Source: a virus. From it: a DNA stretch of 64,000 nt. Both the position numbers and the translations under genes were made by a program. The notes below the pieces were generated by a model that did not search any database, was not told where the DNA came from, and saw nothing but the letters and a program-made list of their open reading frames with translations. Where the stretch lies: the IMG/VR virus record IMGVR_UViG_3300037155_000096; one strand, written 5' to 3'. Below are positions 1-64,000 of this stretch, piece after piece (within the stretch, counting starts at the first letter, position 1; every line of letters starts with the position of its first letter).

Positions 1-25
1 GTTGAAATTTTTGTTATGAGGTATT

Positions 26-46
26 ACTTACAAAAGGCGTGCTAAG
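26..46 (-). promoter_or_regulatory. sigma54-like promoter variant copy 1
   Basis: minus strand cttagcacg-cctt-ttgtaagt. Confidence 0.7.
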
Positions 47-96
47 AATTTGATTAAATTATCGGTGGGATGAACGTATTCTGTCGCAAATGTATG

Positions 97-462
97 CTAA
101 ATGTGCGACGAACAAGTCCATCGCCCGCCCCTTGCATAGGGCATAACCTGATTTAATAACGCCTGACACCTCCTGCGTTCTACTTCCCCTTTCTTCAGCA
201 ACTCTGCCTTCAATCCTAAATCATGTTCCATGAGACAAACCAAACACCAGATAGCCAAAGTATCTCCGTTATGATGTATCGTAGACATCAGCATCAGTAT
301 AAAAAATATCAGAGCAAGCGTATTCCATATACTCCAGAACACCCGTTTCCCGTAATTCTTCCTGATCGTTCTTTGTTCATATTTCAGGTATTCAATCATC
401 TCAACCGGTGAAGCTGCACCAAACCATGTATCGGGCAATTCTTTCATTTGCTTGTCGGTCAT
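97..462 (-). CDS. Hypothetical membrane protein
   Basis: ORF with hydrophobic segment WSIWNTLALIFFILMLMS; start overlaps stop of upstream gene. Confidence 0.6.
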   Translation of the reverse strand: MTDKQMKELPDTWFGAASPVEMIEYLKYEQRTIRKNYGKRVFWSIWNTLALIFFILMLMSTIHHNGDTLAIWCLVCLMEHDLGLKAELLKKGEVERRRCQALLNQVMPYARGGRWTCSSHI

Positions 463-797
463 AGGAAACTCCTTATGTAATCTGCAATCGGGTTATCTAA
501 TCTGCGAATTGCATCCGCTATCTCTTCTTCCAGCCCGGCCATTTCCGTGGCTAATCCTCCCTGCCATTGCGAGCCGATATGGCTGAACTTCGGATCTCCG
601 AAGAAAACATGTCCCTCCGTAACCAGCAGACCGACCGTAGTGAATCCATCCTGAACGCTAAGGCATACCGTATAACAGTAGCCGTCATTCTTGACATGGT
701 ACAAATAGTTAGTCATCTGATGTTCTTTCGGAGAGGTACAAACCGGTTCGTAAGTAACACCTTCGACGACAATGTTGGTATCTATGCTTACTTTCAT
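459..797 (-). CDS. Hypothetical protein, paralog of 794..1132
   Basis: 112 aa; shared YHV..G..YT...GHV...SH...W..G...LE...DAI pattern. Confidence 0.7.
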   Translation of the reverse strand: MKVSIDTNIVVEGVTYEPVCTSPKEHQMTNYLYHVKNDGYCYTVCLSVQDGFTTVGLLVTEGHVFFGDPKFSHIGSQWQGGLATEMAGLEEEIADAIRRLDNPIADYIRSFL

Positions 798-1132
798 AAG
801 TGTATCGTTAACATTTTACGTTTTTCTAATTTCTTGATCGCATCCTCAACCCAGTCCTCCAGTTCATCATTCTTTATCTTGAAGCCGGATTCCCATTCAG
901 GCGGATACATCCTGTGACTTAATTTCCAATCTACCTTTACATGCCCTCTGCACATGACTACTCCCAGCGTGGCATTAGTTGCATCATTTGTAACATTAAC
1001 TGCAATGGTATATTTTTCGCCGCTTGCCAAAACATGATAAACGTGGCTAACCAGATACTTCTCCAGTTTGATTCTGGATACAGCCTGATAGCCTTCGCTT
1101 CTAAACATTAACGGGAACTTGGATATCTTCAT
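794..1132 (-). CDS. Hypothetical protein, paralog of 459..797
   Basis: 112 aa; same motif pattern; 4-bp overlap. Confidence 0.7.
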   Translation of the reverse strand: MKISKFPLMFRSEGYQAVSRIKLEKYLVSHVYHVLASGEKYTIAVNVTNDATNATLGVVMCRGHVKVDWKLSHRMYPPEWESGFKIKNDELEDWVEDAIKKLEKRKMLTIHL

Positions 1133-1133
1133 G

Positions 1134-1346
1134 TCAGTTAAACGGTATTAAATTCAGTAGTACAACATTCGTGACTTTATTTTCGGTCTGCAGGAAGTTC
1201 ACCAATTTCTCTACATCCTTGTCCTTACGGATCTTCTTCATGCGAACAAATCGTCCGGACGTACATGAAACCGATGGACTCTTCGCGCATTCATACGATA
1301 CATAATATCCTATTTTCCTATTTCGGCTTCTTAATGGTCTAATCAT
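1134..1346 (-). CDS. Hypothetical protein
   Basis: ORF in co-oriented run. Confidence 0.45.
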   Translation of the reverse strand: MIRPLRSRNRKIGYYVSYECAKSPSVSCTSGRFVRMKKIRKDKDVEKLVNFLQTENKVTNVVLLNLIPFN

Positions 1347-1397
1347 CAGGCTATACCCTTACTTTTCTTGAACAATATTCAGGTTATACCCTGATTT

Positions 1398-1850
1398 TCA
1401 TCCTTCACTTAATTTCTTCGCTATTGCCGCCCCGATATCGAATCCAACAAACTCCTGTTCTTTCGGTATGGGTGTGCTTTCAACAATCTGAGCCTCTTCA
1501 ATGCTGCCGTCCCCTCTTTCAAAGAATTCCCGGTTATGTCCATGCCAAAGCGGATACTTCGGCGGATCTAACAAGAACATAATGATTGCAATACCTTCTT
1601 CTCCCCATGTTTTGCGGACCACATCATTCATGGACATACCGAACTCTTCATAATTTCCTAAACGTTCCTTGATAACACTATCGAAGCCAATGATATCGAA
1701 TCCAAGCGGTATCGGTTCTTTAATCAGGAATCTCTCCAGATCGGTGCCGAACACTCTTTTGAAATCCTTGCCCTTGTACCGGCAGTTCTGAAATCTGACC
1801 ATCATATCATAAAATACTGTGCCGGGCTTGAGCATATCTTCTTCAGTCAT
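1398..1850 (-). CDS. Hypothetical protein
   Basis: 150 aa ORF, aggaagg RBS, overlaps upstream stop. Confidence 0.65.
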   Translation of the reverse strand: MTEEDMLKPGTVFYDMMVRFQNCRYKGKDFKRVFGTDLERFLIKEPIPLGFDIIGFDSVIKERLGNYEEFGMSMNDVVRKTWGEEGIAIIMFLLDPPKYPLWHGHNREFFERGDGSIEEAQIVESTPIPKEQEFVGFDIGAAIAKKLSEG

Positions 1851-2091
1851 TGCCTTCCTTTATGAATAACTTTTCATTTAATTTCTTGTCAAGCCATGAA
1901 ATTCTGAAGGCTATGCCTATACAACACAATATCCAGAAGAACGTCAGACCTGATGCTATTGCCATAGCGCTCCACTGCGCTACTCCTGCGATTGCAAAGA
2001 CCGAGATACCTTGCAGTGCGGCTACGACTAACATTACTTTCAGTGTCTTTGCCCAATTCCATTTTTTCAATGCTTCCGGTTCTGTAATCAT
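1843..2091 (-). CDS. Small two-TM membrane protein
   Basis: Two hydrophobic helices. Confidence 0.6.
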   Translation of the reverse strand: MITEPEALKKWNWAKTLKVMLVVAALQGISVFAIAGVAQWSAMAIASGLTFFWILCCIGIAFRISWLDKKLNEKLFIKEGND

Positions 2092-2205
2092 TTACTTAAT
2101 TCCTCAATGAGTTAAAAAATGCCATGCTACTTTTATTATACACAAAGCTACGATTGCTAAAGCTACTTTCCATAAACATCCTGAACATCCCATAATACGT
2201 TTCCT

Positions 2206-3384
2206 TTATTTTTTCTTTTTACGTTTCGTTAACTGTGCTGCGCCTAATCTCTGATATGCAGATGGCTGTGTCTCGGACACCGGAGACTTTTTTGCTTTTT
2301 TCTTGGTCTTAGACTTAAACTTATTCGTCAAAGCTGCATCAGCATTAGCTCCGAGCTGAGCAATATCAAGTTTAGTAACGTTCATTTCCAGAGCGAGTCC
2401 TTCCCCCTCAATTCGAGCAGCAATCCTGTCAATGGGGATCATACGAGCCGCCAGATAAGCGATTCGCTCTTTAGTCTTATCAACATCGATACAATTAAAC
2501 GTTTTGGTCAGGAATGCTGAACTAGCCTTCTTTGTCGTTAATTGCAAAATGCTCTGGTGATGCAATATATACTCGTTTCCTTTAATCTCCTCCACATTCT
2601 CGGTATTCCCTAAGAACCTAATGATCGACTCTATCGTCTGACCGCCACTATCCCTGCAATATTTTTCTAATATCGCCTTTACATTGTCAACTTTCGGACA
2701 TTTCAATAAGTGTACTTTGCCTGACTCCCTGTCCTGCAGCGTAACATATCCGGATTTCTTTTCCATCGTGCCTGGCTGGGCTGTAAAATGCGTATAAACT
2801 GCAGTCGGAATCATATTCTCATTGCCAAGCTGTCCTATGATATGACCTACATCTTTGCCTTCTTCTGCCAGTTGTCGCGCCCTCACAAGGACTCGATCCT
2901 TCGATTCATGCGGAACGGCTATCGAATATGGTATGCTGTCCTCTCTGTCCCTCATGGTTATGAGGCAGGTTCCGGTATATTTTTTCGAGCCTCCGAAATC
3001 AATCGGAACGTGCGGATTCTTCAAATCCTTTATGCGTGCAATCTGACATATTCCTATCTTGACATATTTCCCCTCGTGAATAGAACCGATTCCTATGTCG
3101 GCTAATATTCTCCCTGGCACAACATCACCATCCTGAAGGGCTGCCAAATCGATGTTTCTACGGATATTTTTCTGAATATGTTCATCAATAATCTCGTCTG
3201 GCGAGAACACCGTTACCTTATCCCCGTCCTGGCGGTTCACCTTAGCTTTCAACTCCACGAGCATATTATCAAATTTCTTCGCAAGCTCGGGCATGCCTTT
3301 GGTTCGGGCATCTTCAGACAGAAATAACAATTCAGCCCAATTAAAGCCATTTACAGTGTATACGTGCTTTTCGGTAACTTCCAT
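2206..3384 (-). CDS. Hypothetical protein with internal repeats and Lys-rich tail
   Basis: 392 aa ORF directly downstream of promoter copy 2; ends TKRKKKK. Confidence 0.75.
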   Translation of the reverse strand: MEVTEKHVYTVNGFNWAELLFLSEDARTKGMPELAKKFDNMLVELKAKVNRQDGDKVTVFSPDEIIDEHIQKNIRRNIDLAALQDGDVVPGRILADIGIGSIHEGKYVKIGICQIARIKDLKNPHVPIDFGGSKKYTGTCLITMRDREDSIPYSIAVPHESKDRVLVRARQLAEEGKDVGHIIGQLGNENMIPTAVYTHFTAQPGTMEKKSGYVTLQDRESGKVHLLKCPKVDNVKAILEKYCRDSGGQTIESIIRFLGNTENVEEIKGNEYILHHQSILQLTTKKASSAFLTKTFNCIDVDKTKERIAYLAARMIPIDRIAARIEGEGLALEMNVTKLDIAQLGANADAALTNKFKSKTKKKAKKSPVSETQPSAYQRLGAAQLTKRKKKK

Positions 3385-3432
3385 TTTATCTCCAATAACG
3401 GTTTAATCGTTAATTTTTATGTTTGTAAGATA

Positions 3433-3453
3433 ACTTACAAGAAACGTGCTAAG
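3433..3453 (-). promoter_or_regulatory. sigma54-like promoter variant copy 2
   Basis: cttagcacg-tttc-ttgtaagt. Confidence 0.7.
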
Positions 3454-3463
3454 AAAAAAGGTA

Positions 3464-3788
3464 GTCAATACCCGACCTACGTAGCTGGTTCGATAGTGTC
3501 TGACCTATCGGATTGGATCATCGCCACCGACTATCAACAAATGCGAAAGGAACTGTTTCTGAGACGCTCCACCGAGGCATACGTTTTTGCACAAAGTATG
3601 CGTGAGCTTCAGTGCGAACACAGAGGTTTGCGGACTGAGTGTCTTTTCTAAGGACACTATTACCGCTAGACCATTCCTTACTCTCATGCTAGTATGCAAC
3701 CCACATGATCGGTTCTCGCAACTCTTTCAAGGATGCTGGTTATTGCAGCCACCTCCTAAACGAATTCCGGAAACTGCAGGTACTTGAC
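3464..3788. ncRNA. Candidate structured non-coding element (HEARO/omegaRNA- or MITE-like)
   Basis: 325 bp without a credible ORF; inverted termini gtcaataccc/ggtacttgac; several hairpins. Confidence 0.4.
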
Positions 3789-3995
3789 TTAAACTTTCTT
3801 AATTTTAATCTGGCGCGGATCTGCCTCGTACTCAATTTCTTCACCGCCCAGTTCATTTATAATCGCTAATAACAAGGGATCAACTTCATCACTGACTTCG
3901 TGGAAACAGTTACATGGAATCAGAAACGTCATGTCATCATGTTCTCTTTCTCCAGTGCCATGGCATAACGGACAATCGTGGTTCGGTACTCTCAT
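3789..3995 (-). CDS. Small Zn-finger-like protein
   Basis: CPLCHGTG...CNC motif. Confidence 0.6.
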   Translation of the reverse strand: MRVPNHDCPLCHGTGEREHDDMTFLIPCNCFHEVSDEVDPLLLAIINELGGEEIEYEADPRQIKIKKV

Positions 3996-4026
3996 TAAGA
4001 TAGACTCAATTTGTTACAAAAATAAA

Positions 4027-4971
4027 TTATTCGATGCCAGTTGCCGGCCATTTCGCCGAGATTTCAGATATCTCTTCATCCAAGAATGACATCGCACTTT
4101 TGACATCCACCGGCATTATCTTCTTAATCGGTTTCCTTCTGGGTGCCTTCATCATCTTTTTCGTGGGCCAACCCTTTTCCTCAGCTAACGTTAATTCTCT
4201 GGGTGCTTTGGATACTCCCATTACTTCCATCTTCTCAATTTCTTCCGGAGTGAATGCTGGAGCCAATTTACCGAGCAATTCATCTTCCTTTTTAGACTTT
4301 CCTGTTTTCTTATTATTTTCCTTAATGTATGCCTTAATCAACGCCTCAGCTTCATCCATCTTATCAGAGTCAAAGCCTCCGCAGATCGTCCCAAATCCGT
4401 CAGTCAGCATATCGTAAGCATTAGCTGCCGCCCCGAGGCATCCATCTTCCCGAACCTCCTTCAGCCATTCGGCTTGAACAGCTGCATCAGTAGGAGATAC
4501 AACCGATTCAAAATATATCGCTGCTGGCAAATATCCGTCCAGACCAGCCAGTTCGTCCGCCTCTGATTTCCCGCCCTTAAATCCTATGGACATATCCCAA
4601 AAGAATCCTTCAGCGTCTTTACCGTCAGCACCGATTACCCGGTTCTCCCATAAGTAAACTATCTGCCAGCCATTATTATTGTCTTCCTTATATAAATCCG
4701 AAACTTTCTTATAAGTATCCGTCTCATCTACAAAGTCATTCAGCCCATCGTCCGTAATTGCCGCCACGTAACGATAAGCCTTCTGCCAGTCTCCCCTGAT
4801 GATCATTCCGGACTGAGTCTTGCTCTCGTGCCATTTTGCGAATAGCTTTACGAATGCCATAGCACCATAAGGCTGGGACCGTGGAGAATTCCAGTGTTTA
4901 TAAAACGAGGCGAAATTTACCTCCCCTTCTTTATTCTTGCTGACTACGTACGTCTGATGTCGTTGTCCCAT
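4027..4971 (-). CDS. Phage-type hypothetical protein (MGQRHQ start)
   Basis: ATG at 4971 after aaaggata; ORF track extends to 5031. Confidence 0.7.
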   Translation of the reverse strand: MGQRHQTYVVSKNKEGEVNFASFYKHWNSPRSQPYGAMAFVKLFAKWHESKTQSGMIIRGDWQKAYRYVAAITDDGLNDFVDETDTYKKVSDLYKEDNNNGWQIVYLWENRVIGADGKDAEGFFWDMSIGFKGGKSEADELAGLDGYLPAAIYFESVVSPTDAAVQAEWLKEVREDGCLGAAANAYDMLTDGFGTICGGFDSDKMDEAEALIKAYIKENNKKTGKSKKEDELLGKLAPAFTPEEIEKMEVMGVSKAPRELTLAEEKGWPTKKMMKAPRRKPIKKIMPVDVKSAMSFLDEEISEISAKWPATGIE

Positions 4972-5167
4972 CCTGTATCCTTTTAATAACTTGACTCTTA
5001 AATTGCTTGCTGAACGTAGATTGCTCCACAAGCTTTAACTGTTGGTCTTTAACGCTGGTCTGCTCTTTAACAAATCGGGCTACAAATTCAATTTTCTTGA
5101 TTCTGCCTGGTCGCATACTTCTCCTATTTCCTGACTTGGGGTGTTATAAAATTTGTTATAGGTATGT

Positions 5168-5188
5168 ACTTACAAGTTCCGTGCTAAG
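5168..5188 (-). promoter_or_regulatory. sigma54-like promoter variant copy 3
   Basis: cttagcacg-gaac-ttgtaagt. Confidence 0.7.
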
Positions 5189-5217
5189 AATTTTCGGGAT
5201 TCTCTGATGCGACGGAA

Positions 5218-5784
5218 CTAAGGATCTACGCGGACACTCAGAATATCCGCCATTGTCGTGGGATGTTCGGCTACCACCGATACTGTATAATGAGCCCCTT
5301 TTCTTACTGTCAGCTTAGTCAATCGTCGGCTGGTAAAGGTCTTTGGATCGCCCAACGGAAGAAGTTCTCCATTCACTTCAAGATGCCCCTCTAATACATG
5401 CATCGTGTACGTGCCATGCGACGGATTTTCGTTAATGCCGAGGATTTCAAAATCAGCATGAGCGTGAACCGCATACTGAAAAAACCTCCCCGTGGCCTCC
5501 TCATGCAAAGGTCTTACTATCGAGTGCGGAGTAACTATCGGCGACATCTGAGTTCGTTTGCACACATGAAAGAAATCCCCTGAGCACGCCCCCAAAGCTG
5601 TGGCGATAAGTTTTATCTGGTCATACTTGGGCTGCTGCTCGCCTGAGAGCAATCTGGATATTACTGATTTGGAAAGTCCTGTCTTCTTGCAGAGCCTGAC
5701 TTGACTAAAGTCTCTGTCTGACATCATCTTATTTAATCTTGTAGAAAAAATCTTAACCTCCCCTATCGATAAAATGTGACACAA
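5218..5784 (-). CDS. XRE-family HTH regulator with C-terminal cupin-like domain
   Basis: FSQVRLCKKTGLSKSVISRLLSGEQQP HTH; HVLEGHLEVNG cupin-like; start uncertain. Confidence 0.75.
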   Translation of the reverse strand: MCHILSIGEVKIFSTRLNKMMSDRDFSQVRLCKKTGLSKSVISRLLSGEQQPKYDQIKLIATALGACSGDFFHVCKRTQMSPIVTPHSIVRPLHEEATGRFFQYAVHAHADFEILGINENPSHGTYTMHVLEGHLEVNGELLPLGDPKTFTSRRLTKLTVRKGAHYTVSVVAEHPTTMADILSVRVDP

Positions 5785-5797
5785 AATACGGATAAAA

Positions 5798-5876
5798 TTG
5801 TCAGTTAAACTTGCTCGTCTCCGGGCACGCTCCGGCTGTTGCTACGCCCTATGCCTCGCCAATTGTAAAATATGAA
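5798..5876. repeat. 79-bp direct repeat copy 1
   Basis: 71/79 identical (counted by eye) to 6222..6300. Confidence 0.9.
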
Positions 5877-5902
5877 AAGGAATTTTATTGTTACAACTTA
5901 TT

Positions 5903-6172
5903 TTATGAAGTATATCTCAATAAAACTTTTGCGTTTATTTCCTTTTCTAAATGAGTTACAAATTCAGCAAGGGTTATCTTTAGGTGAGTGCATATTTCCC
6001 GAAGTTCTATTATATCTACTTTCCTTTGACCTGTTTCAATCTTACTAATATAGGATTGAGGAACACCTAGCTTCTTAGCCAAATCAACCTGAAGAAGCCC
6101 AGCTTTTGTCCGGTATTCAGTAAATACCTGGACAAAAAACTTATATTCCTTTTTATAGATACTCTTTTTCAC
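5903..6172 (-). CDS. XRE-family HTH (controller-protein-like)
   Basis: AGLLQVDLAKKLGVPQSYISKIETGQRKVD. Confidence 0.85.
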   Translation of the reverse strand: MKKSIYKKEYKFFVQVFTEYRTKAGLLQVDLAKKLGVPQSYISKIETGQRKVDIIELREICTHLKITLAEFVTHLEKEINAKVLLRYTS

Positions 6173-6197
6173 ACCATAAATTTATATCCTGATATCG

Positions 6198-6218
6198 AAT
6201 ATCCCATTTTGGGATATT
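6198..6218. promoter_or_regulatory. Palindromic operator candidate upstream of XRE gene
   Basis: aatatccca-ttt-tgggatatt; related aatatccctttggatat at 8524..8540. Confidence 0.5.
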
Positions 6219-6221
6219 ATA

Positions 6222-6300
6222 TTGTCAATTAAACTTGCTCGTCTCCGGGCACGCTCCCGTTGTCGCTACGCCCTACACCTCACCATTTGTAAAATATGAA
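6222..6300. repeat. 79-bp direct repeat copy 2
   Basis: Matches 5798..5876. Confidence 0.9.
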
Positions 6301-6464
6301 TAGATATATAATATTGTTTACTTGATAGGAATTGAATATTAAAAGAATATCCATTAACTTTATATAAATTTATATCTGTGTTTGGCTAATGATGAGCGGG
6401 TTAAGATTCCATTAAGAACTAAATGGTAAGAATATAGAATAATTAATAATTATTGAGCTAATTT

Positions 6465-7292
6465 ATGGAGAGAGAAATAGAGTTATTAAAAATATTAAAT
6501 TCATTTATCTTAATAGGAAAAGGTAGCAAATTAACTGCTTCGGACAAAGATAATCGGTTATTAGACGCAGAAGGATTAGGTGTTAAAATATTATACCACG
6601 CTTTAACCATCCTTTATCTATATCGTTCAACAAACATTCCAGATTTAAGTATAACAAATATCAGTTTTTTTGATGCCGCTTCAATTAATGTTCTTGGAAG
6701 AGCTGCTATTGAATCATTTTTAGTCTTTCAATATGTCTTTGTTAATAACAAAGACTATGAGCATGAAGATTATCACTATTTATCTTGGGTTTTGGGAGGA
6801 CTTATTGAAAGACAAAATTTGCCCATTTATTCACCTGAAGGCAAAAAAGTGTTAGAAGACGACCGCAAATTCATTCTAAGCTTAGAACCAAGGTTAAAAA
6901 CTAACAAATATTTTCTTGATCTAACGGATAAACAAAAAACTAATCTATTAACAAAAGGTATTTGGCGGTTAAAATCTTGGAGTGATATTGGATTAGAATC
7001 TGGGTTAAGCGATTCCTATGCAAAAGCATTTTATGGTTATCTCTGTGGTTATGCTCATGCGAGTAATTTAAGTGTTCTTCAATTAAGGCAAGCGGAAACA
7101 GCAACAGCTCAAAAAAAATTATGTGAGGCAACTATTGGTTATCTTTTAATTGCTTTATCAAAATTTATTAAATCCTATACGAAAGTATTTTCGCAAGCAA
7201 AACCAATTTATGATTCGCTAATTGATAGAAATATTATTGAGGTTTGGGACTCAGTTGGGTCTAAATCTTTAAGGGATGTTCAAATTGATTAA
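6465..7292 (+). CDS. DUF5677-like protein
   Basis: ASINVLGRAAIESF ... FYGYLCGYAH pattern. Confidence 0.6.
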   Translation: MEREIELLKILNSFILIGKGSKLTASDKDNRLLDAEGLGVKILYHALTILYLYRSTNIPDLSITNISFFDAASINVLGRAAIESFLVFQYVFVNNKDYEHEDYHYLSWVLGGLIERQNLPIYSPEGKKVLEDDRKFILSLEPRLKTNKYFLDLTDKQKTNLLTKGIWRLKSWSDIGLESGLSDSYAKAFYGYLCGYAHASNLSVLQLRQAETATAQKKLCEATIGYLLIALSKFIKSYTKVFSQAKPIYDSLIDRNIIEVWDSVGSKSLRDVQID

Positions 7293-7318
7293 ACAGATTC
7301 TAAACTATTGAGATATTT

Positions 7319-8494
7319 ATGTGCATATTAAAACATTTATTCAGAATTGTAATAGTTGTGTTAACAATATTAATATTTGGTTGTAATCCTGCAATAATGA
7401 CAACCTTACCGAAACCATTAGGTAAAATTACAAAGTCTGAAATTATAAATAATTATTTAGATTCGAATTCACTTGATTTTGTGGAAGGTATTTGGTCTTG
7501 GGATGATAACCAATACGAAGTCGCTATCATAAAAAACAAAACTAATACATATTCCCAATATGATTATATTGGAATAATAACCGAAACAAGAAATAAAGGT
7601 TGGGTGGTAGGAGAGATAAAATTACTTTTAAAAAAGACAGTTTCTGAATATGTATATTCTGTTATTTATTATATGGGAGATAAATCAGAAACTGGCTCTA
7701 CTTTGACAATGCCAAATGAAAATATGATTGAAATGATGTTACCAACTGGCGAAAATTATGCAAAAGAGAAAGTTATTCTAATAAAATCATATCCGTCAAA
7801 CAAGAAAGAAATATTTAAAAGTAATGAAAGTATCAATATTAGTGGAACTGGATTTTTTATTTCAAATGATGTAATTGCCACTAATTATCATGTAGTAGCT
7901 GAAGCAAAAGAGATAAAAATTAATCTTAACCAAAACTACTATAATGCAAGATTGTTAATAAAAGATGCAACAAATGATTTAGCCTTATTGCAAATTAGCT
8001 TCAAGGATAGTCCAATAGAAAGGAAAATGTTTTTAGAGCAAGTCAAACCTTTACCTATTGGTAGAGTTAATAATATTAAAGAAGGTGATAAGGTATTTAC
8101 AATTGGATTTCCACTATCGCAAGAATTAGGGAAATCACCAAGAGTAAGTGAAGGAATAATAAATAGCACTTATGGAATGGAAGATGATCCTCGAATGTTT
8201 CAGGTAAGCATTCCTGTCCAACCTGGAAATAGTGGGGGGCCGATGTTTAATCAATTTGGTGAAGTAGTCGGTATAATTACTTCTACTATTAACAATGCAT
8301 ATCTTATTATGAAAAAAGGAACTTTTTCACAAAATGTAAATTTTGCAGTAAAAATAAATTATTTGAACAATCTCCTTGAATTATTACCCGAAAAGATAGA
8401 ACCAACTAAAAGACAAGATATGAATCAAAAAACAATTTCCGAATTTGTTGAATTATATAAAAAATCAGTTGTTCTTATAGAGGTTAAACAATAA
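7319..8494 (+). CDS. Lipoprotein trypsin-like (S1) serine protease
   Basis: Lipobox IFGC; triad motifs TNYHVV, DLALL, GNSGGP. Confidence 0.9.
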   Translation: MCILKHLFRIVIVVLTILIFGCNPAIMTTLPKPLGKITKSEIINNYLDSNSLDFVEGIWSWDDNQYEVAIIKNKTNTYSQYDYIGIITETRNKGWVVGEIKLLLKKTVSEYVYSVIYYMGDKSETGSTLTMPNENMIEMMLPTGENYAKEKVILIKSYPSNKKEIFKSNESINISGTGFFISNDVIATNYHVVAEAKEIKINLNQNYYNARLLIKDATNDLALLQISFKDSPIERKMFLEQVKPLPIGRVNNIKEGDKVFTIGFPLSQELGKSPRVSEGIINSTYGMEDDPRMFQVSIPVQPGNSGGPMFNQFGEVVGIITSTINNAYLIMKKGTFSQNVNFAVKINYLNNLLELLPEKIEPTKRQDMNQKTISEFVELYKKSVVLIEVKQ

Positions 8495-8581
8495 AATTAA
8501 AAAGGATATCGGTTTAAATTTAGAATATCCCTTTGGATATATTTGCTGATTATATTTTAATTGATACAGACCAAAAAACTA

Positions 8582-8788
8582 TCATGCATGAGCCTCCTTA
8601 TGCTTATTCACCATGCTTAGCATATGTTCTTGGAATTCCAACGCCGTACGGTCTTTCCAATCTAACATGATTGCCGCCCTTCCTTCTTCATCAGCCTGAA
8701 GCCATCTCAGGAACTGAGTCTGATACAATTTTTCAATGTTCAGTAGGTACGTCTCCATATAAAGTTTCCTCTTTTGGCGGATTGGCAA
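8582..8788 (-). CDS. Hypothetical protein
   Basis: ORF in co-oriented run. Confidence 0.45.
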   Translation of the reverse strand: MPIRQKRKLYMETYLLNIEKLYQTQFLRWLQADEEGRAAIMLDWKDRTALEFQEHMLSMVNKHKEAHA

Positions 8789-8966
8789 TCATGTGCTCAG
8801 CCGTTCCCTTGAATAAATTGATCGCGTTGAGGTATCCAGTATTTGCTGACCACTGGACTTCGTCCTTCGAGGGCAGAATGAATGCTATGCCGAGAAACGG
8901 GATCTCCCCATATTCCTTGGTAAACAGATCCACTACATCCCTTGTAATATCTTCTAAACTTCTCAT
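8733..8966 (-). CDS. Hypothetical protein
   Basis: ORF with RBS, 4-bp overlap upstream. Confidence 0.55.
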   Translation of the reverse strand: MRSLEDITRDVVDLFTKEYGEIPFLGIAFILPSKDEVQWSANTGYLNAINLFKGTAEHMIANPPKEETLYGDVPTEH

Positions 8967-9145
8967 ACTGCCTTCCCTAAAAATTCTCTATTATACCATA
9001 CATACGGCGCGTAGCATGAAGTCGACTCCCTGCCCGGCACATTCACCAAGTAGCCGTCACCTTGCTTTCGGATAACATCCGCAATATCACCAGCCTTGAA
9101 GCCAGCATTATCCAGAAGTAACTTTACTTTCTTGGGCGTTTTCAT
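8963..9145 (-). CDS. Hypothetical protein
   Basis: FKAGDIADV SH3-like start; coupled overlaps. Confidence 0.55.
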   Translation of the reverse strand: MKTPKKVKLLLDNAGFKAGDIADVIRKQGDGYLVNVPGRESTSCYAPYVWYNREFLGKAV

Positions 9146-9561
9146 TTCTTATCCTCAAACAGTCTTTGTTTAGCACCGTGCTTCGTTGCTTCTTCCGGAG
9201 TCTCCACGCTTCTGTCTGACCATCCGAATGGAAATCCTACATTCGTTCTGACTTCCTTCAATACCCATAAATGAAACTGGTTCGATTCATCGATGAGTCT
9301 CGACTCTGCAGGATATAATTCGACTGCCTCGTTCTCGGGACCAACCAGTTCGTTCTTAATCTTCTGAAGCTCCCGCCAGTCGTGGATGCATTCCTTATCA
9401 ATACGTTTAATGCTCAGCCACCACATTGCCGGCCAGTCCTTTGCTTGCATGCCCGATTCAAGAGCATCGCTTTTGATTACCTGATACTTATCGTTCAGAT
9501 AGAACTGTACCTTTCTGTCCGGATATCCTTCCGGAGTTTCAACTGCTTCAAATGGTGTCAT
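9142..9561 (-). CDS. Conserved phage protein (DUF7694-like)
   Basis: WLSIKR...DWRELQKIKNELVGPENEAVELYPAESRL...HLW. Confidence 0.7.
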   Translation of the reverse strand: MTPFEAVETPEGYPDRKVQFYLNDKYQVIKSDALESGMQAKDWPAMWWLSIKRIDKECIHDWRELQKIKNELVGPENEAVELYPAESRLIDESNQFHLWVLKEVRTNVGFPFGWSDRSVETPEEATKHGAKQRLFEDKK

Positions 9562-9767
9562 CAGTATTCGCTCCCGCCAGCTTCCAAGCCTCTGCTATAA
9601 GCCTCATCAATCTTATCCTGAATCATTTTCAGCAATGCATCATAGTTCTTGGTCGGGATCACCCGTGCCGTTACTGTGAACATCCTGAAATCAGGTTCAC
9701 CAATCTTGCCAACAGTACCCGTGGTAGGCATATCAATTTCAAATTTCTTTAATTCATCAACTTTCAT
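9561..9767 (-). CDS. Hypothetical protein, paralog of 9757..9999
   Basis: MK..LK.FE..PT...VIP..Y..LL..I...AY.G. Confidence 0.6.
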   Translation of the reverse strand: MKVDELKKFEIDMPTTGTVGKIGEPDFRMFTVTARVIPTKNYDALLKMIQDKIDEAYSRGLEAGGSEY

Positions 9768-9999
9768 TTATTTTGACTGCTCCGAAATACTTTGGATTAA
9801 CTTTACTTTCTGCATATATTTTCTTTTTCTCAGGGGACAGATGTTCCATGCGTCCCTTGAAATATGCATCCTCTACTTCTCTGTTGATAAACTCCAGCAA
9901 TTTTTTGTAACTTTCAGGCAGGATAACCGGTCTGGACGTTATGATCGTCGAGTTCGTCGGTATATGAGTCTCAAACGCCTTCAGATCCTTGGCTTTCAT
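9757..9999 (-). CDS. Hypothetical protein, paralog of 9561..9767
   Basis: Same pattern. Confidence 0.6.
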   Translation of the reverse strand: MKAKDLKAFETHIPTNSTIITSRPVILPESYKKLLEFINREVEDAYFKGRMEHLSPEKKKIYAESKVNPKYFGAVKINES

Positions 10000-10217
10000 A
10001 ATTCGCCAGCCATGGCTTTTACGACCACAGCCTTATAAATAACCTTCCATTTCTTGTGGCATACATAACATCCTGCCTCCTGATGCATACTGCCATTCTC
10101 CCCGACCATAATTTTACCCATCTTGATAAACACGCTGCAACAACATGGACATTTATCTGGATTCGCCAGATGATAACTTATCTGCTGTTCTGTCAACTTC
10201 TCCGTCATAATTCCCAT
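9996..10217 (-). CDS. Small Zn-ribbon protein
   Basis: CPCC...CYVC. Confidence 0.6.
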   Translation of the reverse strand: MGIMTEKLTEQQISYHLANPDKCPCCCSVFIKMGKIMVGENGSMHQEAGCYVCHKKWKVIYKAVVVKAMAGEL

Positions 10218-10243
10218 CCTTTCTAAACATTGCTAATCGTTAC

Positions 10244-10576
10244 TTATTTTCTAAAAACTAATCTGTGCTTGGGATTCTTGCAATCGCCTTTGTGAGTCCA
10301 AGTCAATCCCTTTAGCGGATTTCCTATCAGTATGTATTCGCAGCCTTCAATAATCGAAAATCCATAAACGTGAACATTGGCATCGACCTTGTAATTACTC
10401 ATCGGCACTACTGCGGAGTCGAGAACCACACCTATGTATTCGCTGGCGCCCTTCGTGGACTTATGCTTATGACCGGCATACCCAAGCGATACCATGACCA
10501 CTATTGCTATAAACGCTACAAACCAATAAACTTTTCCCTCCTGCTTCAACCACCACATTGCTCTTGACCTTTTCAT
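10244..10576 (-). CDS. Membrane-anchored hypothetical protein
   Basis: N-terminal TM; C-terminal HKGDCKNPKH. Confidence 0.6.
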   Translation of the reverse strand: MKRSRAMWWLKQEGKVYWFVAFIAIVVMVSLGYAGHKHKSTKGASEYIGVVLDSAVVPMSNYKVDANVHVYGFSIIEGCEYILIGNPLKGLTWTHKGDCKNPKHRLVFRK

Positions 10577-10586
10577 ACGTATCTCC

Positions 10587-11198
10587 TTATTTCAAAATCC
10601 TGTTCACAAATTCTTCCCATACTTCTTTAACCGTTACCTTCAGCGCCTCCAGATCGTTACTGTAATACCAGCAGTCACCACCAAAATTATTTCTATCCAG
10701 ACTGACTAACTTGACTCCATATTTGCTGACCAAACTGGGTATAGGTCTATCCGGTAAATTCATTAAAATATGTCCGATCACCTGCTGGGGATCGTCCATC
10801 GTCGTACCACCAATCATCGCTGTACGCATCCACCGACCATATTTATCAGGCTCAACATCACTGTTCGTATAAACATTGATAAACCATACAGGTCTTAATT
10901 TATGCTTGAATTTACTTTTGATTTCCTTTTCTTCCGGAACAATGATGTCATAATCTTCAGCAAGTTCTTTCTGAGTCAGAACCACAATGCGACCATCTGC
11001 CCGCCTTACTATCATCTCACCAATCGCAGCCGCCCTTACCTTCCCCATGCCATCATTCAAGGGAACTAGCAAATGATTACCACCATCGAGTCTGATTTTG
11101 GGGTGCGACCTGATATCGTCCGGCAGCTCTTTACTGTAAAACAGACTACCATCGAATCTCCATGCCTCAATTATTTCCGGTTTTCTCGTGTACTTCAT
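10587..11198 (-). CDS. Phage-type hypothetical protein
   Basis: KYTRKPEIIEAWRF N-terminus typical of small phage proteins. Confidence 0.65.
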   Translation of the reverse strand: MKYTRKPEIIEAWRFDGSLFYSKELPDDIRSHPKIRLDGGNHLLVPLNDGMGKVRAAAIGEMIVRRADGRIVVLTQKELAEDYDIIVPEEKEIKSKFKHKLRPVWFINVYTNSDVEPDKYGRWMRTAMIGGTTMDDPQQVIGHILMNLPDRPIPSLVSKYGVKLVSLDRNNFGGDCWYYSNDLEALKVTVKEVWEEFVNRILK

Positions 11199-11421
11199 CC
11201 TTGTCCTTGACTCCCTTCGCTTTCAATTCGTTCAAAAAATCAGTTATCTCCCGAGTACAGTTTTCGTCCATAGCCAGACCATTTTTCGGGAAGAAACCAT
11301 ACTTCTGCCATTTCACATGCCAGGCAATTATGCCTACGTGGTTACCTAATACCGAGGTAACTGCATATTCCGGTAGACTCTCTGAATCCCATCCGATACT
11401 CGGGAATTCTAAATACTTCAA
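11167..11421 (-). CDS. Phage-type hypothetical protein
   Basis: G.I.W...WQKY.F.P...C..EI..FL pattern. Confidence 0.6.
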   Translation of the reverse strand: MKYLEFPSIGWDSESLPEYAVTSVLGNHVGIIAWHVKWQKYGFFPKNGLAMDENCTREITDFLNELKAKGVKDKDEVHEKTGNN

Positions 11422-11433
11422 GCTTCATCCTTC

Positions 11434-11871
11434 TTAAACTGGTACATAAACTTCTTCCTCTGCTTTCGTCTGGACTCGCTTGCCCAAATATTCTTCTACA
11501 TCAGGCATTCCGCTCCACTGTGCTCTTGCCGTTCTCCACGGATGCTCTAAACTTTTTAATTCTTCCTTAATTCTTCTCTTCTCCCCGCAGGACTCACAGC
11601 ATCTGGCTTTTACCCGATTGTGCCTGAAAGTCATCGTTGCCTCTCCGGCGCATCCCTCGAACTGATAAAAACATTCCTTCAAAGAGTCGAGTACCTTAAT
11701 AAATTTTCTTTGCCGCGTATATACGATGTAGCATTTCTTGCATACCTGCCATTCGTGCTTAGCCAACTTCTCAAATTCATCCCATTCAACGGTCTTTACC
11801 TTGGTCGGATCTTTCACCGGTGCCGAGCAGACTATCTTTCCCTTGATTATCAAATGCGTTTTACTAATCAT
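11434..11871 (-). CDS. Cys-rich hypothetical protein
   Basis: H..C...C..C and CCESC motifs. Confidence 0.6.
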   Translation of the reverse strand: MISKTHLIIKGKIVCSAPVKDPTKVKTVEWDEFEKLAKHEWQVCKKCYIVYTRQRKFIKVLDSLKECFYQFEGCAGEATMTFRHNRVKARCCESCGEKRRIKEELKSLEHPWRTARAQWSGMPDVEEYLGKRVQTKAEEEVYVPV

Positions 11872-11872
11872 G

Positions 11873-12259
11873 CTAATTCACGATGTTTTCATTTTCGGGC
11901 AATTTCTTTCTGTAAATCTCCAGTACCTTGATAACCATAGTAATTGCATCTTCGGTGAGGTCGAGTCTGTTTGCCATTTGCATGATGAAGGGAACTACAG
12001 CGGAATCATGTATTTTAATCATGGACGAACCTTCTTCCCCTTGTCTGATCTCATGGAACGGACCGTCATAATAATCAGTGTTCGGCTCAATCTTCACCCA
12101 TGATAAATCTTCCAGCATTTCGTTTAACTCCGCCAGAGTCAAGGATTCCATGTAGTCAAAGATCAACTTCTCGGACTGCTCCGGGGACTCGTGTGTAATA
12201 TCATAATCTTTAAGTCCGAGTTTCTCCCATATCACATACGACCAAATCGTTTTCATCAA
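11873..12259 (-). CDS. Hypothetical acidic protein
   Basis: First ORF after promoter copy 4. Confidence 0.65.
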   Translation of the reverse strand: MMKTIWSYVIWEKLGLKDYDITHESPEQSEKLIFDYMESLTLAELNEMLEDLSWVKIEPNTDYYDGPFHEIRQGEEGSSMIKIHDSAVVPFIMQMANRLDLTEDAITMVIKVLEIYRKKLPENENIVN

Positions 12260-12289
12260 GTTCCTGTTATTTAACTGTTTGAAGATTAT

Positions 12290-12310
12290 CTTACAATAAA
12301 CGTGCTAAAG
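12290..12310 (-). promoter_or_regulatory. sigma54-like promoter variant copy 4
   Basis: ctttagcacg-ttta-ttgtaag. Confidence 0.7.
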
Positions 12311-12331
12311 AAAAACCGGATTTCTCCGGTT
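12311..12331 (-). terminator. Rho-independent terminator
   Basis: aaccgga-GAAA-tccggtt hairpin whose 3' arm runs into a 5-T tract on minus strand. Confidence 0.7.
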
Positions 12332-12870
12332 GTCAAAGGGCGGGCATAGCGGGACCGTAATTCCCCGCTTCTTTAATACAAACCTCCTATGGTTTCCCAA
12401 GGGTTTCAAGTTCCTCGGTTCCCCATTCTCCACCTTCGCTTGAGACGTCATCAGGCTGGAAATAATTCGTACGCATACTCGGATTTTATACTATACGCCC
12501 ATGTAAAATCAAAAGGCGGACGTAGCGGATTCCTTACCTTCCACAATTTCATACAAGCCTCCTGTCGGTACCTGTAACCCTTCATTGGTGTTCCGTCCCG
12601 TCTCTCCACCTATCCACACGGTAGGTGCCGATGAGCAGCTGTCTCAAACAGCAACTGACATGCGATGGAAATAATCTTGTATGCGTTCGTAGTTCGAACT
12701 GTACGTCCATTAAAATGTTATCCTGGCACCCGATTAAGTGATTACGGGGCTTCTCCTATCCAGCCTCATCTCCGCCTGCTCCAGATCGGGCTGCTCAGCT
12801 GATGTCTCATCCCTCCTTGGAAGGAAATAACTTAGACAGGCACATTCTTGCTATTATGCTACAGGACTTA
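12311..12870 (-). ncRNA. Candidate large structured ncRNA (about 560 nt)
   Basis: Gene-free gap with four long-range 8-9 bp helices (one crossing), GAAA-capped hairpins and a terminator. Confidence 0.5.
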
Positions 12871-12873
12871 ATA

Positions 12874-13113
12874 TCAAAGAGGCAATAGCCTCTGGATCTC
12901 CTCAAAACTATATTTCAATGCGACCTTTTCCAAATGCTCTGCAATCAGAGTATCTTCAAGCGAGACAGGCTTGCGCGCCGGCTCCTTACCGTTCACCGCC
13001 CGCCTTATCATTTCAATTTCTTTCGGATTCGAACTGACCGCGATGTACTCCAATACATCACCAAGTTCTACGTCCACTTCAATCTCTTTACTTATTGTCA
13101 CATTCAGTCCCAT
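12874..13113 (-). CDS. Hypothetical protein
   Basis: ORF coupled to upstream gene. Confidence 0.6.
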   Translation of the reverse strand: MGLNVTISKEIEVDVELGDVLEYIAVSSNPKEIEMIRRAVNGKEPARKPVSLEDTLIAEHLEKVALKYSFEEIQRLLPL

Positions 13114-13886
13114 TAAACTAAATTTCCTACATTATGTCTTATTAGCTTTTTCATTGCCTCCAGATTCTCTGGCTCAGGCAAAGTGAATTCTCTTATTAAA
13201 TTCGTATGACCATAATCCATGAACTCCTTAAATTCATACGCCCTGACATCCGTGAACATTTTCATTAACGGAAGCATCAGACTGGTAAATTCTTTATCTG
13301 TCCACGGCGGAGTCCATACTCCTGACTTGCATAAAACGATTGCACTCAGTTCAATATTCTCTGGCAGTGAGCCAAGTCCGCAGGTGGTCTTGTATCTTTT
13401 CGGGTTGAGGCTGGCGTAACCAAATTTCGGTTTGCCATCCTGCTTTCTTCTTTCTTCTGACGGATAAATCTGATGGACGTTCTTTACCGATCCCTCGCCC
13501 AATAAATGTCCGAGCCAGTTTTCGCAGGAGATCTCATTAAATCCATTATTGTAAAAAATATCATGGTGCGAATCCATGTTGATCACCAGATCATATTTGC
13601 TTTTCCTCAGAGATTCGTAGCCGAACCGGTGACTATCCATAATGAACAGTTGAGCATTATCAGCAATCGTAATATTTTTCTCTTCGAGGATCTCCAAGAA
13701 CTCCCATGGTTCCGTAGTTACCTTTATCATTTCCTTGAGGTCTTTACCCTGCATCATAGCTCCGGTGGCTCTAACACCCCACATCATGTCACCGAAGGAT
13801 ATACCCGCATCCTCATGGAAGTGCATATCCCAAGCCGATGACACCGGGACAAAATAATCCCAATCTATGCTGAGGGCAATCTTCAT
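13113..13886 (-). CDS. UPF0489/arginase-like metallohydrolase
   Basis: LSIDWDYF, MDSHR, INMDSHHD, ENWL, CKSGVWTPP. Confidence 0.7.
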   Translation of the reverse strand: MKIALSIDWDYFVPVSSAWDMHFHEDAGISFGDMMWGVRATGAMMQGKDLKEMIKVTTEPWEFLEILEEKNITIADNAQLFIMDSHRFGYESLRKSKYDLVINMDSHHDIFYNNGFNEISCENWLGHLLGEGSVKNVHQIYPSEERRKQDGKPKFGYASLNPKRYKTTCGLGSLPENIELSAIVLCKSGVWTPPWTDKEFTSLMLPLMKMFTDVRAYEFKEFMDYGHTNLIREFTLPEPENLEAMKKLIRHNVGNLV

Positions 13887-13940
13887 CTATTTCTTTCTCT
13901 TCCTTTGGGTGTTTGTTAAATTTTGTGTTAAAGTGTATAA

Positions 13941-13960
13941 CTTACAAATAGCGTGCTAAG
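13941..13960 (-). promoter_or_regulatory. sigma54-like promoter variant copy 5
   Basis: cttagcacg-ctat-ttgtaag. Confidence 0.7.
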
Positions 13961-13979
13961 ATTTATAGGTATCTCCAAC

Positions 13980-14065
13980 CGTAGTATATATACTACGCCG
14001 GAGGCATGAAGTGCGTTTTTGATTCGTATTCGATGGGTAAACAGACTGTAGTATATATACTACAG
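13980..14065. promoter_or_regulatory. Twin perfect palindromes (core GTAGTATATATACTAC)
   Basis: cgtagtatatatactacg 13980..13997 and ctgtagtatatatactacag 14046..14065. Confidence 0.75.
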
Positions 14066-14090
14066 AGGCGGTTTTCTGCCGCCCCTTTCA

Positions 14091-14372
14091 TTAAAATACT
14101 TCAGTGACATTCTCAAGCGGGCGCAAGCCTTCCATCTTCCGGACGATCTTCCCGAATTCAGTCATCTCAATTTTAATGCATTCCTTGATAACTGCATTCT
14201 GCCCTTTGATGAAATCCTTGAACGAGCCATTCTCTTCATTCCAGTTAAGCTGGAACTCCAGAATCGCATAATGGCTAGTCTGCGTTAAGTTCTCAAGTAC
14301 AGGCTTCAACAGTTCATCCCGCTGTTCTTCGGTGAGGTCATCCAATAACTCCACTACATCTCTGATAATCAT
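14091..14372 (-). CDS. Hypothetical protein
   Basis: ORF with aaggaa RBS. Confidence 0.6.
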   Translation of the reverse strand: MIIRDVVELLDDLTEEQRDELLKPVLENLTQTSHYAILEFQLNWNEENGSFKDFIKGQNAVIKECIKIEMTEFGKIVRKMEGLRPLENVTEVF

Positions 14373-14552
14373 GACGGCAGTTCCTTATATGGTAAATTCA
14401 GAACGCCGGTCGACTCCTCCATTATCATTTTAGCCCTTCTGGCAGGACTTATTATCTTACTTTATCACGGACATGAAATCTTCCTGGCATCATTTTACTG
14501 CCAACGTGTTGTGCTGGCAGTAAGGTCAGCCGTAAAATAAAACAATTATTTT

Positions 14553-14981
14553 TCAAACATCAAGAGACTCATAAACTTTATTTTCAATACGTAGCTGATG
14601 TTCTGCCCAACTCAGCATGATTGCGAAGATAGCTTCCGTTTCGGTTAAGGCGACATCGCTACCCTTGTCTCCTATTAACTCCTCATTCTCATCAAGGTAT
14701 TCGACGTACACCGGTCTCATCGGTTCATCGCTGTACTCGACATGCTTAACGACAGCACCACTTTCCTTCCTCATCCTGGTTTCAAGATCTCGTAACTGGT
14801 TGGCATCGTTCTCCGGATCAAAGAACATGGGAGATACGGTTACGAACTCAAGTCCCCTTAGTCCATACTTTCTTTCTCCGAAGCCGGTTCCAATCTGATT
14901 TCTCAGGACCAGACCGTCCTCAGTATCGTCCAATATCAGTCCATACCATTTTGCTATTTCTATTTTTTGTTCTTTATTCAT
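14553..14981 (-). CDS. Hypothetical protein
   Basis: ORF with aaggata RBS. Confidence 0.65.
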   Translation of the reverse strand: MNKEQKIEIAKWYGLILDDTEDGLVLRNQIGTGFGERKYGLRGLEFVTVSPMFFDPENDANQLRDLETRMRKESGAVVKHVEYSDEPMRPVYVEYLDENEELIGDKGSDVALTETEAIFAIMLSWAEHQLRIENKVYESLDV

Positions 14982-14999
14982 TCGTTTATCCTTTATTCT

Positions 15000-15524
15000 T
15001 CAATGCCTGAATAAATCATCATAATGGTCCTGCTGTCCTGGCGAGTCGTCAAAAAATTCAAGTGAATTAGCGCGAGTATCCAGTTGTATTATTCTATGTA
15101 CCCTTGGGAATTTCCATGAGACAATTCCGTCCTCATACTTGTGTTCCCCAAATTTCTTATCCATATCAGACACCCACCAGCGGAGCCCGTCTGCACCTGG
15201 GAAGTCACCATCACGATCCAATATGACGTGGAATCCCACAATCGCATCTCCGCTTCTGCGTATGTGCACGATATGGACATAATCTGGCAGAACATAACTT
15301 TCGTCTGTCATATAAGTTTTGCTCAGACCGAGTGCTGAGAACTCCTTATCTGTCATGCCAACCCCAATACCCTGGTACTTACAATCTCTTGCGAATTTCT
15401 CGTATTCAGTCAGAACGATTTCATCCTTTACTTTCGGAGCCTTGCCTTTGTGCTTATTCTGAGCCAGAGACATTCCGGTAAATAAAATCATTAGCAGAAC
15501 CATCGAACAGGTAAATTTTTTCAT
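15000..15524 (-). CDS. Secreted hypothetical protein
   Basis: Signal peptide MKKFTCSMVLLMILFTGMSLA. Confidence 0.7.
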   Translation of the reverse strand: MKKFTCSMVLLMILFTGMSLAQNKHKGKAPKVKDEIVLTEYEKFARDCKYQGIGVGMTDKEFSALGLSKTYMTDESYVLPDYVHIVHIRRSGDAIVGFHVILDRDGDFPGADGLRWWVSDMDKKFGEHKYEDGIVSWKFPRVHRIIQLDTRANSLEFFDDSPGQQDHYDDLFRH

Positions 15525-15606
15525 TACTTTATCCTTGTTTGTTTACTGATATGCTACGACAGGACTAGTCCGCCCTAATGCAACCAATTTCGTTAATACA
15601 ATTTAT

Positions 15607-15837
15607 CTATTTGTCAGGGCTTTTGAAGGGAATTCGTAGAAACGCTTTAATCAGGGAACCGGTAGTTCGCATTGCCACCCGAAATAATTCGGCTGGGAAC
15701 TTATAATAGCGTAACCATTCACGCCAAACGTCCATCCAACTAATCTTCCATAGCCAGAACGTAAGCGATAACCGGGTTTCTTTTGCAAGCTGTGTCTCAA
15801 GTTCCTTTTCAAGCGCATCAAGATCTAAATTATTCAC
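15607..15837 (-). CDS. Hypothetical protein
   Basis: ORF in co-oriented run. Confidence 0.5.
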   Translation of the reverse strand: MNNLDLDALEKELETQLAKETRLSLTFWLWKISWMDVWREWLRYYKFPAELFRVAMRTTGSLIKAFLRIPFKSPDK

Positions 15838-16057
15838 GGTCGCCTATTGCTTCTACCGCAGTTCTAATTCCTTCAATATAATTCAGTCCCTCTATGTTTG
15901 TGCCAGCGCAGGCATGAGCCAATATCAGGGATTCAAGCGCATCGGCAGATTCTTTCGAGATCTCTTTATGCAGTCCAGAAGTAATTGTACCACCCTGACT
16001 GCTTCTGTCGGCGACTTCTACTACAATATCAAAGATAGGCAAGGTGTATCGTGTCAT
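15830..16057 (-). CDS. Hypothetical protein
   Basis: Coupled overlaps. Confidence 0.55.
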   Translation of the reverse strand: MTRYTLPIFDIVVEVADRSSQGGTITSGLHKEISKESADALESLILAHACAGTNIEGLNYIEGIRTAVEAIGDRE

Positions 16058-16359
16058 TTTAATTTCTCCAGCTTTAATACTTTATAACGCATTAACTGAA
16101 CATATTCATCAGCATCGAGCTTCTTGAACGTGACCGCCAGAAGTGTAGTCTGATCAATCGTAGCATTAAATTTCGGTTCACTCTCTGAGTAAACGACGAC
16201 CTTGTCACCGACGTCAAACCCATCAACCTTCTCCGCTGCCTTGCCCACCAGAACCGTCATCGATACTATCAATGCTATTGATAATGCCATCAGTCCCAAT
16301 ATCATTTTGTGAGCTTTCAATGTCATGCTGCTAATTATACCCTTCGACAATGTTCCCAT
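16054..16359 (-). CDS. Membrane-anchored hypothetical protein
   Basis: N-terminal TM helix. Confidence 0.55.
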   Translation of the reverse strand: MGTLSKGIISSMTLKAHKMILGLMALSIALIVSMTVLVGKAAEKVDGFDVGDKVVVYSESEPKFNATIDQTTLLAVTFKKLDADEYVQLMRYKVLKLEKLK

Positions 16360-16431
16360 TACTTCTCCGTTAATTTAGTTTCTAATTCAATATTTATTTT
16401 TCCACCTACATGCGTGGAGGTTTTCGTTTCA

Positions 16432-16905
16432 TCAGAATTCAAGATCCTCTGTTTCCTGAAGATGGGCATCATGATACCCCTTCCCTATCAGAAACTTTAC
16501 AAAGTCATCTACGTTATATTCCTCTTCATCCGTCTTCACATACTCATCCCGCAGAATCCGCAATTCCCTCAGCCCGCCTGTGACAACCAGAACGCCAAGT
16601 GCGCCATCATTGTCCTGCAGGTTGAGATAATGCGTTTTATCTCTGGGGATCGCAATCGGTTTCGTAACTCCAGCCCTTTGAATGGCTACATTGGCACTTG
16701 CCAGTGCTGGAATCCATTGCTCCAGTGTCATTCTCATTATCGGTTCATCCGGATAGTCCAGATGCATCTGCAAAGTGTGGGCAAGATGGCAAACGCTATC
16801 TCCCCTCATAAAAAATCCGGGCCAGTCCTTACCGAACTGAACAACTCCAGTCTCTACCCGTTCGGTCTCATCAAACGGAATTATTCTTACTGGTACTTCT
16901 TCCAT
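16432..16905 (-). CDS. Hypothetical protein
   Basis: Coupled to ligase stop. Confidence 0.65.
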   Translation of the reverse strand: MEEVPVRIIPFDETERVETGVVQFGKDWPGFFMRGDSVCHLAHTLQMHLDYPDEPIMRMTLEQWIPALASANVAIQRAGVTKPIAIPRDKTHYLNLQDNDGALGVLVVTGGLRELRILRDEYVKTDEEEYNVDDFVKFLIGKGYHDAHLQETEDLEF

Positions 16906-18029
16906 TATGCAGCCTCATCGATGTCTGCTTCAAGGCGTATAGCAAATGCTTCTCCGGGCTTACCGACCGCTATCATCGGAACTCCATCCTCAGACAGATC
17001 GAAATACTTAACCATCAGCAACTTGCCGACATAACTCTCCCCGTGTTCAAACCAGTATGCTTTCTTCGAATAGCTACCGACAGGCACTACCTCGAAAGTT
17101 TTGCCATTGGGCAACCCGCAAGTGAAGGTGACACAGCCTTTGTTTCTACCTACTCCATCCGTAAACCCGACGATGGGAAATTCTTTATCCTTGAAACTTT
17201 TTACCTTCAGTACGTCATAGGTCTCTTTGCCAAGGACATACGGAGCCTTGATATTACGAACCATAGCACCTTCATAGCCCTCCAATACGAATCGTTTCTC
17301 ATAAGCGAGGACTTCAGCTTCATTGTTAGCGATGAACGTTTCTTCCACCACGATACTCGGACTATCGATTTTGCTGAATATGTCATTCAATAATTCCAGT
17401 CTTGCATCCTGTGGCATAGAGAGGTCATCCAGATTCACAAGGTCAAAAGCATTGAAATTCATGGCATCAGACTTTGCTCCACGATATTTCTTTACCCGCC
17501 TATTGCACTCCTGAAGGTTGATGCCATGCAGATATATTTCACCGCATGGAATAATGTTCGCCGGAATCTTCCCCGCCAAGGCTTTATTTATATGCTGTAC
17601 GGTATCATACGATTTATTGCCACGACTCTGCAGTTTGATATCGCTGATATCGCCGACAGCCATCGTATTAAGTCCATTCAGCTTATGCTGAACTATGCAG
17701 GGATATATAATCTTCTTCTTATGGTCATCAAATACATTGGCATGCTGCGGAAGGATCTTCGTAGTCTCCTCTGCGCAATCCGGTGTCAATGAATACTTGA
17801 CATCCAATTTCTTCTGCCACTGACTTTTAATTTCAAGTTCCGCCTGCTGTTCAGGTGTGGTTTCATTGGCTTTACCGATGTTCTTACCGACGCAGGCTAC
17901 AGGTTCTGATTCCCTGAGCTTACCGCCCATCTCACCGAACTCTTTAATAATGTTACATCCTTCCGTGCGGATCGTCCATTGCTGGATCTTGCCCGTCTTG
18001 GCTTTCTGATACAATGTTGCTAATATCAT
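16905..18029 (-). CDS. lig: ATP-dependent DNA ligase (phage type)
   Basis: Motif I HKLNG, CGEIY, FDL, YEGAMVRN, LKVKSF, OB-fold tail. Confidence 0.9.
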   Translation of the reverse strand: MILATLYQKAKTGKIQQWTIRTEGCNIIKEFGEMGGKLRESEPVACVGKNIGKANETTPEQQAELEIKSQWQKKLDVKYSLTPDCAEETTKILPQHANVFDDHKKKIIYPCIVQHKLNGLNTMAVGDISDIKLQSRGNKSYDTVQHINKALAGKIPANIIPCGEIYLHGINLQECNRRVKKYRGAKSDAMNFNAFDLVNLDDLSMPQDARLELLNDIFSKIDSPSIVVEETFIANNEAEVLAYEKRFVLEGYEGAMVRNIKAPYVLGKETYDVLKVKSFKDKEFPIVGFTDGVGRNKGCVTFTCGLPNGKTFEVVPVGSYSKKAYWFEHGESYVGKLLMVKYFDLSEDGVPMIAVGKPGEAFAIRLEADIDEAA

Positions 18030-18059
18030 GGTTTCCTTCTATGATTAAATTTCTAAATT

Positions 18060-18335
18060 CTATCCTCTTCCTGTTATATCTTCTGGGTAATATCTGCCCC
18101 ACACCCTATCAATGCTGACATCCTGAACGTCCTTGATGGTCAATCCTATGAAGACCAAAAACTGAATTATCTTCAGACATCCATTTGGGGAATTCGTAGA
18201 CTCGAACGCCTTAATTAGTTCATCCTCATGCCGCCATGTTATGCCGCTGACATTCTTTCTTTGAAGCAGATGAACGACCTGCCTGGCTGAATCATAAGTG
18301 CAACAATCAGGCTTTAACATCAGGCTCGTCCGCAT
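18060..18335 (-). CDS. Hypothetical protein
   Basis: ORF in run. Confidence 0.45.
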   Translation of the reverse strand: MRTSLMLKPDCCTYDSARQVVHLLQRKNVSGITWRHEDELIKAFESTNSPNGCLKIIQFLVFIGLTIKDVQDVSIDRVWGRYYPEDITGRG

Positions 18336-18759
18336 AAAATAAATTTATTGGCTCCCAAACCTGTCCTGCCAAATCGGCATATAAGTCCTTGAACACGCCA
18401 TAGACAGCGAGAGCTTCGTTATGGTCCTCATAATCGTCATGAGTTTTATCGTCCTTGCTGGCAAGCGTATATTCGTTGGTGACATTCCATTCAATTTCAC
18501 CTAGACATTTACCTACACCACCGATTACGGTAGAGAGCAACTCGTCTGATAATTCGTTCCCGCCTTCCCTAAAGGCTTCATAGCCAGTATTGAGTTTTTC
18601 AAATGCTTCGAAGGACATCCGATATTCATCATAACCCGGATTACCTTCGTTCTTCGATTCATTATCAAAATCTTCTTCCAGTGCGCGTTGCATTTCTGGA
18701 AGAGCCAAATTAAAGGCGCTGTTTATCAGTTGGCGCTGAACATCGGTTATTACTTTCAT
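18307..18759 (-). CDS. Acidic hypothetical protein
   Basis: Likely start MKVITD at 18759 after aaggaa. Confidence 0.65.
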   Translation of the reverse strand: MKVITDVQRQLINSAFNLALPEMQRALEEDFDNESKNEGNPGYDEYRMSFEAFEKLNTGYEAFREGGNELSDELLSTVIGGVGKCLGEIEWNVTNEYTLASKDDKTHDDYEDHNEALAVYGVFKDLYADLAGQVWEPINLFYADEPDVKA

Positions 18760-18766
18760 ATATTCC

Positions 18767-19471
18767 TTATGTTTTACTATTATCAATTCCAACAAACGGC
18801 TGCAAACCTTTGCCGCCATTGTACCAGAACAAATTCTTGAACAAAATGTCGTTATCATTCAGGACTTTCACCCGATTCTTGTTGACATACTCCACCAGAT
18901 CCGAGTGACTACCGATTTCTCGGTCATTCGTCATATCACGCCATCCTGGTCCGGATACTTCGATGGTAATTTCTTTTGCATCCTCAATCTTCATGTTTAA
19001 TCTTGCTGCTTCAGCTTTCTTTTCGTTTGCCTCCTGCACCCGCCACATGATTGCGACTGACAAATCCCCTAACTCGCAACACCATTTAGGATGCAATCCT
19101 TCTTCCGGACATCTCCATACAAACGAGACACCCATATCAATTAATTTCAATGTCATGTCAATAAGCCCAAGCATGTGCCTGACACCCATATCTGCTTTTC
19201 TAACGAACTCAACATTACATTTCTCATCCCCGAAGACAGGACTCTTGCTTTCTTTGTCCTTGTAAACCATCTGCATGAATTTCCATGTATCAGCATGGAC
19301 GCCCTTCTGGGATAATCGCGCCTGATGATACAGGCAAACTTCCGTATCCAGAGTAACGCAATTTTCATATTTGATCGGCTCCATATTCTCGGGTGCCGGA
19401 CAAATGATATTAAGCGGTTTCGATTCTACGGTGTGAGATTCACCGTTGCTTATCATCGTGAATTCGGACAT
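18767..19471 (-). CDS. Hypothetical protein
   Basis: First ORF after promoter copy 6. Confidence 0.65.
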   Translation of the reverse strand: MSEFTMISNGESHTVESKPLNIICPAPENMEPIKYENCVTLDTEVCLYHQARLSQKGVHADTWKFMQMVYKDKESKSPVFGDEKCNVEFVRKADMGVRHMLGLIDMTLKLIDMGVSFVWRCPEEGLHPKWCCELGDLSVAIMWRVQEANEKKAEAARLNMKIEDAKEITIEVSGPGWRDMTNDREIGSHSDLVEYVNKNRVKVLNDNDILFKNLFWYNGGKGLQPFVGIDNSKT

Positions 19472-19507
19472 TATCAGGTTACCTGTTTTTGGGTTGTTAT
19501 AAGGTAT

Positions 19508-19528
19508 ACTTTCAAAGACCGTGCTAAG
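19508..19528 (-). promoter_or_regulatory. sigma54-like promoter variant copy 6
   Basis: cttagcacg-gtct-ttgaaagt. Confidence 0.7.
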
Positions 19529-19808
19529 AAATAATTGGTTCAGTATCTTCGGTTATTAAAATATCGTACAGTCTCCAGTCCTCTTCATCGAACAAATCAT
19601 AGACATCCGATTCTGGCGTATGGCTGATAATCACTGTATCCTTAACATGATCGAACTCGGTAACCAGCCGTGAAGGTCTAGCGCCATCTAATATGCTTAC
19701 GGCTATCTCTTCGAGCGCATCCATGTCGGATTCAGAATAATCTTTTATTTTCTGCTGGAGAAGTCTGACCAGCTCATCGACCTTTATTTCATATTTCTTG
19801 TTCTTCAT
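19524..19808 (-). CDS. Hypothetical acidic protein
   Basis: Coupled overlap. Confidence 0.55.
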   Translation of the reverse strand: MKNKKYEIKVDELVRLLQQKIKDYSESDMDALEEIAVSILDGARPSRLVTEFDHVKDTVIISHTPESDVYDLFDEEDWRLYDILITEDTEPIIS

Positions 19809-20242
19809 ACTTGAAACTGCTCCTCTTTATCCGTCCACGGATTCGTCGAAATGAAATATCCGATACGGTTTACCACATGGGCGCCGGCTATAACATAAGT
19901 CTTACTATCATCTCCATCTACCAGCGTCCATACCAAACTCGGATCTGTAACCTTAATATGGTCCAACTCGAAGCCATAGGTCTCAAAGAGGAATCCTTCC
20001 CAAGGGGCGTCTTGAATTATATGGTTGGCGACCAGTGGATATTTCGCTATGAAGCCTTCCCAATCATCATCTTCATGTGCTATTTCCATTCCCAAACCTG
20101 TGTAGTCCATGTAATCTTGTATCTTTTCGAACAAGCTTTCCTCGTCTGGAGTCAATACTGGGCGGCCTTTCATGTCCTGCCAGATCGTCGATATGATTTC
20201 ATCCGCCTTGTCCTGTTGCTTGTATTCTTTCTCTTCTGCCAT
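19805..20242 (-). CDS. Mobile-element conserved hypothetical protein
   Basis: VWTLVDGDD...G.HVVNRIGY...PW. Confidence 0.65.
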   Translation of the reverse strand: MAEEKEYKQQDKADEIISTIWQDMKGRPVLTPDEESLFEKIQDYMDYTGLGMEIAHEDDDWEGFIAKYPLVANHIIQDAPWEGFLFETYGFELDHIKVTDPSLVWTLVDGDDSKTYVIAGAHVVNRIGYFISTNPWTDKEEQFQV

Positions 20243-20254
20243 CTTAACCTTCCT

Positions 20255-20546
20255 TTATGTTTCAAAAATGTCTAACGAGTTCATAAATATCCTTGCCAGC
20301 TGCGGACTTACATTAAATCTTTCGCAGTTGAGCGCCACTCCTTCCGGGAAATCAGAGTAACCGGCATGTCTTATGCTTGCCGCCTTCCAATCCCGGTTGT
20401 TCTAATTTCGATGCATCGTGCTTCTCACAACGATGGACTAACGTGTTCGCTAGAATGTCCGCAAATTGCCTAACCAATATGATATGCTTCTGCGTTTCTA
20501 ATTTAGCTTCTTCCAATTCTTCCTTACTCTTCATAATAGCTTCCAT
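20255..20546 (-). pseudogene. DUF5662-like gene with internal deletion and frameshift
   Basis: N-terminal HDASKLE joined out of frame to C-terminal DWKAASIRH...NCERFNVSPQLARIFMNS. Confidence 0.65.
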
Positions 20547-20922
20547 CCAATTTATGTGGCTGATATTCGTTCAAGTCCCCAGACAATCTTGTTCGAAACT
20601 CAGTAAAATCTTTTGGCGATAGTTCATCCGCCGCTGAGTCAAACAAAGCGTTGAAATGATCGTAGAACGACCTGACCTTCTTTTTCATAGGTCCGGAGTT
20701 TCTGATTTGCCAGATATTCTCCCGTACTTTCTTGTTCGGATACTTATACGGATCAGCTTTCTTAATTAACTTCGCCGTCCGGAAAATCATTTCTCCATTA
20801 TCAAGCAAAATTCTATACGAGGTTCTGGAGCCTGCCTTGATTACTTCCTTGACATCACCAATCATCTGCTGGTCATCTTGCTTCGTTGTGATTCTGTCAT
20901 CGATGCTATACACGGTCTTCAT
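20524..20922 (-). CDS. Hypothetical protein
   Basis: SH3-like N-terminus. Confidence 0.6.
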   Translation of the reverse strand: MKTVYSIDDRITTKQDDQQMIGDVKEVIKAGSRTSYRILLDNGEMIFRTAKLIKKADPYKYPNKKVRENIWQIRNSGPMKKKVRSFYDHFNALFDSAADELSPKDFTEFRTRLSGDLNEYQPHKLDGSYYEE

Positions 20923-20984
20923 TCTTATCCTTTAATTTTCATTCTACCATTCTAAAAAATCTGCGCTTAAAGTCTGTATCTTCA

Positions 20985-21263
20985 TCAGTTATTCTCATTT
21001 TTATTCGTTTTCAAAATCACGTTCACATCCCCCATTAAGCTCTTGCTCTCCTGGTGAAACTCAGCCAGATCATTGACCACATGTTCAAATTGTCTCTCGT
21101 CCAAGCCAAAATATTCGAAGTCGCCCACCCAATCCGAGTTATTCTTGGCATTCACGCTGATTATTAGCCAGCGCTCATGTTTGATTGCAAATACTAATGT
21201 CCTCCACAACCAATATAATTTGTGCGTTCCGGTCTGGAAACCCGTTTTTATCCCAGTGAGCAT
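20985..21263 (-). CDS. Hypothetical protein
   Basis: First ORF after promoter copy 7. Confidence 0.6.
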   Translation of the reverse strand: MLTGIKTGFQTGTHKLYWLWRTLVFAIKHERWLIISVNAKNNSDWVGDFEYFGLDERQFEHVVNDLAEFHQESKSLMGDVNVILKTNKNENN

Positions 21264-21297
21264 CTTATCCCTGTTATTTTGAGTGTTATGAAGTGTA

Positions 21298-21318
21298 ACT
21301 TACAAGAAGTGTGCTAAG
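21298..21318 (-). promoter_or_regulatory. sigma54-like promoter variant copy 7
   Basis: cttagcaca-cttc-ttgtaagt. Confidence 0.65.
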
Positions 21319-21351
21319 AAATATTTGGTCTTACAAATATGAAAATCAGTG

Positions 21352-21762
21352 CTACGCAGCTGCTTGCATTTTGTTCTTGATTTCTCCAAGAAACGCCAGA
21401 ACCTTCGGGTGCAACCTCGTATTACGTGAACCATAGCGGATACATCTTTCTGCAATCACTTCCGTTATGAAGTCCAGTGGCATTTTCTTGTCCAACTTTA
21501 TGATGGCTTCGGATATATCTTCATAGGCAGTGGTAAAATCATGGTAGCTGGGCGTCATTGGTACACCGCCAGCGAATTCTGCCGAACTGATCGTAAAACA
21601 CTTACGCCCTAATCGGTGAATGGCAGGGTTGTCCTTGGCATTCTTCATTTCTGTTGCGAATATTTTAAGCTGGTTGGCTCTTTTTTGTGCATCCCAAACC
21701 ATCTGGGAGACTTTCGTGATCGTTTGCTCAATCGAGGACTGAAACTCCTTGGACTCCATCAT
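21352..21762 (-). CDS. Hypothetical protein
   Basis: First ORF after promoter copy 8. Confidence 0.65.
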   Translation of the reverse strand: MMESKEFQSSIEQTITKVSQMVWDAQKRANQLKIFATEMKNAKDNPAIHRLGRKCFTISSAEFAGGVPMTPSYHDFTTAYEDISEAIIKLDKKMPLDFITEVIAERCIRYGSRNTRLHPKVLAFLGEIKNKMQAAA

Positions 21763-21800
21763 TATACCTTGAAACTGTTATTTTTGTGTTATGAGGTATA

Positions 21801-21821
21801 ACGAACAAGTTCCGTGCTAAG
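21801..21821 (-). promoter_or_regulatory. sigma54-like promoter variant copy 8
   Basis: cttagcacg-gaac-ttgttcgt, abutting the parB stop. Confidence 0.65.
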
Positions 21822-22673
21822 TTATTTTTTAGCTTTCAGAACCCGTAACTTTTCAGTTAACTGTCTAATTAAGTCTTTTTTATCAGTATACTTGAAGGTC
21901 AAACTCAGGACCGTAGACTTGATTGCATGCTTATCCCTGATTTCCCTTGCCATCACCATTGCATCTTCTGCGGGGACGAATTCCTGATAAATTATTTTGT
22001 CGAACAAGGCTTTTTGTTCATCCGGGAAATCCTTAATCAGGTGCAAAGCTTTTGCGTGGCCGATAGACATTGGAGTCTTAGCTTCCTTCTTGAAACTTAC
22101 TATCTCTTTTTGCATTTCTTCAGGCAGATTCAGGATCCTAACATAATTCTTTCTTGTCGATTCTGATATTCCAAGCATTGCCTCCACTTCAGACCAGGGT
22201 GCATTTTCTCCCAGCATGCCCTTGTACTCCAAAAGAGCGTATGCTTTATCCACCACATTCAGATCTTCCCGACATAAATTCTCAATCAACTGCTTAGCAA
22301 AGATGTCCTTGCCATCAGAAGGCTTCAGAATCATGCATGGCAGTTCCGCTATGCCAAGATCTCGTGCCGCCCGATATCTTCTCTCCCCCGTAATCAAAAC
22401 AAACGTACCAGCGTCTTCTGAGCGAACTGTGAGTGGCTGCAATATTCCATGCATCTGTATGGAATTCATCAATTCCTGCATTTTAGCGGGATCAAACTCC
22501 TTTCTGGGCTGGTTTTCGTCCGGATGAACGAGTTCTATTGCGATTATTCGGGCATTAGATAACCTTTTTGACTGACTATACCCGCCATCGGACTGGAATT
22601 TACTGGTCAATTCAATTCCAGGTCTATCGTTCTTTAGGGATTCATTAAGCTGTTTCGTAAAATTTTTCGACAC
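21822..22673 (-). CDS. parB: ParB partition protein
   Basis: QPRKEFD, ILQPLTVR, GERRYRA CTP-binding motif, HTH. Confidence 0.92.
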   Translation of the reverse strand: MSKNFTKQLNESLKNDRPGIELTSKFQSDGGYSQSKRLSNARIIAIELVHPDENQPRKEFDPAKMQELMNSIQMHGILQPLTVRSEDAGTFVLITGERRYRAARDLGIAELPCMILKPSDGKDIFAKQLIENLCREDLNVVDKAYALLEYKGMLGENAPWSEVEAMLGISESTRKNYVRILNLPEEMQKEIVSFKKEAKTPMSIGHAKALHLIKDFPDEQKALFDKIIYQEFVPAEDAMVMAREIRDKHAIKSTVLSLTFKYTDKKDLIRQLTEKLRVLKAKK

Positions 22674-23442
22674 GTTCCATCATCTCCTTGAAAAGTGATT
22701 TAATCGTAAGAACTCCATCTTCCTGACTGATGGACTTGTTGGCTATTAACTTATGCGTGGAATTTGCTTCTGCAAAAAGAGGTATATTCCTAACTATGCT
22801 CTTGAAAACCGTGTCTCCGTATAAATTTCTAATCACCTTTACCATGTCCGCTTCATATCTACGTCGTCCCAATAACTTGTTTATTACGATACCAAGTAAA
22901 ACCAAATCCGGGTTACTACGTTTCTTGATAGCATCAACCGTTGCCGTTAACTGATTAGCTCCGCTTGCCGCCCATTCTCCAGCTTCCACCGGAACTACGA
23001 AGAATGAAGCATAGGTTAGAGCCATCCTGGTCGCCCGCAATAAATTCGGAGCGCAATCGAGGATCACATAATCATAATCTCTTTCGACATCCACCAGCGC
23101 CTCCTTCAATCTAAACTGAGCATCATCTGCCATCGCCAGTTTGATATCCACGTCTCCGAATGCCAGATTGCATGGGATAATGTCGATTAACTTCCATTTC
23201 GTCGGCTGGATTATATCTTTCGCTGGTGTATCATTGACAATCAGGTCATTTATGGTAAGCGGTATGGTCTGATATTCCTTATTCAGAAAGAATTTCGACA
23301 TATTGCCCTGCGGATCTGTATCCACAAGCAGTATCCTACTTTTCTTATCCGAAGCTGCCGCTCCAGCTATCTGAATAGTGAGCGTGGTCTTGCCGACTCC
23401 CCCTTTTTGGTTCGCAAATGCAATCCGTACCGGTTCTTTCAT
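22645..23442 (-). CDS. parA: ParA partition ATPase
   Basis: NQKGGVGKTT deviant Walker A, DTDPQGN, ILDCAP. Confidence 0.95.
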   Translation of the reverse strand: MKEPVRIAFANQKGGVGKTTLTIQIAGAAASDKKSRILLVDTDPQGNMSKFFLNKEYQTIPLTINDLIVNDTPAKDIIQPTKWKLIDIIPCNLAFGDVDIKLAMADDAQFRLKEALVDVERDYDYVILDCAPNLLRATRMALTYASFFVVPVEAGEWAASGANQLTATVDAIKKRSNPDLVLLGIVINKLLGRRRYEADMVKVIRNLYGDTVFKSIVRNIPLFAEANSTHKLIANKSISQEDGVLTIKSLFKEMMERVEKFYETA

Positions 23443-23444
23443 GC

Positions 23445-24764
23445 CTACTCCTTCTCAGGGGGCACGACGTGCCCCCTCTGTTCAAGAATCTTATTTATGG
23501 TCACCAAAATGGCTCCCCGAATGAAAATCGGGGCATTTTCGTACAATTCCACCGTGAATTCCTTTAAGGGGACACCGTATTTCTTCAATCCGTCCTTATT
23601 GGCATAATCGAATGCCTCTGGATCAGATTTTTCCAGAAGGACAATCGCTTCATCAAATAATTTCTTTTGTCCATCTTTCGTAAGAGCCAGCCATTGTTTC
23701 CTTAATTGCTGGTCCTTCGCCAGTCTTATTTTGTCCCTCCCCTTACCCAACTCCTCCTTTTCGTGACGTTCATTCTTATTCTTCAGGATCTTCATTTGTT
23801 CTTCCCTGAACTTGACATATCCTTTGGGAATTTCATATCCATTTTCAAGAGCCGATATCAGAAAACCGGTTATGTTTTTCTCCGCCTTTGAATATCCGAG
23901 CTTCAAACTTTCAACCCACTGGGCAATTTCTTCTTCATCGAACCGGGTGAGCAATTCCTTAACTCCATCTTCCGTGACTCCCAAATTCTTTAGTTCTACG
24001 GCTAGTCCAGAGGAAAACAAATCAGGGGACTCCGGTGCTGGCAATGACGAGCCTGGTCTTCTTGAAATCTTAAATTTCACAGCGTCGGGCTTTCGGTTCG
24101 GTTTGTATTCAACTTCGATGTTAATCTCAGCATCAGGTATCGAATGGATATCTTCGATGGGCTTGTTTATCAGTTTCTTTTTCAGATCTCGCAGGTCTTG
24201 ATATTCGTGGACTCCGACTCCCATGAGTTTCTTGAATATCGAGATCGGAATCCATGGAGTCTCCCCGTAGGTTCTCTTTACATCATAGTAATCGATGCAG
24301 AGTTCATACATTGCAAGTGAGTATTTTGACATGAAGTTATTTTGCATCCGCAAGTTGATCCTTGCATACATTCTTGGATTATATAACTTCTCTCGCAGTC
24401 CCTTGTAATATCCCCAATAAATCTTGCCTTCCTTAAACGTAGCACCAGCCAAGAAAGTAGTCGTACCCCATTCCGCTACACCATCCTTCCCCAGAATATT
24501 CCATTCGATTTGCGTAGTATTCAAAGCTATGAGTGTGCTTTTCAGATAGTCCCGATTCGAATCTCCATACTCCAACATATCACATAGTTCTATAATGGGC
24601 ATGCTATATTCTTCTTTATTCTGGAGTTCATCATAGGCGTGGGCAAGTAGTACGTTCCAGGCTTTTCGTTGTAGTAAACTTACTACATTATTCACCTGAA
24701 TCGACGCAGAATGCTTAATGACCGACTGCGGTCTAGGCGTATTCGTTGTAATTGTCTTGGTCAA
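23445..24764 (-). CDS. rep: Rep_3-family replication initiator
   Basis: SLLQRKAWNVLL, SKYSLAMYEL, ISIFKKLMGV; TTG start; adjacent iterons and parAB. Confidence 0.85.
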   Translation of the reverse strand: MTKTITTNTPRPQSVIKHSASIQVNNVVSLLQRKAWNVLLAHAYDELQNKEEYSMPIIELCDMLEYGDSNRDYLKSTLIALNTTQIEWNILGKDGVAEWGTTTFLAGATFKEGKIYWGYYKGLREKLYNPRMYARINLRMQNNFMSKYSLAMYELCIDYYDVKRTYGETPWIPISIFKKLMGVGVHEYQDLRDLKKKLINKPIEDIHSIPDAEINIEVEYKPNRKPDAVKFKISRRPGSSLPAPESPDLFSSGLAVELKNLGVTEDGVKELLTRFDEEEIAQWVESLKLGYSKAEKNITGFLISALENGYEIPKGYVKFREEQMKILKNKNERHEKEELGKGRDKIRLAKDQQLRKQWLALTKDGQKKLFDEAIVLLEKSDPEAFDYANKDGLKKYGVPLKEFTVELYENAPIFIRGAILVTINKILEQRGHVVPPEKE

Positions 24765-24789
24765 AACGATTGCTCTTGTGTTACGGGAA

Positions 24790-24836
24790 CAAACTTAATA
24801 AAATCATTGGGACAAAAGCAAATATAAACGTCCACA
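24790..24836 (-). promoter_or_regulatory. rep promoter (TTG-N21-TAAGTTTG) with adjacent iteron
   Basis: TAnnTTTG at 24790..24797, TTG at 24819..24821, iteron tataaacgtccaca 24823..24836. Confidence 0.55.
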
Positions 24837-24889
24837 TTTGTCAAGTGTCCGCATTATAACAACATTGCAGTACAATTTTCAGGAATGTT

Positions 24890-25356
24890 ATGAATACTCT
24901 ATACTTTGCTGATTGTTTAGACGTGCTAAAAGATTTGTGCCATCATCACCCAGACCTAAGCTACATAGATCCACCATTTAATTCAAAACGCGATTATAAT
25001 ATCCTTTTCGAGTCCATTGATATCAAGGTTTCGACGGATATTTTACTTTCACCAAATCTGACGAGAAAAGAGGGTTGTCACTGGTAGAGATCAAAAGCGG
25101 GCATGTCAATGTCAAGAACGTCCGGGAATTTATTCAGGTTCTAAAGACCAAGAAGGCTGACCACGGTGTTTTCGTCTGCTTCAAGGACAAAGCCTATCCT
25201 AATCGATACGACAAGGTTCAGATACTAACTGTTGAGGATATTCTGGACGGTATAGGAATTAACCTTCCTTTGGAGCAGGGACTGAAGAAAAGCACGTTCA
25301 AAGCCGCTACTAAGTCTTTAACTCCCATTACGAAGGAAGAATCTTTTTTCGATTAG
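24890..25356 (+). pseudogene. Internally deleted DNA methyltransferase / Mrr-like fusion
   Basis: LYFADCLDVL..YIDPPFNSKRDYN joined to QGFDG...VEIKSG...VQILTVEDIL; central part missing. Confidence 0.75.
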
Positions 25357-25360
25357 TCGG

Positions 25361-25691
25361 TATAAACGTCCACAATCGACTTAATACTGATATAAACGTC
25401 CACATTCATTTTCGAATGATATAAATGACCACATTGTAAACGTCCCAACTTGGTGCCTCATTCATCCCTTCAGGTAAGTCCAGACACCTATTTTCAGTGT
25501 TTTTAGCCACTTATGGGCATGAATTTGAGGTCAGAAACCGTTATAGACGTCCACAATCAGCCCGGAATATAGACGTCCACATTACATTGATATAAACGAC
25601 CACAGTTCTGATATGAACATCCACAAAACCCATTATAAACAACCCCTTTTCATAATACAAACATCCACAGAAATCGTTATAAACGACCACA
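25361..25691. repeat. Iteron array (consensus TATAAACGWCCACA)
   Basis: Copies at 25361, 25391, 25420, 25542, 25568, 25591, 25612, 25634, 25656, 25678; last spacings 21-22 bp; AT-rich tract follows. Confidence 0.85.
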
Positions 25692-25938
25692 ATAGTAACC
25701 ATAACGACAAGCCTTATAATGAGTTCCTCGATTACAAAACAATTAAAACTATTAAAATTATAAAACAACGTAGTAGTTTCTTATTCATTATTTATTAATT
25801 TTCAGGAAACATGAACAGAAGGGAAATATTCTGGCGGGGCTTATCAGTTCCCCGCCGAGGCAATTATGTTGATCCGGCAGTTAGGAGGAAAACGGACCAA
25901 CCTTGACGAACACCCACCGTTTATCCGGATATCTTGTT

Positions 25939-26301
25939 TTAGGTGACGATATCAACCCGTTTCTTGCTGTCTTCACTATTAAATCCATCAGGGTACCTGA
26001 GCCTTACCTTATCGGCGTTTGCCTGCATGACTTCATCCAGACTAAGACCTGCTTTCAGGCATAACGCAGTGATATACCATAACACATCACCAAGTTCTTT
26101 CTTGAGTTTCGTAACATCCAGACCATGATTATGGAATATCGCTTTCTTAACCAGATCGGCAACCTCCCCGGCTTCACCAGCCAGTCCGAGTGCATAGAAA
26201 ACAATCATCTGCGAATGATCGCTGATTTCCTTTTCCGGTTTATCGGAACATCGGGACTTCACTACTTCGGTATATTCCAAAGCTGTCATATTAGAGTTCA
26301 T
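25939..26301 (-). CDS. mazG: MazG-like NTP pyrophosphohydrolase
   Basis: LGLAGEAGEVADLVKK...ELGDVLWY. Confidence 0.88.
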   Translation of the reverse strand: MNSNMTALEYTEVVKSRCSDKPEKEISDHSQMIVFYALGLAGEAGEVADLVKKAIFHNHGLDVTKLKKELGDVLWYITALCLKAGLSLDEVMQANADKVRLRYPDGFNSEDSKKRVDIVT

Positions 26302-26789
26302 ATTGATACTCCTTCTAATTTTTTCGCTTGTTCTTTTCTTTTAATTTCCAGCAAGCGGTCAATCTCCGCAGCAATCAGAGCGCCCGCCTTTTCAAGATTC
26401 CTGATTCTATCGGTATCAGAAGCCTTTAACCAACTGATATTCCAATTTATCGGGAACAATCTTTCGGCATCAGTCCTTGACCAGAACCATAATGCGTAAG
26501 AGGCTGCCGCTGCCGCAAGTTCTCCATTATCATGCTGAACATCATGCTCTCTGGTAAAATTCTCGACTATGATTTGTCTGCTTCTTTCTTCCTGGATTAA
26601 CTGAGCGCCCGTTGCCCTCCCTATCCAATGTTCGAGTTCACTTAGTTTCAGCAGTTCACGATGGAGATTATCTTCCTCATCGAACCATGCGCATGTTATT
26701 GCGCCACCCACTGAGAACCCGGCATCGCAAGTCACCCGGCATTTGTGGATCTCCGAGAACAACTCATCACCTATCTTAAAATTTTTCAT
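26298..26789 (-). CDS. Phage-type conserved protein
   Basis: EERSRQ...EHD..H...ELAAAA...NLEKAGALIAAEIDR; YodC-like N-terminus. Confidence 0.65.
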   Translation of the reverse strand: MKNFKIGDELFSEIHKCRVTCDAGFSVGGAITCAWFDEEDNLHRELLKLSELEHWIGRATGAQLIQEERSRQIIVENFTREHDVQHDNGELAAAAASYALWFWSRTDAERLFPINWNISWLKASDTDRIRNLEKAGALIAAEIDRLLEIKRKEQAKKLEGVSI

Positions 26790-26798
26790 CGTATGTCC

Positions 26799-27104
26799 TT
26801 ATAAAGTTTCGTTACTATTTTGAAATGCCATCATATAATCATTGTATTCGCTTTCAGGTATGTGCGGCAGAAAATCGCCAATGCTAATCTTGAACGAGGG
26901 TTCATACGGAGTGCCTGTAATCAGCGCCATAACTGATGTCAGGAAAATCAGCGTATGATCCATCGGTTGCGCCCACCACTCCATCAGAAAATCACAGAAT
27001 CTGTTTCTTCCATCCATGTGATTATTCTTCAAATTGTAATAACATGGTACGCCCCAGTATCGGGCATAGTTGCTATACTCCTTTACGTTTATTTTCTTTC
27101 GCAT
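26799..27104 (-). CDS. Hypothetical protein
   Basis: Likely start MRKKIN after aaggagg. Confidence 0.55.
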   Translation of the reverse strand: MRKKINVKEYSNYARYWGVPCYYNLKNNHMDGRNRFCDFLMEWWAQPMDHTLIFLTSVMALITGTPYEPSFKISIGDFLPHIPESEYNDYMMAFQNSNETL

Positions 27105-27105
27105 A

Positions 27106-27375
27106 TTACCATGCCTCCTTAAAGACAATGTTGCGTGGCTGAATGACTCCATCTCTTTTAATCGGAATGGAATCATAACCGACATGCCCATCTTGTCCGC
27201 AGTTAGAACATCTGTAATGATATAACCCCGGACTAGTATACAGTACCGTTCCTGTCAGCTGGAGAGTTTTCTCCTTATCGCATATCGGGCATTTGCTTTG
27301 TTCAAGAAATTGCGTAAACATAACAGGGGAGGGGAGAGGCTGTCCCACCTCCACCTCAATATCTTTTTCTATCAT
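27106..27375 (-). CDS. Small Zn-ribbon protein
   Basis: CPIC...CSNC. Confidence 0.6.
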   Translation of the reverse strand: MIEKDIEVEVGQPLPSPVMFTQFLEQSKCPICDKEKTLQLTGTVLYTSPGLYHYRCSNCGQDGHVGYDSIPIKRDGVIQPRNIVFKEAW

Positions 27376-28616
27376 ACCGGAACCTGATCTACCACCACAT
27401 CCGGAGTAACAAGCACTTCCGCTTCATCCGGGAGTTTTGGTTCTACCGGCGCATATTCTGTTGTAAAACCTAAACGGTTCATAGCGTCCAGAATATGATG
27501 CGAATGTATAAGTTCCATGCAAGGGGACAGACCGCTCAGAATTTTCTTTGACAGCTCACATCCTCCGTTTCCATGAGAGAAACAACTTGCAAATTCACCG
27601 CGAGCAAATTCGCAGTTACTATTGGAATCTATACCAACGGCATTTTTATACGTAGCAATACGTAATGCAGAAGGGAAGGGGCCGTATAATCCGATTAACG
27701 GAGTATCGAGTGCACCTGCTATATGCAGTAGACTGCTATCCGGACCTATCACAAGATCTGCGATACTTAGAAAAGCCGCCATCTGCGTAAGCGTTGGCAT
27801 GGTCTCCGAACCATTGAATATTCTCCCGGCGGCCTGCGGAACATTCTGGATAAGATCGTTAATCATGCCATTCTGATTTTCTGAACCGAAGAACCAGAAT
27901 ACATAATTCTTTGGCAGCGCATTCATGAGGTCGACGTAGACAGGCAACGGGACGCTTCTTTTCGTTACAGATGCCGCTATCTGAATACATACGTGGATAA
28001 TATCCTGGTCAGGCACAAAGTCAACATTCTGCTGATAGAATTCGATTGCTGAAAGTTTCGCAACTTTTGCCCTTTCGAGATCGAAGGTACTGATATTGAC
28101 CGCTGGCTTATAGTCTACCGAGGGATCAAGGTGACATGCTTTAGCAAATAAGTCGTAAGCATTTTCATGCTCAGCCGATGGATTAGATTCGATTAGACTT
28201 TGGAAGTACAGGCAGTAATCAAATTCCTGTACCTTCTCTTCAAGAAGTGGAAACGTACCCATTTCATACGAAGCATCGCATTTCAATAACTTCGCATAAT
28301 AACCGTTGGTTATCAGGGTGATACTGGCATCAGGATATTTCTCTTTTAGTTTTTTCAGGCTTGCCGAAATAAATAACAGATCTCCAATCCCGCCGTTCCG
28401 GAATACTACGAGCTTCTTTCCATTAAGGTCTTCGCCAGCATAAAAATGTGCTGGTTCAAATTCTTCTGCGGACTTTATTTTCGATTCGCCCAGGTCTCTG
28501 ATCATTACGTCCACATACACATCGGCTACGATATAACCGACATCTTTCTTCAATAGCATTTTCTGACCGTACTCATCATTACTCATGATGTCTATTTTCG
28601 ATATTAAACACTTCAT
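27372..28616 (-). CDS. Glycosyltransferase family 9 (heptosyltransferase-like)
   Basis: GGIGDLL, ADLVIGPDSSLLHIAGALDTPLIGLYGP. Confidence 0.88.
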   Translation of the reverse strand: MKCLISKIDIMSNDEYGQKMLLKKDVGYIVADVYVDVMIRDLGESKIKSAEEFEPAHFYAGEDLNGKKLVVFRNGGIGDLLFISASLKKLKEKYPDASITLITNGYYAKLLKCDASYEMGTFPLLEEKVQEFDYCLYFQSLIESNPSAEHENAYDLFAKACHLDPSVDYKPAVNISTFDLERAKVAKLSAIEFYQQNVDFVPDQDIIHVCIQIAASVTKRSVPLPVYVDLMNALPKNYVFWFFGSENQNGMINDLIQNVPQAAGRIFNGSETMPTLTQMAAFLSIADLVIGPDSSLLHIAGALDTPLIGLYGPFPSALRIATYKNAVGIDSNSNCEFARGEFASCFSHGNGGCELSKKILSGLSPCMELIHSHHILDAMNRLGFTTEYAPVEPKLPDEAEVLVTPDVVVDQVPV

Positions 28617-28885
28617 GCTGCTTTCTCCACGTTATATTCGTTGATTGAAACTATTCCAGCTAAACTGAAGTTTGTGCTCATGTGAGCATTCAATCCATCG
28701 ACATAACTTGGATCTTTAACAAAGAACTTCGGTAGGAATCCTGTTAGTATCTCCCTTAGATACGCTATTTCTTTCTTCATCTCGTAAACAGTTGCCTGTT
28801 CCTTCAGGAAGCCCATTTTCTTTTCTTCCTTTTTCTTCTGGTTCGGTGCCCAGCCACCTTTTCCGTTCGGCTTCGTCTTTGACAT
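28613..28885 (-). CDS. Hypothetical protein
   Basis: Coupled to GT9 start. Confidence 0.5.
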   Translation of the reverse strand: MSKTKPNGKGGWAPNQKKKEEKKMGFLKEQATVYEMKKEIAYLREILTGFLPKFFVKDPSYVDGLNAHMSTNFSLAGIVSINEYNVEKAA

Positions 28886-29285
28886 TCGACATACTCCTCA
28901 GATTTTTAGTTATTGGTATCATTTTATTATCACTACTGATCACAGCCCATTTTACTGGTCTGTTTGTCCAGATTACAGCTGGAACAAATTCTCTTTTCTC
29001 ATCGATGCACATGACTAAAACTTCTTCGCCTGATAGCAGGAAGTAATTGCCGTCAAAATCATATATAATCGGTCTGGGCAGGAACTTCTCCAGCTTGAGC
29101 TTCAGCATTTTCTTGTAATGCATATCCTTTCTTCCCTTGACCTGATTAAATGCCGTCAGCGGGATGTCCATATACAACGTGTACTTCCATTCGATAGGGG
29201 AGCCTTTGCCGGATTTCGACAGGACATTATATCTTGCGAGTGCTTCCTCTATGGTCTCCGTCGTTAATCCCTGATAAAATTCCAT
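28716..29285 (-). CDS. Hypothetical protein (possibly ParB-N-like fold)
   Basis: PRPII...YFLLSGE...VPAVI weakly ParB/Srx-like; first ORF after promoter copy 9. Confidence 0.5.
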   Translation of the reverse strand: MEFYQGLTTETIEEALARYNVLSKSGKGSPIEWKYTLYMDIPLTAFNQVKGRKDMHYKKMLKLKLEKFLPRPIIYDFDGNYFLLSGEEVLVMCIDEKREFVPAVIWTNRPVKWAVISSDNKMIPITKNLRSMSNVKDEAERKRWLGTEPEEKGRKENGLPEGTGNCLRDEERNSVSKGDTNRIPTEVLC

Positions 29286-29324
29286 GCTCTTGACATTCCG
29301 TTAAATAATGCGTAAAACTTTCAT

Positions 29325-29344
29325 ATTTCAAAAACCGTGCTAAG
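29325..29344 (-). promoter_or_regulatory. sigma54-like promoter variant copy 9
   Basis: cttagcacg-gttt-ttgaaat. Confidence 0.65.
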
Positions 29345-29383
29345 TTTTGTCTCAGATAAGAATGTCGGACTGCTGTTACTCCC

Positions 29384-29415
29384 TTGATTTTTCAAAACAA
29401 TTTGTCGTACATTTG
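29384..29415 (+). promoter_or_regulatory. FCB-type housekeeping promoter TTG-N21-TACATTTG
   Basis: TAnnTTTG at 29408..29415. Confidence 0.5.
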
Positions 29416-29441
29416 TGGTACAACATTCTGGAGTATTTACT

Positions 29442-29660
29442 ATGCCCAAGCGTCCGACAACTGACTATGCCGTCTACACTCAACGCCTTGATGTACGACT
29501 TAGACCGTCGACACGGCTTGAATTAGAGGCAGTCGCCCATGCTTCCAAGAAAGCTCTTTCATATATTGCCCGAGACATAATGGAGAAATCCGTTATACGT
29601 CGGTACAAGCGGTTAATCAGAAGACATCCCGAATATGCCATTCAGCCTGAAAATCTCTAA
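29442..29660 (+). CDS. Ribbon-helix-helix-like regulator
   Basis: RLDVRLRPSTRLELEAVA...LSYIARDIM; ggag RBS before ATG 29442. Confidence 0.6.
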   Translation: MPKRPTTDYAVYTQRLDVRLRPSTRLELEAVAHASKKALSYIARDIMEKSVIRRYKRLIRRHPEYAIQPENL

Positions 29661-29887
29661 GCAGGGGAGTGGTCTATCTGACAGAACTTACGGGGGGGCA
29701 CGTCGTGCCCCTTGCCCTTTTCCAGTTTCTTTTCTTCGTTATCGATGAAAAAACGCTTATTCCAATCCGTGAATGCCATCCTATCTAACCGGACACCCTT
29801 CTTGCATCCTTTTCGTTTCTGAGGTTTTCTGGACTTGTATTTGCCCATCACTCCCGACAGATCTTCATTTGAAAAACATTCTCCCAT
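29657..29887 (-). CDS. Basic hypothetical protein
   Basis: ORF with aggag RBS. Confidence 0.45.
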   Translation of the reverse strand: MGECFSNEDLSGVMGKYKSRKPQKRKGCKKGVRLDRMAFTDWNKRFFIDNEEKKLEKGKGHDVPPRKFCQIDHSPA

Positions 29888-29896
29888 GAAAACTCC

Positions 29897-30373
29897 TTAA
29901 ACTTGTTCCTGAAGCACCCTTGATATTTCGACGTCTTCTTTGCTATATCGTGCCTCCGCCTGACAAATATTCGGGAAGCACATGTTCTTTCTTACATGAG
30001 CACCAAGCTGAGCATCTGTGGCGTTTTCCACGAACAGTTTATTCAGTTCGATTGTCCCGTCCACCAGATCTAACCCAACTACTCGAATCTCAAGATCGTA
30101 GTATAATCCTTCGGCGCACATGCCAGCACCGAACCCGTCAAAGAATTCACCGTCAAGCTTAAATTCGTCCTTTTCCTCATCATAATTCGGAAGCAGTTTT
30201 GCCAGCTCTAATCCCTCCGGCTCGTCATCGAAATTTTCCGAGAAGAATTCAGCAAATACGTCCAGAGCATTGTTTCCATAGTAAAACAGCTCCAGGTAGT
30301 CCTTGTCATCCTCAAATCTTTTCGTATAGGACACACGGTAGAACGGTTTCGTAATCTTTTCGTCTGATCTCAT
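29897..30373 (-). CDS. Acidic hypothetical protein
   Basis: Likely start MRSDEK overlapping upstream stop. Confidence 0.6.
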   Translation of the reverse strand: MRSDEKITKPFYRVSYTKRFEDDKDYLELFYYGNNALDVFAEFFSENFDDEPEGLELAKLLPNYDEEKDEFKLDGEFFDGFGAGMCAEGLYYDLEIRVVGLDLVDGTIELNKLFVENATDAQLGAHVRKNMCFPNICQAEARYSKEDVEISRVLQEQV

Positions 30374-30771
30374 GCTTCCATCTCCCCGTATATAGTAAGT
30401 ACATGACATTCGTGACCGAAAAATTCCATGTCCTTGTCGTAATAATCCCATTTCCATCGGAAGTCTTCTCCGTTATATTTGAACAATGCGCTATCATGTT
30501 CTCCATAAGGATCATTGTCTTCATTAAAAACATCGAACCCGCCGACCAGACTTAATATTGCCTGCTGGTCTTGCAATGATTTGCTGAAAACACTTTTGCC
30601 GAATATTAACTGAGCCGAACCATTCCAGTTCACTCCTTCCATTACGGTATGCACTGTTTCGCCTGACGAGATCTCATAAGAACATAACTTCCTTCTGAGA
30701 GTATCGTTCAATGTCCTTAGCGCCTCAGTACTTATTTCAATTTCTTTCTTGATATCTAATTCATCCATCAT
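30370..30771 (-). CDS. DUF3768-family protein
   Basis: FDVFNEDNDPYGEHD...WKWDYYD...VLTI. Confidence 0.85.
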   Translation of the reverse strand: MMDELDIKKEIEISTEALRTLNDTLRRKLCSYEISSGETVHTVMEGVNWNGSAQLIFGKSVFSKSLQDQQAILSLVGGFDVFNEDNDPYGEHDSALFKYNGEDFRWKWDYYDKDMEFFGHECHVLTIYGEMEA

Positions 30772-30780
30772 AACTCCATT

Positions 30781-31485
30781 TTAGGTTGAGAACCAAATGA
30801 ACATATCATCCGAGTAACTGAACTCGGAATTAATTTTGTAACCGTAGCCAATCAGGATTTCTAACAATCTCTGCTTGGGAATAAACGTGTGGTGATACTT
30901 CCAGTTGAAGTGAGTCCATCTTTCATTTCTTGCCGCCTCAATGTTAGGACCGTAAATCATCACGTCAACTCCTTTCGGAAGTTTCTCCAGCAGTTCCAGA
31001 TGAAACGCCTTCGACTGGTGCTCTAAAAAATGACAGAAGGTGATTAGCGTGTTCCTGGATGAATCTAATTCGAGAAAATTATAAATCTTCGTGGTTTCGA
31101 TGAACGCCTTTGAATAAAGCAACTCACTCTGATAATCGTAAATCTCTCTGAAGGAATCTATGTGCTTACGGTAGACATAATCGATCCCGTCGAACACTAC
31201 GATGCTATTTACATGCGTATACGTTTCAAGTTTAGGGAAACCACCACCAAGAGCGTAGATTTTATCATAAAGCGAAGCTCGAAATTCCTTCAACTCTGCT
31301 TCACGTTCTTTCATCATGCCATTATAATGCACCAGATCGTTTTTCAGTCCCTGAATGGCATAGTCCTCATATCCCTGGATTATGTCGTCTGAGAACTGGT
31401 TCACCGGTTCCTTGAAAATAATTCCACCTTCCACTTGGAACATCGGGTTAATATCGTATTGCTCCACTATGGTTTCTCCGCGCAA
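30781..31485 (-). CDS. Class I SAM-dependent methyltransferase-like protein
   Basis: IYALGGG, VVFDG, TFCHFLEH, YGPN. Confidence 0.5.
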   Translation of the reverse strand: MRGETIVEQYDINPMFQVEGGIIFKEPVNQFSDDIIQGYEDYAIQGLKNDLVHYNGMMKEREAELKEFRASLYDKIYALGGGFPKLETYTHVNSIVVFDGIDYVYRKHIDSFREIYDYQSELLYSKAFIETTKIYNFLELDSSRNTLITFCHFLEHQSKAFHLELLEKLPKGVDVMIYGPNIEAARNERWTHFNWKYHHTFIPKQRLLEILIGYGYKINSEFSYSDDMFIWFST

Positions 31486-31877
31486 TCAGTTGCACCAGGC
31501 TCTATTTTCGTATTTGTAACAAGTTCCCCGACCTTAATTTCCCGTTTGATTTCAATTTGGAGTTCATACGCTTTGCCGTCAATGATTCTATAACCGGTAT
31601 GTTCTCCATAATCATCTGTCCAGATCCAGTCACCATTCTGAAACATGTGGGCCAGGTCAGGCACCCAATACTGTGCATCACTCCAATTCGTATAAGCATC
31701 AATCACATCGAGGGAATTCTGATCGTCAATCGAGAGGGCTTCCAGATCAAATCCATACTTGTGTATGCCTTGCCCATTCACATTCGTTTTCTTAACTTCT
31801 TCCTGGAGGGCAACAAACTCTGCTGCGAACTCCGGTTTTATCTCGGGGTTTTCTAATAGCGTAGTGTAGTGGCTCAT
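31467..31877 (-). CDS. Hypothetical protein
   Basis: ORF in run. Confidence 0.6.
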   Translation of the reverse strand: MSHYTTLLENPEIKPEFAAEFVALQEEVKKTNVNGQGIHKYGFDLEALSIDDQNSLDVIDAYTNWSDAQYWVPDLAHMFQNGDWIWTDDYGEHTGYRIIDGKAYELQIEIKREIKVGELVTNTKIEPGATDCAEKP

Positions 31878-32125
31878 ATAAACGCTCCGGGAAGAATGTC
31901 AATAATCTGATCCGCACTAATGCCGGTCATTGCAGTGATAACTCTCTGCATGTTAGGGTGCAATTCAGACCACCTGATACATTCACGAGAATCGGGATTA
32001 TATATCAGCATCGTGTTATCGGTGATAATCACGACATAGCCATTTTCGATAACCTCATTGACGCTCTTGCCGTCCAGATCTTCCCAGTGACTTAGCACTT
32101 TGTACTGATAGCTTTTGTGTCTCAT
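31874..32125 (-). CDS. Hypothetical protein
   Basis: 4-bp overlaps both sides. Confidence 0.55.
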   Translation of the reverse strand: MRHKSYQYKVLSHWEDLDGKSVNEVIENGYVVIITDNTMLIYNPDSRECIRWSELHPNMQRVITAMTGISADQIIDILPGAFI

Positions 32126-32571
32126 TCGAACTTCTCCTTTGAACCTTCCGGCTCGATATAATTTTTACCATCATAAATAATTGCATTCTCAATGTCGCCC
32201 TCACGTACAGGGCATAATATCCACTTGCTTGGATTTTCAGATTGTCGTTCAAGGCATATATCGAGCGGATAGATAATATGGTCAAACATGCCTTCAGGCA
32301 GATCATCCAATGTTTTGTTCATCACCTGATAACCAATAACCGGGCGTTTTCTGAACATCGGATCGATATATTCGATGTTGAACTTCTTCAGGGCATCTTC
32401 GTAATCGTCCGGATGAATGTTCTTGTTCTCGATATTGAGTTCATTCAGGAATATTTCGCTTAACTCAGCCGTCTGATCTCCATCAAGCGGTTCGCCATCC
32501 CATAGAAAAGCTAAATCCCTAGCACATTGCTGTATCACCTTATACGCCTTTCGAGTGTAAAGTCCTTTCAT
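32122..32571 (-). CDS. Hypothetical protein
   Basis: 4-bp overlaps. Confidence 0.6.
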   Translation of the reverse strand: MKGLYTRKAYKVIQQCARDLAFLWDGEPLDGDQTAELSEIFLNELNIENKNIHPDDYEDALKKFNIEYIDPMFRKRPVIGYQVMNKTLDDLPEGMFDHIIYPLDICLERQSENPSKWILCPVREGDIENAIIYDGKNYIEPEGSKEKFE

Positions 32572-33041
32572 TTTTTCAAGTCCTTATTACGTTTCGGATA
32601 GTTAAACAAACCTTTCGGCGGAGTGGAATCCCTGACTTTTTTGCCACCATTCAGGACGTACGGATCTATCATTTGAAACGTAGATTCCGTTAAATCTTTC
32701 ATCGTCCTTTCATTCATAAGATATGCCATACCAAGCTCCCAATTCATTTTTGCTGAGCGTGTGGCAAGTTCAGATCTTTTAATAAACGTCATAATCTCAG
32801 CGTTCTTGCATGACTGCCAGAAGCCGATGTTACCATCTTCATACAGGAAGGCGTTGATAACACCCTGAAGTGTCATCTTCTGCTTGTAATATTGCTTCAA
32901 CGCCTGAAGAACTATGCAAGTCTTATCATGTGTACGATGCCACTTAAACAGGTGGGCCAGGAATAATTTCTCCTCATAGGGAAGAACCTCAAATTTCGTA
33001 GTGAATTCCGCTGGCAATTTATCTTCTGCCATAATCATCAT
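32568..33041 (-). CDS. Hypothetical protein
   Basis: ORF in run. Confidence 0.6.
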   Translation of the reverse strand: MMIMAEDKLPAEFTTKFEVLPYEEKLFLAHLFKWHRTHDKTCIVLQALKQYYKQKMTLQGVINAFLYEDGNIGFWQSCKNAEIMTFIKRSELATRSAKMNWELGMAYLMNERTMKDLTESTFQMIDPYVLNGGKKVRDSTPPKGLFNYPKRNKDLKK

Positions 33042-33285
33042 CCTCGTTTTCTAATACCATTGGCAGATCAGACAATAACTGTCTGTACGTTTGTTCGGAA
33101 GAAAGTCCATCTGCATAATAATTTCTTAACTGTTCGTCATTAAATTGTTCGAGATACTGAGCGCCATCGACACACTGGACATCCTCACAATATTTGAGAA
33201 CTTCCATGTACCAGTCGAGATACTTGTCGCTATCCCGCCGAAGGTTTCGTTTTTCGTTTATTTTCGCTGTTTCCATTTGTCCCAT
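33019..33285 (-). CDS. Hypothetical protein
   Basis: ORF in run. Confidence 0.55.
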   Translation of the reverse strand: MGQMETAKINEKRNLRRDSDKYLDWYMEVLKYCEDVQCVDGAQYLEQFNDEQLRNYYADGLSSEQTYRQLLSDLPMVLENEDDDYGRR

Positions 33286-33311
33286 AATGTATCTTATGTA
33301 AACTTACAATT

Positions 33312-33446
33312 CTATTGTGACTGCAAACACTCCCCTTCTCGCGCTACAATTTTCTCCACTTTCTTATGACCGTAAACTATCAAAGTAGCCCACGGCTCGT
33401 ACAATGTTAGTACCCGCATCTTATCCCTAAATGTTAGTACCCGCAT
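33312..33446 (-). pseudogene. ASCH-domain 5' fragment with 27-bp tandem duplication
   Basis: MRVLTLYEPWATLIVYGHKKVE then unrelated tail; duplication 33403..33429/33430..33456. Confidence 0.7.
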
Positions 33447-33483
33447 CTTATCCCTAATTGGTTATAAAATTGTTGTATGATTT

Positions 33484-33504
33484 ACTTTCAAATCCCGTGC
33501 TAAG
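33484..33504 (-). promoter_or_regulatory. sigma54-like promoter variant copy 10
   Basis: cttagcacg-ggat-ttgaaagt. Confidence 0.7.
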
Positions 33505-33535
33505 AAAAAATAAAGGCAGACCGGAATTTCACCAA

Positions 33536-33742
33536 TCACTTAATTTCCTTATAAAGTATCATAGCTGAGAAATACTCCCACGTACAGACTGCTCCTTTAT
33601 ATATCCCTATGGCATACTTGATATCCAATACTTCTACGATTGTCTCTTCATCGAGCCATTCCTGTACGGCATTTCCTAAGTTCTCAGCCGAAGCCATCGT
33701 AATTGTATGAATCTTAATTTCATTCGATTTCGTTGGAATCAT
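33536..33742 (-). CDS. Small protein (Cse60-like)
   Basis: LGNAVQEWL...VLDIKY. Confidence 0.45.
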   Translation of the reverse strand: MIPTKSNEIKIHTITMASAENLGNAVQEWLDEETIVEVLDIKYAIGIYKGAVCTWEYFSAMILYKEIK

Positions 33743-34218
33743 GACGGTACTTCTTTATCCTTAGCAAGTATTGGCAGTTCGACTTCCTTTACAGGAATAG
33801 AGAACTGGTTTGCCAGAAACTGTTTGAGCGAATCTACGCTTCCATCAGCCTCCATGAATTCGTCATATACCTTTTCGAAGGTTGCTTTACCAGCATCAAA
33901 ATCATTGAGAGCCTTCACTACCCTGCAATCCTTTGGCTTATGCTCCCCATGCCATAGTCGAATATAATCGATAATCTCATTGGACTGGTCTTCCTCGAAG
34001 ATAACTCCCTGATAGTTCTCGTCTCCGAGTGGCTCCCCGAAGAATCCCACCAAATCATTGGCAAATTTCTCTACTGCTTCCTTATCCGGACCTTTATACG
34101 TAGCAATGCCCTCCCCTGTCGCCAGAGAATATACATCCACTTCGTTTATTTCGCCGTCAAGAACTCTCTGAACTACGATTGTTTCATCGTTATACTTGTA
34201 ATGCGCTGAGGACATCAT
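33739..34218 (-). CDS. Acidic hypothetical protein
   Basis: aaggaagg RBS. Confidence 0.6.
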   Translation of the reverse strand: MMSSAHYKYNDETIVVQRVLDGEINEVDVYSLATGEGIATYKGPDKEAVEKFANDLVGFFGEPLGDENYQGVIFEEDQSNEIIDYIRLWHGEHKPKDCRVVKALNDFDAGKATFEKVYDEFMEADGSVDSLKQFLANQFSIPVKEVELPILAKDKEVPS

Positions 34219-34243
34219 GCTAATACCTTCCTTTTAATTTCAT

Positions 34244-34519
34244 TTAATCATCTACCGTGACAGCAAAATGGCTTACACTCCATCCTATCGTCTCAAACAT
34301 TTGCTTCAGTAATGATTCGATTTTACATTTTGTTGATTCATTCGTATCATCTTCCGGATCATTCATGATTTTGGTTAGGACACTAACCTCATATATCCTC
34401 TGGTTTGTGCCGTCATTCAGTGGATCTCCCGTCTCCCAGACATTATATCCTGCTATTCTATCCAGAACATCACTATCAATCTCATCGAGTTTGAAAAATG
34501 CTATTTTACCGAAAGTCAT
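34244..34519 (-). CDS. Hypothetical protein
   Basis: Likely start MTFGK overlapping upstream stop. Confidence 0.55.
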   Translation of the reverse strand: MTFGKIAFFKLDEIDSDVLDRIAGYNVWETGDPLNDGTNQRIYEVSVLTKIMNDPEDDTNESTKCKIESLLKQMFETIGWSVSHFAVTVDD

Positions 34520-35238
34520 GATGTCGCCTTTAATTTTAGTTTTACTTTTCCGCCTACAGCCATAACTACCTGCGTCGTGCAAAGGTGTGGCTCTTTTAAT
34601 ACTATCGGGATCTCTTTATGACAGAATTCACATGGTATCGTTACTTCATCCCCGCCTTTCATATCAGGGGAAGAAATATCTTCCACACCATGAATAAAAT
34701 CAGGTACTATTTCCAAAAACTTTGCCGGAGCCTTATTCTCCATGCTTATCTTATCTCCAGCCCAATGTCCGACCAAATACATACTGGAGCCGTGGTAATC
34801 TCCGCTGCCTCTATTATTCCCACTCGCTGTTAGCAGCGGAAGCGGATGTATCTGTAATCCGTCTATTTCTGCTGGAACCGCCTCAAGATCTACGTACTCC
34901 TGTTTTGTGTGGTTCACAATGAACATGAATCCAGATATAGAAGTTGCTTTTACTTTTCTTGGTGTCTTAAATTTCCTGGCTATATGATTCAGGTTGGTCG
35001 CTTTTTCCGCAGCACGGATCTCCGCCACCGTCATGAAGGCGTCGGCATCACCATAATCGCCAGCCCAAACGAGCGGTTGCTTATACCAGCCGTGTTTCGG
35101 TCTGAGCAGAACCTCCACCGCCGCAACGAATTCATTATCGACGAACCCATGCTCCATCAGTTTACCGCCATTCTCATAATCATGCGGGAACATTGCTTCC
35201 CGTTTCTCGGGATTTACCGCTATATATGTCTGTCCCAT
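34516..35238 (-). CDS. Phage-type conserved protein
   Basis: MGQ.Y..VN...KLMEH...VWAGDY...IHPLPLLTA.GN.RG.GDY. Confidence 0.7.
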   Translation of the reverse strand: MGQTYIAVNPEKREAMFPHDYENGGKLMEHGFVDNEFVAAVEVLLRPKHGWYKQPLVWAGDYGDADAFMTVAEIRAAEKATNLNHIARKFKTPRKVKATSISGFMFIVNHTKQEYVDLEAVPAEIDGLQIHPLPLLTASGNNRGSGDYHGSSMYLVGHWAGDKISMENKAPAKFLEIVPDFIHGVEDISSPDMKGGDEVTIPCEFCHKEIPIVLKEPHLCTTQVVMAVGGKVKLKLKATS

Positions 35239-35374
35239 TATCTCGTCCTCTCTAATTTATCCATTAACTCTTTGGCATACTTCTCGATTTCTTCTTCAGG
35301 AACACACATTGCTTTAAGAAATGCAAGAAAGTCATCCCAACGTTCTTCAATATAAATCTTTACTAAATCCATTA

Positions 35375-35788
35375 TTATCTCATCGGATATTCTTTATCGT
35401 ACAATTCAAACTGATACTCATTCGAGATTTTATACGCACTTTTCGTCCCCCAAAACGTTAATCTTTCGAATAGCCAGTTTATCTGCCTCTCGTTCCTGGG
35501 CAGCGGAACCTGCAGGGGACACTGAGTCGCCTTATTAAAACAGCCCTTATGGTCAATAAACAGCGTGACCGGACCTTCATCTTCTCTTTTGCCCAGGAAT
35601 CCATAGATTCCATGACCGGTAATCTTATAGCAGTCATCGCCTTCGGAGACCACATCATAGTTCGCTTTTTTGAGCATGGCCACCATCTCATCGATAGTGA
35701 CTTCTACATTCCGTTTCCTTGGTTCAAACGATTTCGGATCCAATTCAAAATCCACAGCATCCAGATCTTTGCCATTTTTATACATCAC
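35375..35788 (-). CDS. Hypothetical protein
   Basis: Coupled to HD gene. Confidence 0.6.
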   Translation of the reverse strand: MMYKNGKDLDAVDFELDPKSFEPRKRNVEVTIDEMVAMLKKANYDVVSEGDDCYKITGHGIYGFLGKREDEGPVTLFIDHKGCFNKATQCPLQVPLPRNERQINWLFERLTFWGTKSAYKISNEYQFELYDKEYPMR

Positions 35789-36309
35789 GCTGACTCCCTC
35801 ACTTCCAATTCTTTACTCATATACATATCCAGAAGCGCCCACATTTCCTGATGCAGATCTCCGAACTGCAGCATTGCCTTGAATAGCGCATACTGTTTCT
35901 TATACGAGTTGAAAAACTTCTCGTTATGAAACGCCCAACTTCTACGGACATTGGCAATTCTATCAGCAAGTTTCAGCTGAACAGCCTTCTGACATTCCGC
36001 AGTTTTGGTATACGTTCTCACCAGTGACTCCTTCTTGTCCTTTCCAGGCTCATTCGTAACTCGCCATACGATTTCAGAGACTTCATCGCCGAAATACTTG
36101 GCTATCAGCTTCCGAGTCACCTGAGTGTCCTCTACGGCGTCATGGAGCCAGGCAGCAACCAATATCGGTTCGTCCGTTACACCAAATTCGTCCAGAAGGA
36201 TCTCATAAACGTTGTTCAGATGTTCCGAGTAAGGCAACCCATCCCCGTATTTCTGTTTAGCATGGAGCATTTCTGCCACCATTTTAGCATTTTTAATATT
36301 TTCTGTCAT
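35785..36309 (-). CDS. RelA/SpoT-type HD hydrolase (small alarmone hydrolase-like)
   Basis: PYSEHL...V, AWLHDAVEDT, VTN, KLADRIANV. Confidence 0.85.
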   Translation of the reverse strand: MTENIKNAKMVAEMLHAKQKYGDGLPYSEHLNNVYEILLDEFGVTDEPILVAAWLHDAVEDTQVTRKLIAKYFGDEVSEIVWRVTNEPGKDKKESLVRTYTKTAECQKAVQLKLADRIANVRRSWAFHNEKFFNSYKKQYALFKAMLQFGDLHQEMWALLDMYMSKELEVRESA

Positions 36310-37160
36310 ACTACATCCTTTGGATACTCCCGAATCTTTAGATGCTCGGGAAAATCCTCTATATTTCTAATTACTTTATCTTCCCCTGATAATTGCTTAA
36401 CGAATAGCGGCGTCTTGTTCATCTGGCAAGCCTCCCTGATGTCGTTTATCCAACTTACCGGACAATCCCTTCTCGAAGTACCAGATTCGCAGCCGACTAC
36501 CACCCAATCTATGCGCTGTAGCCCGCCGCTTCTGGGGAAATCTTTCGCCATTTTCAGACATCCACCGCACCTGCATAATGTATCGCCCAATGTTTTGGAT
36601 TGCAGGTCGATTCTGGATAACATTGGCTCAATACTTACCCACCTTAAAGCCACCGGCATCTGCATGAGTATCAGAATTCTTTTGTCTGCCATTTCCTGAT
36701 CCTCAGCCGTAACACCGAACCATAAATTCTTCATTCCGGATTTGTACCATGCTTCAAAACTTGAACTTGCAACATGCTTGGTCATCCAATCCGCCAGATA
36801 CGCATAAAACTCCAAAGCTCTCTCAGGTCTTTTCGTAAGCACCTGAAACGTATGCTTCGGACATCTTGCCATCGTAGCATACACTCTGAAAATAAATTCA
36901 AACGGGACGTCCTCGTGAAATAAATCAGACATCGAATTAACAAAAATCTTTCGTGGCTTCTGCCACCTGTAAGGGATCTCCAATTTATCGGTGTGGCACT
37001 TGACATCCGTAAATTTCCTGTCGTCCTTGCCGAACTCGCCGAGCCTTCTTTTGGCATAATTCTCTGCATAGCAGTGTTTACAGCCGGCACTTACCTTGTC
37101 GCAACCAGTAACGGGATTCCAGGAACTGTTAGTCCATGCAATTTCGCTTTTACTTCCCAT
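36306..37160 (-). CDS. DUF5131 (phage Gp37/Gp68) radical-SAM-like protein
   Basis: WNPVTGCDKVSAGCKHCYAE, FVNSMSDLFH, SIEPML, WVVVGCESG. Confidence 0.9.
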   Translation of the reverse strand: MGSKSEIAWTNSSWNPVTGCDKVSAGCKHCYAENYAKRRLGEFGKDDRKFTDVKCHTDKLEIPYRWQKPRKIFVNSMSDLFHEDVPFEFIFRVYATMARCPKHTFQVLTKRPERALEFYAYLADWMTKHVASSSFEAWYKSGMKNLWFGVTAEDQEMADKRILILMQMPVALRWVSIEPMLSRIDLQSKTLGDTLCRCGGCLKMAKDFPRSGGLQRIDWVVVGCESGTSRRDCPVSWINDIREACQMNKTPLFVKQLSGEDKVIRNIEDFPEHLKIREYPKDVV

Positions 37161-37164
37161 TATT

Positions 37165-37728
37165 TTACATGCACTCCTTTATAACTTCGCTTTCAATTTC
37201 TTTCATGGATGTCCACGGAATCATGGTTTCTCCCTGCTGATCTATCAGATAAATCGGAATCTTTAATTCCTGAGCTATTCTGATTTCGCTATCAACGCCA
37301 CCCGACGTATCCCATCCTGGCATGGTTACAATAATCATTTTGCTCGATACGCTTAAATACGCCCGGCAGAAGTTCTCCCAGAACTGCCAATCAGTCGGTA
37401 GAGAATAAGCAAATGCAATCGAGTGTGCATGAGCTATCGGCGAAAATATCGTGTAGCCTTTGTTCATAAGTACCCCAGCTACTCTACTTGCGTCCATCGC
37501 TCGTTTATCCCTGACCATTGAATCCGGATCTGAGTACGGAGAGGACAAATAAATCAAGGGTTTACCGAACTCCTGTTCCAATCCTTTCAGTTTCTCTTCT
37601 TCAAACACAGGCATTATTTTTTTCTCCCCATGAAAATCTTCACGTTGTTCCATTGTAACTGAACAAATGCCACACCGCCGAGCCTTATTAAATCCAAAAG
37701 GTTCACATGGGCAAGGTGGTCCGGGCAC
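37165..37728 (-). CDS. DUF1937 / nucleoside deoxyribosyltransferase-like protein
   Basis: IYLSSPYS, FSPIAHAH, W..SGGV..EI..A; start may be 37614. Confidence 0.75.
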   Translation of the reverse strand: MPGPPCPCEPFGFNKARRCGICSVTMEQREDFHGEKKIMPVFEEEKLKGLEQEFGKPLIYLSSPYSDPDSMVRDKRAMDASRVAGVLMNKGYTIFSPIAHAHSIAFAYSLPTDWQFWENFCRAYLSVSSKMIIVTMPGWDTSGGVDSEIRIAQELKIPIYLIDQQGETMIPWTSMKEIESEVIKECM

Positions 37729-37801
37729 AATCCGAGATAGTGCATTATCGATTCGATCATTGTCGTAACTTGATTTGTTAAAAAATATGTTATGAGGGAT
37801 A

Positions 37802-37822
37802 ACTTACAAGAAGCGTGCTAAG
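37802..37822 (-). promoter_or_regulatory. sigma54-like promoter variant copy 11
   Basis: cttagcacg-cttc-ttgtaagt. Confidence 0.7.
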
Positions 37823-37837
37823 ATTTTTTGTGCCGTT

Positions 37838-38375
37838 TTATTCATTTCCGCCTTCAAATATCCAGATTCTATTTCCGGATGCCTCTCCCCTACTGACAAC
37901 CCATTGCGGATCTATCGTAGTGAATCGGTGCGTTTCCAAAATTCGTTTTGTTCCATGGATCTTCTCGTGCCCAATCAGGATATATTTCTTGACGTGCTTC
38001 AATATATTTTCTTCATCGACACCGTCAACCATTGAGGTACCTTCATCCGCCTTCGTTTTGTAAAGCTGCGTAACCCATGAAGCCACAACCGTCCATGGGT
38101 GATATCTTCTAACTGCATCCATAACCTCTAAATGGTCTACCTCTTGCGGATAATTGATCGTCGGCTGTCCTATCATTTTATAATAAGCTGCAATCTCAGG
38201 CTTCCTCTGAATCATGGCATCCGTCATCGGTATATTCAGAAACCTTCCAAGGTTGCCAGCTCCCGCACCTATCTCATTCGAGCGAATCGAATCCTTCAGA
38301 AGTTCCTGAAGCTGATCGATTAGTTCAACCGTCGGCAGAACCAGATGTCCTTGTTTCTTAGACGACCCATCGAAG
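37838..38375 (-). pseudogene. 5'-truncated SAM-methyltransferase-like phage gene
   Basis: Frame of 37838..38227 stays open upstream (VLPTVELID...EIGAGAGNLGR) to the AT-rich junction with no ATG start. Confidence 0.65.
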
Positions 38376-38652
38376 GAATAAATATAATAAAAGTAGGTTC
38401 TATTTTACCGACTGTTTAAATGGGGAAAAATGAATATGAGTTGGTTTATATGATAAATTTAGAGTGAAAGGAACAGCCGATGTCACAAGAATGTTCATAT
38501 TTAATCTATAACCCTTTTTATTGTCTAAGGATTGAATTTCGAAGGAATATCAGTTAACTTTATTATAATTATTGACAGTTGTTAGTAAGAATATGAGCGA
38601 CTAAGATTCCAAGTTAATTTTATTAGAGTCATATAATTGTTAATGGATAATT

Positions 38653-39297
38653 ATGAAAAAAATATTATTTAGTGTATTTCCTTTATTCTTCCTTTTTGGC
38701 TGCTCAAGTTATGTTTCAAGGTATTTTTTTAATTATGAGCAAATCGATAATTCAATAAAACATTTAGTTCAAAAAAATGAGATTTATGCAGGGTATAATC
38801 AATATTATGAAGATGATTTAATTAAACTGCACCTTGATTGTGAGCCGATGGGTATTAGGTTTTATCTAATTAACAAAACAAATAATACACTGAATATTAT
38901 ATGGGATAGCGTAAAGGTATATTCAGAATTTCTGAAAAATAAACCAGTTTCAATCATGCACACAAATAAAACTCAGGATAATATTGTAATTCCAGATCCT
39001 TCCGCATTAGATTTTATTGAAAAAAGTACTCTTATAAAATTGAGAGAAGAAGATCGTTTATCAGTTATTAAAACGTCAATTATTTTGGCAAACCACACTT
39101 GGATGGATGAGATTCAGTTCAATCAAAATGATTATTTACTTCCATATCAGTTTAGCAATAAAGATTCACTTAATTATAAATCCAATGGTGTAATTGGTAA
39201 AAAGATTAAATTATTACTGCCTTTGAAAACAAAAGAAGAAATAATCAATTATGCTTTCGTTTTTACAGTGAAAGAATTTCAAATTTTATCAAAATGA
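38653..39297 (+). CDS. Lipoprotein of unknown function
   Basis: Lipobox LFGC; ATGA overlap with pAgo. Confidence 0.75.
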   Translation: MKKILFSVFPLFFLFGCSSYVSRYFFNYEQIDNSIKHLVQKNEIYAGYNQYYEDDLIKLHLDCEPMGIRFYLINKTNNTLNIIWDSVKVYSEFLKNKPVSIMHTNKTQDNIVIPDPSALDFIEKSTLIKLREEDRLSVIKTSIILANHTWMDEIQFNQNDYLLPYQFSNKDSLNYKSNGVIGKKIKLLLPLKTKEEIINYAFVFTVKEFQILSK

Positions 39298-41300
39298 GTG
39301 AATACAGAATCAATAAAGTCAATTTCAAAATTCTGAATCCCAAAATAAGAGTTTGGGTTTCAGGAAACCAGCTACCAGATTTTCAGAAAAGAAGAATTGA
39401 ACTTTTCAAAGAAGTGAATATTCCTGCAACTTTAAGTGAGCAGCCCTACATTTATCTATCGTTTCAATCTCATGTAGATGCTATAGAAGCAGAATTAAAT
39501 CTTGAAACAAAAAAATATTTTCTGAAACCGTATATTGATTTTCTTCTGACGAACTATTTTGAGAATAAGAATTTAACAACACGAAAAACCTTTATACAAA
39601 GCATTCAGATTTGGAATTATATTTCGCAAGACAACAAGAAAAAAACTTATGACCGCTTTTCAATAAGGCAATTGGGAACATTGCACTTGCACAAGTTGGA
39701 GTTACTCATTTCATACGATGGTAAATCACTTGTTTCAAGACTACCTTTGTCTGAAAGAGAGTTTAGATCACCTATCTCAAAATACTTTCAGGGTAATAAA
39801 ATTTATGAGACTAAAAGAACCCCAATTTCAGATACAAGTGAGGCCTTTCCTATTTTAAGTATTCCAATGCGAAAGGAAATGGATATTCCATTTGAAGGAT
39901 TCGCAACTAAGAATACATACCTTGAATATTATAAAAAAATTTCTGCCTTTTACGATATTCACTTGAAAGGGAAAACGATTGCGGACAACATCACTTTCTA
40001 TTCAGAAGCATTTGAGGAGGTTGATGAAATAAAAATAATGAGAGTAAAAAAGGTTTCTAACTACTTAAAATTTAATGGTAACAACGACTACAATATTTAT
40101 AGTGGACTGAAAAATTATGGACCTTATAAGGTACCGCAGACTGACAATCTGCGTTTCATTTTTATATACAAGGCAAATGAAATCCATCGTAAAGCAGCTA
40201 ATCAACTTTACATTGCCTTGAAGAATGGAATAAGCAATTTCCCAGGACTAAAAGATTATGTGAAAGTAAATTTTGAATTGGCACAGGAGAATAAAATTAT
40301 TCTGGAAACAAACGATCCTGCATCCGAATTAGCAGATAAACTTGAACACTATAACAAACATGAAGGATTAAAGTATTTTGCAATCTATCTTACAGACCAC
40401 AAACGATTCGAAGATTTGGAAAATAACGAAGAAGAATATTATAAAGTGAAATATTCATTGCTTCAAAAAGAAATTCTATCTCAATTTATTTATTACAAAA
40501 ATATTGACAGTTCTAGTTTTATATTTCACTTGCCCAACATTGCTGTTGCAATACTCGCTAAGTTGGGAGGTATCCCTTGGAAGTTAGATACAGTTTCTTC
40601 TGCAAAAATGATAGTTGGGTTTGGCGTGAAACGATTAGATGACAATACTTACTTAGGCAACACACTATGTTTTAAAGATGATGGAGAATTTTACAAATTT
40701 GAAACTTATCAGAGAGCAAACATTCAAACAATCGGAGAAGCACTTCGTGATAGTATCAATAATGTGATAAATCAGGAACACTTCACACCTGACAAACTGA
40801 TAATTCATTACTACAAAACTTTGAGTGATGAAGAGGCAGAGGAAATTGAAAATGTTTTGAAGGAAGTCAATTTGAACATTCCTTTTATCGTACTGACTAT
40901 AAACGACACCAAGAGCAAGGACTATTTGTTTTTTGATGTTGCTTCAAAAGATATAATGCCAGTAAGCGGAACAATAATTGAAATAAAAAATAAGACAGAA
41001 TATCTTTTGGCAAACAACGAGAGGCACAGTGAAACACAAATTTATTCAATCAGAAAATTTCCGTTCCCTCTGAAAATAAAAGTGAACAAACCAACCAACA
41101 CACTTTACGATGTGTTTGACATTAAGGAACTGATTGACCAAGTTTATAGTTTTTCAAGAATCTACTGGAAAAGTATTAACCAAGTTAGCTTACCTGTTAC
41201 GATTGCATACTCAAAAATTGTGGCTGACTTGGCAGCACATTTCCCTGAACACCGTTTGCCTGAAAAAGATATTGCTCACTCTAATCTTTGGTTTCTATGA
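39294..41300 (+). CDS. ago: Long prokaryotic Argonaute, catalytically inactive (long-B-like)
   Basis: MID YYKVK...SQ...AKLGGIPW; PIWI IVGFG, IIHYYK, SRIYWKS...LPVTI; tetrad Asp residues absent. Confidence 0.9.
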   Translation: MSEYRINKVNFKILNPKIRVWVSGNQLPDFQKRRIELFKEVNIPATLSEQPYIYLSFQSHVDAIEAELNLETKKYFLKPYIDFLLTNYFENKNLTTRKTFIQSIQIWNYISQDNKKKTYDRFSIRQLGTLHLHKLELLISYDGKSLVSRLPLSEREFRSPISKYFQGNKIYETKRTPISDTSEAFPILSIPMRKEMDIPFEGFATKNTYLEYYKKISAFYDIHLKGKTIADNITFYSEAFEEVDEIKIMRVKKVSNYLKFNGNNDYNIYSGLKNYGPYKVPQTDNLRFIFIYKANEIHRKAANQLYIALKNGISNFPGLKDYVKVNFELAQENKIILETNDPASELADKLEHYNKHEGLKYFAIYLTDHKRFEDLENNEEEYYKVKYSLLQKEILSQFIYYKNIDSSSFIFHLPNIAVAILAKLGGIPWKLDTVSSAKMIVGFGVKRLDDNTYLGNTLCFKDDGEFYKFETYQRANIQTIGEALRDSINNVINQEHFTPDKLIIHYYKTLSDEEAEEIENVLKEVNLNIPFIVLTINDTKSKDYLFFDVASKDIMPVSGTIIEIKNKTEYLLANNERHSETQIYSIRKFPFPLKIKVNKPTNTLYDVFDIKELIDQVYSFSRIYWKSINQVSLPVTIAYSKIVADLAAHFPEHRLPEKDIAHSNLWFL

Positions 41301-42499
41301 ATCTGGTTAAGCTATTTGAAAATACGGTATTCCTATTGGGTGCTGGTGCATCACAAGATGCAGGTTGCCTGATGTCAAGTAGTATGCTTAATGAATTGAA
41401 CAAAGCGATAAACGATATTGCTTCTGATGATGTAGTATATGGGAGTTACAAGGAAGGATTCAAAGAACTTTACAGAGTGATAAAACCTTCCCTAGAATAT
41501 CAGGCAGAACTTAAAAGAATTATTGCGGATAAAAAAGATTTGTATTCACCGAACATTGAAGATTATATTCTAATACTCCGCAAAATACTGAATAAGGATT
41601 TGATAATTCCAGAACCACTTGTTGGAAGTTGGAGTGATAAACTTTTATTATTAGAAATAAAATATACAAATCTATGCAAGCAGTATTTGAATTTTATTTA
41701 TCACTGCGTCATAAAATGGCTAACACCGCCAAACTATAAAGCTGCAACTGATTTGTTGCTTCCTGTAAGAACTTTGCTTGAGCAAACAACTAATGAAGAA
41801 TATTATATCAATTTCTTCACACTGAATTATGATTTAATTTTTGAAAAGGTTTTTAATTCGGCAGAAGCAAAACCATTGAACAATGGTTTCTCAAACAATG
41901 TTTGGGACACTATAAGTTTTGATGTTGAACAAACAAAAATTAACTTGTATAAAATTCACGGTTCTTTGGACTGGTATTCAGAGGAGGATACTACTCATTC
42001 ACTTCCTGACTACGAAATTGCTTTCAATGCACTTCAACCAGATGAGAGAAAACCGCATTTGATTTTAGGATATGAAACAAAATTATTTTCAGTTGACCCA
42101 TTTTTCACCTTGCTACAAAAGTTCATTACAAAATTAAAAGAAGCAAATCTTGTTGTAGTCATCGGATATAGCTTCTTTGATGCTTACTTAAATAACTTGT
42201 TAATAAAGTTTCTGAACAGCAGTGAAAATAAAAAACTTTTTATTGTGGATCCCCACTTTTCTAATCAGGAAAATCCAGCAGAATCATTTACAGAATATTT
42301 GAAACTGATTCAGACAGACACTTCTTCATTGAACATTGACAACTACACAACATTACCATCCTCAAAAGTTTCATTTTTTGCTTCTGAGAATTCTAAAATG
42401 TCTGGAGCAAAGGAATTTTATACAGAGTTTTTTGAGAACAAATGTGAGAAGTTGAAAGCCATTTATGCTGAGTTAGCAAAACAAGATGAACCGTTCTAA
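41297..42499 (+). CDS. SIR2-like NADase effector
   Basis: LLGAGAS, TLNYD, KIHGSLDW, VIGYSF.D; ATG 41297 overlaps pAgo stop. Confidence 0.9.
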   Translation: MNLVKLFENTVFLLGAGASQDAGCLMSSSMLNELNKAINDIASDDVVYGSYKEGFKELYRVIKPSLEYQAELKRIIADKKDLYSPNIEDYILILRKILNKDLIIPEPLVGSWSDKLLLLEIKYTNLCKQYLNFIYHCVIKWLTPPNYKAATDLLLPVRTLLEQTTNEEYYINFFTLNYDLIFEKVFNSAEAKPLNNGFSNNVWDTISFDVEQTKINLYKIHGSLDWYSEEDTTHSLPDYEIAFNALQPDERKPHLILGYETKLFSVDPFFTLLQKFITKLKEANLVVVIGYSFFDAYLNNLLIKFLNSSENKKLFIVDPHFSNQENPAESFTEYLKLIQTDTSSLNIDNYTTLPSSKVSFFASENSKMSGAKEFYTEFFENKCEKLKAIYAELAKQDEPF

Positions 42500-42506
42500 T
42501 GCCAAC

Positions 42507-42641
42507 ACACAACAAAATACACTCTTCCAATTCGCACAAGCCAGTCTTAGGGCATTTGGCGGATATGTTTTATACTCAGTATATTGACAGACTCTGGATT
42601 GTCGCAAATCGTAAACATATAAGACTCCTTGATTGTTAATT
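42507..42641 (+). repeat. attC-like imperfect inverted repeat (tentative)
   Basis: ACACAAC...GTTAATT ends; arms ttcgcacaagccag / ctggattgtcgcaa. Confidence 0.3.
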
Positions 42642-42677
42642 AACAAGGTTCTTATGCCGAATACTACAATTAGAATA

Positions 42678-44120
42678 TTAGTTTATTTGATTTTCTTGAA
42701 GAAAAAACGAAAAATTATATGGCGGTTGATTTTGAGAATAAAGTTTCAGTAACTCCAGTTTCTCAGAATGGGAAATCTCGGTTAAGCGATAAAGTTCATT
42801 AAAGGTCAGTGTAATGTGGTTAGATAATTCAATGTTTCGAGGATATACTTTGCACACTCGCATTAAAATATCAAACCGTGAAGAAAAATACCAATTAGCA
42901 CAAATTGCTTGTAATGTTTCTTCGAATACCAATAGTACAGGATGGATCTTATATTTTATATCGGGATTTAATGAAGCAACTGAATAAAAGGTTTTGGGTT
43001 CATTGTTAATCCTGTCTATCTTTTTTACTTGTTGCATAACGCCTTCTTTCAAAACGAACCTATCATTCAACTTCTGATAAAATTGTACAATATCATCTTC
43101 ATATAATGTTGCGAGGTTAAGGCATGTAGACTTTATCTCAAATAAATAGATATCAGTACCTTGGACTAAACCCATATCCCCATACTCATAGGATTTTGTA
43201 GCTATTTTAATCTCCTTTATTGAGTCAGAGATAAAAATACTTCTTATTAAGTCTTTTATCACAGGCTCAACAATATCAATTCCAAATTTTGGTTTGAACT
43301 CAATTGGAAAGGATTGGAATAATTCTGAATAAACTAATCGGAATGTCATGTCAAATAGGTTATTAAAATCTGTTGGAATTAAATCATTATTTATTTTTAT
43401 CAAAGGATATTTTTTCATGAAAAATAAATCTTGTGGAGGGTTAATCTTCTGCTTTCTTAGTGTCCATTCCTTATGTAGATCATCCTCTTTTATTGCAGCG
43501 AATCTTTCTAATAGATTAAAAATAGTTTTACTCGAATGTTTTTTTAATTCGTCACAAAGATCATCTAGCTTAATTCCATATTTATCGAAAATAATCGAAT
43601 TATAGGAAGAATCTTCAAGAGCTTTTATTTTCTCATTGAATTTATTGAAGAGATCAAAAGTCCCTCTTAAATCTGAATTCACCTGGGTAAATTGTATTGA
43701 TTTAATACTACTATATAATAATTTTTTCCCTGTGGATTGATTTTTTTGTGTGAGTTCTAAATCCGCTAATACTTGATTTATAAAAATAAACAATAAAAAT
43801 GTAAGGTAAGGATTGAATTCTTTAGCTGCCGAAAAAGAATCAGGTGGAATTGAACTTAAATATTGAAAGCATGCATTCATTGCTTGCTTATGGAATACGA
43901 TTATATTTCTATTTATTGGGATATTTAGAATCTCATATTGGATTTCCAAAATATCTTCAAGATCTCCTGCTACTGCAAACTTATTAGCTAAATGACCAAG
44001 AAAACGAACCCATTGTTCCCTGCTATTGCTCATTAAGATATTATTAATATTGTCATGACAGCACTGAACACTAACATTTTTCCCAAATTCATCATGATAG
44101 GTGTAATATTTTTTTATCAT
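42678..44120 (-). CDS. Hypothetical protein with C-terminal PD-(D/E)xK-like motif
   Basis: EYGDMGLV...LFEIKS. Confidence 0.6.
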   Translation of the reverse strand: MIKKYYTYHDEFGKNVSVQCCHDNINNILMSNSREQWVRFLGHLANKFAVAGDLEDILEIQYEILNIPINRNIIVFHKQAMNACFQYLSSIPPDSFSAAKEFNPYLTFLLFIFINQVLADLELTQKNQSTGKKLLYSSIKSIQFTQVNSDLRGTFDLFNKFNEKIKALEDSSYNSIIFDKYGIKLDDLCDELKKHSSKTIFNLLERFAAIKEDDLHKEWTLRKQKINPPQDLFFMKKYPLIKINNDLIPTDFNNLFDMTFRLVYSELFQSFPIEFKPKFGIDIVEPVIKDLIRSIFISDSIKEIKIATKSYEYGDMGLVQGTDIYLFEIKSTCLNLATLYEDDIVQFYQKLNDRFVLKEGVMQQVKKIDRINNEPKTFYSVASLNPDIKYKIHPVLLVFEETLQAICANWYFSSRFDILMRVCKVYPRNIELSNHITLTFNELYRLTEISHSEKLELLKLYSQNQPPYNFSFFLQENQIN

Positions 44121-44254
44121 ATGATTTACTCTGTTTTGAACAGTTCTATCCTTAACTATGATAGTAAAAATATAACATTATTTTGAATTCGAAGAATTTG
44201 CTTTGAAAAAATTATCTGCACAACAAAACTGCCCCTGCTTTCGAACGACTAGTT

Positions 44255-44338
44255 CTGGGGCACGCGGATATTAAGACAACAGAAATTTATACTCACCTTC
44301 AGGAGAATAATTTAAGTGATTCCGTAAATTTACTATAA
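44255..44338 (+). pseudogene. Tyrosine recombinase C-terminal relic
   Basis: LGHADIKTTEIYTHL...stop, no upstream body. Confidence 0.75.
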
Positions 44339-44340
44339 GT

Positions 44341-44736
44341 TTAATAATCCCAAAAAACAGTTACTGCAAGATTCGGGTATTTATCAAATGTAAACTGCTT
44401 TGGTATATAGATATCAACAATTGCTTTGTTTTTGTTCCAATCAACAGTATCATACCTATATGTATGGGAATGATCCGAAGTGAATTTCATATTTTCTTTA
44501 ATAGGTTGTAATGCTCTTGCTGGGTTAATCCCGAGCTCTATATTTGTCCAATACTGTATAGTATCATGTTTACCTTTCGCTATTCTAACAGTAATAAATT
44601 TAGGTGTTGGTGTGGGTACTCTCCATTTAAGTATGTAGACATAATCAGTTCTTTTTCCAACAGTAATAGTCCACTTATAAGTATTATCAGTATCACTATC
44701 ATATTTTAACTGGTAGGACAATTCATTTGGCATCAT
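44341..44736 (-). CDS. Hypothetical beta-rich protein
   Basis: 131 aa ORF with aaaggata RBS. Confidence 0.55.
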   Translation of the reverse strand: MMPNELSYQLKYDSDTDNTYKWTITVGKRTDYVYILKWRVPTPTPKFITVRIAKGKHDTIQYWTNIELGINPARALQPIKENMKFTSDHSHTYRYDTVDWNKNKAIVDIYIPKQFTFDKYPNLAVTVFWDY

Positions 44737-45136
44737 TTATCCTTTTATTAAAATTTATATGGAGTTAATAATGGAAACGTTTTTTAATCTTTTGAAATAA
44801 ACTCTAATGTTGATTTTAAAATACATAATACGTTCTCAATTATCCACCCAACTTTATAAGCAACAACAAGTTATAAATCTTCCTTATCAATAATAATAGT
44901 GGATTAAAACGTCCTCTTTTTGTAATTTACTTCCAATTTAAAGCCTATATTCGGAAACAGAGCGCTAATTTTGATACCTATACCATGAATATCTTCAAGA
45001 TACATGAAGACATCATCTCTGATTACTCCAGCTATATTTCAAGTTTCCTTGATATTTCCGATGAAAAAATAAATGCAAGGGCTAAATATTTTTTTAAGGG
45101 TAGTTCGAATTGCAGTTATAATAATAAATATATTCT

Positions 45137-45865
45137 GTGAAGAAATTTAAAACTATACATACAAGTAGAACAATGATGTTCGCTGAACTGTCAAAGGTGA
45201 TGGACTATTCTATCGACAGTGATAATTTTTTTGAATCCCTAGGTCATAATGTTACCGGTAAGAAATCCAATTCAGGTGTTGAAAAAACTGCTAATTATTT
45301 AAAAAGATTGTATGGCTTTGACATCAACAATCAATCATTTATTGCATTCAAATATTTTTGGAAAATAACAGAGACATCAGATAAACCGTTACTTGCATTT
45401 ATTTATGCTATTAACTTTGATGATCTTCTTGCAGAAAGTTTAAATGTAATTCATAAAACTAAAGCTGATGAAAAAGCAACAATAGAATCTTTTGAAGAAA
45501 ATATTGAAAAGTACCACCCCAACCAATATTCGGAAAAAACTAGACGATCAATGGCTCAAAATATTGCAAGTTCTTGGAAACAAGCTGGTTTTATTGAAGG
45601 TAAAGTAAAAAATATCAGGACTCAACCAGAGATAAAGTATTTGGTAGCTTGTTTTGCATTTTTATTGGCTTATTTAAAGGGCGACAGGGGCGAGTTCATT
45701 TGGAATAGTATCGGAGTAAAGGCTGTTTGCTTTAATGAAAACCGGGCTAGAGAATTGGCAATTGAATGTGCAAAAAGAGATTTAATGCAATATCAGTTTG
45801 CCGGTAGCGTAACAGTCATCTCATTTAATAACTTAATAAATAAAATCGGAATAGATGCCATCTAA
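45137..45865 (+). CDS. brxA: BREX BrxA-like protein
   Basis: First gene of BREX operon; RSMAQNIASSWKQAGF. Confidence 0.6.
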   Translation: MKKFKTIHTSRTMMFAELSKVMDYSIDSDNFFESLGHNVTGKKSNSGVEKTANYLKRLYGFDINNQSFIAFKYFWKITETSDKPLLAFIYAINFDDLLAESLNVIHKTKADEKATIESFEENIEKYHPNQYSEKTRRSMAQNIASSWKQAGFIEGKVKNIRTQPEIKYLVACFAFLLAYLKGDRGEFIWNSIGVKAVCFNENRARELAIECAKRDLMQYQFAGSVTVISFNNLINKIGIDAI

Positions 45866-46400
45866 AATAGATCAACTTTTAGAAGCCTTTGAAAAGGTAG
45901 TAAAAGAACCCTGGTCATCTGCTTTGTCAGGCCAGGAACGGATTTGGTTTTTGGTATATGACCCAGCAGAGCAACGCAAAGTTGATTTGCGAATGGGTGA
46001 TTTTGAAACCGCTACCTTGAAATCAGGGAAAAAATGGAATAGCATATCACTGAAACTTTGCTTCCCTAGCTGGATGGCTAATCATGAATATAAAGAGGAT
46101 TATTTCAGCAACCCTGAGTATATAGTGGACCAGTTGGAAGCTGAGTTTATTCCTTATGCAATTCAGTATTTAAAGAATGAGTTAAATAAAATTGAACAAG
46201 ATCAAGATACACTTATTGCCATTAAAGATGTATCTGCCCTATTTGGTTTTGTACGACTTTCTGAAATACTCAAGAGTTGCGACAAAGAATTTAAAGGACG
46301 TATGCTCATCTTTTTTCCGGGTGAATTTGAACACAACCATTACCGTCTGCTGGATGCCAGAGATGGATGGGATTATTTAGCAAGACCTATAACACTATAA
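45855..46400 (+). CDS. brxB: BREX BrxB (DUF1788-like)
   Basis: FLVYDPAEQ...LFGFVRLS...LIFFPG...YRLLD...YLA. Confidence 0.8.
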   Translation: MPSKIDQLLEAFEKVVKEPWSSALSGQERIWFLVYDPAEQRKVDLRMGDFETATLKSGKKWNSISLKLCFPSWMANHEYKEDYFSNPEYIVDQLEAEFIPYAIQYLKNELNKIEQDQDTLIAIKDVSALFGFVRLSEILKSCDKEFKGRMLIFFPGEFEHNHYRLLDARDGWDYLARPITL

Positions 46401-46410
46401 AAGAAGTAAA

Positions 46411-49400
46411 ATGAAAAATAAAGAACTTTTTACCCTGAATCCAGAGCAAGTAAACCTTAAGAACGAAGGTGTTGCAAAGATCAGGACCATCAATGAAAAG
46501 GAAGATCTTTCAATTGCAGAATATGAATTAAAAACCTTTGTCTGTGAAGGAGAATACCATGATGGTTTGAAAAAAATGTTGGAATACTATCTTCAAAATT
46601 ATAACAGTCCTGAACAACCAGGATTTTGGGTTAGTGGATTTTATGGTAGTGGAAAATCGCATCTTGTTAAAATGGCTAGTTACCTGTGGGATGATTTTGA
46701 GTTCCCAAATGGTAATACTGCTAGAAATATTAAGCCTTTACCACAGGACATTCAGGATTTATTTGTTGAAATAAATTTTAAGCAAAAAATTCAGGGTAAG
46801 CTATCAATTGCAGGTACTCTTCGTGATTTTCCATCTAAGGATATTCGTTATTCATTTTTGCAGATATTTCTTAATTCATTTGGTTTACCCCAACAATACC
46901 ATCATTTCAAGTTTGTTTACTGGGCAAAGAAAGAGGGAATTTATGATGGATTAAAAGCCTTGGTTGAAGCTGCAGGAAAAGACTTTAAAAAGGAAATTGA
47001 AAACCTGTTTGTTTCATCTACACTTTCCAAAGCAGTGCTTGCACTCATGCCTGAAATGGCCGAAAATGAGATGAAAATAAAAGAACTTTTTAAAGCTCAA
47101 TTTCCAAGAGTGGAAACTATTGGACGCGACGATTTTGTAAATACTATCCGAGAAGAAATACTTCCGCTTGCTTGTGGTGATAAAATTCCTTGTACTATTA
47201 TCATATTGGATGAGGTGCAACAGTTCATTGGCCAGGATAGCAACTTGGCTTTTGATGTCCAGCTATTAGCAGAAGATCTGTGCTCAAGATTTGATGGTAA
47301 ATTCCTTCTAGTAGGCACAGGTCAAAGTGCTTTAACGGATACTCCAATACTGCAAAAATTAATGGCTCGGTTTAGAGTTCCAATTCAACTTACAGATACA
47401 GATATTCAGAAAGTAATTAGAAAAACAATTTTAGATAAAAAGCCTACTGCTGTTCCGATTCTTAAAATTAAACTAGATGGCTCCTCGGGTGAAATATCAA
47501 GAAGTTTAGAAGGGACAATATTTGGTTACATTGCAGAGGACAAAAACACCTTAATAGCCGATTATCCCTTATTGCCATCAACACGTAAATTATGGAAAAA
47601 GTTATTACAGGTAATTGATACTGCTGGCACGATGGGTCAACTCAGAAATCAATTAAGAATTGTTGATGATAGTCTAAAATCTATTGCCAATTTAGAAGTT
47701 GGCCAAATTGTTCCGGCTGATTTTATGTTTTTTCAAAATACTACGCAATTAATGCAGGCGGGTTTGTTGTCAAATGATACCAATAATCTTATTCAGGGAA
47801 GAAAAGCCAGGAGTGGAGATGTTGAAATTGAAGGCAGAATATTAAGCGCAGTTTTCCTTTTGGACCAAATCATTTCCAATATTCCGGATACTGGTTTAAA
47901 ATCAAACGAAAATACAATTGCCGATTTGTTGATCGATAATCTGAATGTGAACTCTGATTCTTTTCGTATCAGGATAAAAGGCTTGATTAAAAAGTTGGTT
48001 GAGGAAAAGGCACTAATGCCCATCAGTGACGAGTACAAACTACAAACAAAAATTGGCGCTGAATGGGAACAGGAGTTCACCAAACAATACATAAAACTAA
48101 ACAACTCTGGGGACGATCAGATTCAAAGTTTGCGAAGAGAAAAGATAGTGGCTCTCTTTAAAGACAAAACCAAAGCCATAAGTGTTAAACAGGGAACCTC
48201 CCGAATGGTACGTGAATTTGAACTATGGGACAAAGACACTTTGCCTAATACCGAACATAAACTAAATCTATGGATTCGTGATGGTTGGTTTGAGAATGAA
48301 ACGACTGTGTTAAATGAAATCCGTGCTGCTGGAAATAATGCATCACTAGCTTATGCCTTTGTTAGAAAATTCCGTGACTCTGAACTAAGAACAGAAATCA
48401 TTAAATATTTAGCTGCCGGTTTGGCTATTAATGCGATGGGATTGCCTTCAACACCTGAAGGCGAACAAGCCAAAAAAAGTATGGAAACCCGTCAGTTGCA
48501 GGCAAAAAATGTCATGCAGGAATTGGTAGAAAAAATATGCGATGAAACCACTGTTTTTCTTGCAGGTGGTAACACCGTGCAAGTCGGTACATTAAAAGAC
48601 AATATTCAAGAAGCCCTCAACAGCATTGCTGACCGTCAGTTCCCAGACTTTAAGGCCAAGGCAGACTTTTTAAATTGGGGTCAGGCCTTAACTAAAGCCT
48701 TAGCTGGTAATCCCGATGCATTGAATGTTATCAGTTATAATGGAGATGTTGACAAACATCCGGTATCTGTTGAAATATTGCGGTTTATAGGTAACTCAAC
48801 TAAAACTGGCAAAGACATTCGCAGCCAATTTATGAAAGCTACATACGGATGGAGTCAGGATGCTATTGATACAATCCTGATAATGTTAAAAAACATGCAA
48901 TATATTTCCACCAACGAAACCGATTTAAAAGTTGCCAAAATTAACCAGGCTACCTTTAAAAAAGAAATACACATATTGGGAGCCAAAGAAAAAATCACTA
49001 TACGCAAACTCTTTCAGGATGCTGGTATAACTTGCCCTCCAAACCATGAAATATTTCCTTATTCCAACGAATACCTAGACAGGCTCAAAACCCTTGCTGC
49101 TAAAGTAAGTGGTGAAGCTCCTCGTCCAGAGACCATCAATATAGATTTTATTAAAGATATTGAAAATAAAGAAGGGAATGAAAGACTATTGGAAATACTC
49201 CAACAAACGGTTGACTTACAGGCAAAGTTTAGTGATTGGAGCGCAAAAGCAAAACTGATAGGCTCAAGAGAGCTTTTATGGAATGTACTGATTGAGTTAG
49301 TCAACCATGCCCCTGACGAACCTGAAATAGAGCCAATAAAAACGGAAACCAATGCCATTCGGGATAACAGATTATTACTTCAGGAACCTGATCCTATTCA

Positions 49401-49845
49401 ACCTATATTAAATGCGATAACTGAAAAGTTAGTAGGTATTCTGAACAACAGAAAGCAACAGTACAATACTCTATACGATCAAAAAATGTTTGACCTGCAA
49501 GCAAATGAATATTTCAAAAAACTAATCCCCGACCAGAAGCATAGCATTTTGGCAAAACACCAATTACTTATAAAGCCCGAAATAAAAGTCTTGGACGCAC
49601 ATGCTCTACTTAATCAATTACAAAAAGCATCCTTATATACCTGGGATACTAAAATAGCCGCCTTGTCTGGTCAGTTTCAATCGGCTTTGGAAGATGCTAT
49701 ATTATTGTCTGCACCACAGGCAAAAACATATAGTCTTCCTCGTAAAACCATCAATAACCAAGCAGACATTGATGCTTATGTGTCTGATTTAAAATCCAAT
49801 TTAGAAGTCCTATTAAAAGAATCAAGTTCAATAATATTAAAGTAA
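46411..49845 (+). CDS. brxC: BREX P-loop ATPase BrxC
   Basis: WVSGFYGSGKSH, ILDEVQQF, VGTGQS, RF...LTDTD. Confidence 0.9.
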   Translation: MKNKELFTLNPEQVNLKNEGVAKIRTINEKEDLSIAEYELKTFVCEGEYHDGLKKMLEYYLQNYNSPEQPGFWVSGFYGSGKSHLVKMASYLWDDFEFPNGNTARNIKPLPQDIQDLFVEINFKQKIQGKLSIAGTLRDFPSKDIRYSFLQIFLNSFGLPQQYHHFKFVYWAKKEGIYDGLKALVEAAGKDFKKEIENLFVSSTLSKAVLALMPEMAENEMKIKELFKAQFPRVETIGRDDFVNTIREEILPLACGDKIPCTIIILDEVQQFIGQDSNLAFDVQLLAEDLCSRFDGKFLLVGTGQSALTDTPILQKLMARFRVPIQLTDTDIQKVIRKTILDKKPTAVPILKIKLDGSSGEISRSLEGTIFGYIAEDKNTLIADYPLLPSTRKLWKKLLQVIDTAGTMGQLRNQLRIVDDSLKSIANLEVGQIVPADFMFFQNTTQLMQAGLLSNDTNNLIQGRKARSGDVEIEGRILSAVFLLDQIISNIPDTGLKSNENTIADLLIDNLNVNSDSFRIRIKGLIKKLVEEKALMPISDEYKLQTKIGAEWEQEFTKQYIKLNNSGDDQIQSLRREKIVALFKDKTKAISVKQGTSRMVREFELWDKDTLPNTEHKLNLWIRDGWFENETTVLNEIRAAGNNASLAYAFVRKFRDSELRTEIIKYLAAGLAINAMGLPSTPEGEQAKKSMETRQLQAKNVMQELVEKICDETTVFLAGGNTVQVGTLKDNIQEALNSIADRQFPDFKAKADFLNWGQALTKALAGNPDALNVISYNGDVDKHPVSVEILRFIGNSTKTGKDIRSQFMKATYGWSQDAIDTILIMLKNMQYISTNETDLKVAKINQATFKKEIHILGAKEKITIRKLFQDAGITCPPNHEIFPYSNEYLDRLKTLAAKVSGEAPRPETINIDFIKDIENKEGNERLLEILQQTVDLQAKFSDWSAKAKLIGSRELLWNVLIELVNHAPDEPEIEPIKTETNAIRDNRLLLQEPDPIQPILNAITEKLVGILNNRKQQYNTLYDQKMFDLQANEYFKKLIPDQKHSILAKHQLLIKPEIKVLDAHALLNQLQKASLYTWDTKIAALSGQFQSALEDAILLSAPQAKTYSLPRKTINNQADIDAYVSDLKSNLEVLLKESSSIILK

Positions 49846-52800
49846 TGGCAGTACTTACACAACAACAACGGAATACATTAGAATCAGCGGTAAAGCAAGC
49901 AAGGAAGATTGCTGAAGTGGGAGCTTTCAATGCCTTACATGGATTGGCTGTAGACAGTAACGATCCATTTGCTCATATGACAAGTGAACAAAGAAACCTT
50001 CGCAATAGTTTATGGGCAAAAGCTAAGCTGTTGGGCGACAAGCCTGATAAACTCGGTAATAGAAGAATCGAACACCTAACATATGAACTTGCATATGAAA
50101 CTTGGCATAAAATGCTATTCGCAAAGTTTCTGGAATCAAATAGTTTGCTGATGCACTCTGATGGAGTTGCAGTAACAATGGAAGATTGTGAAGAGTTGGC
50201 AAGGGACGAAGGCTTTATAGATAAATGGGATGCCGCGGCAAGTTATGCTTCTAAAATGCTACCTGCCATTTTTAGAACAGAAGATCCTCTAATGCAAATG
50301 GCGTTTGCAACAGATGAAAGAATAAAACTCGAAGAAATTATTGATGGGTTAGAAAACCAAATATTTATTGCTGATGATTCTTTGGGTTGGGTATATCAGT
50401 TTTGGCAAAGCGAAGCAAAGGCTGCTATTAATGCCAGTAATGATAAAATTGATGGAGAAAAACTTCCTGCTGTTACACAGTTATTCACAGAACCTTATAT
50501 GGTTCACTTTCTTATTGACAATACATTGGGAGCTTGGTGGGTAAGCCGTAATCCAAACGTAAGGCCACCAGTTAAATTTGAATTCTTAAGATTGTTGGAC
50601 GATGGCACTCCTGCTGCAGGAAAGTTTGATGGATGGCCATCTGTGACAGCTGAAGTAACTTCCTTAGATCCGTGTATGGGATCTGGTCATTTTGTGGTAT
50701 CTCTCTTTAATGTGTTTGCCTCATTGCGCATGCTTGAGGAGGGTATAACTAAAGAGGAAGCAACTGATAAAGTAATTGCAGAAAATTTGCATGGGCTTGA
50801 ATTGGATGCTCGATGTACTCAAATTGCAGCTTTTAATCTGGCTTTAACCGCTTGGAAATTCTGTGGGCATTACAAAGAACTGCCAGAAATGAATCTTGCG
50901 TGTAGTGGAATTTCACCAAAAGGCAAGAAAGAAGATTGGGTAAAGTTAGTCGGTAAAGTTTCTGATCCTGTATTGAAAGCACGAATGGAAAATGGAATGA
51001 AAGTACTTTATGATCATTTCCAGTTAGCACCCGAATTGGGAAGCCTATTAGATCCAACAATAATAAAATCAGATGTATTCATAGCGAACTTTGAGGATCT
51101 TCAACCAATATTGAAAAAGGCATTAATTGAAGAAGAAGACGAAGATCAAATAGAACGAGGTGTAATAGCAGCTGGAATAGCAAAAGCTGGTCAAATTTTA
51201 ACTAATCATTATACTTTACAAATTACCAATGTGCCATATTTGGGAAGTAACAAGATGAGTGCAGATTTATACTCTTATGCAGAAAAGAATTTTCCAAATT
51301 CTAAGTCCGATTTAGCCTGTATCTTCATAGAAAGATGTTTAAAACAATTAAATCCTTCTGGCACATTCTCTTTTGTTACTCCTCAAAATTGGATGCAAAT
51401 TAGAAATTACGAAAAGCTAAGGGGACAGATAATAAATAATTATAACATCGATTTAATCTGTAATTTAGGCAAAAAATCGTTTAGAACTTCGATGTATGAT
51501 TTTAATGTCTGTTTAGTTGAGATTTCCAACTTTTATGAGGATAAGAACATTATTGCTTGCATAAATATCATCGAAAATTCGTTATCGGAAGAAAAACCGA
51601 CATTTATTAAAACAAATACTATTTCAAAAATTAGTCAAAAGGGTTTTTTATCCAATCCTTTGAAAAGAATTTTATTAAGCGAACATTCTGATACAGATTT
51701 GATTTCAAAATTTTATGATGTAGCTAAGGGGAGTGTTTCAGGAGATAAGCATCATTATATTCATAATTTCTGGGAAGTAAATGATCATATAAACCATAAA
51801 TATTGGTTAAATACTCCCACTGAAAAAGATTTCTTTGGTGGGAGAGAATCAATTATATATTGGAATAATTCTAACATATCGAATGAGATAGGATTTGCAC
51901 TCAGAGGAGAAAAGGTTTTTAGTCGACATGGATTTGCAATATCAAAAGTGAATAGAAGAGCTTTTACATTTTATCCGGGTATTTTATTTGACGATAATCT
52001 GGCCGTTATCTGTCCTAAGAATGGAAATAAACTTGAACCTCTTTATGAATTTATTCTCTCAGGTGAATTTAGTGAAGCAATTTCTAAATTGGATTCTAAA
52101 TTAGGGATTACTGCTGGAACTTTTGGACAGGTAAATTTCGATTTAGAGTATTGGCAAAAAATCGCTCAAGAAAAACACCCCAATGGTATCCCCAAACCTT
52201 ACAGCGATGATCCTACACAATGGCTGTTTCATGGACATCCAATAAAATCAACTAGCCCGGTACAAGTTTTTTTAGCTAGAATACTTGGATACAGATGGCC
52301 TGCTGAGGATGATGCTGAAATGGAGTTGGCAGATGAAGCCAGAGAGTTGATAATATCCGTAAAAGCATTTGACCATTTAACGGATGACGATGGTATTTTC
52401 TGTATTCCTTCTGTAAATGCAGAACAAGCCGGCGTAGATAGATTGCGTTCATATTTGCAAGAAGTTTATGCAAGTGAATGGAATAATCAAACCATAATAC
52501 AGTTGTTGGCTAAAGAAGGAGCAACTTCTTCTAATTTAGAAGACTGGCTTCGCAAAGAATTTTTTATTCAACACTGCAAAGTGTTTCAAAATAGGCCATT
52601 CATCTGGCAAATATGGGATGGTCGCAATGATGGCTTTTCAGCATTGGTCAATTACCACAAATTAGATAAAGACAATCTATCAAAACTTATTTATACATAC
52701 TTGGGCGATTGGATAAGGATGTGCGAAGCCAAAAAAAAATCCGGAGAAAGCGGTGCAGAAGGTTTGCTCAGTGCAGCTCTAAAATTAAAAGAGAAACTGG

Positions 52801-53078
52801 AATCAATTCTTGCAGGCGAAAAACCATACGACATTTTTGTGCGTTGGAAACCACTAGAACAACAACCCATCGGTTGGGAACCAGATTTGAATGATGGTGT
52901 TCGTATAAACATCCGTCCGTTTATGGAAGCAGATGTATTACGAAAAAAACCAAACATTAAATGGGGAATAGATAGAGGTAAAAACCCTCTTGGTTCATAT
53001 TGGGGTGAAGTAAGGAATAATGATGAACATTTGAACCTAGAACAAAAACGGGCTGTAAGAGAAAAAGCTAAGAAGTAA
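49845..53078 (+). CDS. pglX: BREX adenine methyltransferase PglX
   Basis: TQLFTEPYMV, DPCMGSGHF, TNVPYL, DLNDGVRINI. Confidence 0.9.
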   Translation: MAVLTQQQRNTLESAVKQARKIAEVGAFNALHGLAVDSNDPFAHMTSEQRNLRNSLWAKAKLLGDKPDKLGNRRIEHLTYELAYETWHKMLFAKFLESNSLLMHSDGVAVTMEDCEELARDEGFIDKWDAAASYASKMLPAIFRTEDPLMQMAFATDERIKLEEIIDGLENQIFIADDSLGWVYQFWQSEAKAAINASNDKIDGEKLPAVTQLFTEPYMVHFLIDNTLGAWWVSRNPNVRPPVKFEFLRLLDDGTPAAGKFDGWPSVTAEVTSLDPCMGSGHFVVSLFNVFASLRMLEEGITKEEATDKVIAENLHGLELDARCTQIAAFNLALTAWKFCGHYKELPEMNLACSGISPKGKKEDWVKLVGKVSDPVLKARMENGMKVLYDHFQLAPELGSLLDPTIIKSDVFIANFEDLQPILKKALIEEEDEDQIERGVIAAGIAKAGQILTNHYTLQITNVPYLGSNKMSADLYSYAEKNFPNSKSDLACIFIERCLKQLNPSGTFSFVTPQNWMQIRNYEKLRGQIINNYNIDLICNLGKKSFRTSMYDFNVCLVEISNFYEDKNIIACINIIENSLSEEKPTFIKTNTISKISQKGFLSNPLKRILLSEHSDTDLISKFYDVAKGSVSGDKHHYIHNFWEVNDHINHKYWLNTPTEKDFFGGRESIIYWNNSNISNEIGFALRGEKVFSRHGFAISKVNRRAFTFYPGILFDDNLAVICPKNGNKLEPLYEFILSGEFSEAISKLDSKLGITAGTFGQVNFDLEYWQKIAQEKHPNGIPKPYSDDPTQWLFHGHPIKSTSPVQVFLARILGYRWPAEDDAEMELADEARELIISVKAFDHLTDDDGIFCIPSVNAEQAGVDRLRSYLQEVYASEWNNQTIIQLLAKEGATSSNLEDWLRKEFFIQHCKVFQNRPFIWQIWDGRNDGFSALVNYHKLDKDNLSKLIYTYLGDWIRMCEAKKKSGESGAEGLLSAALKLKEKLESILAGEKPYDIFVRWKPLEQQPIGWEPDLNDGVRINIRPFMEADVLRKKPNIKWGIDRGKNPLGSYWGEVRNNDEHLNLEQKRAVREKAKK

Positions 53079-53080
53079 TA

Positions 53081-55396
53081 ATGGTAAAAAGTATCTACGA
53101 TAAAGTTATCCAAGCATTAAAACAGGCCGAAAGCCACAATAGTAATTTGATGGTAAGACCGGAAGTGATTCTCTGGCCCGACCCTGAAAATCAATGGGTG
53201 GATGTGATAGGTATATTGCAGGAAACTATGCCTCAGCTGATCATATACGGCAGCTATGATCCAGTAAAGAAACAAGGCCCTGCTATATGGTTAAAGTGCA
53301 TGATTGCAAAAATGTTACCTGAAGCAGATTGGGATGCAAATGCCGTTCCCATCATTTACCTGCCTGGTGTAGCAAAAACCGATTTACGAAATGTAGAGCA
53401 TGCCGTTTTCAATTTCCAACCGCTTTTGGAGTATCAATACACCGGCACTTTATTCGTACAGGAAAACGGAAGAGAGTGGTCCATTTTGGCGTTTGTTGAA
53501 AATCCCATAAATGGTTTAGGTATTAAAGTTGCTAAAGACAGCTCCACCAAAGAGGCCTTAAAAAAAACACTCCCTACCATATTTCAAGACGGGGAGGTGC
53601 TTTCAAGCAAGACCATCATAGATGCCGATTATTTGAACAATCAACGTATTCCCGACATAATTCCTACTATACTTAAATGGATGTGCAAAGGCGATGCCTT
53701 TTTTCAAAATATGGAAGCCGATAGGAGAGAAGTGTTTATCAATCTATGCAAATCGCAATATGAATTTGAACCTGACTTTAAAAATATAAAAGCCATTGCC
53801 GAAAAACTTGGTTCACAAAAAAACTCCTGGAGATATGTATGGCAATTATATGCTACGGCCCCACATAAATACCCGGAAATAGAAGCCTTGTTACGTTTAG
53901 CCAAACCGGCAGATTTAGGCACAGGTATTTTTGCATTACCTGATGAAAGCTGGCCACAGGTAAATGAACAAAAAGAAGATACATTGGGTCATGCTCTGGT
54001 TAAAACAGCAAAACTAGATGCTACAAAAGCTCTATCTTCTATGAAGGAATTAGAAAATGAACACCGTGAAAGAAGAAACTGGGTTTGGTTTGAATTAGGC
54101 AAGTCACCATTGGCTGATGCTTTGCAATATTTATTTCAAATGGCATCAAAAGCTATGGAAACGTTTTCGTCATCATCCATCGAAGAACTTAAATTCTATT
54201 ACATTACGAATGGCTATACAGTTGATCAAAATATGAGAAAATCTTTGGCAGCTGTAAAAAGTGAAAAAGATAAAAACATAGTAAAATCAATCATCCGGCT
54301 TTTCTACCAACCCTGGCTTGAATCAGTTTCTAATAAGTTTCAAAAACTTATAGAAGCTGATGCATCTGTTTTTACTTCTCAAACGGCAAGTGTAGAAGCT
54401 GAATCATTCATATTGTTTGTAGATGCTTTTAGATATGAGTTAGCAGAAGAGTTCAGTAACCTCTTATCAAAATGTAAATTAAAAATTTCATTGCAAGCCG
54501 GTTGGTCGGCTATACCATCATTAACGCCGACTGCGAAACCTAATGTATCACCGATCGCAAATTCTGTTTCAATACAAAGTAGTATTTCCGAGTTTCGACC
54601 AGAATTGCAGAATGGAAAAGATTTACTAACTAATGTATTTCGGGATACATTAACAGCCAACAATTTTAAGTTTATATCCAATGCAAGTGAAATTCAGGGT
54701 GAAGGAAAATATTGGCAAGAAATAGGTAACATAGATACCAAAGGCCACGAAGAACAAGCTGACATGGTAAAACGCATAGAAGAATTATTTGATCAGGTGC
54801 AAGAAGCTTTAGAACTAGCTTTTGAAAAAGGCATCAAACGTATCAAGATTGTAACAGATCATGGATGGTTGTTGTTGCCTGGAGGCTTACCCAAAACTCA
54901 ACTCAATGCCGGTTTAACTGAAACCCGTTGGGGTCGTTGCGCATTAATTAAAGATGGAGTAAAAACAGATTTACTGCACCTTCCATGGCGTTGGAATCCT
55001 TCTATTTTCATTGCTTATGCGCCTGGTATAACTTTCTTCAAATCGAATCAAGAATATGCTCACGGTGGTATTTCACTGCATGAATGTTTAGTTCCTACAA
55101 TGATTATAGAAAATCCGAATTTGGTGAATATTGTAGCGGAAGTTAAAACTGTAAAATGGGTTAATCTAAAATGTACAGTGCAAACTAGCGATGTGCCTGA
55201 TGGGTACTCCATAGATATTCGAACAAAATACAATGATCCTAAATCCTCCATTCTTCTTTCTAAAAATAAGGCTCTAAAAGGTAATATAGTAACATTGATG
55301 GTGGATGATGCTGCCGAAGCTCAGTCAGCATCTATTGTATTGTTGGATGAAAACGAAAGAATACTAGATAAACAATTAACTACAGTAGGTGGGTAA
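53081..55396 (+). CDS. pglZ: BREX alkaline-phosphatase-fold PglZ
   Basis: VDAFRYE, PSLTPTAK, VTDHGW, HGGISLHEC. Confidence 0.9.
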   Translation: MVKSIYDKVIQALKQAESHNSNLMVRPEVILWPDPENQWVDVIGILQETMPQLIIYGSYDPVKKQGPAIWLKCMIAKMLPEADWDANAVPIIYLPGVAKTDLRNVEHAVFNFQPLLEYQYTGTLFVQENGREWSILAFVENPINGLGIKVAKDSSTKEALKKTLPTIFQDGEVLSSKTIIDADYLNNQRIPDIIPTILKWMCKGDAFFQNMEADRREVFINLCKSQYEFEPDFKNIKAIAEKLGSQKNSWRYVWQLYATAPHKYPEIEALLRLAKPADLGTGIFALPDESWPQVNEQKEDTLGHALVKTAKLDATKALSSMKELENEHRERRNWVWFELGKSPLADALQYLFQMASKAMETFSSSSIEELKFYYITNGYTVDQNMRKSLAAVKSEKDKNIVKSIIRLFYQPWLESVSNKFQKLIEADASVFTSQTASVEAESFILFVDAFRYELAEEFSNLLSKCKLKISLQAGWSAIPSLTPTAKPNVSPIANSVSIQSSISEFRPELQNGKDLLTNVFRDTLTANNFKFISNASEIQGEGKYWQEIGNIDTKGHEEQADMVKRIEELFDQVQEALELAFEKGIKRIKIVTDHGWLLLPGGLPKTQLNAGLTETRWGRCALIKDGVKTDLLHLPWRWNPSIFIAYAPGITFFKSNQEYAHGGISLHECLVPTMIIENPNLVNIVAEVKTVKWVNLKCTVQTSDVPDGYSIDIRTKYNDPKSSILLSKNKALKGNIVTLMVDDAAEAQSASIVLLDENERILDKQLTTVGG

Positions 55397-55408
55397 GAAA
55401 TAAACCTT

Positions 55409-57454
55409 ATGGAATTAGATAAAATAGATCAAATAGCCGCCAATGCCTTCGAAGGCTTTGTAGTTCGAAAAGATTTACTAGAACAGTTTCGCAAAACCTT
55501 TCCTGTACCTACTTATGTAATAGAATTTTTGTTAGGCAGATATTGCGCTACAACAAACGATGCAGAAATTCAGGAAGGTCTAGAGATTGTAAAAAGGCAA
55601 CTTCAAGATAGAACAGTTCGTCCTGGGGAAGAAGAATATTTCAAATCCAGAGCCAGAGAAACAGGCTCTATAAAACTAATTGATATCATTACAGCTAAAC
55701 TGGATACAACCTCTGATAGCTATGTTGCAACTTTACCAAGCTTACAATTAAATAAGGTTCGAATTTCAGCAGAATTAGTAAACACTAACGACAGAATGCT
55801 TACCGGTGGATTTTACGGTGAGATTGAATTGGAATATGATGCTGCTATTGCTCAAGAAAATAACGGGAGACCATTTGGTATCAATAGTATCCGCCCAATT
55901 CAATTATCTCAACGTAATGTTTTGGAAATACTTTACAAAGGCAGAGAACAGTTTACTTTGGAAGAATGGAAAGATTTCCTGATACGCAGTGTTGGTATGG
56001 AACCGTCCACCTTATCTGAAAAGGCAAAGAATGTATTATTTGTCCGAATGATCCCATTTGTAGAACGTAACTATAATTTGATTGAGTTAGGGCCAAGAGG
56101 AACCGGCAAATCTCATCTTTATCAACAAATATCCCCCTACTCCCATTTACTTTCAGGTGGGAAAGCGACTGTTGCTAAAATGTTTGTGAACATGGGCAGC
56201 GGAGAAAGAGGTCTTGTTTGCAAGTATGATGTAGTGTGTTTTGATGAAGTTGCCGGTGTATCTTTCGACCAGAAAGATGGTGTGAACATCATGAAAGGTT
56301 ATATGGAAAGCGGAGAGTTTAGTCGCGGTAAAGAACCTATCCGGGCAGATGGTGGGGTTGTGTTGGTAGGGAATTTTGAAGTAGATGTAGAACACCAACA
56401 AAGAGTCAGTCACTTGTTTGGCCCTTTACCAAAAGAAATGAGAAATGATACTGCCTTTATGGATAGAATACATGCTTTTATTCCTGGATGGGATTTCCCC
56501 AAACTCGACAAAAGCTATTTCACTAATCATTTTGGGTTGGTAAGTGATTTCCTTGCAGAATGTTGGACGAGACTGAGAGATATAAATCGAATAACATCCG
56601 TACTGCCCCGAATCGATTATGGAGGAGCACTGAGTGGCCGAGATACAACAGCAGTAAATAAAACTGTAAATGGATTATTGAAATTAATGCAACCGAATCC
56701 AGAATCTTCAGTTTCAGATGAATTACTTGAATGGGCAATAAAAATTTCCCTGGAGTATCGCAGAAGAGTCAAAGAACAGCAAAAAAGAATAGGTTCGGCT
56801 GAATTCAGGAACACCCACTTTAGTTATAGAATTGGTGAAAATGGGGTTGAAACATTTGTGACCACTCCTGAGATTCATAGTGAAAATACGATTGGCGAAG
56901 ACCCTCTTCCACCGGGACAAATATGGGCGTTAAATGCTGGTGGACAGGAAGAGACTACTGGGTTGTATAAAATTGAAATAAATTTTGGCCCGGGTATGGG
57001 TGTTAAGATATTGAATAAACCTGCTTCACCAAAATTTCAGGAAAGTGTCCGATATGCTGAACAGAATTTATACAGCAAGAGCAAAGAACTTATTGGAGAC
57101 AGAGAAGCCCGGGAACATGAATTTTCGATTCAGCTAAGAGCATTTGATGCTTCCAAAAGTGGTAATGGAATGGGGATGGCAGTTTTAATGGCTATGTGCA
57201 GTGCTGTTTTAGAAAAAAGCACGAGAGGTGGTCTTGTAATCGTGGGTCAGTTGAATTTAGGCGGATCATTAGATATAGTTTATAATGCCGTAAACTTGGC
57301 TGAATTAGCAGTTGAAAAAGGAGCAACAACTTTGTTGATTCCATTGAACGCAAGGAAGCAGCTAAATGACCTTTCGGATGATATGATTACAAAAATAAAT
57401 ATACAGTACTATACTGATTTGAAAGACTGTCTGATAAAATCACTAGTGGACTGA
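55409..57454 (+). CDS. brxL: BREX Lon-related protein BrxL
   Basis: ELGPRGTGKSH, FDEV, AFMDR.H, C-terminal Lon-like domain. Confidence 0.92.
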   Translation: MELDKIDQIAANAFEGFVVRKDLLEQFRKTFPVPTYVIEFLLGRYCATTNDAEIQEGLEIVKRQLQDRTVRPGEEEYFKSRARETGSIKLIDIITAKLDTTSDSYVATLPSLQLNKVRISAELVNTNDRMLTGGFYGEIELEYDAAIAQENNGRPFGINSIRPIQLSQRNVLEILYKGREQFTLEEWKDFLIRSVGMEPSTLSEKAKNVLFVRMIPFVERNYNLIELGPRGTGKSHLYQQISPYSHLLSGGKATVAKMFVNMGSGERGLVCKYDVVCFDEVAGVSFDQKDGVNIMKGYMESGEFSRGKEPIRADGGVVLVGNFEVDVEHQQRVSHLFGPLPKEMRNDTAFMDRIHAFIPGWDFPKLDKSYFTNHFGLVSDFLAECWTRLRDINRITSVLPRIDYGGALSGRDTTAVNKTVNGLLKLMQPNPESSVSDELLEWAIKISLEYRRRVKEQQKRIGSAEFRNTHFSYRIGENGVETFVTTPEIHSENTIGEDPLPPGQIWALNAGGQEETTGLYKIEINFGPGMGVKILNKPASPKFQESVRYAEQNLYSKSKELIGDREAREHEFSIQLRAFDASKSGNGMGMAVLMAMCSAVLEKSTRGGLVIVGQLNLGGSLDIVYNAVNLAELAVEKGATTLLIPLNARKQLNDLSDDMITKINIQYYTDLKDCLIKSLVD

Positions 57455-57525
57455 AGCAAGTAAAAAAAAGTATTTTTTTAGAGTGATAAGACCAATAATA
57501 ACAAAAAAATAATTAAGGTATAAAA

Positions 57526-58620
57526 ATGAAATTAAATGAAATTACTATTGTTTTAGACCAGCTCTTACTTGACCCAAATAATCCAAGATTTGCTGATATA
57601 TCAGATGATACTTTAAATATTCCTCGTGAGAGGTATATAGAAGAAGCAATCCAAAAACAAGCTTATGACAAAATGATGAATCCTAAGTTTGATGTTATTT
57701 CTCTTGCGAACTCAATAATGACTGTAGGCTTCTATCCGGTTGATAAAATAGTTACTTCGAAAATTGATACAAGTAATTATGTTGTTATTGAAGGGAATAG
57801 AAGAACGGCTGCCTTAAAATATATATTAAGGCAGCATGAATTGGGTCAAACTACTCTTAGTGCTGAGGAAATTGCTGATTTATCCAACATCAGTATCATG
57901 GTTGTTGACGAACAAGAAGAACAGCTTGGTTACATTGGTAAAATAATTCAAGGGATTAGAAATGTTAGCGGTATTAAAGAATGGGAGGCATTTCAAAAAG
58001 CACAATTTATTAATGATATGATTGACAAAGGTAAAGAACCTGGAAATATTTCTAAAATGATCGGCATGCAGGTCAAAGAAATAAATAGATACTATAGAAC
58101 TTACCAAGTAATGTTGAATTTTAAAAGAGATGAGGAGTATGGATCAAAATGGAAACCAAATTACTTCAGTTATTTTGATGAAATATTAAAGAAACCAGCC
58201 TTGAGAGAATTTTTAGGTTGGAATCCAGACGATTTTATTTTTGAAAACATTAGTAATCTTAAAAGATTATATGACTGGATCTTACCAGATGATGATAAGA
58301 ATTCAACTATTAATGATGCTAAAGAAGTTCGGAGATTGCCAGAACTTATTTATGATCATACAGCTTTGACATATTTAGACGATAAAAACCTTCAAAAAGC
58401 AATTAATTATATCGAGCAAAAGAACTTTAACACGACTGGAATATCAATTACTGAATGCATATCAAGAATTCATTCGGCTATCGATGGCTTTAAAAATCTG
58501 ATTGCTGAGAGTTTAGAAAATGAAATTAATGATGAAGAAATTGATGAAATTGAAAAGGGGATTAATGATATGAAAACACAATTAAGCCGAGTAAAGACAT
58601 TAAGGACAAATGGACAATAA
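57526..58620 (+). CDS. ParB/Srx N-terminal-domain protein
   Basis: LLLDPNNPRF, VVIEGNRRTAALK. Confidence 0.75.
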   Translation: MKLNEITIVLDQLLLDPNNPRFADISDDTLNIPRERYIEEAIQKQAYDKMMNPKFDVISLANSIMTVGFYPVDKIVTSKIDTSNYVVIEGNRRTAALKYILRQHELGQTTLSAEEIADLSNISIMVVDEQEEQLGYIGKIIQGIRNVSGIKEWEAFQKAQFINDMIDKGKEPGNISKMIGMQVKEINRYYRTYQVMLNFKRDEEYGSKWKPNYFSYFDEILKKPALREFLGWNPDDFIFENISNLKRLYDWILPDDDKNSTINDAKEVRRLPELIYDHTALTYLDDKNLQKAINYIEQKNFNTTGISITECISRIHSAIDGFKNLIAESLENEINDEEIDEIEKGINDMKTQLSRVKTLRTNGQ

Positions 58621-59332
58621 CCTATTTGTAAATATTTTACAAAATACTGATAGAATAGAGACAGAATCTCTGTTAAACAAATATTATCAAATAAAAGGCC
58701 TTAATATTTTTGATTCTGCTGAAATGGCTCAAAATAATTTAAATCAATTTGTTGATGATTGTAATGCAGAAATAAAATACTGCCGAAACAAGAACATACC
58801 TTCTATATTCTTAAATGTAACAAATAATATATTAAATGTTAATCGGGATTATTTTTTAATTATGAATATTAAGGAAGATTTATTAAATCTAACCTGGGAG
58901 CAATTTGAGGATTTTGCATCTATTTATATTGAAAAAACATTTGGAACTTTAGATACATGGGTTTCCCAGCGTACAAGAGATGGTGGTGTGGATTTTACTG
59001 CAAGAATTCCTTTCAAAAGTAATTATTCGCAAAATATTTATGGTTTTATTGAATTTTATGGTCAAGCTAAAAAATATGAAGCAAATGTTGGTCGTGTTGA
59101 AATTGATAAATTTACAGCTTATGCAAATAGACAAAAAAGAGGAAATACATTTCCAGCTCAAATATTTTGTATACTAACTACTTCTGACTTTAATATTGAT
59201 GCCCAAAAAGAAATAAAAGCCAACTCTTTTTTATCCTTTAATGGTTTACAAATGGCCCAATTAATTTATTCTTACCTAAGTAACAACACTGAAAACTTAA
59301 ATCCCTTTGCGCAATTTGGTATATCCTTGTGA
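58610..59332 (+). CDS. Mrr-like restriction endonuclease
   Basis: WEQFEDF...RDGGVD...GQAKKY. Confidence 0.8.
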   Translation: MDNNLFVNILQNTDRIETESLLNKYYQIKGLNIFDSAEMAQNNLNQFVDDCNAEIKYCRNKNIPSIFLNVTNNILNVNRDYFLIMNIKEDLLNLTWEQFEDFASIYIEKTFGTLDTWVSQRTRDGGVDFTARIPFKSNYSQNIYGFIEFYGQAKKYEANVGRVEIDKFTAYANRQKRGNTFPAQIFCILTTSDFNIDAQKEIKANSFLSFNGLQMAQLIYSYLSNNTENLNPFAQFGISL

Positions 59333-59460
59333 ATTTTCCTTTTGGCCTGACTAGGGAATATGCTGGCCATCTACGTTGAATTGAGAAAATTAGAACCCAA
59401 ATGTTATTAAAAATAGCTATTTTAGCATATTAAACTGGTAACTTAGAGACGAATTTGATA

Positions 59461-59631
59461 ATACTTCACAAAATAGATGAATTTATTTGGAATCTTTTCC
59501 CCAGTTCAAAGAAATTCGGAAATGACAAGAATATCCTGATCGAAGAAATTACTGACTATTATTCATACGGACCATACAAACCAAAAGTAACTGCTACGGA
59601 AGATCTAATCAAAATTGAAGTGGAATATTGA
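59461..59631 (+). pseudogene. Gene fragment
   Basis: Open stretch HKIDEFIW...YYSYGPYKPKV ending in an early stop; no clear start. Confidence 0.3.
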
Positions 59632-59679
59632 GGATTTAGCTGGATTGTTAGATAACGAATAATGGAAGCGGGGTTTAGT

Positions 59680-60015
59680 TTAAGTTTTTATAATTTCGAT
59701 TAATTTATCAATAACTTCATTTAATTTTCCTTTTGAAATGTTCCCCTTTTTGCTTTGAATAATTTTAGAATGCGCCGTAAAAATTCTATTCGGGCGAATA
59801 AAGGAGTCTACCTTTAGTTTGCCTGCGATAAAATCAGTGTCTGTAAGGGAAATCTTATAAATGTCTTTATTATAATACTGATGGGTTATTTGACATAGTA
59901 TTAAATCATCTCCCTTCAAATTAGTAATGACGAGGGCAGGTCTTAACTTAGTATCGCTTAAATCAGAAAACGGAAATGGTACAGTTACTACGTCTCCCTT
60001 TATAAATCCGCCCAT
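59680..60015 (-). CDS. mazF: PemK/MazF-family toxin
   Basis: GDVVTVPFPFSD...RPALVI...QIT. Confidence 0.88.
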   Translation of the reverse strand: MGGFIKGDVVTVPFPFSDLSDTKLRPALVITNLKGDDLILCQITHQYYNKDIYKISLTDTDFIAGKLKVDSFIRPNRIFTAHSKIIQSKKGNISKGKLNEVIDKLIEIIKT

Positions 60016-60251
60016 ACTTCGTCCTCAATGGGGTTGTCCCAATCCCTTTTTAATACATCTTCAGATGCTAACATATTTAAATATGATTCTGAATAAATTA
60101 TATCTGGAGCAACGGGGACAATAACATCCCACAAGGAATTAAATCCTAAATAACAAAACGATGCCTTGGCTTTTATTTCGGGATAATCGAATGGAAATCC
60201 TGAAATAATAGAATTCGTCATTTTATTCGATATTACTATCGTGTCACCCAT
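60000..60251 (-). CDS. Putative antitoxin
   Basis: ASEDVLKRDWDNPIEDEVWADL tail typical of MazF-linked partners; overlaps toxin start. Confidence 0.65.
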   Translation of the reverse strand: MGDTIVISNKMTNSIISGFPFDYPEIKAKASFCYLGFNSLWDVIVPVAPDIIYSESYLNMLASEDVLKRDWDNPIEDEVWADL

Positions 60252-60252
60252 A

Positions 60253-60597
60253 TTAGGTTTTCTCCTTGTCTTGTTTTTTCTCAGACTCTACCATCTTTAA
60301 ACGATTATCTTTGTTTTCCTGTAAAGCCGTAACGAGTTCGTTCATTTTTTCTGGAGTAATAATGAGTCTCGCTAAACATTTTGCATCAATTGAATCTATT
60401 TTGTCAAATTCCGCTTTTCTTTCTTCTTCTGATGCACCTATTACTAACGGAAGAACAGTTTCAAAAAAAGCTAAAGTAAAAAAATCCTTCTGATGTTGCA
60501 CAACTACGTGATTGACAAATTTAGTTTCTAAATTTTCTGGAAAAATAAAATTTAACTTTATTTTCTTAGTAGTTAATTCTGACGTTTTTACTGGCAT
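60253..60597 (-). CDS. DUF3467-like protein
   Basis: FVNHVVVQH...FTLAF...ARLIITP. Confidence 0.65.
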   Translation of the reverse strand: MPVKTSELTTKKIKLNFIFPENLETKFVNHVVVQHQKDFFTLAFFETVLPLVIGASEEERKAEFDKIDSIDAKCLARLIITPEKMNELVTALQENKDNRLKMVESEKKQDKEKT

Positions 60598-61125
60598 TTT
60601 GATTTTATTTAAAAATGGAAATTGTTCTATTTATTTATTAGACAACCTTATAATCGAAAAGTTTCAAAAAAATATATCTTGTGGCGCATCTATTCTAATA
60701 AATTATCTTATTAGTTCCTAACAAAATATGATTTATGTCAACACTAAAAATAGCTTTGCGTCTTATAACCCAAGACAGGAAGCTTACCACAACTAAAATG
60801 ATATGAAATAAGTATGCCACAATAAATAGTCTGAATATAGAACAAAATCCAACTATTTCGAGAAACGATAATGTAAAATGTACAGACAATTCTTAATTAA
60901 TTACAAATATAGGTATATACTTCTATAAAAAAAAGCAATTCGGTGTCCACATGATGCAAGTAATCTCTTCTAATATGGGGATATTATGGAAGATAATAAA
61001 AATCAATATTATTAAATCGAAACTGAGACACTACCGGAATTTAAGAGTAAAAAAATAGGCAGAAACTGATGAATAATTTGACAAGATACAAATATTGACG
61101 GTTGAAGCTCTTTTGGAAAGAGTAA

Positions 61126-61446
61126 TTATAACCGATGAGTTAGAGCCTTATCGCTTCCTGATAATATCAAATAAGAATCATAATTTGGTATTCGGATAAG
61201 TTTTTGTGCTTTATTTTTTATTAACAGTTCAGAAAAATTATTAAAATATTCGTCATGCATAATTAAATAATAGAATGGATGCATTGCGTTACCATCTTTT
61301 TTTGAATGTAGTAGATTACAAAAACATACTCCTGGTTCAGAATTCGATAATGAATTTATTATTGCAGAAAAGTCATTTATAGCATTAGTTTTTAAGATTC
61401 TTTTATGTTGAATTTTAAATATTAACATTATCCTTTCACCTTCCAC
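61126..61446 (-). CDS. Hypothetical protein
   Basis: ORF downstream of PIN-like gene. Confidence 0.45.
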   Translation of the reverse strand: MEGERIMLIFKIQHKRILKTNAINDFSAIINSLSNSEPGVCFCNLLHSKKDGNAMHPFYYLIMHDEYFNNFSELLIKNKAQKLIRIPNYDSYLILSGSDKALTHRL

Positions 61447-61472
61447 TCATGTATCTCGGACAGTAAATAGTT

Positions 61473-62342
61473 TCATATTTCAGTTGCAATTAATTGACTA
61501 TTAATACTCTGACCATCTATTTTAAATAAAACTCCATCTTTACAACACCTATGGAATATTTTTATCATTTTAGTATCATTGGAAGCTAAACACTTGTTAA
61601 AAACTCCCAACGTAAGATATTCAACGTCTATGTGATCATGAATTAATTTAGTAGGACTAATAATTCTATTAAAAGAATCATTATCCCTTTTATATTCTAC
61701 AGCATAAATTAAGAATACTTGAAACCAACACAATATAGCCCAATTAAAATCTATAATTTTTGACTTAGGCATATATTTAAAGCGAAAAATATCATAAATT
61801 TTAATTAGATAATCTCTATCATTATAGATCTTATTTAATGTTTCATCAAATATTGTAGAATTCGGGTCCTCTATATTCTTAATTTCAGGTATGAGATTAT
61901 AAACTCCATCCATGAGTTTTTTAAATTTTTCTGCTCCTTCACCTTCCAATTCCTTATGGTAAAAGTTTAACATATTTATTATGTTTTCATCGAATTTGCT
62001 TTCTCTTAAACTATTAATATCTGCATCAAAAGAAGTATCATATAAAAAATCACTTACTGACTCAATAGGTTTTTTATATTTTATTTCATATTCAATTAGG
62101 GTGTGAATAGACTCCATTAAATGCACCTTATTCTTTACTAAATTTAATCTATTCAAAATAATAATTGCCTGTTCTTTTTTATTCTTATCGTAATCATCAA
62201 TCAAATCCTTTTCCTGTTTACAATACTTAAAAATCTCATAACCCAATACCCCTGGGAGAACGAAGTTGTTATTATCACATATCTTTATCAAAGCATCTCG
62301 ATTTACGCCAAGAATCCAACTTTTGTCCACGATGATATTCAT
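61473..62342 (-). CDS. PIN-like domain protein (tentative)
   Basis: IIVDKSW, E, D..D..Y, LASND acidic pattern. Confidence 0.5.
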   Translation of the reverse strand: MNIIVDKSWILGVNRDALIKICDNNNFVLPGVLGYEIFKYCKQEKDLIDDYDKNKKEQAIIILNRLNLVKNKVHLMESIHTLIEYEIKYKKPIESVSDFLYDTSFDADINSLRESKFDENIINMLNFYHKELEGEGAEKFKKLMDGVYNLIPEIKNIEDPNSTIFDETLNKIYNDRDYLIKIYDIFRFKYMPKSKIIDFNWAILCWFQVFLIYAVEYKRDNDSFNRIISPTKLIHDHIDVEYLTLGVFNKCLASNDTKMIKIFHRCCKDGVLFKIDGQSINSQLIATEI

Positions 62343-62427
62343 TTTTATTACTCCTATAATTATAAAATAATTTTATTCGAACTGCTTCACACGAGGACAA
62401 AAACAGGACTACACGTTGAATATAGAC

Positions 62428-62463
62428 AAAAAAGAGACAGAAGCATTCAAGCCTCTGTCTCTT
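62428..62463 (-). terminator. Rho-independent terminator
   Basis: 10-bp stem aagagacaga/tctgtctctt running into a T tract on minus strand. Confidence 0.75.
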
Positions 62464-62487
62464 AATTCCTCTTAATTCCTTGATGGA

Positions 62488-62973
62488 TTATTTAGTCGGT
62501 TGATCAGCTCCTTTTTCTTTCTCTATATGTTGTTGCTGTTGTTGTTCAAGAACTGCGTTAACGTGGTCTTGGTCCAAGCCATACCAATTTCCAGTAGCTG
62601 CATCAACTATAATAGGCACTAAACCAAAGACTACATCAAGAACAATCCACCCTGCTCCAACTGAATTATTTAATACAATGGTCTTAGTTTCAAAACCATC
62701 TTTCTTAAACTCAAGCGTGTAAGAGTTTTTTGATTTTAGTTGCAGTTGAACAGGTGTTGTGCCTAATAGGTTTCCGTTAACATAAACTTTTGAAGCACTT
62801 GGATCAGACGAGAAAGAAACGGTATCCGTTGAACCGTGAAATATGGTCGCACAACTTGCTAATAAAATGGCGGTTATAATGCCAAAAATAAAAACGGAAC
62901 TGAGACTGAATATTTTTTTCAAAACTGACTCCTTTTTAATTCGGCAATCCTTATTAAGATTATGATTCGGCAC
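62488..62973 (-). CDS. PEGA-domain lipoprotein
   Basis: LASC lipobox; SDPSASKVYVNG...GTTP. Confidence 0.8.
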   Translation of the reverse strand: MPNHNLNKDCRIKKESVLKKIFSLSSVFIFGIITAILLASCATIFHGSTDTVSFSSDPSASKVYVNGNLLGTTPVQLQLKSKNSYTLEFKKDGFETKTIVLNNSVGAGWIVLDVVFGLVPIIVDAATGNWYGLDQDHVNAVLEQQQQQHIEKEKGADQPTK

Positions 62974-63096
62974 TCGCTGAATTGCCTTTAAACGAAATGC
63001 CTTACTATTTACTTATAATACTCTTTTTACTTTATCAATTAAACTGCCACCCAAAACCACTGTCCGTATTGAGTAGCAGGTACGAAGTTGTCTAAA

Positions 63097-63885
63097 CTAA
63101 TCTGGAAGTTCATTAAGATTTATTAGATTTTCTTTACCATTGACTTCAAAAAGATTATCGTTGCTTAGTGTTATTTTAGTTTGCTGATTCGGTTTTACTG
63201 TAATCCGAATTAGCCAATGATATTCTTCCGTTTCGCCCCCAGCCATGCGTGAAGAGGAAGCCACAAGAGCAAATTTCCCAGGTTTAAGTGAAAGCGTGAA
63301 TTTCCCATCTGCGTCGGTTTTTGTTGTCAACATAGTTGTTGATAATCCCTTTCTACTAAACACATCTCGAAAATACTGAAACATATTATCTAAAAGAGAA
63401 TCGTATTCAATTCTGCAATTAAGAAGTTTTAGTTTACTTTCAAGATAAGTTATTTTGTCACTTTGATATTTCTGTTTCTCTGTTTCAAACTCTAATTCAT
63501 CTAACTTCTTTTTCATTAAACCTAAACTCGGTTTACCTGGCATAATTTCTTTTCTTGCCGATTGGTATTTTGATTGTATGTATGGCTTGATAGCACTTTC
63601 GGAGATAACACATATCTCCACCAAACCAAGTTTTATACTCTCGCCTCCTCTCGTTACTATAAAAACTTCACCTGAAGCACCCGATACTAATGGAGAACAA
63701 TTTGCAATAAAAGAAAAAGCATAAATTACTAAGCAAAGGAAAAGAATATTTATTTTCATAATTAATCCTTTATGATAAAAAACTAAGTTTTCAAATGAGC
63801 AGTTCAGCGTTAGGTTAGAATTTGAATTTTCCAGCAAGTTCATTGTTGATGAAAACCATAGCTGTATATCCAGCGCCAATACCAA
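63097..63885 (-). CDS. Exported hypothetical protein
   Basis: MKINILFLCL signal; KTDADGKFTLSLKPGKF beta-sandwich-like. Confidence 0.6.
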   Translation of the reverse strand: MVLALDIQLWFSSTMNLLENSNSNLTLNCSFENLVFYHKGLIMKINILFLCLVIYAFSFIANCSPLVSGASGEVFIVTRGGESIKLGLVEICVISESAIKPYIQSKYQSARKEIMPGKPSLGLMKKKLDELEFETEKQKYQSDKITYLESKLKLLNCRIEYDSLLDNMFQYFRDVFSRKGLSTTMLTTKTDADGKFTLSLKPGKFALVASSSRMAGGETEEYHWLIRITVKPNQQTKITLSNDNLFEVNGKENLINLNELPD

Positions 63886-64000
63886 GAAAACCAGCAGAAT
63901 AGGATACCATTAGTTTTACTTCTTTGCCTTTATAACTTCCTTTTTCTTCCATGTTCCCTGAGAAGAAGTTAGCACCATTATCTATTACGGTGCTATCGTT

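Follow-up and report, generated by a model that had tools for sequence, protein, structure and literature searches.

Genomic setting of the repeats

The element in the window, the whole 64-kb stretch of DNA that was analysed, is the early region of the genome of an uncultured T4-like phage of ~179-185 kb from peat and wetland samples. The phage carries T4-like genes for a portal, a prohead protease and a major capsid protein, and also a Rep3/ParA/ParB operon. The likely host is a bacterium of Ignavibacteria type, within the Bacteroidota/FCB group; a full-length RpoN is present in Ignavibacterium album (PMC12316311). Many small orphan genes make up the early region, and most early proteins have no Pfam or PHROG match, the large orphan ORFs of the phage being a glycosyltransferase, the tape measure protein and baseplate proteins. 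Apart from the repeats themselves, the following features concern us:

5218-6172, minus strand: two HTH genes of the Xre type, outside motif control; candidate regulators or repressors
5797-5876 and 6221-6300: an 80-nt repeat that precedes each Xre-type HTH gene
21822-24764, minus strand: rep3-parA-parB operon, inside the early region, with no motif copy upstream
24765-25540: 776-nt gap upstream of this operon, without a motif copy in the weight-matrix scan
38228-64000, no strand assigned: AT-rich accessory region, motif-free
39294-42499: pAgo and SIR2, in the AT-rich accessory region
46411-57454: BREX, in the same region
58610-59332: Mrr-like nuclease, in the same region

A strand-specific repeat ahead of early genes

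Ten exact matches to TTAGCACG-N4-TTGW are found in the window, all intergenic and on the minus strand, against a chance expectation of 0.03; shuffled sequences never gave 10. One further copy (21302-21317) has a single mismatch and reads TTAGCACA. When up to two mismatches were allowed, just two extra matches appeared in the window, both on the plus strand and at chance level. All of the following cores lie on the minus strand:

37806-37821: copy 1, TTAGCACG-N4-TTGT, first of the early region; ~45 nt to the ATG of a deoxyribosyltransferase-like/DUF5131/HD gene run
33488-33503: copy 2, TTGA form, directly behind a hairpin and T-run; in this phage variant, the ASCH gene that follows is truncated
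29328-29343: copy 3, TTGA form, ahead of a 189-aa ORF and a heptosyltransferase-like gene; without the common AAGTWAWAC..CATAACA block, the A/T-rich TAAC element being kept
21805-21820: copy 4, beginning 2 nt past the parB stop codon; 42 nt to a 136-aa ORF
21302-21317: copy 5, the one-mismatch form, with a Shine-Dalgarno sequence directly behind the TAAC element
19512-19527: copy 6, TTGA form, the TAG of the motif being the stop codon of an upstream 94-aa ORF
13944-13959: copy 7, 57 nt to a 257-aa ORF; strong palindromic hairpin just upstream
12293-12308: copy 8, directly behind a terminator-like hairpin and T-run (12314-12331)
5172-5187: copy 9, downstream of the HTH gene pair
3437-3452: copy 10, 52 nt to a 392-aa orphan ORF; hairpin and T-run upstream
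30-45: copy 11, the 118-aa gene lying beyond the window start

The original prediction had placed eleven minus-strand copies ahead of backbone gene runs and none in the AT-rich islands (~5.8-9.1 kb and 38.2-64 kb), and this description is upheld, save that its start positions were 3-4 nt too low. It had also named occurrence inside genes or on both strands as an observation that would speak against it; all eleven window copies are intergenic and on one strand. The weight-matrix scan that it proposed, run on both strands of ~196 kb of phage sequence, raised the count to 18 strong copies genome-wide (23.7-39.8 bits); next below came a single doubtful variant at 15.4 bits, and all else scored 14 bits or less. 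In the rebuilt genome, the 18 strong copies all fall within a 78-kb early and replication region, with none in the 73-kb structural/late region and none on the opposite strand. Each is co-directional with the genes and lies in a short gap; the next start codon, 36-57 nt further on, is equipped with a Shine-Dalgarno sequence. The repeats have the appearance of a strand-specific, promoter-like regulon of the backbone genes, and to this extent the original claim is supported; in the genome as a whole, the motif marks the early/replication half only. We consider that ~18 early and replication gene blocks probably begin from one conserved predicted promoter. The motif was absent from all relatives searched.

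Core, leader and flanks

The 18 strong copies and the doubtful 15.4-bit variant, 19 in total, were aligned and folded. The consensus core is a rigid 16 bp, TTAGCAYG-N4-TTG(T/A), in which the 4-nt spacer is identical in all 19 copies, as had been noted for the window, and the downstream blocks slip by one nucleotide in either direction. GCAYG and TTG are unvarying, save for one G to A in the copy at 21302-21317, and the base after TTG is T in 13 copies, A in five and C in one. The N4 and the flanks vary freely while 14 core bases are invariant, although N4 sub-families exist (GAAC in five copies, CTTC in three). Most copies in the window (nine of 11) share a downstream leader, again as predicted. 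Conservation runs through TTGTAAGT and further, and that of the block from -11 to +7 exceeds the needs of sigma-54 recognition. In the Shine-Dalgarno-abutted copies at 21302-21317, 12293-12308 and 19512-19527, the ribosome-binding sequence directly adjoins the TAAC element, so that transcription should start upstream of TAAC, as expected of a -24/-12 promoter.

A signal that is strand-specific and holds a fixed place ahead of start codons could also act at the RNA level, for instance in processing or as a structured leader within long polycistronic transcripts. We find this scarcely credible: a search of Rfam gave no match, the sole hairpin of the block shows no compensatory changes, several copies lie behind terminator-like hairpins, and a free N4 between invariant blocks has no pairing logic.

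Could the uniformity of the copies result from gene shuffling or conversion, rather than from a special polymerase? The promoters of PeSL (promoter-early stem-loop) cassettes are sigma-70-type early promoters. Like the present repeats, which are predicted promoters, the PeSL cassettes of T4-type phages (PMC2839356, PMC4122927) comprise many near-identical early promoters, some behind a stem-loop, among small variable genes, and a further resemblance is a four-gene 1.7-kb indel between phage variants, one edge of which lies exactly at the leader of a motif copy. In contrast to PeSLs, the copies in this phage have -24/-12 geometry, and a stem-loop is present at only about a quarter of them (a hairpin with a T-run directly precedes ~5 of the 19 copies folded). 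Dispersal among the small orphan genes of a hyperplastic region, together with the indel edge, the stem-loops and the N4 sub-families, would suit such recombination cassettes. Nevertheless, recombination would not free the N4 and flanks while fixing 14 core bases, and, because PeSLs are themselves functional promoters, the question of what reads the copies would remain; we regard this origin as very unlikely.

Likeness to sigma-54 promoters

The sigma-54 (-24/-12) geometry that had been proposed for the core was confirmed, in that the bases of YT-GCAYG-N4-TTG-W match the sigma-54 consensus in register, with GCAYG, four free bases and TTG at fixed spacing. As in the canonical TGGCACG-N4-TTGCW, the two blocks lie one helical turn apart across an invariant 4-nt spacer, and GCACG and TTG are identical; the differences are AG for GG and GT/GA for GC. 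Both had been counted as departures. The first is genuine, since A replaces the first G of the GG doublet (-25/-24) in all 19 copies. The second departs from the proteobacterial GC consensus (the -13/-12 doublet is GT in 13 copies, GA in five and GC in one) but is probably no shift, given that the five Flavobacterium psychrophilum SM4 (sigma-54) promoters compared, which are TSS-mapped, all have T or A in place of the -12 C (T, T, T, A, A; PMC9723704). In these five promoters, the TSS lies 9-14 nt beyond that -12 base and the GG doublet is kept throughout (PMC9723704). They share with the phage core, in the same register, TT-G-CAY(R)-N4-TTG, then T or A, then a stretch rich in A and T, and differ from it in having GG where every phage copy has AG. 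Moreover, they serve host genes (a chaperone, envelope-stress and gliding regulon) with genome-encoded activators, whereas the phage has 18 copies for its early programme and no enhancer motif or activator gene was found. Read as a promoter, the phage core departs from Bacteroidota-type sigma-54 promoters by one invariant base, A for the first G.

How unusual is this base? Among the 720 validated sigma-54 promoters of the Barrios compilation (PMC12316311, Table S2), TGGCAY occurs 353 times and TAGCAC never. The only AG case that we saw is the validated sigma-54 promoter M. xanthus 4521, with AGCACG-N4-TTGC at the aligned place. A separate site of the phage, at position 10042 of record G003, shows both hallmarks, GG and GC, and is followed by the leader of the motif copies; this site is also a 9-bp hairpin, and its GG/GC likeness may be a coincidence. 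We know of no preference of canonical sigma-54 for A at the first G of the doublet; because the A is invariant in 19 copies, the reader of the motif can be argued to prefer A.

Transcription machinery and other promoters

Sigma54_DBD, Sigma54_activat and Sigma70_r2 were not detected in record G003, nor were sigma-54, bEBP and sigma-70 domains in the Pfam tables precomputed for the phage loci covered, or genes for sigma-54, an activator or sigma-70 among the scanned ORFs of the window. No plausible ORF contained a GAFTGA loop, no RpoN box was present in the six frames, and Bacillota SigL as a query gave no match. The ORF scan bears out the earlier remark that the window has no rpoN or enhancer-binding activator gene; the suggestion that the element might use a sigma-54 of its own finds no support, as sigma-54, bEBP and sigma-70 domains are missing from nearly all of the phage genome. 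The Pfam tables of the phage loci likewise list no RNA_pol, MotA or AsiA domain. Sigma-54 normally requires an enhancer and an activator; no shared upstream enhancer motif or k-mer was found within 230 nt of the copies.

Other promoter types were considered and rejected. Canonical sigma-70-type sites are rarer than in shuffles, and the copies offer no fitting -35/-10 pair, TTGTAA failing as a -35 since the would-be -10 directly adjoins the Shine-Dalgarno sequence. For the Bacteroidetes primary-sigma promoter (-33 TTTG / -7 TAnnTTTG), no TAnnTTTG box lies 19-21 nt downstream of TTTG in any register, and for promoters of T7/T3-type single-subunit RNA polymerases no such polymerase domain is present in the phage Pfam tables. 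The early region showed no second class of repeated promoter.

Phages with an activator site just upstream of the -10 are well known (T4 MotA, P1 Lpa). An orphan protein of this phage, either an activator resembling MotA, Lpa or Q or a sigma factor that escapes recognition, might bind TCTTAGCAYG at about -29 to -20 and recruit host RNA polymerase to TTG-TAAGTW as an extended -10-like element, in which case the likeness to sigma-54 promoters would be due to descent or chance. Such a phage-specific class would account for an invariant A where sigma-54 wants G, for the extended conserved stretch through and beyond the TTG, and for the failure to find an enhancer or bEBP; since the early proteins are mostly orphans, a hidden factor is possible. 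However, the would-be -10 hexamer lacks a conserved T at its last position, the box-to-hexamer distance of 7 nt is shorter than in known activator geometries, and the MotA/AsiA domains are missing from the Pfam tables. The first-firing genes would still need a host-read promoter, for which no second repeated class was seen, and a match to the Bacteroidota sigma-54 pattern at all specified core bases but one is unlikely to be chance. We consider this explanation doubtful, though the likeliest of the alternatives.

The operators of P1 C1 are asymmetric, are present in ~17 or more copies, are oriented with transcription and overlap promoters, and P1 has plasmid rep/par genes. The present phage resembles P1 in its dispersed, asymmetric, oriented sites and plasmid-type rep/par genes, and differs in that no C1-like repressor was identified and the core resembles a polymerase recognition element. 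By analogy, a global repressor of a plasmid-prophage state might bind each copy and silence the lytic early genes, the promoter being only part of the repeat. This would fit the presence of the Rep3/ParA/ParB operon outside motif control, the two Xre-type HTH genes, each preceded by a repeat, defence islands as in temperate elements, and a GTTAT-N5-ATAAC dyad over the predicted start in the consensus of the downstream block. The dyad, however, is imperfect in most copies and missing from two, the best-conserved part (TCTTAGCAYG...TTG) is asymmetric, and no integrase or known repressor-type immunity region is tied to the motif. We judge such an operator unlikely; it would in any case be compatible with the promoter reading, as an addition to it.

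Proposed model and implications

The explanation that we prefer, and to which we assign an even chance, is that the repeats are host sigma-54-class early/middle promoters of a lineage-specific flavour. The core TTAGCAYG-N4-TTG(T/A) would be a -24/-12 promoter of Bacteroidota flavour, with T or A for the proteobacterial -12 C. Since no recognisable phage sigma factor, activator ATPase or RNA polymerase was found, the host sigma-54 holoenzyme is the most likely protein to bind the sites. The RNA would start within the conserved CATAACA, ~11-14 nt beyond TTGW, with the A/T-rich ...TAAC segment and the Shine-Dalgarno sequence as its putative 5′ leader, and the closed complex would presumably be opened without a shared enhancer. 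That the core is one base off Bacteroidota-type sigma-54 promoters argues that the pre-late programme probably runs on the host sigma-54 polymerase. Evidence against the sigma-54 reading consists of the invariant A, the lack of a shared enhancer and of a phage activator, the over-conserved block from -11 to +7 and the motif-free relatives. That the entire pre-late programme, ~18 operons, depends on enhancer-less sigma-54-class promoters with an invariant A is a possibility that we advance tentatively; if true, either the -24 specificity of the sigma-54, be it the host's or one remodelled by the phage, is shifted, or the holoenzyme is fired without site-bound activators.

Phage early transcription is a textbook sigma-70 process, and to our knowledge sigma-54 is the sole bacterial sigma unable to open DNA without an ATPase activator. 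In the Bacteroidota/FCB group, sigma-54 runs chaperone genes. A sigma-54-like promoter has been described in Pseudomonas phage YuA (PMC10914365, citing Ceyssens 2008), where a phage promoter is likewise assigned to host sigma-54; that is a single promoter, whereas here the entire pre-late regulon would be concerned, and its -24 base is changed. We found no publication on a sigma-54-type early regulon in a Bacteroidota phage. If our interpretation is true, a phage that commits the first 78 kb of its genes to sigma-54 would change the picture of take-over in the Bacteroidota/FCB group. The 18 natural copies, all with A at a position regarded as nearly immutable, constitute a test set for how plastic -24 recognition is. 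In an orphan region that otherwise defies annotation, the motif shows where early-gene boundaries lie, and it may act as a host signature for uncultured phages.

A large T4-like phage

Genes for a Rep3 initiator, ParA, ParB and an ATP-dependent ligase lie among the many orphan genes of the window. Proteins identical to those of the window recur in metagenomes, where the contigs reach 179-185 kb in length; the record and sample names point to peat, wood and wetland. A near-complete genome map was built from loci walked outward from the window start and from another IMG/VR record of this phage (G003; 77.8 kb). Read the way the genes are transcribed, the map opens with about 78 kb of small early genes, continues with DnaB, primase, a UvsW-like helicase, RecA, Cpn10 and SSB, then with a glycosyltransferase/ParB operon and terminase, and closes with a T4-like portal, prohead protease, major capsid protein, sheath, baseplate and tape measure. 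Of DNA polymerases, only small PolX-like genes were seen in the Pfam tables, none of which lists a family A or B enzyme. Rep3 and ParA/ParB (21822-24764, minus strand) make up a plasmid-type set that is combined here with structural genes of T4 type, and the phage may be a large phage-plasmid.

The host, probably an Ignavibacteria-type member of the Bacteroidota/FCB group, was inferred from two clues. First, an island present in one variant (L023:11680-17205), which looks like host-derived cargo, encodes a cupin, an ECF-transporter S component, an ArsP-like permease and a TonB-dependent receptor that is 77-86% identical to Bacteroidota MAG proteins. Second, Shine-Dalgarno sequences are heavily used by the phage genes. 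AT-rich islands of the window itself hold three further systems, all encoded on the other strand from the phage genes:

39294-42499, plus strand: pAgo with a SIR2-like partner
46411-57454, plus strand: BREX system (BrxC-like protein, PglX-like methylase, PglZ and BrxL)
58610-59332, plus strand: Mrr-like nuclease

The repeated unit and its extent

The original prediction listed eleven minus-strand copies of the motif in the window, and a pattern scan against shuffled sequence recovered them as ten exact matches to TTAGCACG-N4-TTGW, confined to the minus strand (shuffle mean, 0.03), and an eleventh copy at 21302-21317 with one mismatch. Allowing up to two mismatches added only two plus-strand sites, which is the chance level. 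When the copies are aligned, the unit opens with a short run of A and T that ends with TC, continues with the rigid core, AAGT and a block of moderate conservation whose last bases are CATAACA, and is closed by an A/T-rich stretch that reaches TAAC 27-29 nt past TTGW; a Shine-Dalgarno sequence and a start codon come within 9-28 nt of this stretch. The bases of the N4 spacer are free; as had been proposed, its length is constant in all copies, a leader follows most copies (the block is present in nine of the eleven in the window), and the AT-rich islands contain no copy. Near-identical contigs show 0 core changes vs about 2.6 expected, a polymorphism too low for footprinting the motif.

Beyond the window start, eight further copies were found on near-identical contigs. 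In a weight-matrix scan of both strands of about 196 kb, 18 copies scoring 23.7-39.8 bits stood apart from all other sites; the only other site above 14 bits was a doubtful variant at 15.4 bits, and shuffled sequences gave 0-2 sites at that cut. The same scan found no copy in the 73-kb late region, and the motif governs neither the rep-parA-parB operon, nor two HTH genes, nor the defence islands. Each of these HTH genes, which are of the Xre type, is preceded by an 80-nt repeat (5797-5876 and 6221-6300; 90% identical). The core of the repeat is rich in G+C, and a promoter-like stretch, TTGTAA...ATATTT, lies close by.

When 19 copies were folded, namely the 18 and the variant, about five were preceded by a hairpin with a T-run. 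Furthermore, a four-gene, 1.7-kb stretch is present in one variant (L024:8298-9994) and absent from others (L025:2083-2092), and one edge of this indel falls exactly at a promoter leader: the left edge coincides with the start codon downstream of a copy, and the junction has about 10 nt of common sequence. Because some copies are preceded by hairpins and an indel edge coincides with the leader, the layout resembles the promoter-early stem-loop (PeSL) cassettes of T4-type phages. Behind the copy at 33488-33503, about 27 nt are duplicated in tandem (approximately 33400-33460, minus strand), across the ribosome site and the gene start, and the ASCH-domain gene that follows is a 44-aa remnant here vs 165 aa in other variants. 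A leader-like ATAACA...ATTAAC element without the upstream core lies directly 5′ of the ribosome site of the major capsid gene (L202:13511-13548; G003:33511), and may be a different, late signal.

Where transcription would start

What kind of signal is this unit? We consider it likely that the copies are promoters. In three of them the Shine-Dalgarno sequence lies directly 3′ of the TAAC element, and because of this abutment the predicted transcription start must lie upstream of that element, inside the AAGT...CATAACA block. Reading TTGTAA as a -35 element with a -10 element 17 nt downstream was rejected, since the Shine-Dalgarno sequence would then fall outside the transcript or at its very start. 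A Bacteroidetes -33/-7 promoter was likewise rejected, its TAnnTTTG box being absent from the copies, as was a promoter for a T3-like single-subunit RNA polymerase, suggested by a resemblance in the downstream block, because no gene for such a polymerase was found in the parts of the phage genome read. A GTTAT/ATAAC leader hairpin was dismissed as an RNA structure for lack of covariation, and Rfam gave no match for the block. Canonical sigma-70-type sites were less frequent than in shuffled sequence (39 vs 51 and 34 vs 45).

Likeness to sigma-54 promoters

The core matches the sigma-54 consensus in register at YT-GCAYG-N4-TTG-W. The original prediction named two departures from that consensus, AG for GG at -24 and GT or GA for GC at -12, of which only the first appears to hold for Bacteroidota. 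The first G of the doublet is A in 19 of 19 phage copies, and the -12 C position is occupied by T in 13, A in five and C in one. In the TSS table for Flavobacterium psychrophilum, five promoters of the sigma-54 class SM4, including those of groS and clpB and the mutagenised remF promoter, have T, T, T, A and A at that position, start 9-14 nt past the -12 base and all carry GG (PMC9723704). Because these five SM4 promoters have T or A there, the same bases at -12 are, by this comparison, not a departure within Bacteroidota. In sequence, the core differs from the Bacteroidota-type sigma-54 promoter by a single base. All other specified positions of the shared core agree in register, which is unlikely to have come about by chance. 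Among 720 validated sigma-54 promoters, TAGCAC occurs in none and TGGCAY in 353; the promoter listed for Myxococcus xanthus 4521, aligned by sequence and not by mapped positions, has AGCACG-N4-TTGC at the corresponding place (PMC12316311).

An additional site upstream of the glycosyltransferase/ParB operon (L201:10042-10095, equivalent to L030:12230 and G003:10042) has both the GG and GC hallmarks at the same spacing, and the leader behind it, CATAACAC...TTTAACA, is that of the copies. It also folds as a 9-bp hairpin, and the hallmarks may be a coincidence.

What might read the motif

As originally stated, the window ORFs scanned include no rpoN or bEBP (sigma-54 activator) gene. Our searches for a reader gene covered nearly the whole phage genome, up to a stretch of about 4.6 kb, sized from the map, between the record end and the window end. 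Sigma54_DBD, Sigma54_activat and Sigma70_r2 were absent from G003, and sigma-54, activator and sigma-70 domains from the Pfam tables of the walked loci and from the scanned window ORFs. No plausible ORF contained a GAFTGA loop, a six-frame search gave no RpoN box, and tblastn with Bacillota SigL found nothing in the phage except a weak match to a 137-aa ORF that is not an HTH protein. In the parts read, the phage is apparently devoid of a recognisable candidate reader.

The most economical mechanism, to which we give an even chance, is that the host sigma-54 holoenzyme would read the early promoter copies; a complete RpoN is known from Ignavibacterium album (PMC12316311). In that case, the A present in every copy would stem either from the -24 preference of the host lineage itself or from deliberate tuning. 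Within 230 nt upstream of the copies, no k-mer rises above background, and therefore there is no common enhancer. Because of this missing enhancer and the invariant A at the first G of the doublet, an orphan phage factor directing the host polymerase to the copies stays a real, if rather improbable, alternative. Both readings would also leave room for an overlaid repressor at the copies, comparable to C1 of P1.

Relatives and significance

Strict motif scans of genome contigs and IMG/VR returned only chance-level or coding matches. Neither the motif nor a sigma-54-type regulon was found in distant relatives, comprising 80 metagenome loci reached via DnaB (28-38% identity) and 78 IMG/VR loci reached via the helicase; in the closer relatives P0128-P0133, the helicase is 54-68% identical. 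Sigma-54 promoters are known, as are repeated early-promoter cassettes, and one sigma-54-like promoter is published for phage YuA (PMC10914365). Our literature search found no paper on a phage early regulon run by sigma-54. If the sigma-54 reading is true, this phage would be a case of a sigma-54-type early regulon with a changed -24 base.

Follow-up and report, generated by a model that had tools for sequence, protein, structure and literature searches.

The gap between 12260 and 12873 raises the question of what a tightly packed viral genome keeps in a stretch without genes. The initial annotation described it as one large, ornate non-coding RNA. We analysed the gap within the window (the whole stretch of DNA under study, 64,000 nt in length) and in related contigs from metagenomes.

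Genomic setting and coding potential of the gap

The claim that the gap is gene-free was borne out. Translation with table 11 revealed no ORF longer than 62 aa between 12260 and 12873, no ORF spanned the gap when TGA was read as W or TAG or TAA as Q, gene callers called nothing in it in any related contig and a tblastx search against the proteins of the window detected no relative. The sole well-led ORF of the gap begins with AUG 12552 behind an AGGAGG. This ORF is not conserved, because a 1-nt insertion in 11 of 19 haplotypes alters it after codon 16, five of its seven substitutions are non-synonymous and the sequence blocks shared by the repeat units B and C (see below) fall in different reading frames in the two units, owing to compensating 1-nt indels. 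An open frame that crosses the stretch and is conserved in relatives, as in a protein-coding gene of the standard or a recoded type, was not found.

On the minus strand, the promoter 13959-13944, the 257-aa gene, the 79-aa gene, the gap, the terminator 12331-12314 and the promoter 12308-12293 follow each other in this order. The features of the region are:

13944-13959, minus strand: promoter motif TTAGCACG-N4-TTGT, heading the operon that contains the gap
13113-13886, minus strand: gene for a 257-aa protein, first gene of the operon, arginase-fold/UPF0489-like via distant relatives
12874-13113, minus strand: gene for a 79-aa protein, second gene of the operon
12878-12893, minus strand: hairpin AGAGGC-tatt-GCCTCT, overlapping the stop of the 79-aa gene and terminator-like in the window
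12305-12331, minus strand: intrinsic terminator AACCGG-agaaat-CCGGTT plus T-run (hairpin 12331-12314), closing the operon
12293-12308, minus strand: copy of the promoter motif, heading the next gene run (11873-12259 onward)
11873-12259, minus strand: gene for a 128-aa protein, start of the downstream gene run

As it is surrounded by the promoter copies 13959-13944 and 12308-12293 and by the terminator 12331-12314, the gap forms the 3' untranslated end of a two-gene minus-strand operon and stops just short of the next promoter. The minus-strand terminator that was initially said to close the region is indeed present. The T-run of the hairpin at 12878-12893 is interrupted in about half of the haplotypes.

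The promoter motif, in the form TTAGCAYG-N4-TTGT, occurs 11 times in the window, each time on the minus strand, with 0.6 copies expected, and a motif profile recovered all 11 with E<=3e-7. The copies are located at:

30-45, 3437-3452, 5172-5187, 12293-12308, 13944-13959, 19512-19527, 21302-21317, 21805-21820, 29328-29343, 33488-33503 and 37806-37821, minus strand: promoter motif

The geometry of TTAGCACG-N4-TTGT(AAGTTAT..CATAACA) is sigma54-like; every copy heads a gene run and is often preceded by a T-run. A second gene-free block of 325 nt at 3464-3788 on the minus strand repeats the layout of the gap, with a stop codon, a non-coding stretch, a T-run and the promoter motif. It also has GGUGGAG and UAGGAGGUGG, and blastn, profile and covariance-model searches revealed no sequence similarity between this block and the units at 12.3-12.9 kb. 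The gap is an instance of a wider habit of the element, in which long non-coding blocks end operons just before the next promoter.

The window contains small minus-strand ORFs in a run and an ATP-dependent DNA ligase at 16905-18029, and appears to derive from a large phage or phage-plasmid. Peat, wetland and soil metagenomes contain near-identical contigs that reach 179 kb. Searches of Pfam, PHROGs and PADLOC gave no family match for the 257-aa or the 79-aa protein. The motifs DSHRFGY and MDSHHD occur in the 257-aa protein, whose distant relatives in Clostridia and other phages (23-34% identity) carry arginase or UPF0489 annotations, and a metal-dependent hydrolase with the arginase/deacetylase fold is a possible identity for it. 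A distant homologue of this protein is found on an unrelated, phage-like contig of 106 kb, which also encodes a CsrA-family protein (PF02599; 3816-4010, minus strand). The 128-aa gene carries a 33-nt in-frame insertion after 12092 in one metagenome contig, giving a product of 138 aa with 90% identity.

Tandem units and the proposed ornate RNA

The long-range helices of the proposed RNA exist in the sequence, with 8 perfect bp each at 12453x12759, 12471x12679 and 12632x12790 and 9/10 pairs at 12441-50x12800-09, but they are not beyond chance: four perfect helices of at least 8 bp were observed compared to 1.5±1.3 in 500 dinucleotide shuffles, 8% of which reach four (p=0.08). Folding was no better than that of dinucleotide-shuffled sequence on either strand or in any sub-part, an outcome named in the initial annotation as refuting the proposed RNA, with z = -0.77 (minus) and -0.75 (plus) for the whole region and -1.37 to +1.28 for eight sub-segments. 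The helices join non-homologous parts of different repeat units, and no variant among the relatives falls where it informs them. ARAGORN revealed no tRNA or tRNA-like gene in the whole 64-kb window, at odds with a tRNA-like 5' arm that had been described.

Searches with the covariance models of Rfam 15, which include GOLLD, ROOL, OLE, HEARO, group I/II introns, T-box, riboswitches, Csr/Rsm RNAs and ribozymes, gave no hit in the whole window at gathering thresholds. Over 12150-13000 at E<=10 they detected two junk matches only (snoR442 with 16 bits and mir-210 with 14 bits, thresholds 50). The comparison with GOLLD, ROOL or introns is unsupported. A T-box reading (GGUACCG) was dropped, as Rfam support was nil.

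We consider a single GOLLD- or ROOL-like RNA of about 560 nt, built on nested long-range helices and a pseudoknot, highly improbable. Its helices can be found and a stop codon and a terminator bound the stretch, but the helix count is at chance level, the fold of the whole region is ordinary (z about -0.8), Rfam has no counterpart at E<=10, the pairing partners lie in non-equivalent parts of the repeat units and the variable sites give them no test. What stands is a non-coding, terminator-ended stretch that matches no Rfam family and may contain a new structured RNA; the architecture proposed for it does not stand. Internal repeats together with chance complementarity account for the seemingly ornate architecture, and the main present value of the analysis is corrective.

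The sequence GGAAATAA, initially noted for its threefold occurrence, is present at 12458-65, 12667-74 and 12823-30 and corresponds to TTATTTCC on the minus strand. It had been missed that these copies mark three diverged tandem units and that the minus strand is the relevant one. Blocks recur at distances of 175-176 nt, TTATTTCC recurs at 156 and 209 nt, and each tandem unit opens with TTATTTCC. Judged from its sequence, the gap is three diverged tandem copies of a unit of about 175 bases, not one ornate RNA. Read on the minus strand, it comprises a 43-nt leader, unit A (12830-12678), unit B (12677-12469), unit C (12468-12332) and the terminator:

12678-12830, minus strand: unit A, TTATTTCC at 12830-12823; keeps AGG(C/U)GGAGA, GGAUAGGAG and the tail AUGGACGUACAGU, without the core of units B and C
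12469-12677, minus strand: unit B, TTATTTCC at 12674-12667, core 12611-12509
12332-12468, minus strand: unit C, TTATTTCC at 12465-12458, core 12435-12333
12483-12512, minus strand: sigma-70-like promoter match TTGATT-18-TAAAAT between units B and C, which may be due to chance

Local alignment of units B and C reached a score of 56 compared to 26±4.6 in shuffles (z about 6.4) and that of units A and B a score of 42 compared to 27±5 (z about 3); an alignment of units A and C was not better than shuffles. Unit A is degenerate: it has the 5' box and the tail in common with unit B, its core is lost, and it was detected neither by the B/C profile nor by the covariance model. Searches with blastn, nhmmer and the covariance model revealed no further copies of the unit in the window. 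The 103-nt core shared by units B and C contains AGGUGGAGA, GGGRA, AGGAGGnUUGUAUnAAA and CCGCUAyGyCCGCCnUUUGA. Overall, the two units are 55% identical (about 45% diverged), and their identity is clumped, with 9/9 and 37/57 identical positions in the blocks vs 14/37 in the stretch of helix P2 (Fisher p=0.012; clumping p=0.02).

The copies of TTATTTCC were also considered as degenerate copies of the promoter motif, which was dropped, since the motif profile finds none inside the gap. Likewise, CGCCCUUUGACAA in unit C resembles an rrn boxA by eye (10/13); this reading was dropped as the sequence is absent from unit B. The local hairpin CCTTGG-GAAA-CCATAGG of the initial annotation is present on the minus strand at 12405-12389.

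A predicted three-helix module shared by two units and its variation

Units B and C share a foldable module. RNAalifold on a plain (unbiased) MAFFT alignment of the B and C variants predicted the helices P1 (GGUGG/CCGCC) and P3 (GYGGR/YCCGC), as well as a small hairpin in the AGGAGG region. P2b appears at the same position in both single-sequence folds with unrelated sequences (GGAAC-CC/GG-GUUAC in B, CCGAGG/CCUUGG in C), and P2a forms a short basal stem beneath it. The predicted elements are:

12509-12611, minus strand: core of unit B; P1 12610-12606 with 12519-12515
Unit B, minus strand: P2, consisting of P2a 12600-12599 with 12567-12566 and P2b 12594-12587 with 12580-12574
Unit B, minus strand: junction AGGAGGCUUGUAUGAAA 12563-12547; P3 12544-12540 with 12529-12525
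12333-12435, minus strand: core of unit C; P1 12434-12430 with 12343-12339
Unit C, minus strand: P2, consisting of P2a 12426-12423 with 12392-12389 and P2b 12418-12413 with 12402-12397
Unit C, minus strand: junction AGGAGGUUUGUAUUAAA 12388-12371; P3 12368-12364 with 12353-12349

The consensus energy of the module was -14.5 kcal/mol, and column-shuffled alignments gave -6.0±2.6 (z -3.3; 0.2% of them attain the observed value); a structure-guided realignment of P2 gave a z of about -6, which is biased by design. In P1, P2a and P3, 84/84 cells pair, vs 37-71% when the partners are slid by 1-3 columns. Between the paralogues B and C two pairs are changed on both sides (C-G/G-C and A-U/G-C) and one pair is exchanged on one side (U.G/C-G); the covariation amounts to two events, since the module is carried by two independent lineages only (B and C).

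G.U pairs in P1, in P3 of unit B and in P2b of unit C are A/C mismatches on the plus strand, where the consensus energy is -8.7 compared to -14.5 on the minus strand. The polarity of the module fits the direction of transcription, as several of its pairs are G.U pairs on the minus strand only. The z from column shuffling is nearly as strong on the plus strand (-3.1) and reflects mostly conserved complementary blocks.

The junction strands AGGUGGAGA, GGGRA and AGGAGGnUUGUAUnAAA are purine-rich and unchanged between units B and C, and AGGAGGnUUGUAUnAAA reads like a Shine-Dalgarno site followed by a start codon. The minus strand has 22 GGA in 560 nt, an approximately 2-fold enrichment that places the gap in the top 2% of the window. 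A further helix predicted in the 5' part of unit B is weakened by the common variant 12629.

To describe variation within the population, we used 23 related contigs that are 96.6-99.8% identical over 11700-13900, 19 of which cover the gap. Five helix positions are variable. Three of the changes are G.U/G-C exchanges, namely 12543 U>C and 12525 C>U, which keep P3 of unit B paired, and 12417 C>U, which turns a C-G pair in P2b of unit C into U.G; the other two, in P2b of unit B, make one pair and break one. The variants 12514 and 12346 fall on the n and the y within the conserved 3' block, and 12357 and 12323 are located in loops, 12323 A>C being the terminator's only variant. Indels are confined to the leader, the tail of unit A and the U-run that follows unit B, all outside the two cores. 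This pattern of variation inside the cores is friendly to the three-helix model. One contig has a 6-nt insertion (ATTTTG) after 12717 in the tail of unit A, and the T-run 12504-12509, i.e. the U-run after unit B, shows a 1-nt length polymorphism in 11/19 contigs.

Nine fully linked substitutions within 52 nt (12578-12629) split the haplotypes into 11 vs 8 contigs, with the rest of the gap differing by about 2%. Six of the nine lie in or beside P2b of unit B, four of them in the loop, one making and one breaking a pair. The tract resembles a short segment acquired by recombination or conversion from a more divergent relative that is not among the sampled contigs.

Segregating sites are as dense in the gap (20/563) as at third codon positions of the flanking genes (18/466; p=0.87) and denser than at their first and second codon positions (p=0.005). 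As the density in the gap equals that of third codon positions, the population data reveal no clear purifying selection. The strong constraint suggested by a first pairwise estimate was too optimistic and failed with 19 haplotypes. The clumped identity of the paralogues B and C is a better argument for long-term constraint than the population data.

Relatives, competing readings and known systems

Searches of INPHARED phages, PLSDB plasmids, IMG/VR, JGI metagenome contigs and GTDB genomes revealed no relatives below 96% identity. All copies found are 96-100% identical, come from peat and soil metagenomes and represent one phage lineage only; a metagenome scan yielded three contigs, again near-identical. 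A blastn search with the gap against phages and plasmids gave a single 44-nt chance match in a Sinorhizobium replicon. Seven matches of a pattern scan in IMG/VR were all purine-rich coding sequence and were rejected, as was the sole match in GTDB to the exact AGGAGGnTTGTATGAAA, where the string truly starts a gene of an unrelated genome. Proteins distantly related to the 257-aa protein (23-34% identity) or the 79-aa protein (40-51%) are encoded in other contexts, without a non-coding gap.

With somewhat less than even confidence, we favour the reading of the gap as a lineage-specific RNA tail of tandem modules. A unit of about 175 nt would have been triplicated in tandem to give the gap, and units B and C keep a module of about 105 nt that can form the closing helix P1, the two-part hairpin P2 and the hairpin P3. 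The tail would act as RNA, each module showing a ribosome-binding-site look-alike or a GGA-rich surface, and could titrate or park a partner such as the 30S subunit, a CsrA-like protein or a phage RNA-binding protein. Alternatively, the tail might protect the 3' end of the operon transcript. We regard the lack of coding, the place in the operon, the repeats, the foldable module common to units B and C and the minus-strand polarity of its pairs as shown, and infer both the function as RNA and the decoy or stabiliser mechanism; the support for any RNA function is suggestive but thin. Single-sequence folding never beats shuffles (z -1.4 to +1.3), segregating sites show the density of third codon positions, column shuffling gives a similar z for the plus strand and the module is present in two independent lineages only, the core of unit A being lost. 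In addition, variant 12629 weakens the 5' helix of unit B, and all relatives are at least 96% identical. A tblastn search with phage CsrA revealed no CsrA gene in the 64-kb window.

The main rival of the RNA tail is a decaying tandem duplication, which we regard as unlikely but of real weight. The gap would then be a triplicated spacer or former gene start with its ribosome-binding site, its only role would be to carry the terminator, and the shared blocks would be what has not yet mutated. The polymorphism density, the absence of a signal in folding energy, the degenerate unit A and the confinement of the element to one lineage all fit decay, and since AGGAGGnTTGTATGAAA starts a real gene in an unrelated genome, the block could be a fossil translation start. 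However, units B and C have diverged by about 45% and still keep perfect blocks of 5-9 nt next to a P2 stretch near saturation (p=0.012-0.02), these blocks are mutually complementary and their pairing survives two double changes, and the cores are free of indels. Moreover, a tightly packed genome would be expected to shed 560 useless bases, and the gap shows no similarity to any protein of the window.

Regulation at the level of DNA, with the blocks as protein-binding sites (e.g. activator sites for the sigma54-like promoter 12308-12293) or as internal host-type promoters, appears improbable. It would be in keeping with the position of the blocks 25-320 bp upstream of a copy of the promoter motif, with the sigma-70-like match between units B and C and with a column-shuffle signal that is alike on both strands; however, most other copies of the motif lack a comparable upstream non-coding stretch, the motif profile finds no degenerate copy in the gap, the blocks are neither palindromic nor helically phased, the G.U pairs make the helices strand-specific and sigma-70-like sites are at chance level (2 found vs 1.5 expected). 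We find it very improbable that the AGGAGG-N5-AUG of unit B (12563-12550) drives a peptide of 20-33 aa, with unit C as a decayed paralogue starting with AUU and with the peptide or the act of translation as the function. The spacing is canonical, the second codon is AAA, the same string begins a real gene elsewhere and at least 20 codons are open in all haplotypes, but the 1-nt insertion makes the C-terminus wholly different between haplotypes, the substitutions are mostly non-synonymous (5/7), the shared blocks lie in different frames in units B and C and no gene is called there in any contig.

A more specific version of the RNA tail would be peculiar to the phage-plasmid: three-helix modules, each with a decoy ribosome-binding site (AGGAGG-N5-AUG/AUU) in its conserved junction, would sponge 30S subunits or a regulator that binds GGA or Shine-Dalgarno sequences during infection or plasmid carriage. 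We see no more than a slim chance for it; if true, such a decoy sponge would constitute a new family and give a mobile element a novel means of adjusting translation in its host. Should the modules have any function, they would form an orphan RNA family of the phage-plasmid, designed as a repeat of modules with decoy motifs for translation start, and would lengthen the short list of phage RNAs known to target host machinery.

The gap belongs to none of the Rfam families, tRNA-like elements, type III antitoxin arrays or ornate RNAs with which it was compared. In its putative mode it would be closest to multi-module sponge RNAs or tandem paralogues of small RNAs, and with low confidence the element may be a variant of this tandem-module kind of regulatory RNA. 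Like CsrB/CsrC and RsmY/RsmZ, it is made of non-coding repeated units with an intrinsic terminator at the end and dense GGA, some of it in ACA-GGA...-UGU-like contexts (e.g. ACAGGAGGCUUGU). In contrast to these RNAs, it has no Rfam match, its units measure about 175 nt and are not hairpins of about 20 nt, its GGA lies mostly outside the predicted hairpin loops with few in loops, no CsrA is encoded in the window and the RNA would be located at the end of an operon and not in a stand-alone gene.

Listeria LhrC1-5, Vibrio Qrr and OmrA/B are tandem paralogous small RNAs, in which each copy has its own promoter and terminator, and which carry C-rich or seed motifs that pair with mRNAs. The gap is similar to them in that diverged tandem copies keep short single-stranded motifs between variable helices; however, only its last unit has a clear terminator and its motifs are purine runs resembling Shine-Dalgarno sites. 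With ToxI, CptI and the pseudo-ToxI of phages, in which such arrays are known, it has in common the order of tandem RNA repeats, terminator and next gene. Repeats of the ToxI type are nearly identical and 34-50 nt long, whereas the units of the gap are about 175 nt long and about 55% identical, and the downstream protein, which has its own promoter, shows no PADLOC or Pfam match to ToxN, AbiE or CptN.

With GOLLD, ROOL and OLE the gap shares the phage context and several hundred non-coding bases, but it has no covariance-model match at E<=10, a long-range architecture at chance level and internal repeats. It also resembles tandem riboswitch aptamers (glycine, c-di-GMP), with two adjacent multi-helix junction modules of about 100 nt, conserved strands and a terminator directly after the second module. 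In contrast to such aptamers, the modules are located after the operon and not before it, no antiterminator pairing was found and Rfam gives no match; a metabolite aptamer is also made less likely by the confinement of the module to one phage lineage.

Contigs from four metatranscriptome runs contain pieces of the flanking genes at similar depth, and two of the runs cover parts of the gap (12276-12425, 12557-12784, 12217-12323 and 12294-12417). These contigs show neither the strand nor the ends of a transcript and may include DNA carry-over, and they count neither for nor against an RNA. An insert of 124 nt (12294-12417) in run X18, which has Illumina adapters on both sides and the highest depth (16.8), could represent RNA from read-through, carried-over DNA or PCR duplicates of a single short fragment. 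The insert covers the 3' half of unit C and the terminator and extends into the next promoter motif.

What the first reader, a model, noticed from the sequence alone, without database searches (positions are those of the whole stretch)
38653..42499. Three-gene coupled operon: lipoprotein + inactive long pAgo + SIR2
Seen: both junctions are ATGA overlaps (39294-97, 41297-300). The pAgo keeps MID guide-binding residues but lacks the catalytic aspartates, and the SIR2 keeps GAGAS/NYD/HG. Known: long-B pAgos pair with separate effectors, including Sir2-like proteins, for abortive infection. A translationally coupled lipoprotein is not a component I know of, and could link envelope sensing to the system (inference).
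Basis: partly seen in the sequence, partly recalled or inferred. Interest (0 to 1): 0.72.

Follow-up and report, generated by a model that had tools for sequence, protein, structure and literature searches.

The report
Argonaute–SIR2 defence pair beside unrelated lipoprotein
The inactive Argonaute and SIR2 genes are an ordinary member of the known two-gene BPAS abortive-infection system, and the lipoprotein gene in front of them is an unrelated neighbour, not a new third component.

Summary
The three ORFs and both ATGA overlaps are real. Genes 2 and 3 (39294-42499) are a catalytically dead long pAgo with an intact MID 5'-phosphate pocket, plus a SIR2_2 effector with intact GAGAS, NYD and HG motifs. 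This is a clear member of the known BPAS (long-B pAgo + Sir2) system, which depletes NAD+ after guide-directed recognition of invading DNA.

The lipoprotein is not part of it.
- Window DNA matches six related pAgo-SIR2 loci only from the pAgo ATG to the SIR2 stop.
- It matches lipoprotein loci only up to the lipoprotein's last codon.
- No lipoprotein lies beside any other close cassette (five other contexts: Eco57I-like methylase, McrBC, IS200, type I HsdS, MazF) or beside four more distant pAgo-SIR2 loci.
- None of seven lipoprotein homologues (56-96% identical) lies beside a pAgo or SIR2.
- The only locus with the trio is a near-identical copy of this same locus.
- The pAgo-SIR2 ATGA is conserved in every cassette. 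The lipoprotein-pAgo ATGA follows from the pAgo's invariant ATGAGT start.
- The lipoprotein has no cytoplasmic part, and its GC content differs from the cassette's.

The pair sits in a low-GC defence island next to a complete type 1 BREX system, on a replicon with rep, parB and phage-type genes. The scan's only earlier notes are on this same stretch. Interest is low.

The parts
39294..41300 (+). Catalytically inactive long (long-B type) prokaryotic Argonaute, 668 aa. It is the sensor of the BPAS system.
   Evidence: PADLOC pAgo PDLC02385, 3.9e-180, full length. Pfam Piwi. AF2 model with pLDDT 88. It aligns over residues 2-668 to RsAgo (Z 30.4, rmsd 4.4, 603 aligned), and similarly to CbAgo and TtAgo. 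Residues 246-668 align to AfAgo (Z 36.4, rmsd 2.8, 380 aligned). The catalytic tetrad is replaced. The MID pocket Y382/K386/Q397/K423 is invariant.
41297..42499 (+). SIR2_2-domain effector (bAgaS-like), 400 aa, a predicted NADase.
   Evidence: PADLOC Aga_SIR2 PDLC02414 (2.4e-57) and PDLC02408 'Class II' (1.4e-55). Pfam SIR2_2. GAGAS, NYD and HG are invariant across 8 cassettes.
41297..41300 (+). Conserved ATGA stop/start overlap between pAgo and SIR2. This is the genuine coupling of the two-gene cassette.
   Evidence: An ATGA overlap in a near-identical sequence context (TGGTTT-yT-ATGA-A) is present in all the other cassette sequences examined (L001, L002, L023/24, L025, L028, L029/30) and in the duplicate L027.
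38653..39297 (+). Lipoprotein of an uncharacterised family of about 200-aa proteins. It is an adjacent resident gene, not a component of the system, and may supply the promoter for the cassette in this lineage.
   Evidence: The lipobox Cys17 is invariant. It has no Pfam, PADLOC, PHROG or NCBIfam family. 376 representative relatives were found at E<=1e-3. The AF2 model (pLDDT 90) is a generic beta-sandwich with best Z 6.9. Seven homologue contexts lack pAgo and SIR2. GC is 26% against 32-33% for the cassette.
39294..39297 (+). Lineage-specific ATGA junction where two independently conserved modules abut.
   Evidence: By blastn, cassette homology starts at 39291-39293 (39272 and 39288 for the two most divergent loci, L003 and L002) and lipoprotein-locus homology ends at 39277-39294. 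Every cassette starts ATGAG(T/C)GA, so the TGA belongs to the pAgo's own start. Lipoprotein homologues end at the same LSK or LSKQ position.

Best explanation

Proposed mechanism:
- The pAgo cannot cut. It loads small 5'-phosphorylated guides in its intact MID pocket and uses them to recognise complementary DNA of an invading plasmid or phage.
- Target binding releases or activates the bound SIR2_2 partner.
- The SIR2 partner hydrolyses NAD+, which stops or kills the cell and removes the invader from the population.

What is shown here: the domain content, the inactive PIWI domain, the intact MID and SIR2 motifs, the conserved pAgo-SIR2 stop/start overlap, and the position in a defence island. 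What is inferred from the characterised GbBPAS system: guide type, complex formation and NAD+ depletion.

The lipoprotein gene 38653-39297 is a separate, independently mobile gene. The cassette came to lie exactly at its stop codon. With no intergenic space, the cassette is probably transcribed by read-through from the lipoprotein promoter (inference). That is transcriptional hitch-hiking, not a functional partnership.
For: Identity of the pair:
- pAgo and Aga_SIR2 PADLOC and Pfam hits.
- Full-length Ago fold, with AfAgo and RsAgo (both long-B) as the nearest solved relatives.
- Catalytic tetrad lost and MID pocket invariant.
- SIR2 motifs invariant.
- pAgo-SIR2 ATGA overlap conserved in all cassettes.
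- The published BPAS system has the same architecture. GbAgaS co-purifies with GbAgo and depletes NAD+ when a CloDF13-origin plasmid is present (PMC10620215, read).

Lipoprotein not a component:
- Nucleotide homology to six related pAgo-SIR2 loci (five contexts) starts at or a few bases before the pAgo ATG and stops at the SIR2 stop. Homology to lipoprotein loci ends at the lipoprotein's last codons.
- No lipoprotein match in L001-L003 or L023-L025 by tblastn. The gene lists of L028-L030 show upstream genes identified as type I R-M genes.
- No lipoprotein homologue anywhere in the three genomes that hold the closest cassettes (single-protein query).
- No hit of the lipoprotein family profile within 1.5 kb of any of 16 more distant Bacteroidota pAgo loci. 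Five of these (L031 is L001 again) have SIR2 downstream.
- Seven lipoprotein homologues, including a 96% identical one, have other neighbours.
- The only other trio (L027) is the same locus at about 100% identity with identical flanks.
- In the type I R-M context the cassette is just as tight against HsdS: a 1-nt TAATG overlap in L025 and 9 nt in L029. It lies 3 nt after a methylase gene in L001.
- GC and GC3 differ between the lipoprotein (26% / 21%) and the pAgo and SIR2 genes (32-33% / 29-31%).
- The mature lipoprotein is a single exported beta-sandwich with no membrane-spanning or cytoplasmic part. The pAgo and SIR2 sequences show no N-terminal signal peptide on reading.
Against: - No experiment was possible. 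NAD+ depletion, guide loading and defence are inferred from one characterised homologue, and the SIR2 here is only distantly related to any solved structure.
- No formal phylogeny places this pAgo in the long-B clade.
- Co-transcription with the lipoprotein is likely, so a lineage-specific functional link cannot be strictly excluded.
- Absence of the lipoprotein was tested within 0.6-6 kb flanks, and in only three whole genomes.
- Three lipoprotein homologues (P0012-P0014) were not looked up.
Confidence: 0.88

Rival explanations
1. One reading: a three-component system in which the translationally coupled lipoprotein senses envelope events and relays them to pAgo-SIR2.
For: A 4-nt ATGA overlap with no intergenic space. 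The arrangement is stable in two metagenome samples.
Against: Co-occurrence fails in both directions. The overlap follows from the pAgo's invariant ATGAGT start. The mature lipoprotein has no transmembrane or cytoplasmic segment that could reach cytoplasmic proteins. GC content differs. L027 is the same locus, not an independent case.
Confidence: 0.03
2. The lipoprotein is an independent accessory or defence gene, for example a superinfection-exclusion lipoprotein of the mobile element. It would be co-expressed with BPAS from one promoter, so the operon stacks two unrelated defence layers.
For: The gene lies in a low-GC defence island on a replicon with rep, parB and phage-type genes. Several homologues sit in variable regions with toxin-antitoxin genes, an integrase or AbiGi. 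Even the 96% identical homologue has different neighbours, so the gene moves on its own. Phage lipoproteins such as T5 Llp and phi80 Cor are known exclusion factors (my knowledge, not tested here).
Against: It matches no PADLOC or PHROG family. Other homologues lie among ordinary chromosomal genes such as T9SS cargo, TonB receptors and sigma-54 regulators. The fold is a generic beta-sandwich with no functional lead.
Confidence: 0.08
3. The pAgo-SIR2 pair serves the mobile element rather than the cell, for example by excluding competing plasmids or phages or by acting as an addiction module. It would use the same NAD+-depleting biochemistry.
For: The window carries rep, ParB-like, DNA-ligase and phage-family genes upstream. 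GbAgaS alone is toxic and is held in check by its pAgo (PMC10620215).
Against: Related cassettes sit mostly next to chromosomal-type R-M systems. The biochemistry would be the same, so this is a difference of beneficiary, not of mechanism. Whether the 185-kb contig is a phage, a plasmid or a chromosome fragment was not settled here.
Confidence: 0.1

Closest known systems
[quoted passage not shown] 2023, PMC10620215
   Same: A full-length but catalytically dead pAgo is followed in the same operon by a separate SIR2_2-domain protein with conserved NAD-site residues. It is a two-gene cassette located in a defence island.
   Different: The host is different: an AT-rich uncultured bacterium or mobile element whose closest relatives by these genes are Ignavibacteria and Bacteroidota MAGs. 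The pAgo is short for a long pAgo (668 aa against 777 for RsAgo) and probably has a reduced PAZ region. No function has been measured.
AfAgo (Archaeoglobus fulgidus Af1318) and RsAgo (Rhodobacter sphaeroides), solved long-B pAgos
   Same: They are the nearest solved relatives by sequence (AfAgo 4e-19, RsAgo 8e-11) and by fold (Z 36.4 and 30.4). They have the same MID pocket residues and an inactive PIWI domain.
   Different: AfAgo is split from its N-L1-L2 part, and RsAgo works without a dedicated effector. Here the N lobe is fused and a SIR2 effector follows.
SPARSA (short pAgo + Sir2-APAZ)
   Same: An inactive pAgo senses the invader and a Sir2 domain depletes NAD+.
   Different: SPARSA uses a short pAgo (MID-PIWI only), and its Sir2 is fused to an APAZ domain that stands in for the N lobe. 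Here the pAgo has its own N lobe, and the SIR2 belongs to the SIR2_2 / Aga_SIR2 'Class II' family.

Membership tests
BPAS (long-B pAgo + Sir2) | Full-length Argonaute fold (N lobe + MID + PIWI), not a short pAgo | tested here: met
   The AF2 model (pLDDT 88) aligns over residues 2-668 to RsAgo (Z 30.4, rmsd 4.4, 603 aligned), and likewise to CbAgo and TtAgo.
BPAS (long-B pAgo + Sir2) | PIWI catalytic DEDX tetrad lost | tested here: met
   hhalign against TtAgo gives D478->G444, D546->Y506 and E512 in a gap. The fourth position reads S640/K641 by motif comparison. The alignment probability is low because the profiles are shallow, but the motifs (GFGV, HYYK) match those of the inactive AfAgo.
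BPAS (long-B pAgo + Sir2) | MID 5'-phosphate pocket (Y-K-Q-K) retained | tested here: met
   Y382, K386, Q397 and K423 align to the AfAgo pocket positions (the residue numbers of AfAgo are from my memory of Ma et al. 2005). They are invariant in 33 homologues.
BPAS (long-B pAgo + Sir2) | A separate SIR2_2-domain protein encoded directly downstream in the same operon | tested here: met
   Pfam SIR2_2 and PADLOC Aga_SIR2 hits. The ATGA overlap is conserved in all cassettes.
BPAS (long-B pAgo + Sir2) | SIR2 NAD-site residues intact (the Asn equivalent to GbAgaS N155, and the His) | tested here: inconclusive
   N177 (NYD) and H221 (HG) are invariant in 8 cassettes. No GbAgaS sequence was at hand, so equivalence to N155 rests on motif position only.
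BPAS (long-B pAgo + Sir2) | Phylogenetic placement of the pAgo in the long-B clade | not tested
   No tree was built. The nearest solved sequences, AfAgo and RsAgo, are long-B (PMC10104839).
BPAS (long-B pAgo + Sir2) | Invader-triggered NAD+ depletion and cell death | not testable with these tools
   Needs expression and an NAD+ assay.
Proposed three-gene lipoprotein-pAgo-SIR2 system | Lipoprotein conserved next to homologous pAgo-SIR2 pairs | tested here: not met
   None of five other close cassette contexts and none of four further distant pAgo-SIR2 loci has it. Seven lipoprotein homologues were looked up; none lies beside pAgo or SIR2.
Bacterial lipoprotein (Sec/SPII substrate) | N-terminal signal peptide ending in a lipobox with an invariant Cys | tested here: met
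   The N-terminus reads MKK, then a hydrophobic stretch, then LFGC. Cys17 is invariant in 45 aligned family members. One member matches Pfam LPAM_1.

The most novel reading that the evidence does not exclude
In this one lineage the lipoprotein gene may have been recruited as more than a neighbour. It would supply the promoter for a cassette that appears to have none of its own. It might also act as an envelope-level exclusion factor co-expressed with BPAS on a phage- or plasmid-like element. More generally, this pAgo-SIR2 cassette may spread as a compact module that docks flush against the 3' end of whatever co-directional gene is there (lipoprotein, HsdS, methylase).
Probability: 0.1. Interest if true: 0.4.

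Novelty: new member of a known kind. Interest (0 to 1): 0.14.

Why it matters
The main value is negative. An apparent three-gene 'coupled operon' turns out to be a known two-gene defence cassette placed against an unrelated gene, so no new envelope-sensing Argonaute system should be claimed. A minor positive point is that homology ends exactly at the coding boundaries, and that the cassette repeatedly sits flush against different upstream genes. This shows how a compact defence module is shuffled between defence islands and probably borrows transcription from its neighbours. The locus also adds an AT-rich BPAS variant from an Ignavibacteria/Bacteroidota-type source, next to BREX, that could be used for comparative biochemistry.

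Tried and rejected
- Searches of the window's own genome and its relatives were impossible because no genome is held.
- The first accession tried for the TtAgo reference was not in the collection. The RefSeq record worked.
- Flanking direct or inverted repeats that might mark a cassette recombination site: only short chance-level matches were found.
- Promoter and terminator scans gave counts no higher than in shuffled sequence and no terminator between the genes.
- Function of the lipoprotein: no Pfam, PADLOC, PHROG or NCBIfam match. Foldseek against PDB gave nothing at E<=1e-3. VIA-align gave only generic beta-sandwiches with Z<=6.9. The ESM Atlas gave only unnamed Bacteroidota clusters.
- Complex prediction was not run. 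The report does not claim that the lipoprotein binds anything, and pAgo + SIR2 together exceed the size limit.
- A literature search for a pAgo-lipoprotein link found nothing relevant.
Full report
**Observation.** Three co-directional ORFs lie at 38653-39297 (214 aa), 39294-41300 (668 aa) and 41297-42499 (400 aa). Both junctions are ATGA stop/start overlaps, at 39294-39297 and 41297-41300. The ORF lister offers a TTG at 41288 for the third gene. Eight related genes all begin at the ATG inside the ATGA, so that ATG is the start.

**The three proteins.**
- ORF1 begins MKK, followed by a hydrophobic stretch and LFGC. This is a signal peptide with a lipobox. Its Cys17 is invariant in 12 close and 45 wider relatives. 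It matches no family in Pfam, PADLOC, PHROGs or NCBIfam.
- ORF2 matches Pfam Piwi (1.1e-16) and PADLOC pAgo model PDLC02385 end to end (3.9e-180).
- ORF3 matches Pfam SIR2_2 and the PADLOC Argonaute-associated SIR2 models (2.4e-57 and 1.4e-55, the latter labelled Class II).

**The Argonaute.**
- By sequence its nearest solved relatives are AfAgo and RsAgo, both long-B pAgos (PMC10104839).
- An AlphaFold model built on 33 homologues (pLDDT 88, pTM 0.83) aligns over nearly its whole length to long Argonautes: RsAgo (Z 30.4, rmsd 4.4, 603 residues aligned), CbAgo (Z 32.0) and TtAgo (Z 30.6).
- Residues 246-668 align best to AfAgo MID-PIWI (Z 36.4, rmsd 2.8, 380 aligned). It is therefore a long pAgo, not a short one. 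At 668 aa it probably has a reduced PAZ region.
- I fetched TtAgo from plasmid pTT27 and aligned it to a profile of the close relatives. TtAgo D478 falls on G444 (GFGV), D546 on Y506 (HYYK), and the glutamate finger E512 in a gap. The last catalytic position falls in IAYSKIVA, at S640/K641, by motif comparison.
- The hhalign probability is low because both profiles are shallow. The same substituted motifs appear in the inactive AfAgo alignment.
- The four MID residues that bind the guide 5' phosphate in AfAgo align to Y382, K386, Q397 and K423. All four are invariant in 33 homologues down to 24% identity.

**The SIR2.** G15AGAS19, N177YD179 and H221G222 are invariant in eight cassettes that are 67-88% identical overall. 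The only solved structure found by sequence is a distant SIR2-like protein (4.3e-05).

**What is known.** Long-B pAgos with a separate SIR2_2 protein were named BPAS by Song et al. (PMC10620215). In their GbBPAS system:
- The Sir2 protein alone is toxic and is held in check by the pAgo, with which it co-purifies.
- A CloDF13-origin plasmid triggers NAD+ depletion and cell death.
- An N155A change in the Sir2 domain abolishes this.

Genes 2 and 3 of the finding have exactly this architecture. Neither that paper nor the Ryazansky survey mentions a lipoprotein. A full-text search found no pAgo-lipoprotein link.

**Is the lipoprotein part of the system? From the pAgo side.**
- Scans of representative genomes and metagenomes, and look-ups of the closest database homologues, gave related pAgo-SIR2 cassettes at 74-90% pAgo identity.
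- None has a lipoprotein homologue in its flanks. tblastn shows this for L001-L003 and L023-L025. Gene lists and Pfam show it for L028-L030.
- The upstream genes in the five other contexts are:
  - Eco57I-like methyltransferases (L001)
  - McrBC (L002)
  - an IS200 transposase (L003, where the pAgo is frameshifted)
  - a MazF toxin and small ORFs (L023/L024)
  - a type I HsdS (L025, L028, L029/L030)
- The three whole genomes holding L001-L003 have no lipoprotein homologue anywhere with this query.
- In a 401-genome sample of the phylum of L001 (Bacteroidota, by the title of its record), five loci have a SIR2 homologue next to the pAgo. One of them is L001 again.
- A profile HMM of the lipoprotein family finds nothing within 1.5 kb of any of the 16 pAgo loci from that sample.
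- The single other locus with the trio (L027) has a pAgo about 100% identical to the window's. It also has the same genes on both sides, from the HD-domain gene to BrxC. It is the same locus sampled again, not an independent case.

**From the lipoprotein side.**
- Only 13 close relatives exist among 5.8 billion proteins.
- The neighbourhoods of seven of them (56-96% identical) contain no pAgo or SIR2.
- Even the 96% identical one has a different gene on each side.
- A profile search finds 376 more distant representatives, mostly lipoproteins of about 200 aa, so this is a wider uncharacterised family.
- Its predicted fold (pLDDT 90) is a generic immunoglobulin-like beta-sandwich, and no solved structure stands out. 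Foldseek gives nothing at E<=1e-3. The best VIA-align Z is 6.9, within the range that tool reports as typical for models without a clear relative. The ESM Atlas returns only unnamed Bacteroidota clusters.

**The junction.**
- By blastn, window DNA is homologous to the related cassettes from 39291-39293 (39272 and 39288 for the two most divergent loci) to 42499-42500. That is the pAgo ATG to the SIR2 stop.
- It is homologous to the lipoprotein loci from about 38603-38653 to 39277-39294, that is up to the lipoprotein's last codons. Two independently conserved modules therefore meet exactly at the ATGA.
- Every cassette begins ATGAG(T/C)GA (Met-Ser-Glu/Asp), so the TGA is part of the pAgo's own first two codons. 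Any upstream ORF in that frame would end there.
- The lipoprotein ends at its native C-terminus, LSK; its homologues end LSK or LSKQ.
- The pAgo-SIR2 ATGA, in contrast, is present in every cassette.
- Tight packing against the upstream gene is not special to the lipoprotein. HsdS overlaps the pAgo start by one base in L025 and ends 9 nt before it in L029. A methylase gene ends 3 nt before it in L001.
- The cassette thus seems to carry little or no upstream DNA of its own and is probably expressed by read-through from whatever gene lies before it. This step is inferred; I could not get RNA data.
- No flanking repeats mark a recombination site.

**Other arguments.**
- GC and GC3 are 26% and 21% for the lipoprotein gene and 32-33% and 29-31% for the pAgo and SIR2 genes. 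The three genes just upstream of the island are 44-45% GC, and the first 34 kb of the window is 42%.
- The mature lipoprotein is one exported domain with no membrane-spanning or cytoplasmic segment. Reading the pAgo and SIR2 sequences shows no N-terminal signal peptide.
- A direct signal from the envelope to the cytoplasmic pair would need a relay that is not encoded here.

**Context.**
- The pair lies in a low-GC island. After two unassigned minus-strand genes, the island continues with a complete type 1 BREX system (BrxA, BrxB, BrxC, PglX, PglZ, BrxL; 45137-57454). A PDC-M38A / PD-Lambda-5_A-like gene and a nuclease-like gene follow.
- Upstream are phage-family genes (DUF5131, DUF1937, an HD-domain gene), a DNA ligase, a replication initiator-like gene and a ParB-like gene.
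- The window's own pAgo is recorded on a 185-kb contig. Earlier first-stage notes call that contig a phage-like genome with a plasmid replicon; I checked this only in part.

**Verdict.** The pAgo-SIR2 part is a new member of the known BPAS kind. The claim of a lipoprotein as a third component is not supported: the gene is an unrelated neighbour, at most a promoter donor. Confidence in this reading is about 0.88. The residual possibilities are a lineage-specific recruitment of the lipoprotein, or an independent exclusion function for it. Both are testable by the deletion and expression experiments listed. Interest is low.

Noticed in passing
window 45137-57454: A complete type 1 BREX system (BrxA, BrxB, BrxC, PglX, PglZ, BrxL). 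All six proteins have strong full-length PADLOC hits. It lies 2.6 kb downstream of the pAgo-SIR2 pair in the same low-GC island.
   Followed up: partly
window 57526-59332: Two overlapping genes directly after brxL. The first is PDC-M38A / PD-Lambda-5_A-like (1.5e-48). The second has a weak methyl-directed restriction enzyme hit (1.2e-05). They may be a type IV-like add-on to BREX.
   Followed up: partly
window 42678-44120 (-) and 44341-44736 (-): A 480-aa and a 131-aa protein sit between BPAS and BREX. Neither matches Pfam, PADLOC or NCBIfam, and the 480-aa protein matches no PHROG. They are low in GC (29.5% for the larger one) and are candidate unknown defence genes of the island.
   Followed up: partly
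window 16905-25000 and 35785-37728: The backbone upstream of the island carries an ATP-dependent DNA ligase, a replication initiator-like gene, a ParB-like gene, and phage-family genes (DUF5131, DUF1937, HD). Its GC is 42-45% against 26-38% in the island. The 185-kb contig may be a phage-plasmid-like element that carries BPAS and BREX.
   Followed up: partly
L025:697-701, L028:1820-1996, L029:3653-4771: In one sub-lineage the pAgo-SIR2 cassette sits directly behind a type I R-M specificity gene (hsdS) with a conserved C-terminus, AFK(G/V)(E/D)L. In L025 the two overlap by 1 nt (TAATG). In L028 only a 55-aa ORF with that same C-terminus lies between an HsdM-HsdS-like ORF and the pAgo gene.
   Followed up: partly
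L003:6001-8013: The pAgo of the Ignavibacteria MAG is split over several frames while its SIR2 partner is intact. This is either a decaying pAgo, which would leave a toxic SIR2 unchecked, or long-read assembly errors.
   Followed up: no
L004:5243-5848, L005:2694-3299 and L006:4142-4747: The 68% identical lipoprotein homologue is preceded by a 201-aa gene of unknown family and followed by DUF4145 and zinc-ribbon genes; in L004 the stretch also holds integrase and AbiGi genes. The lipoprotein family may favour variable or accessory regions.
   Followed up: no
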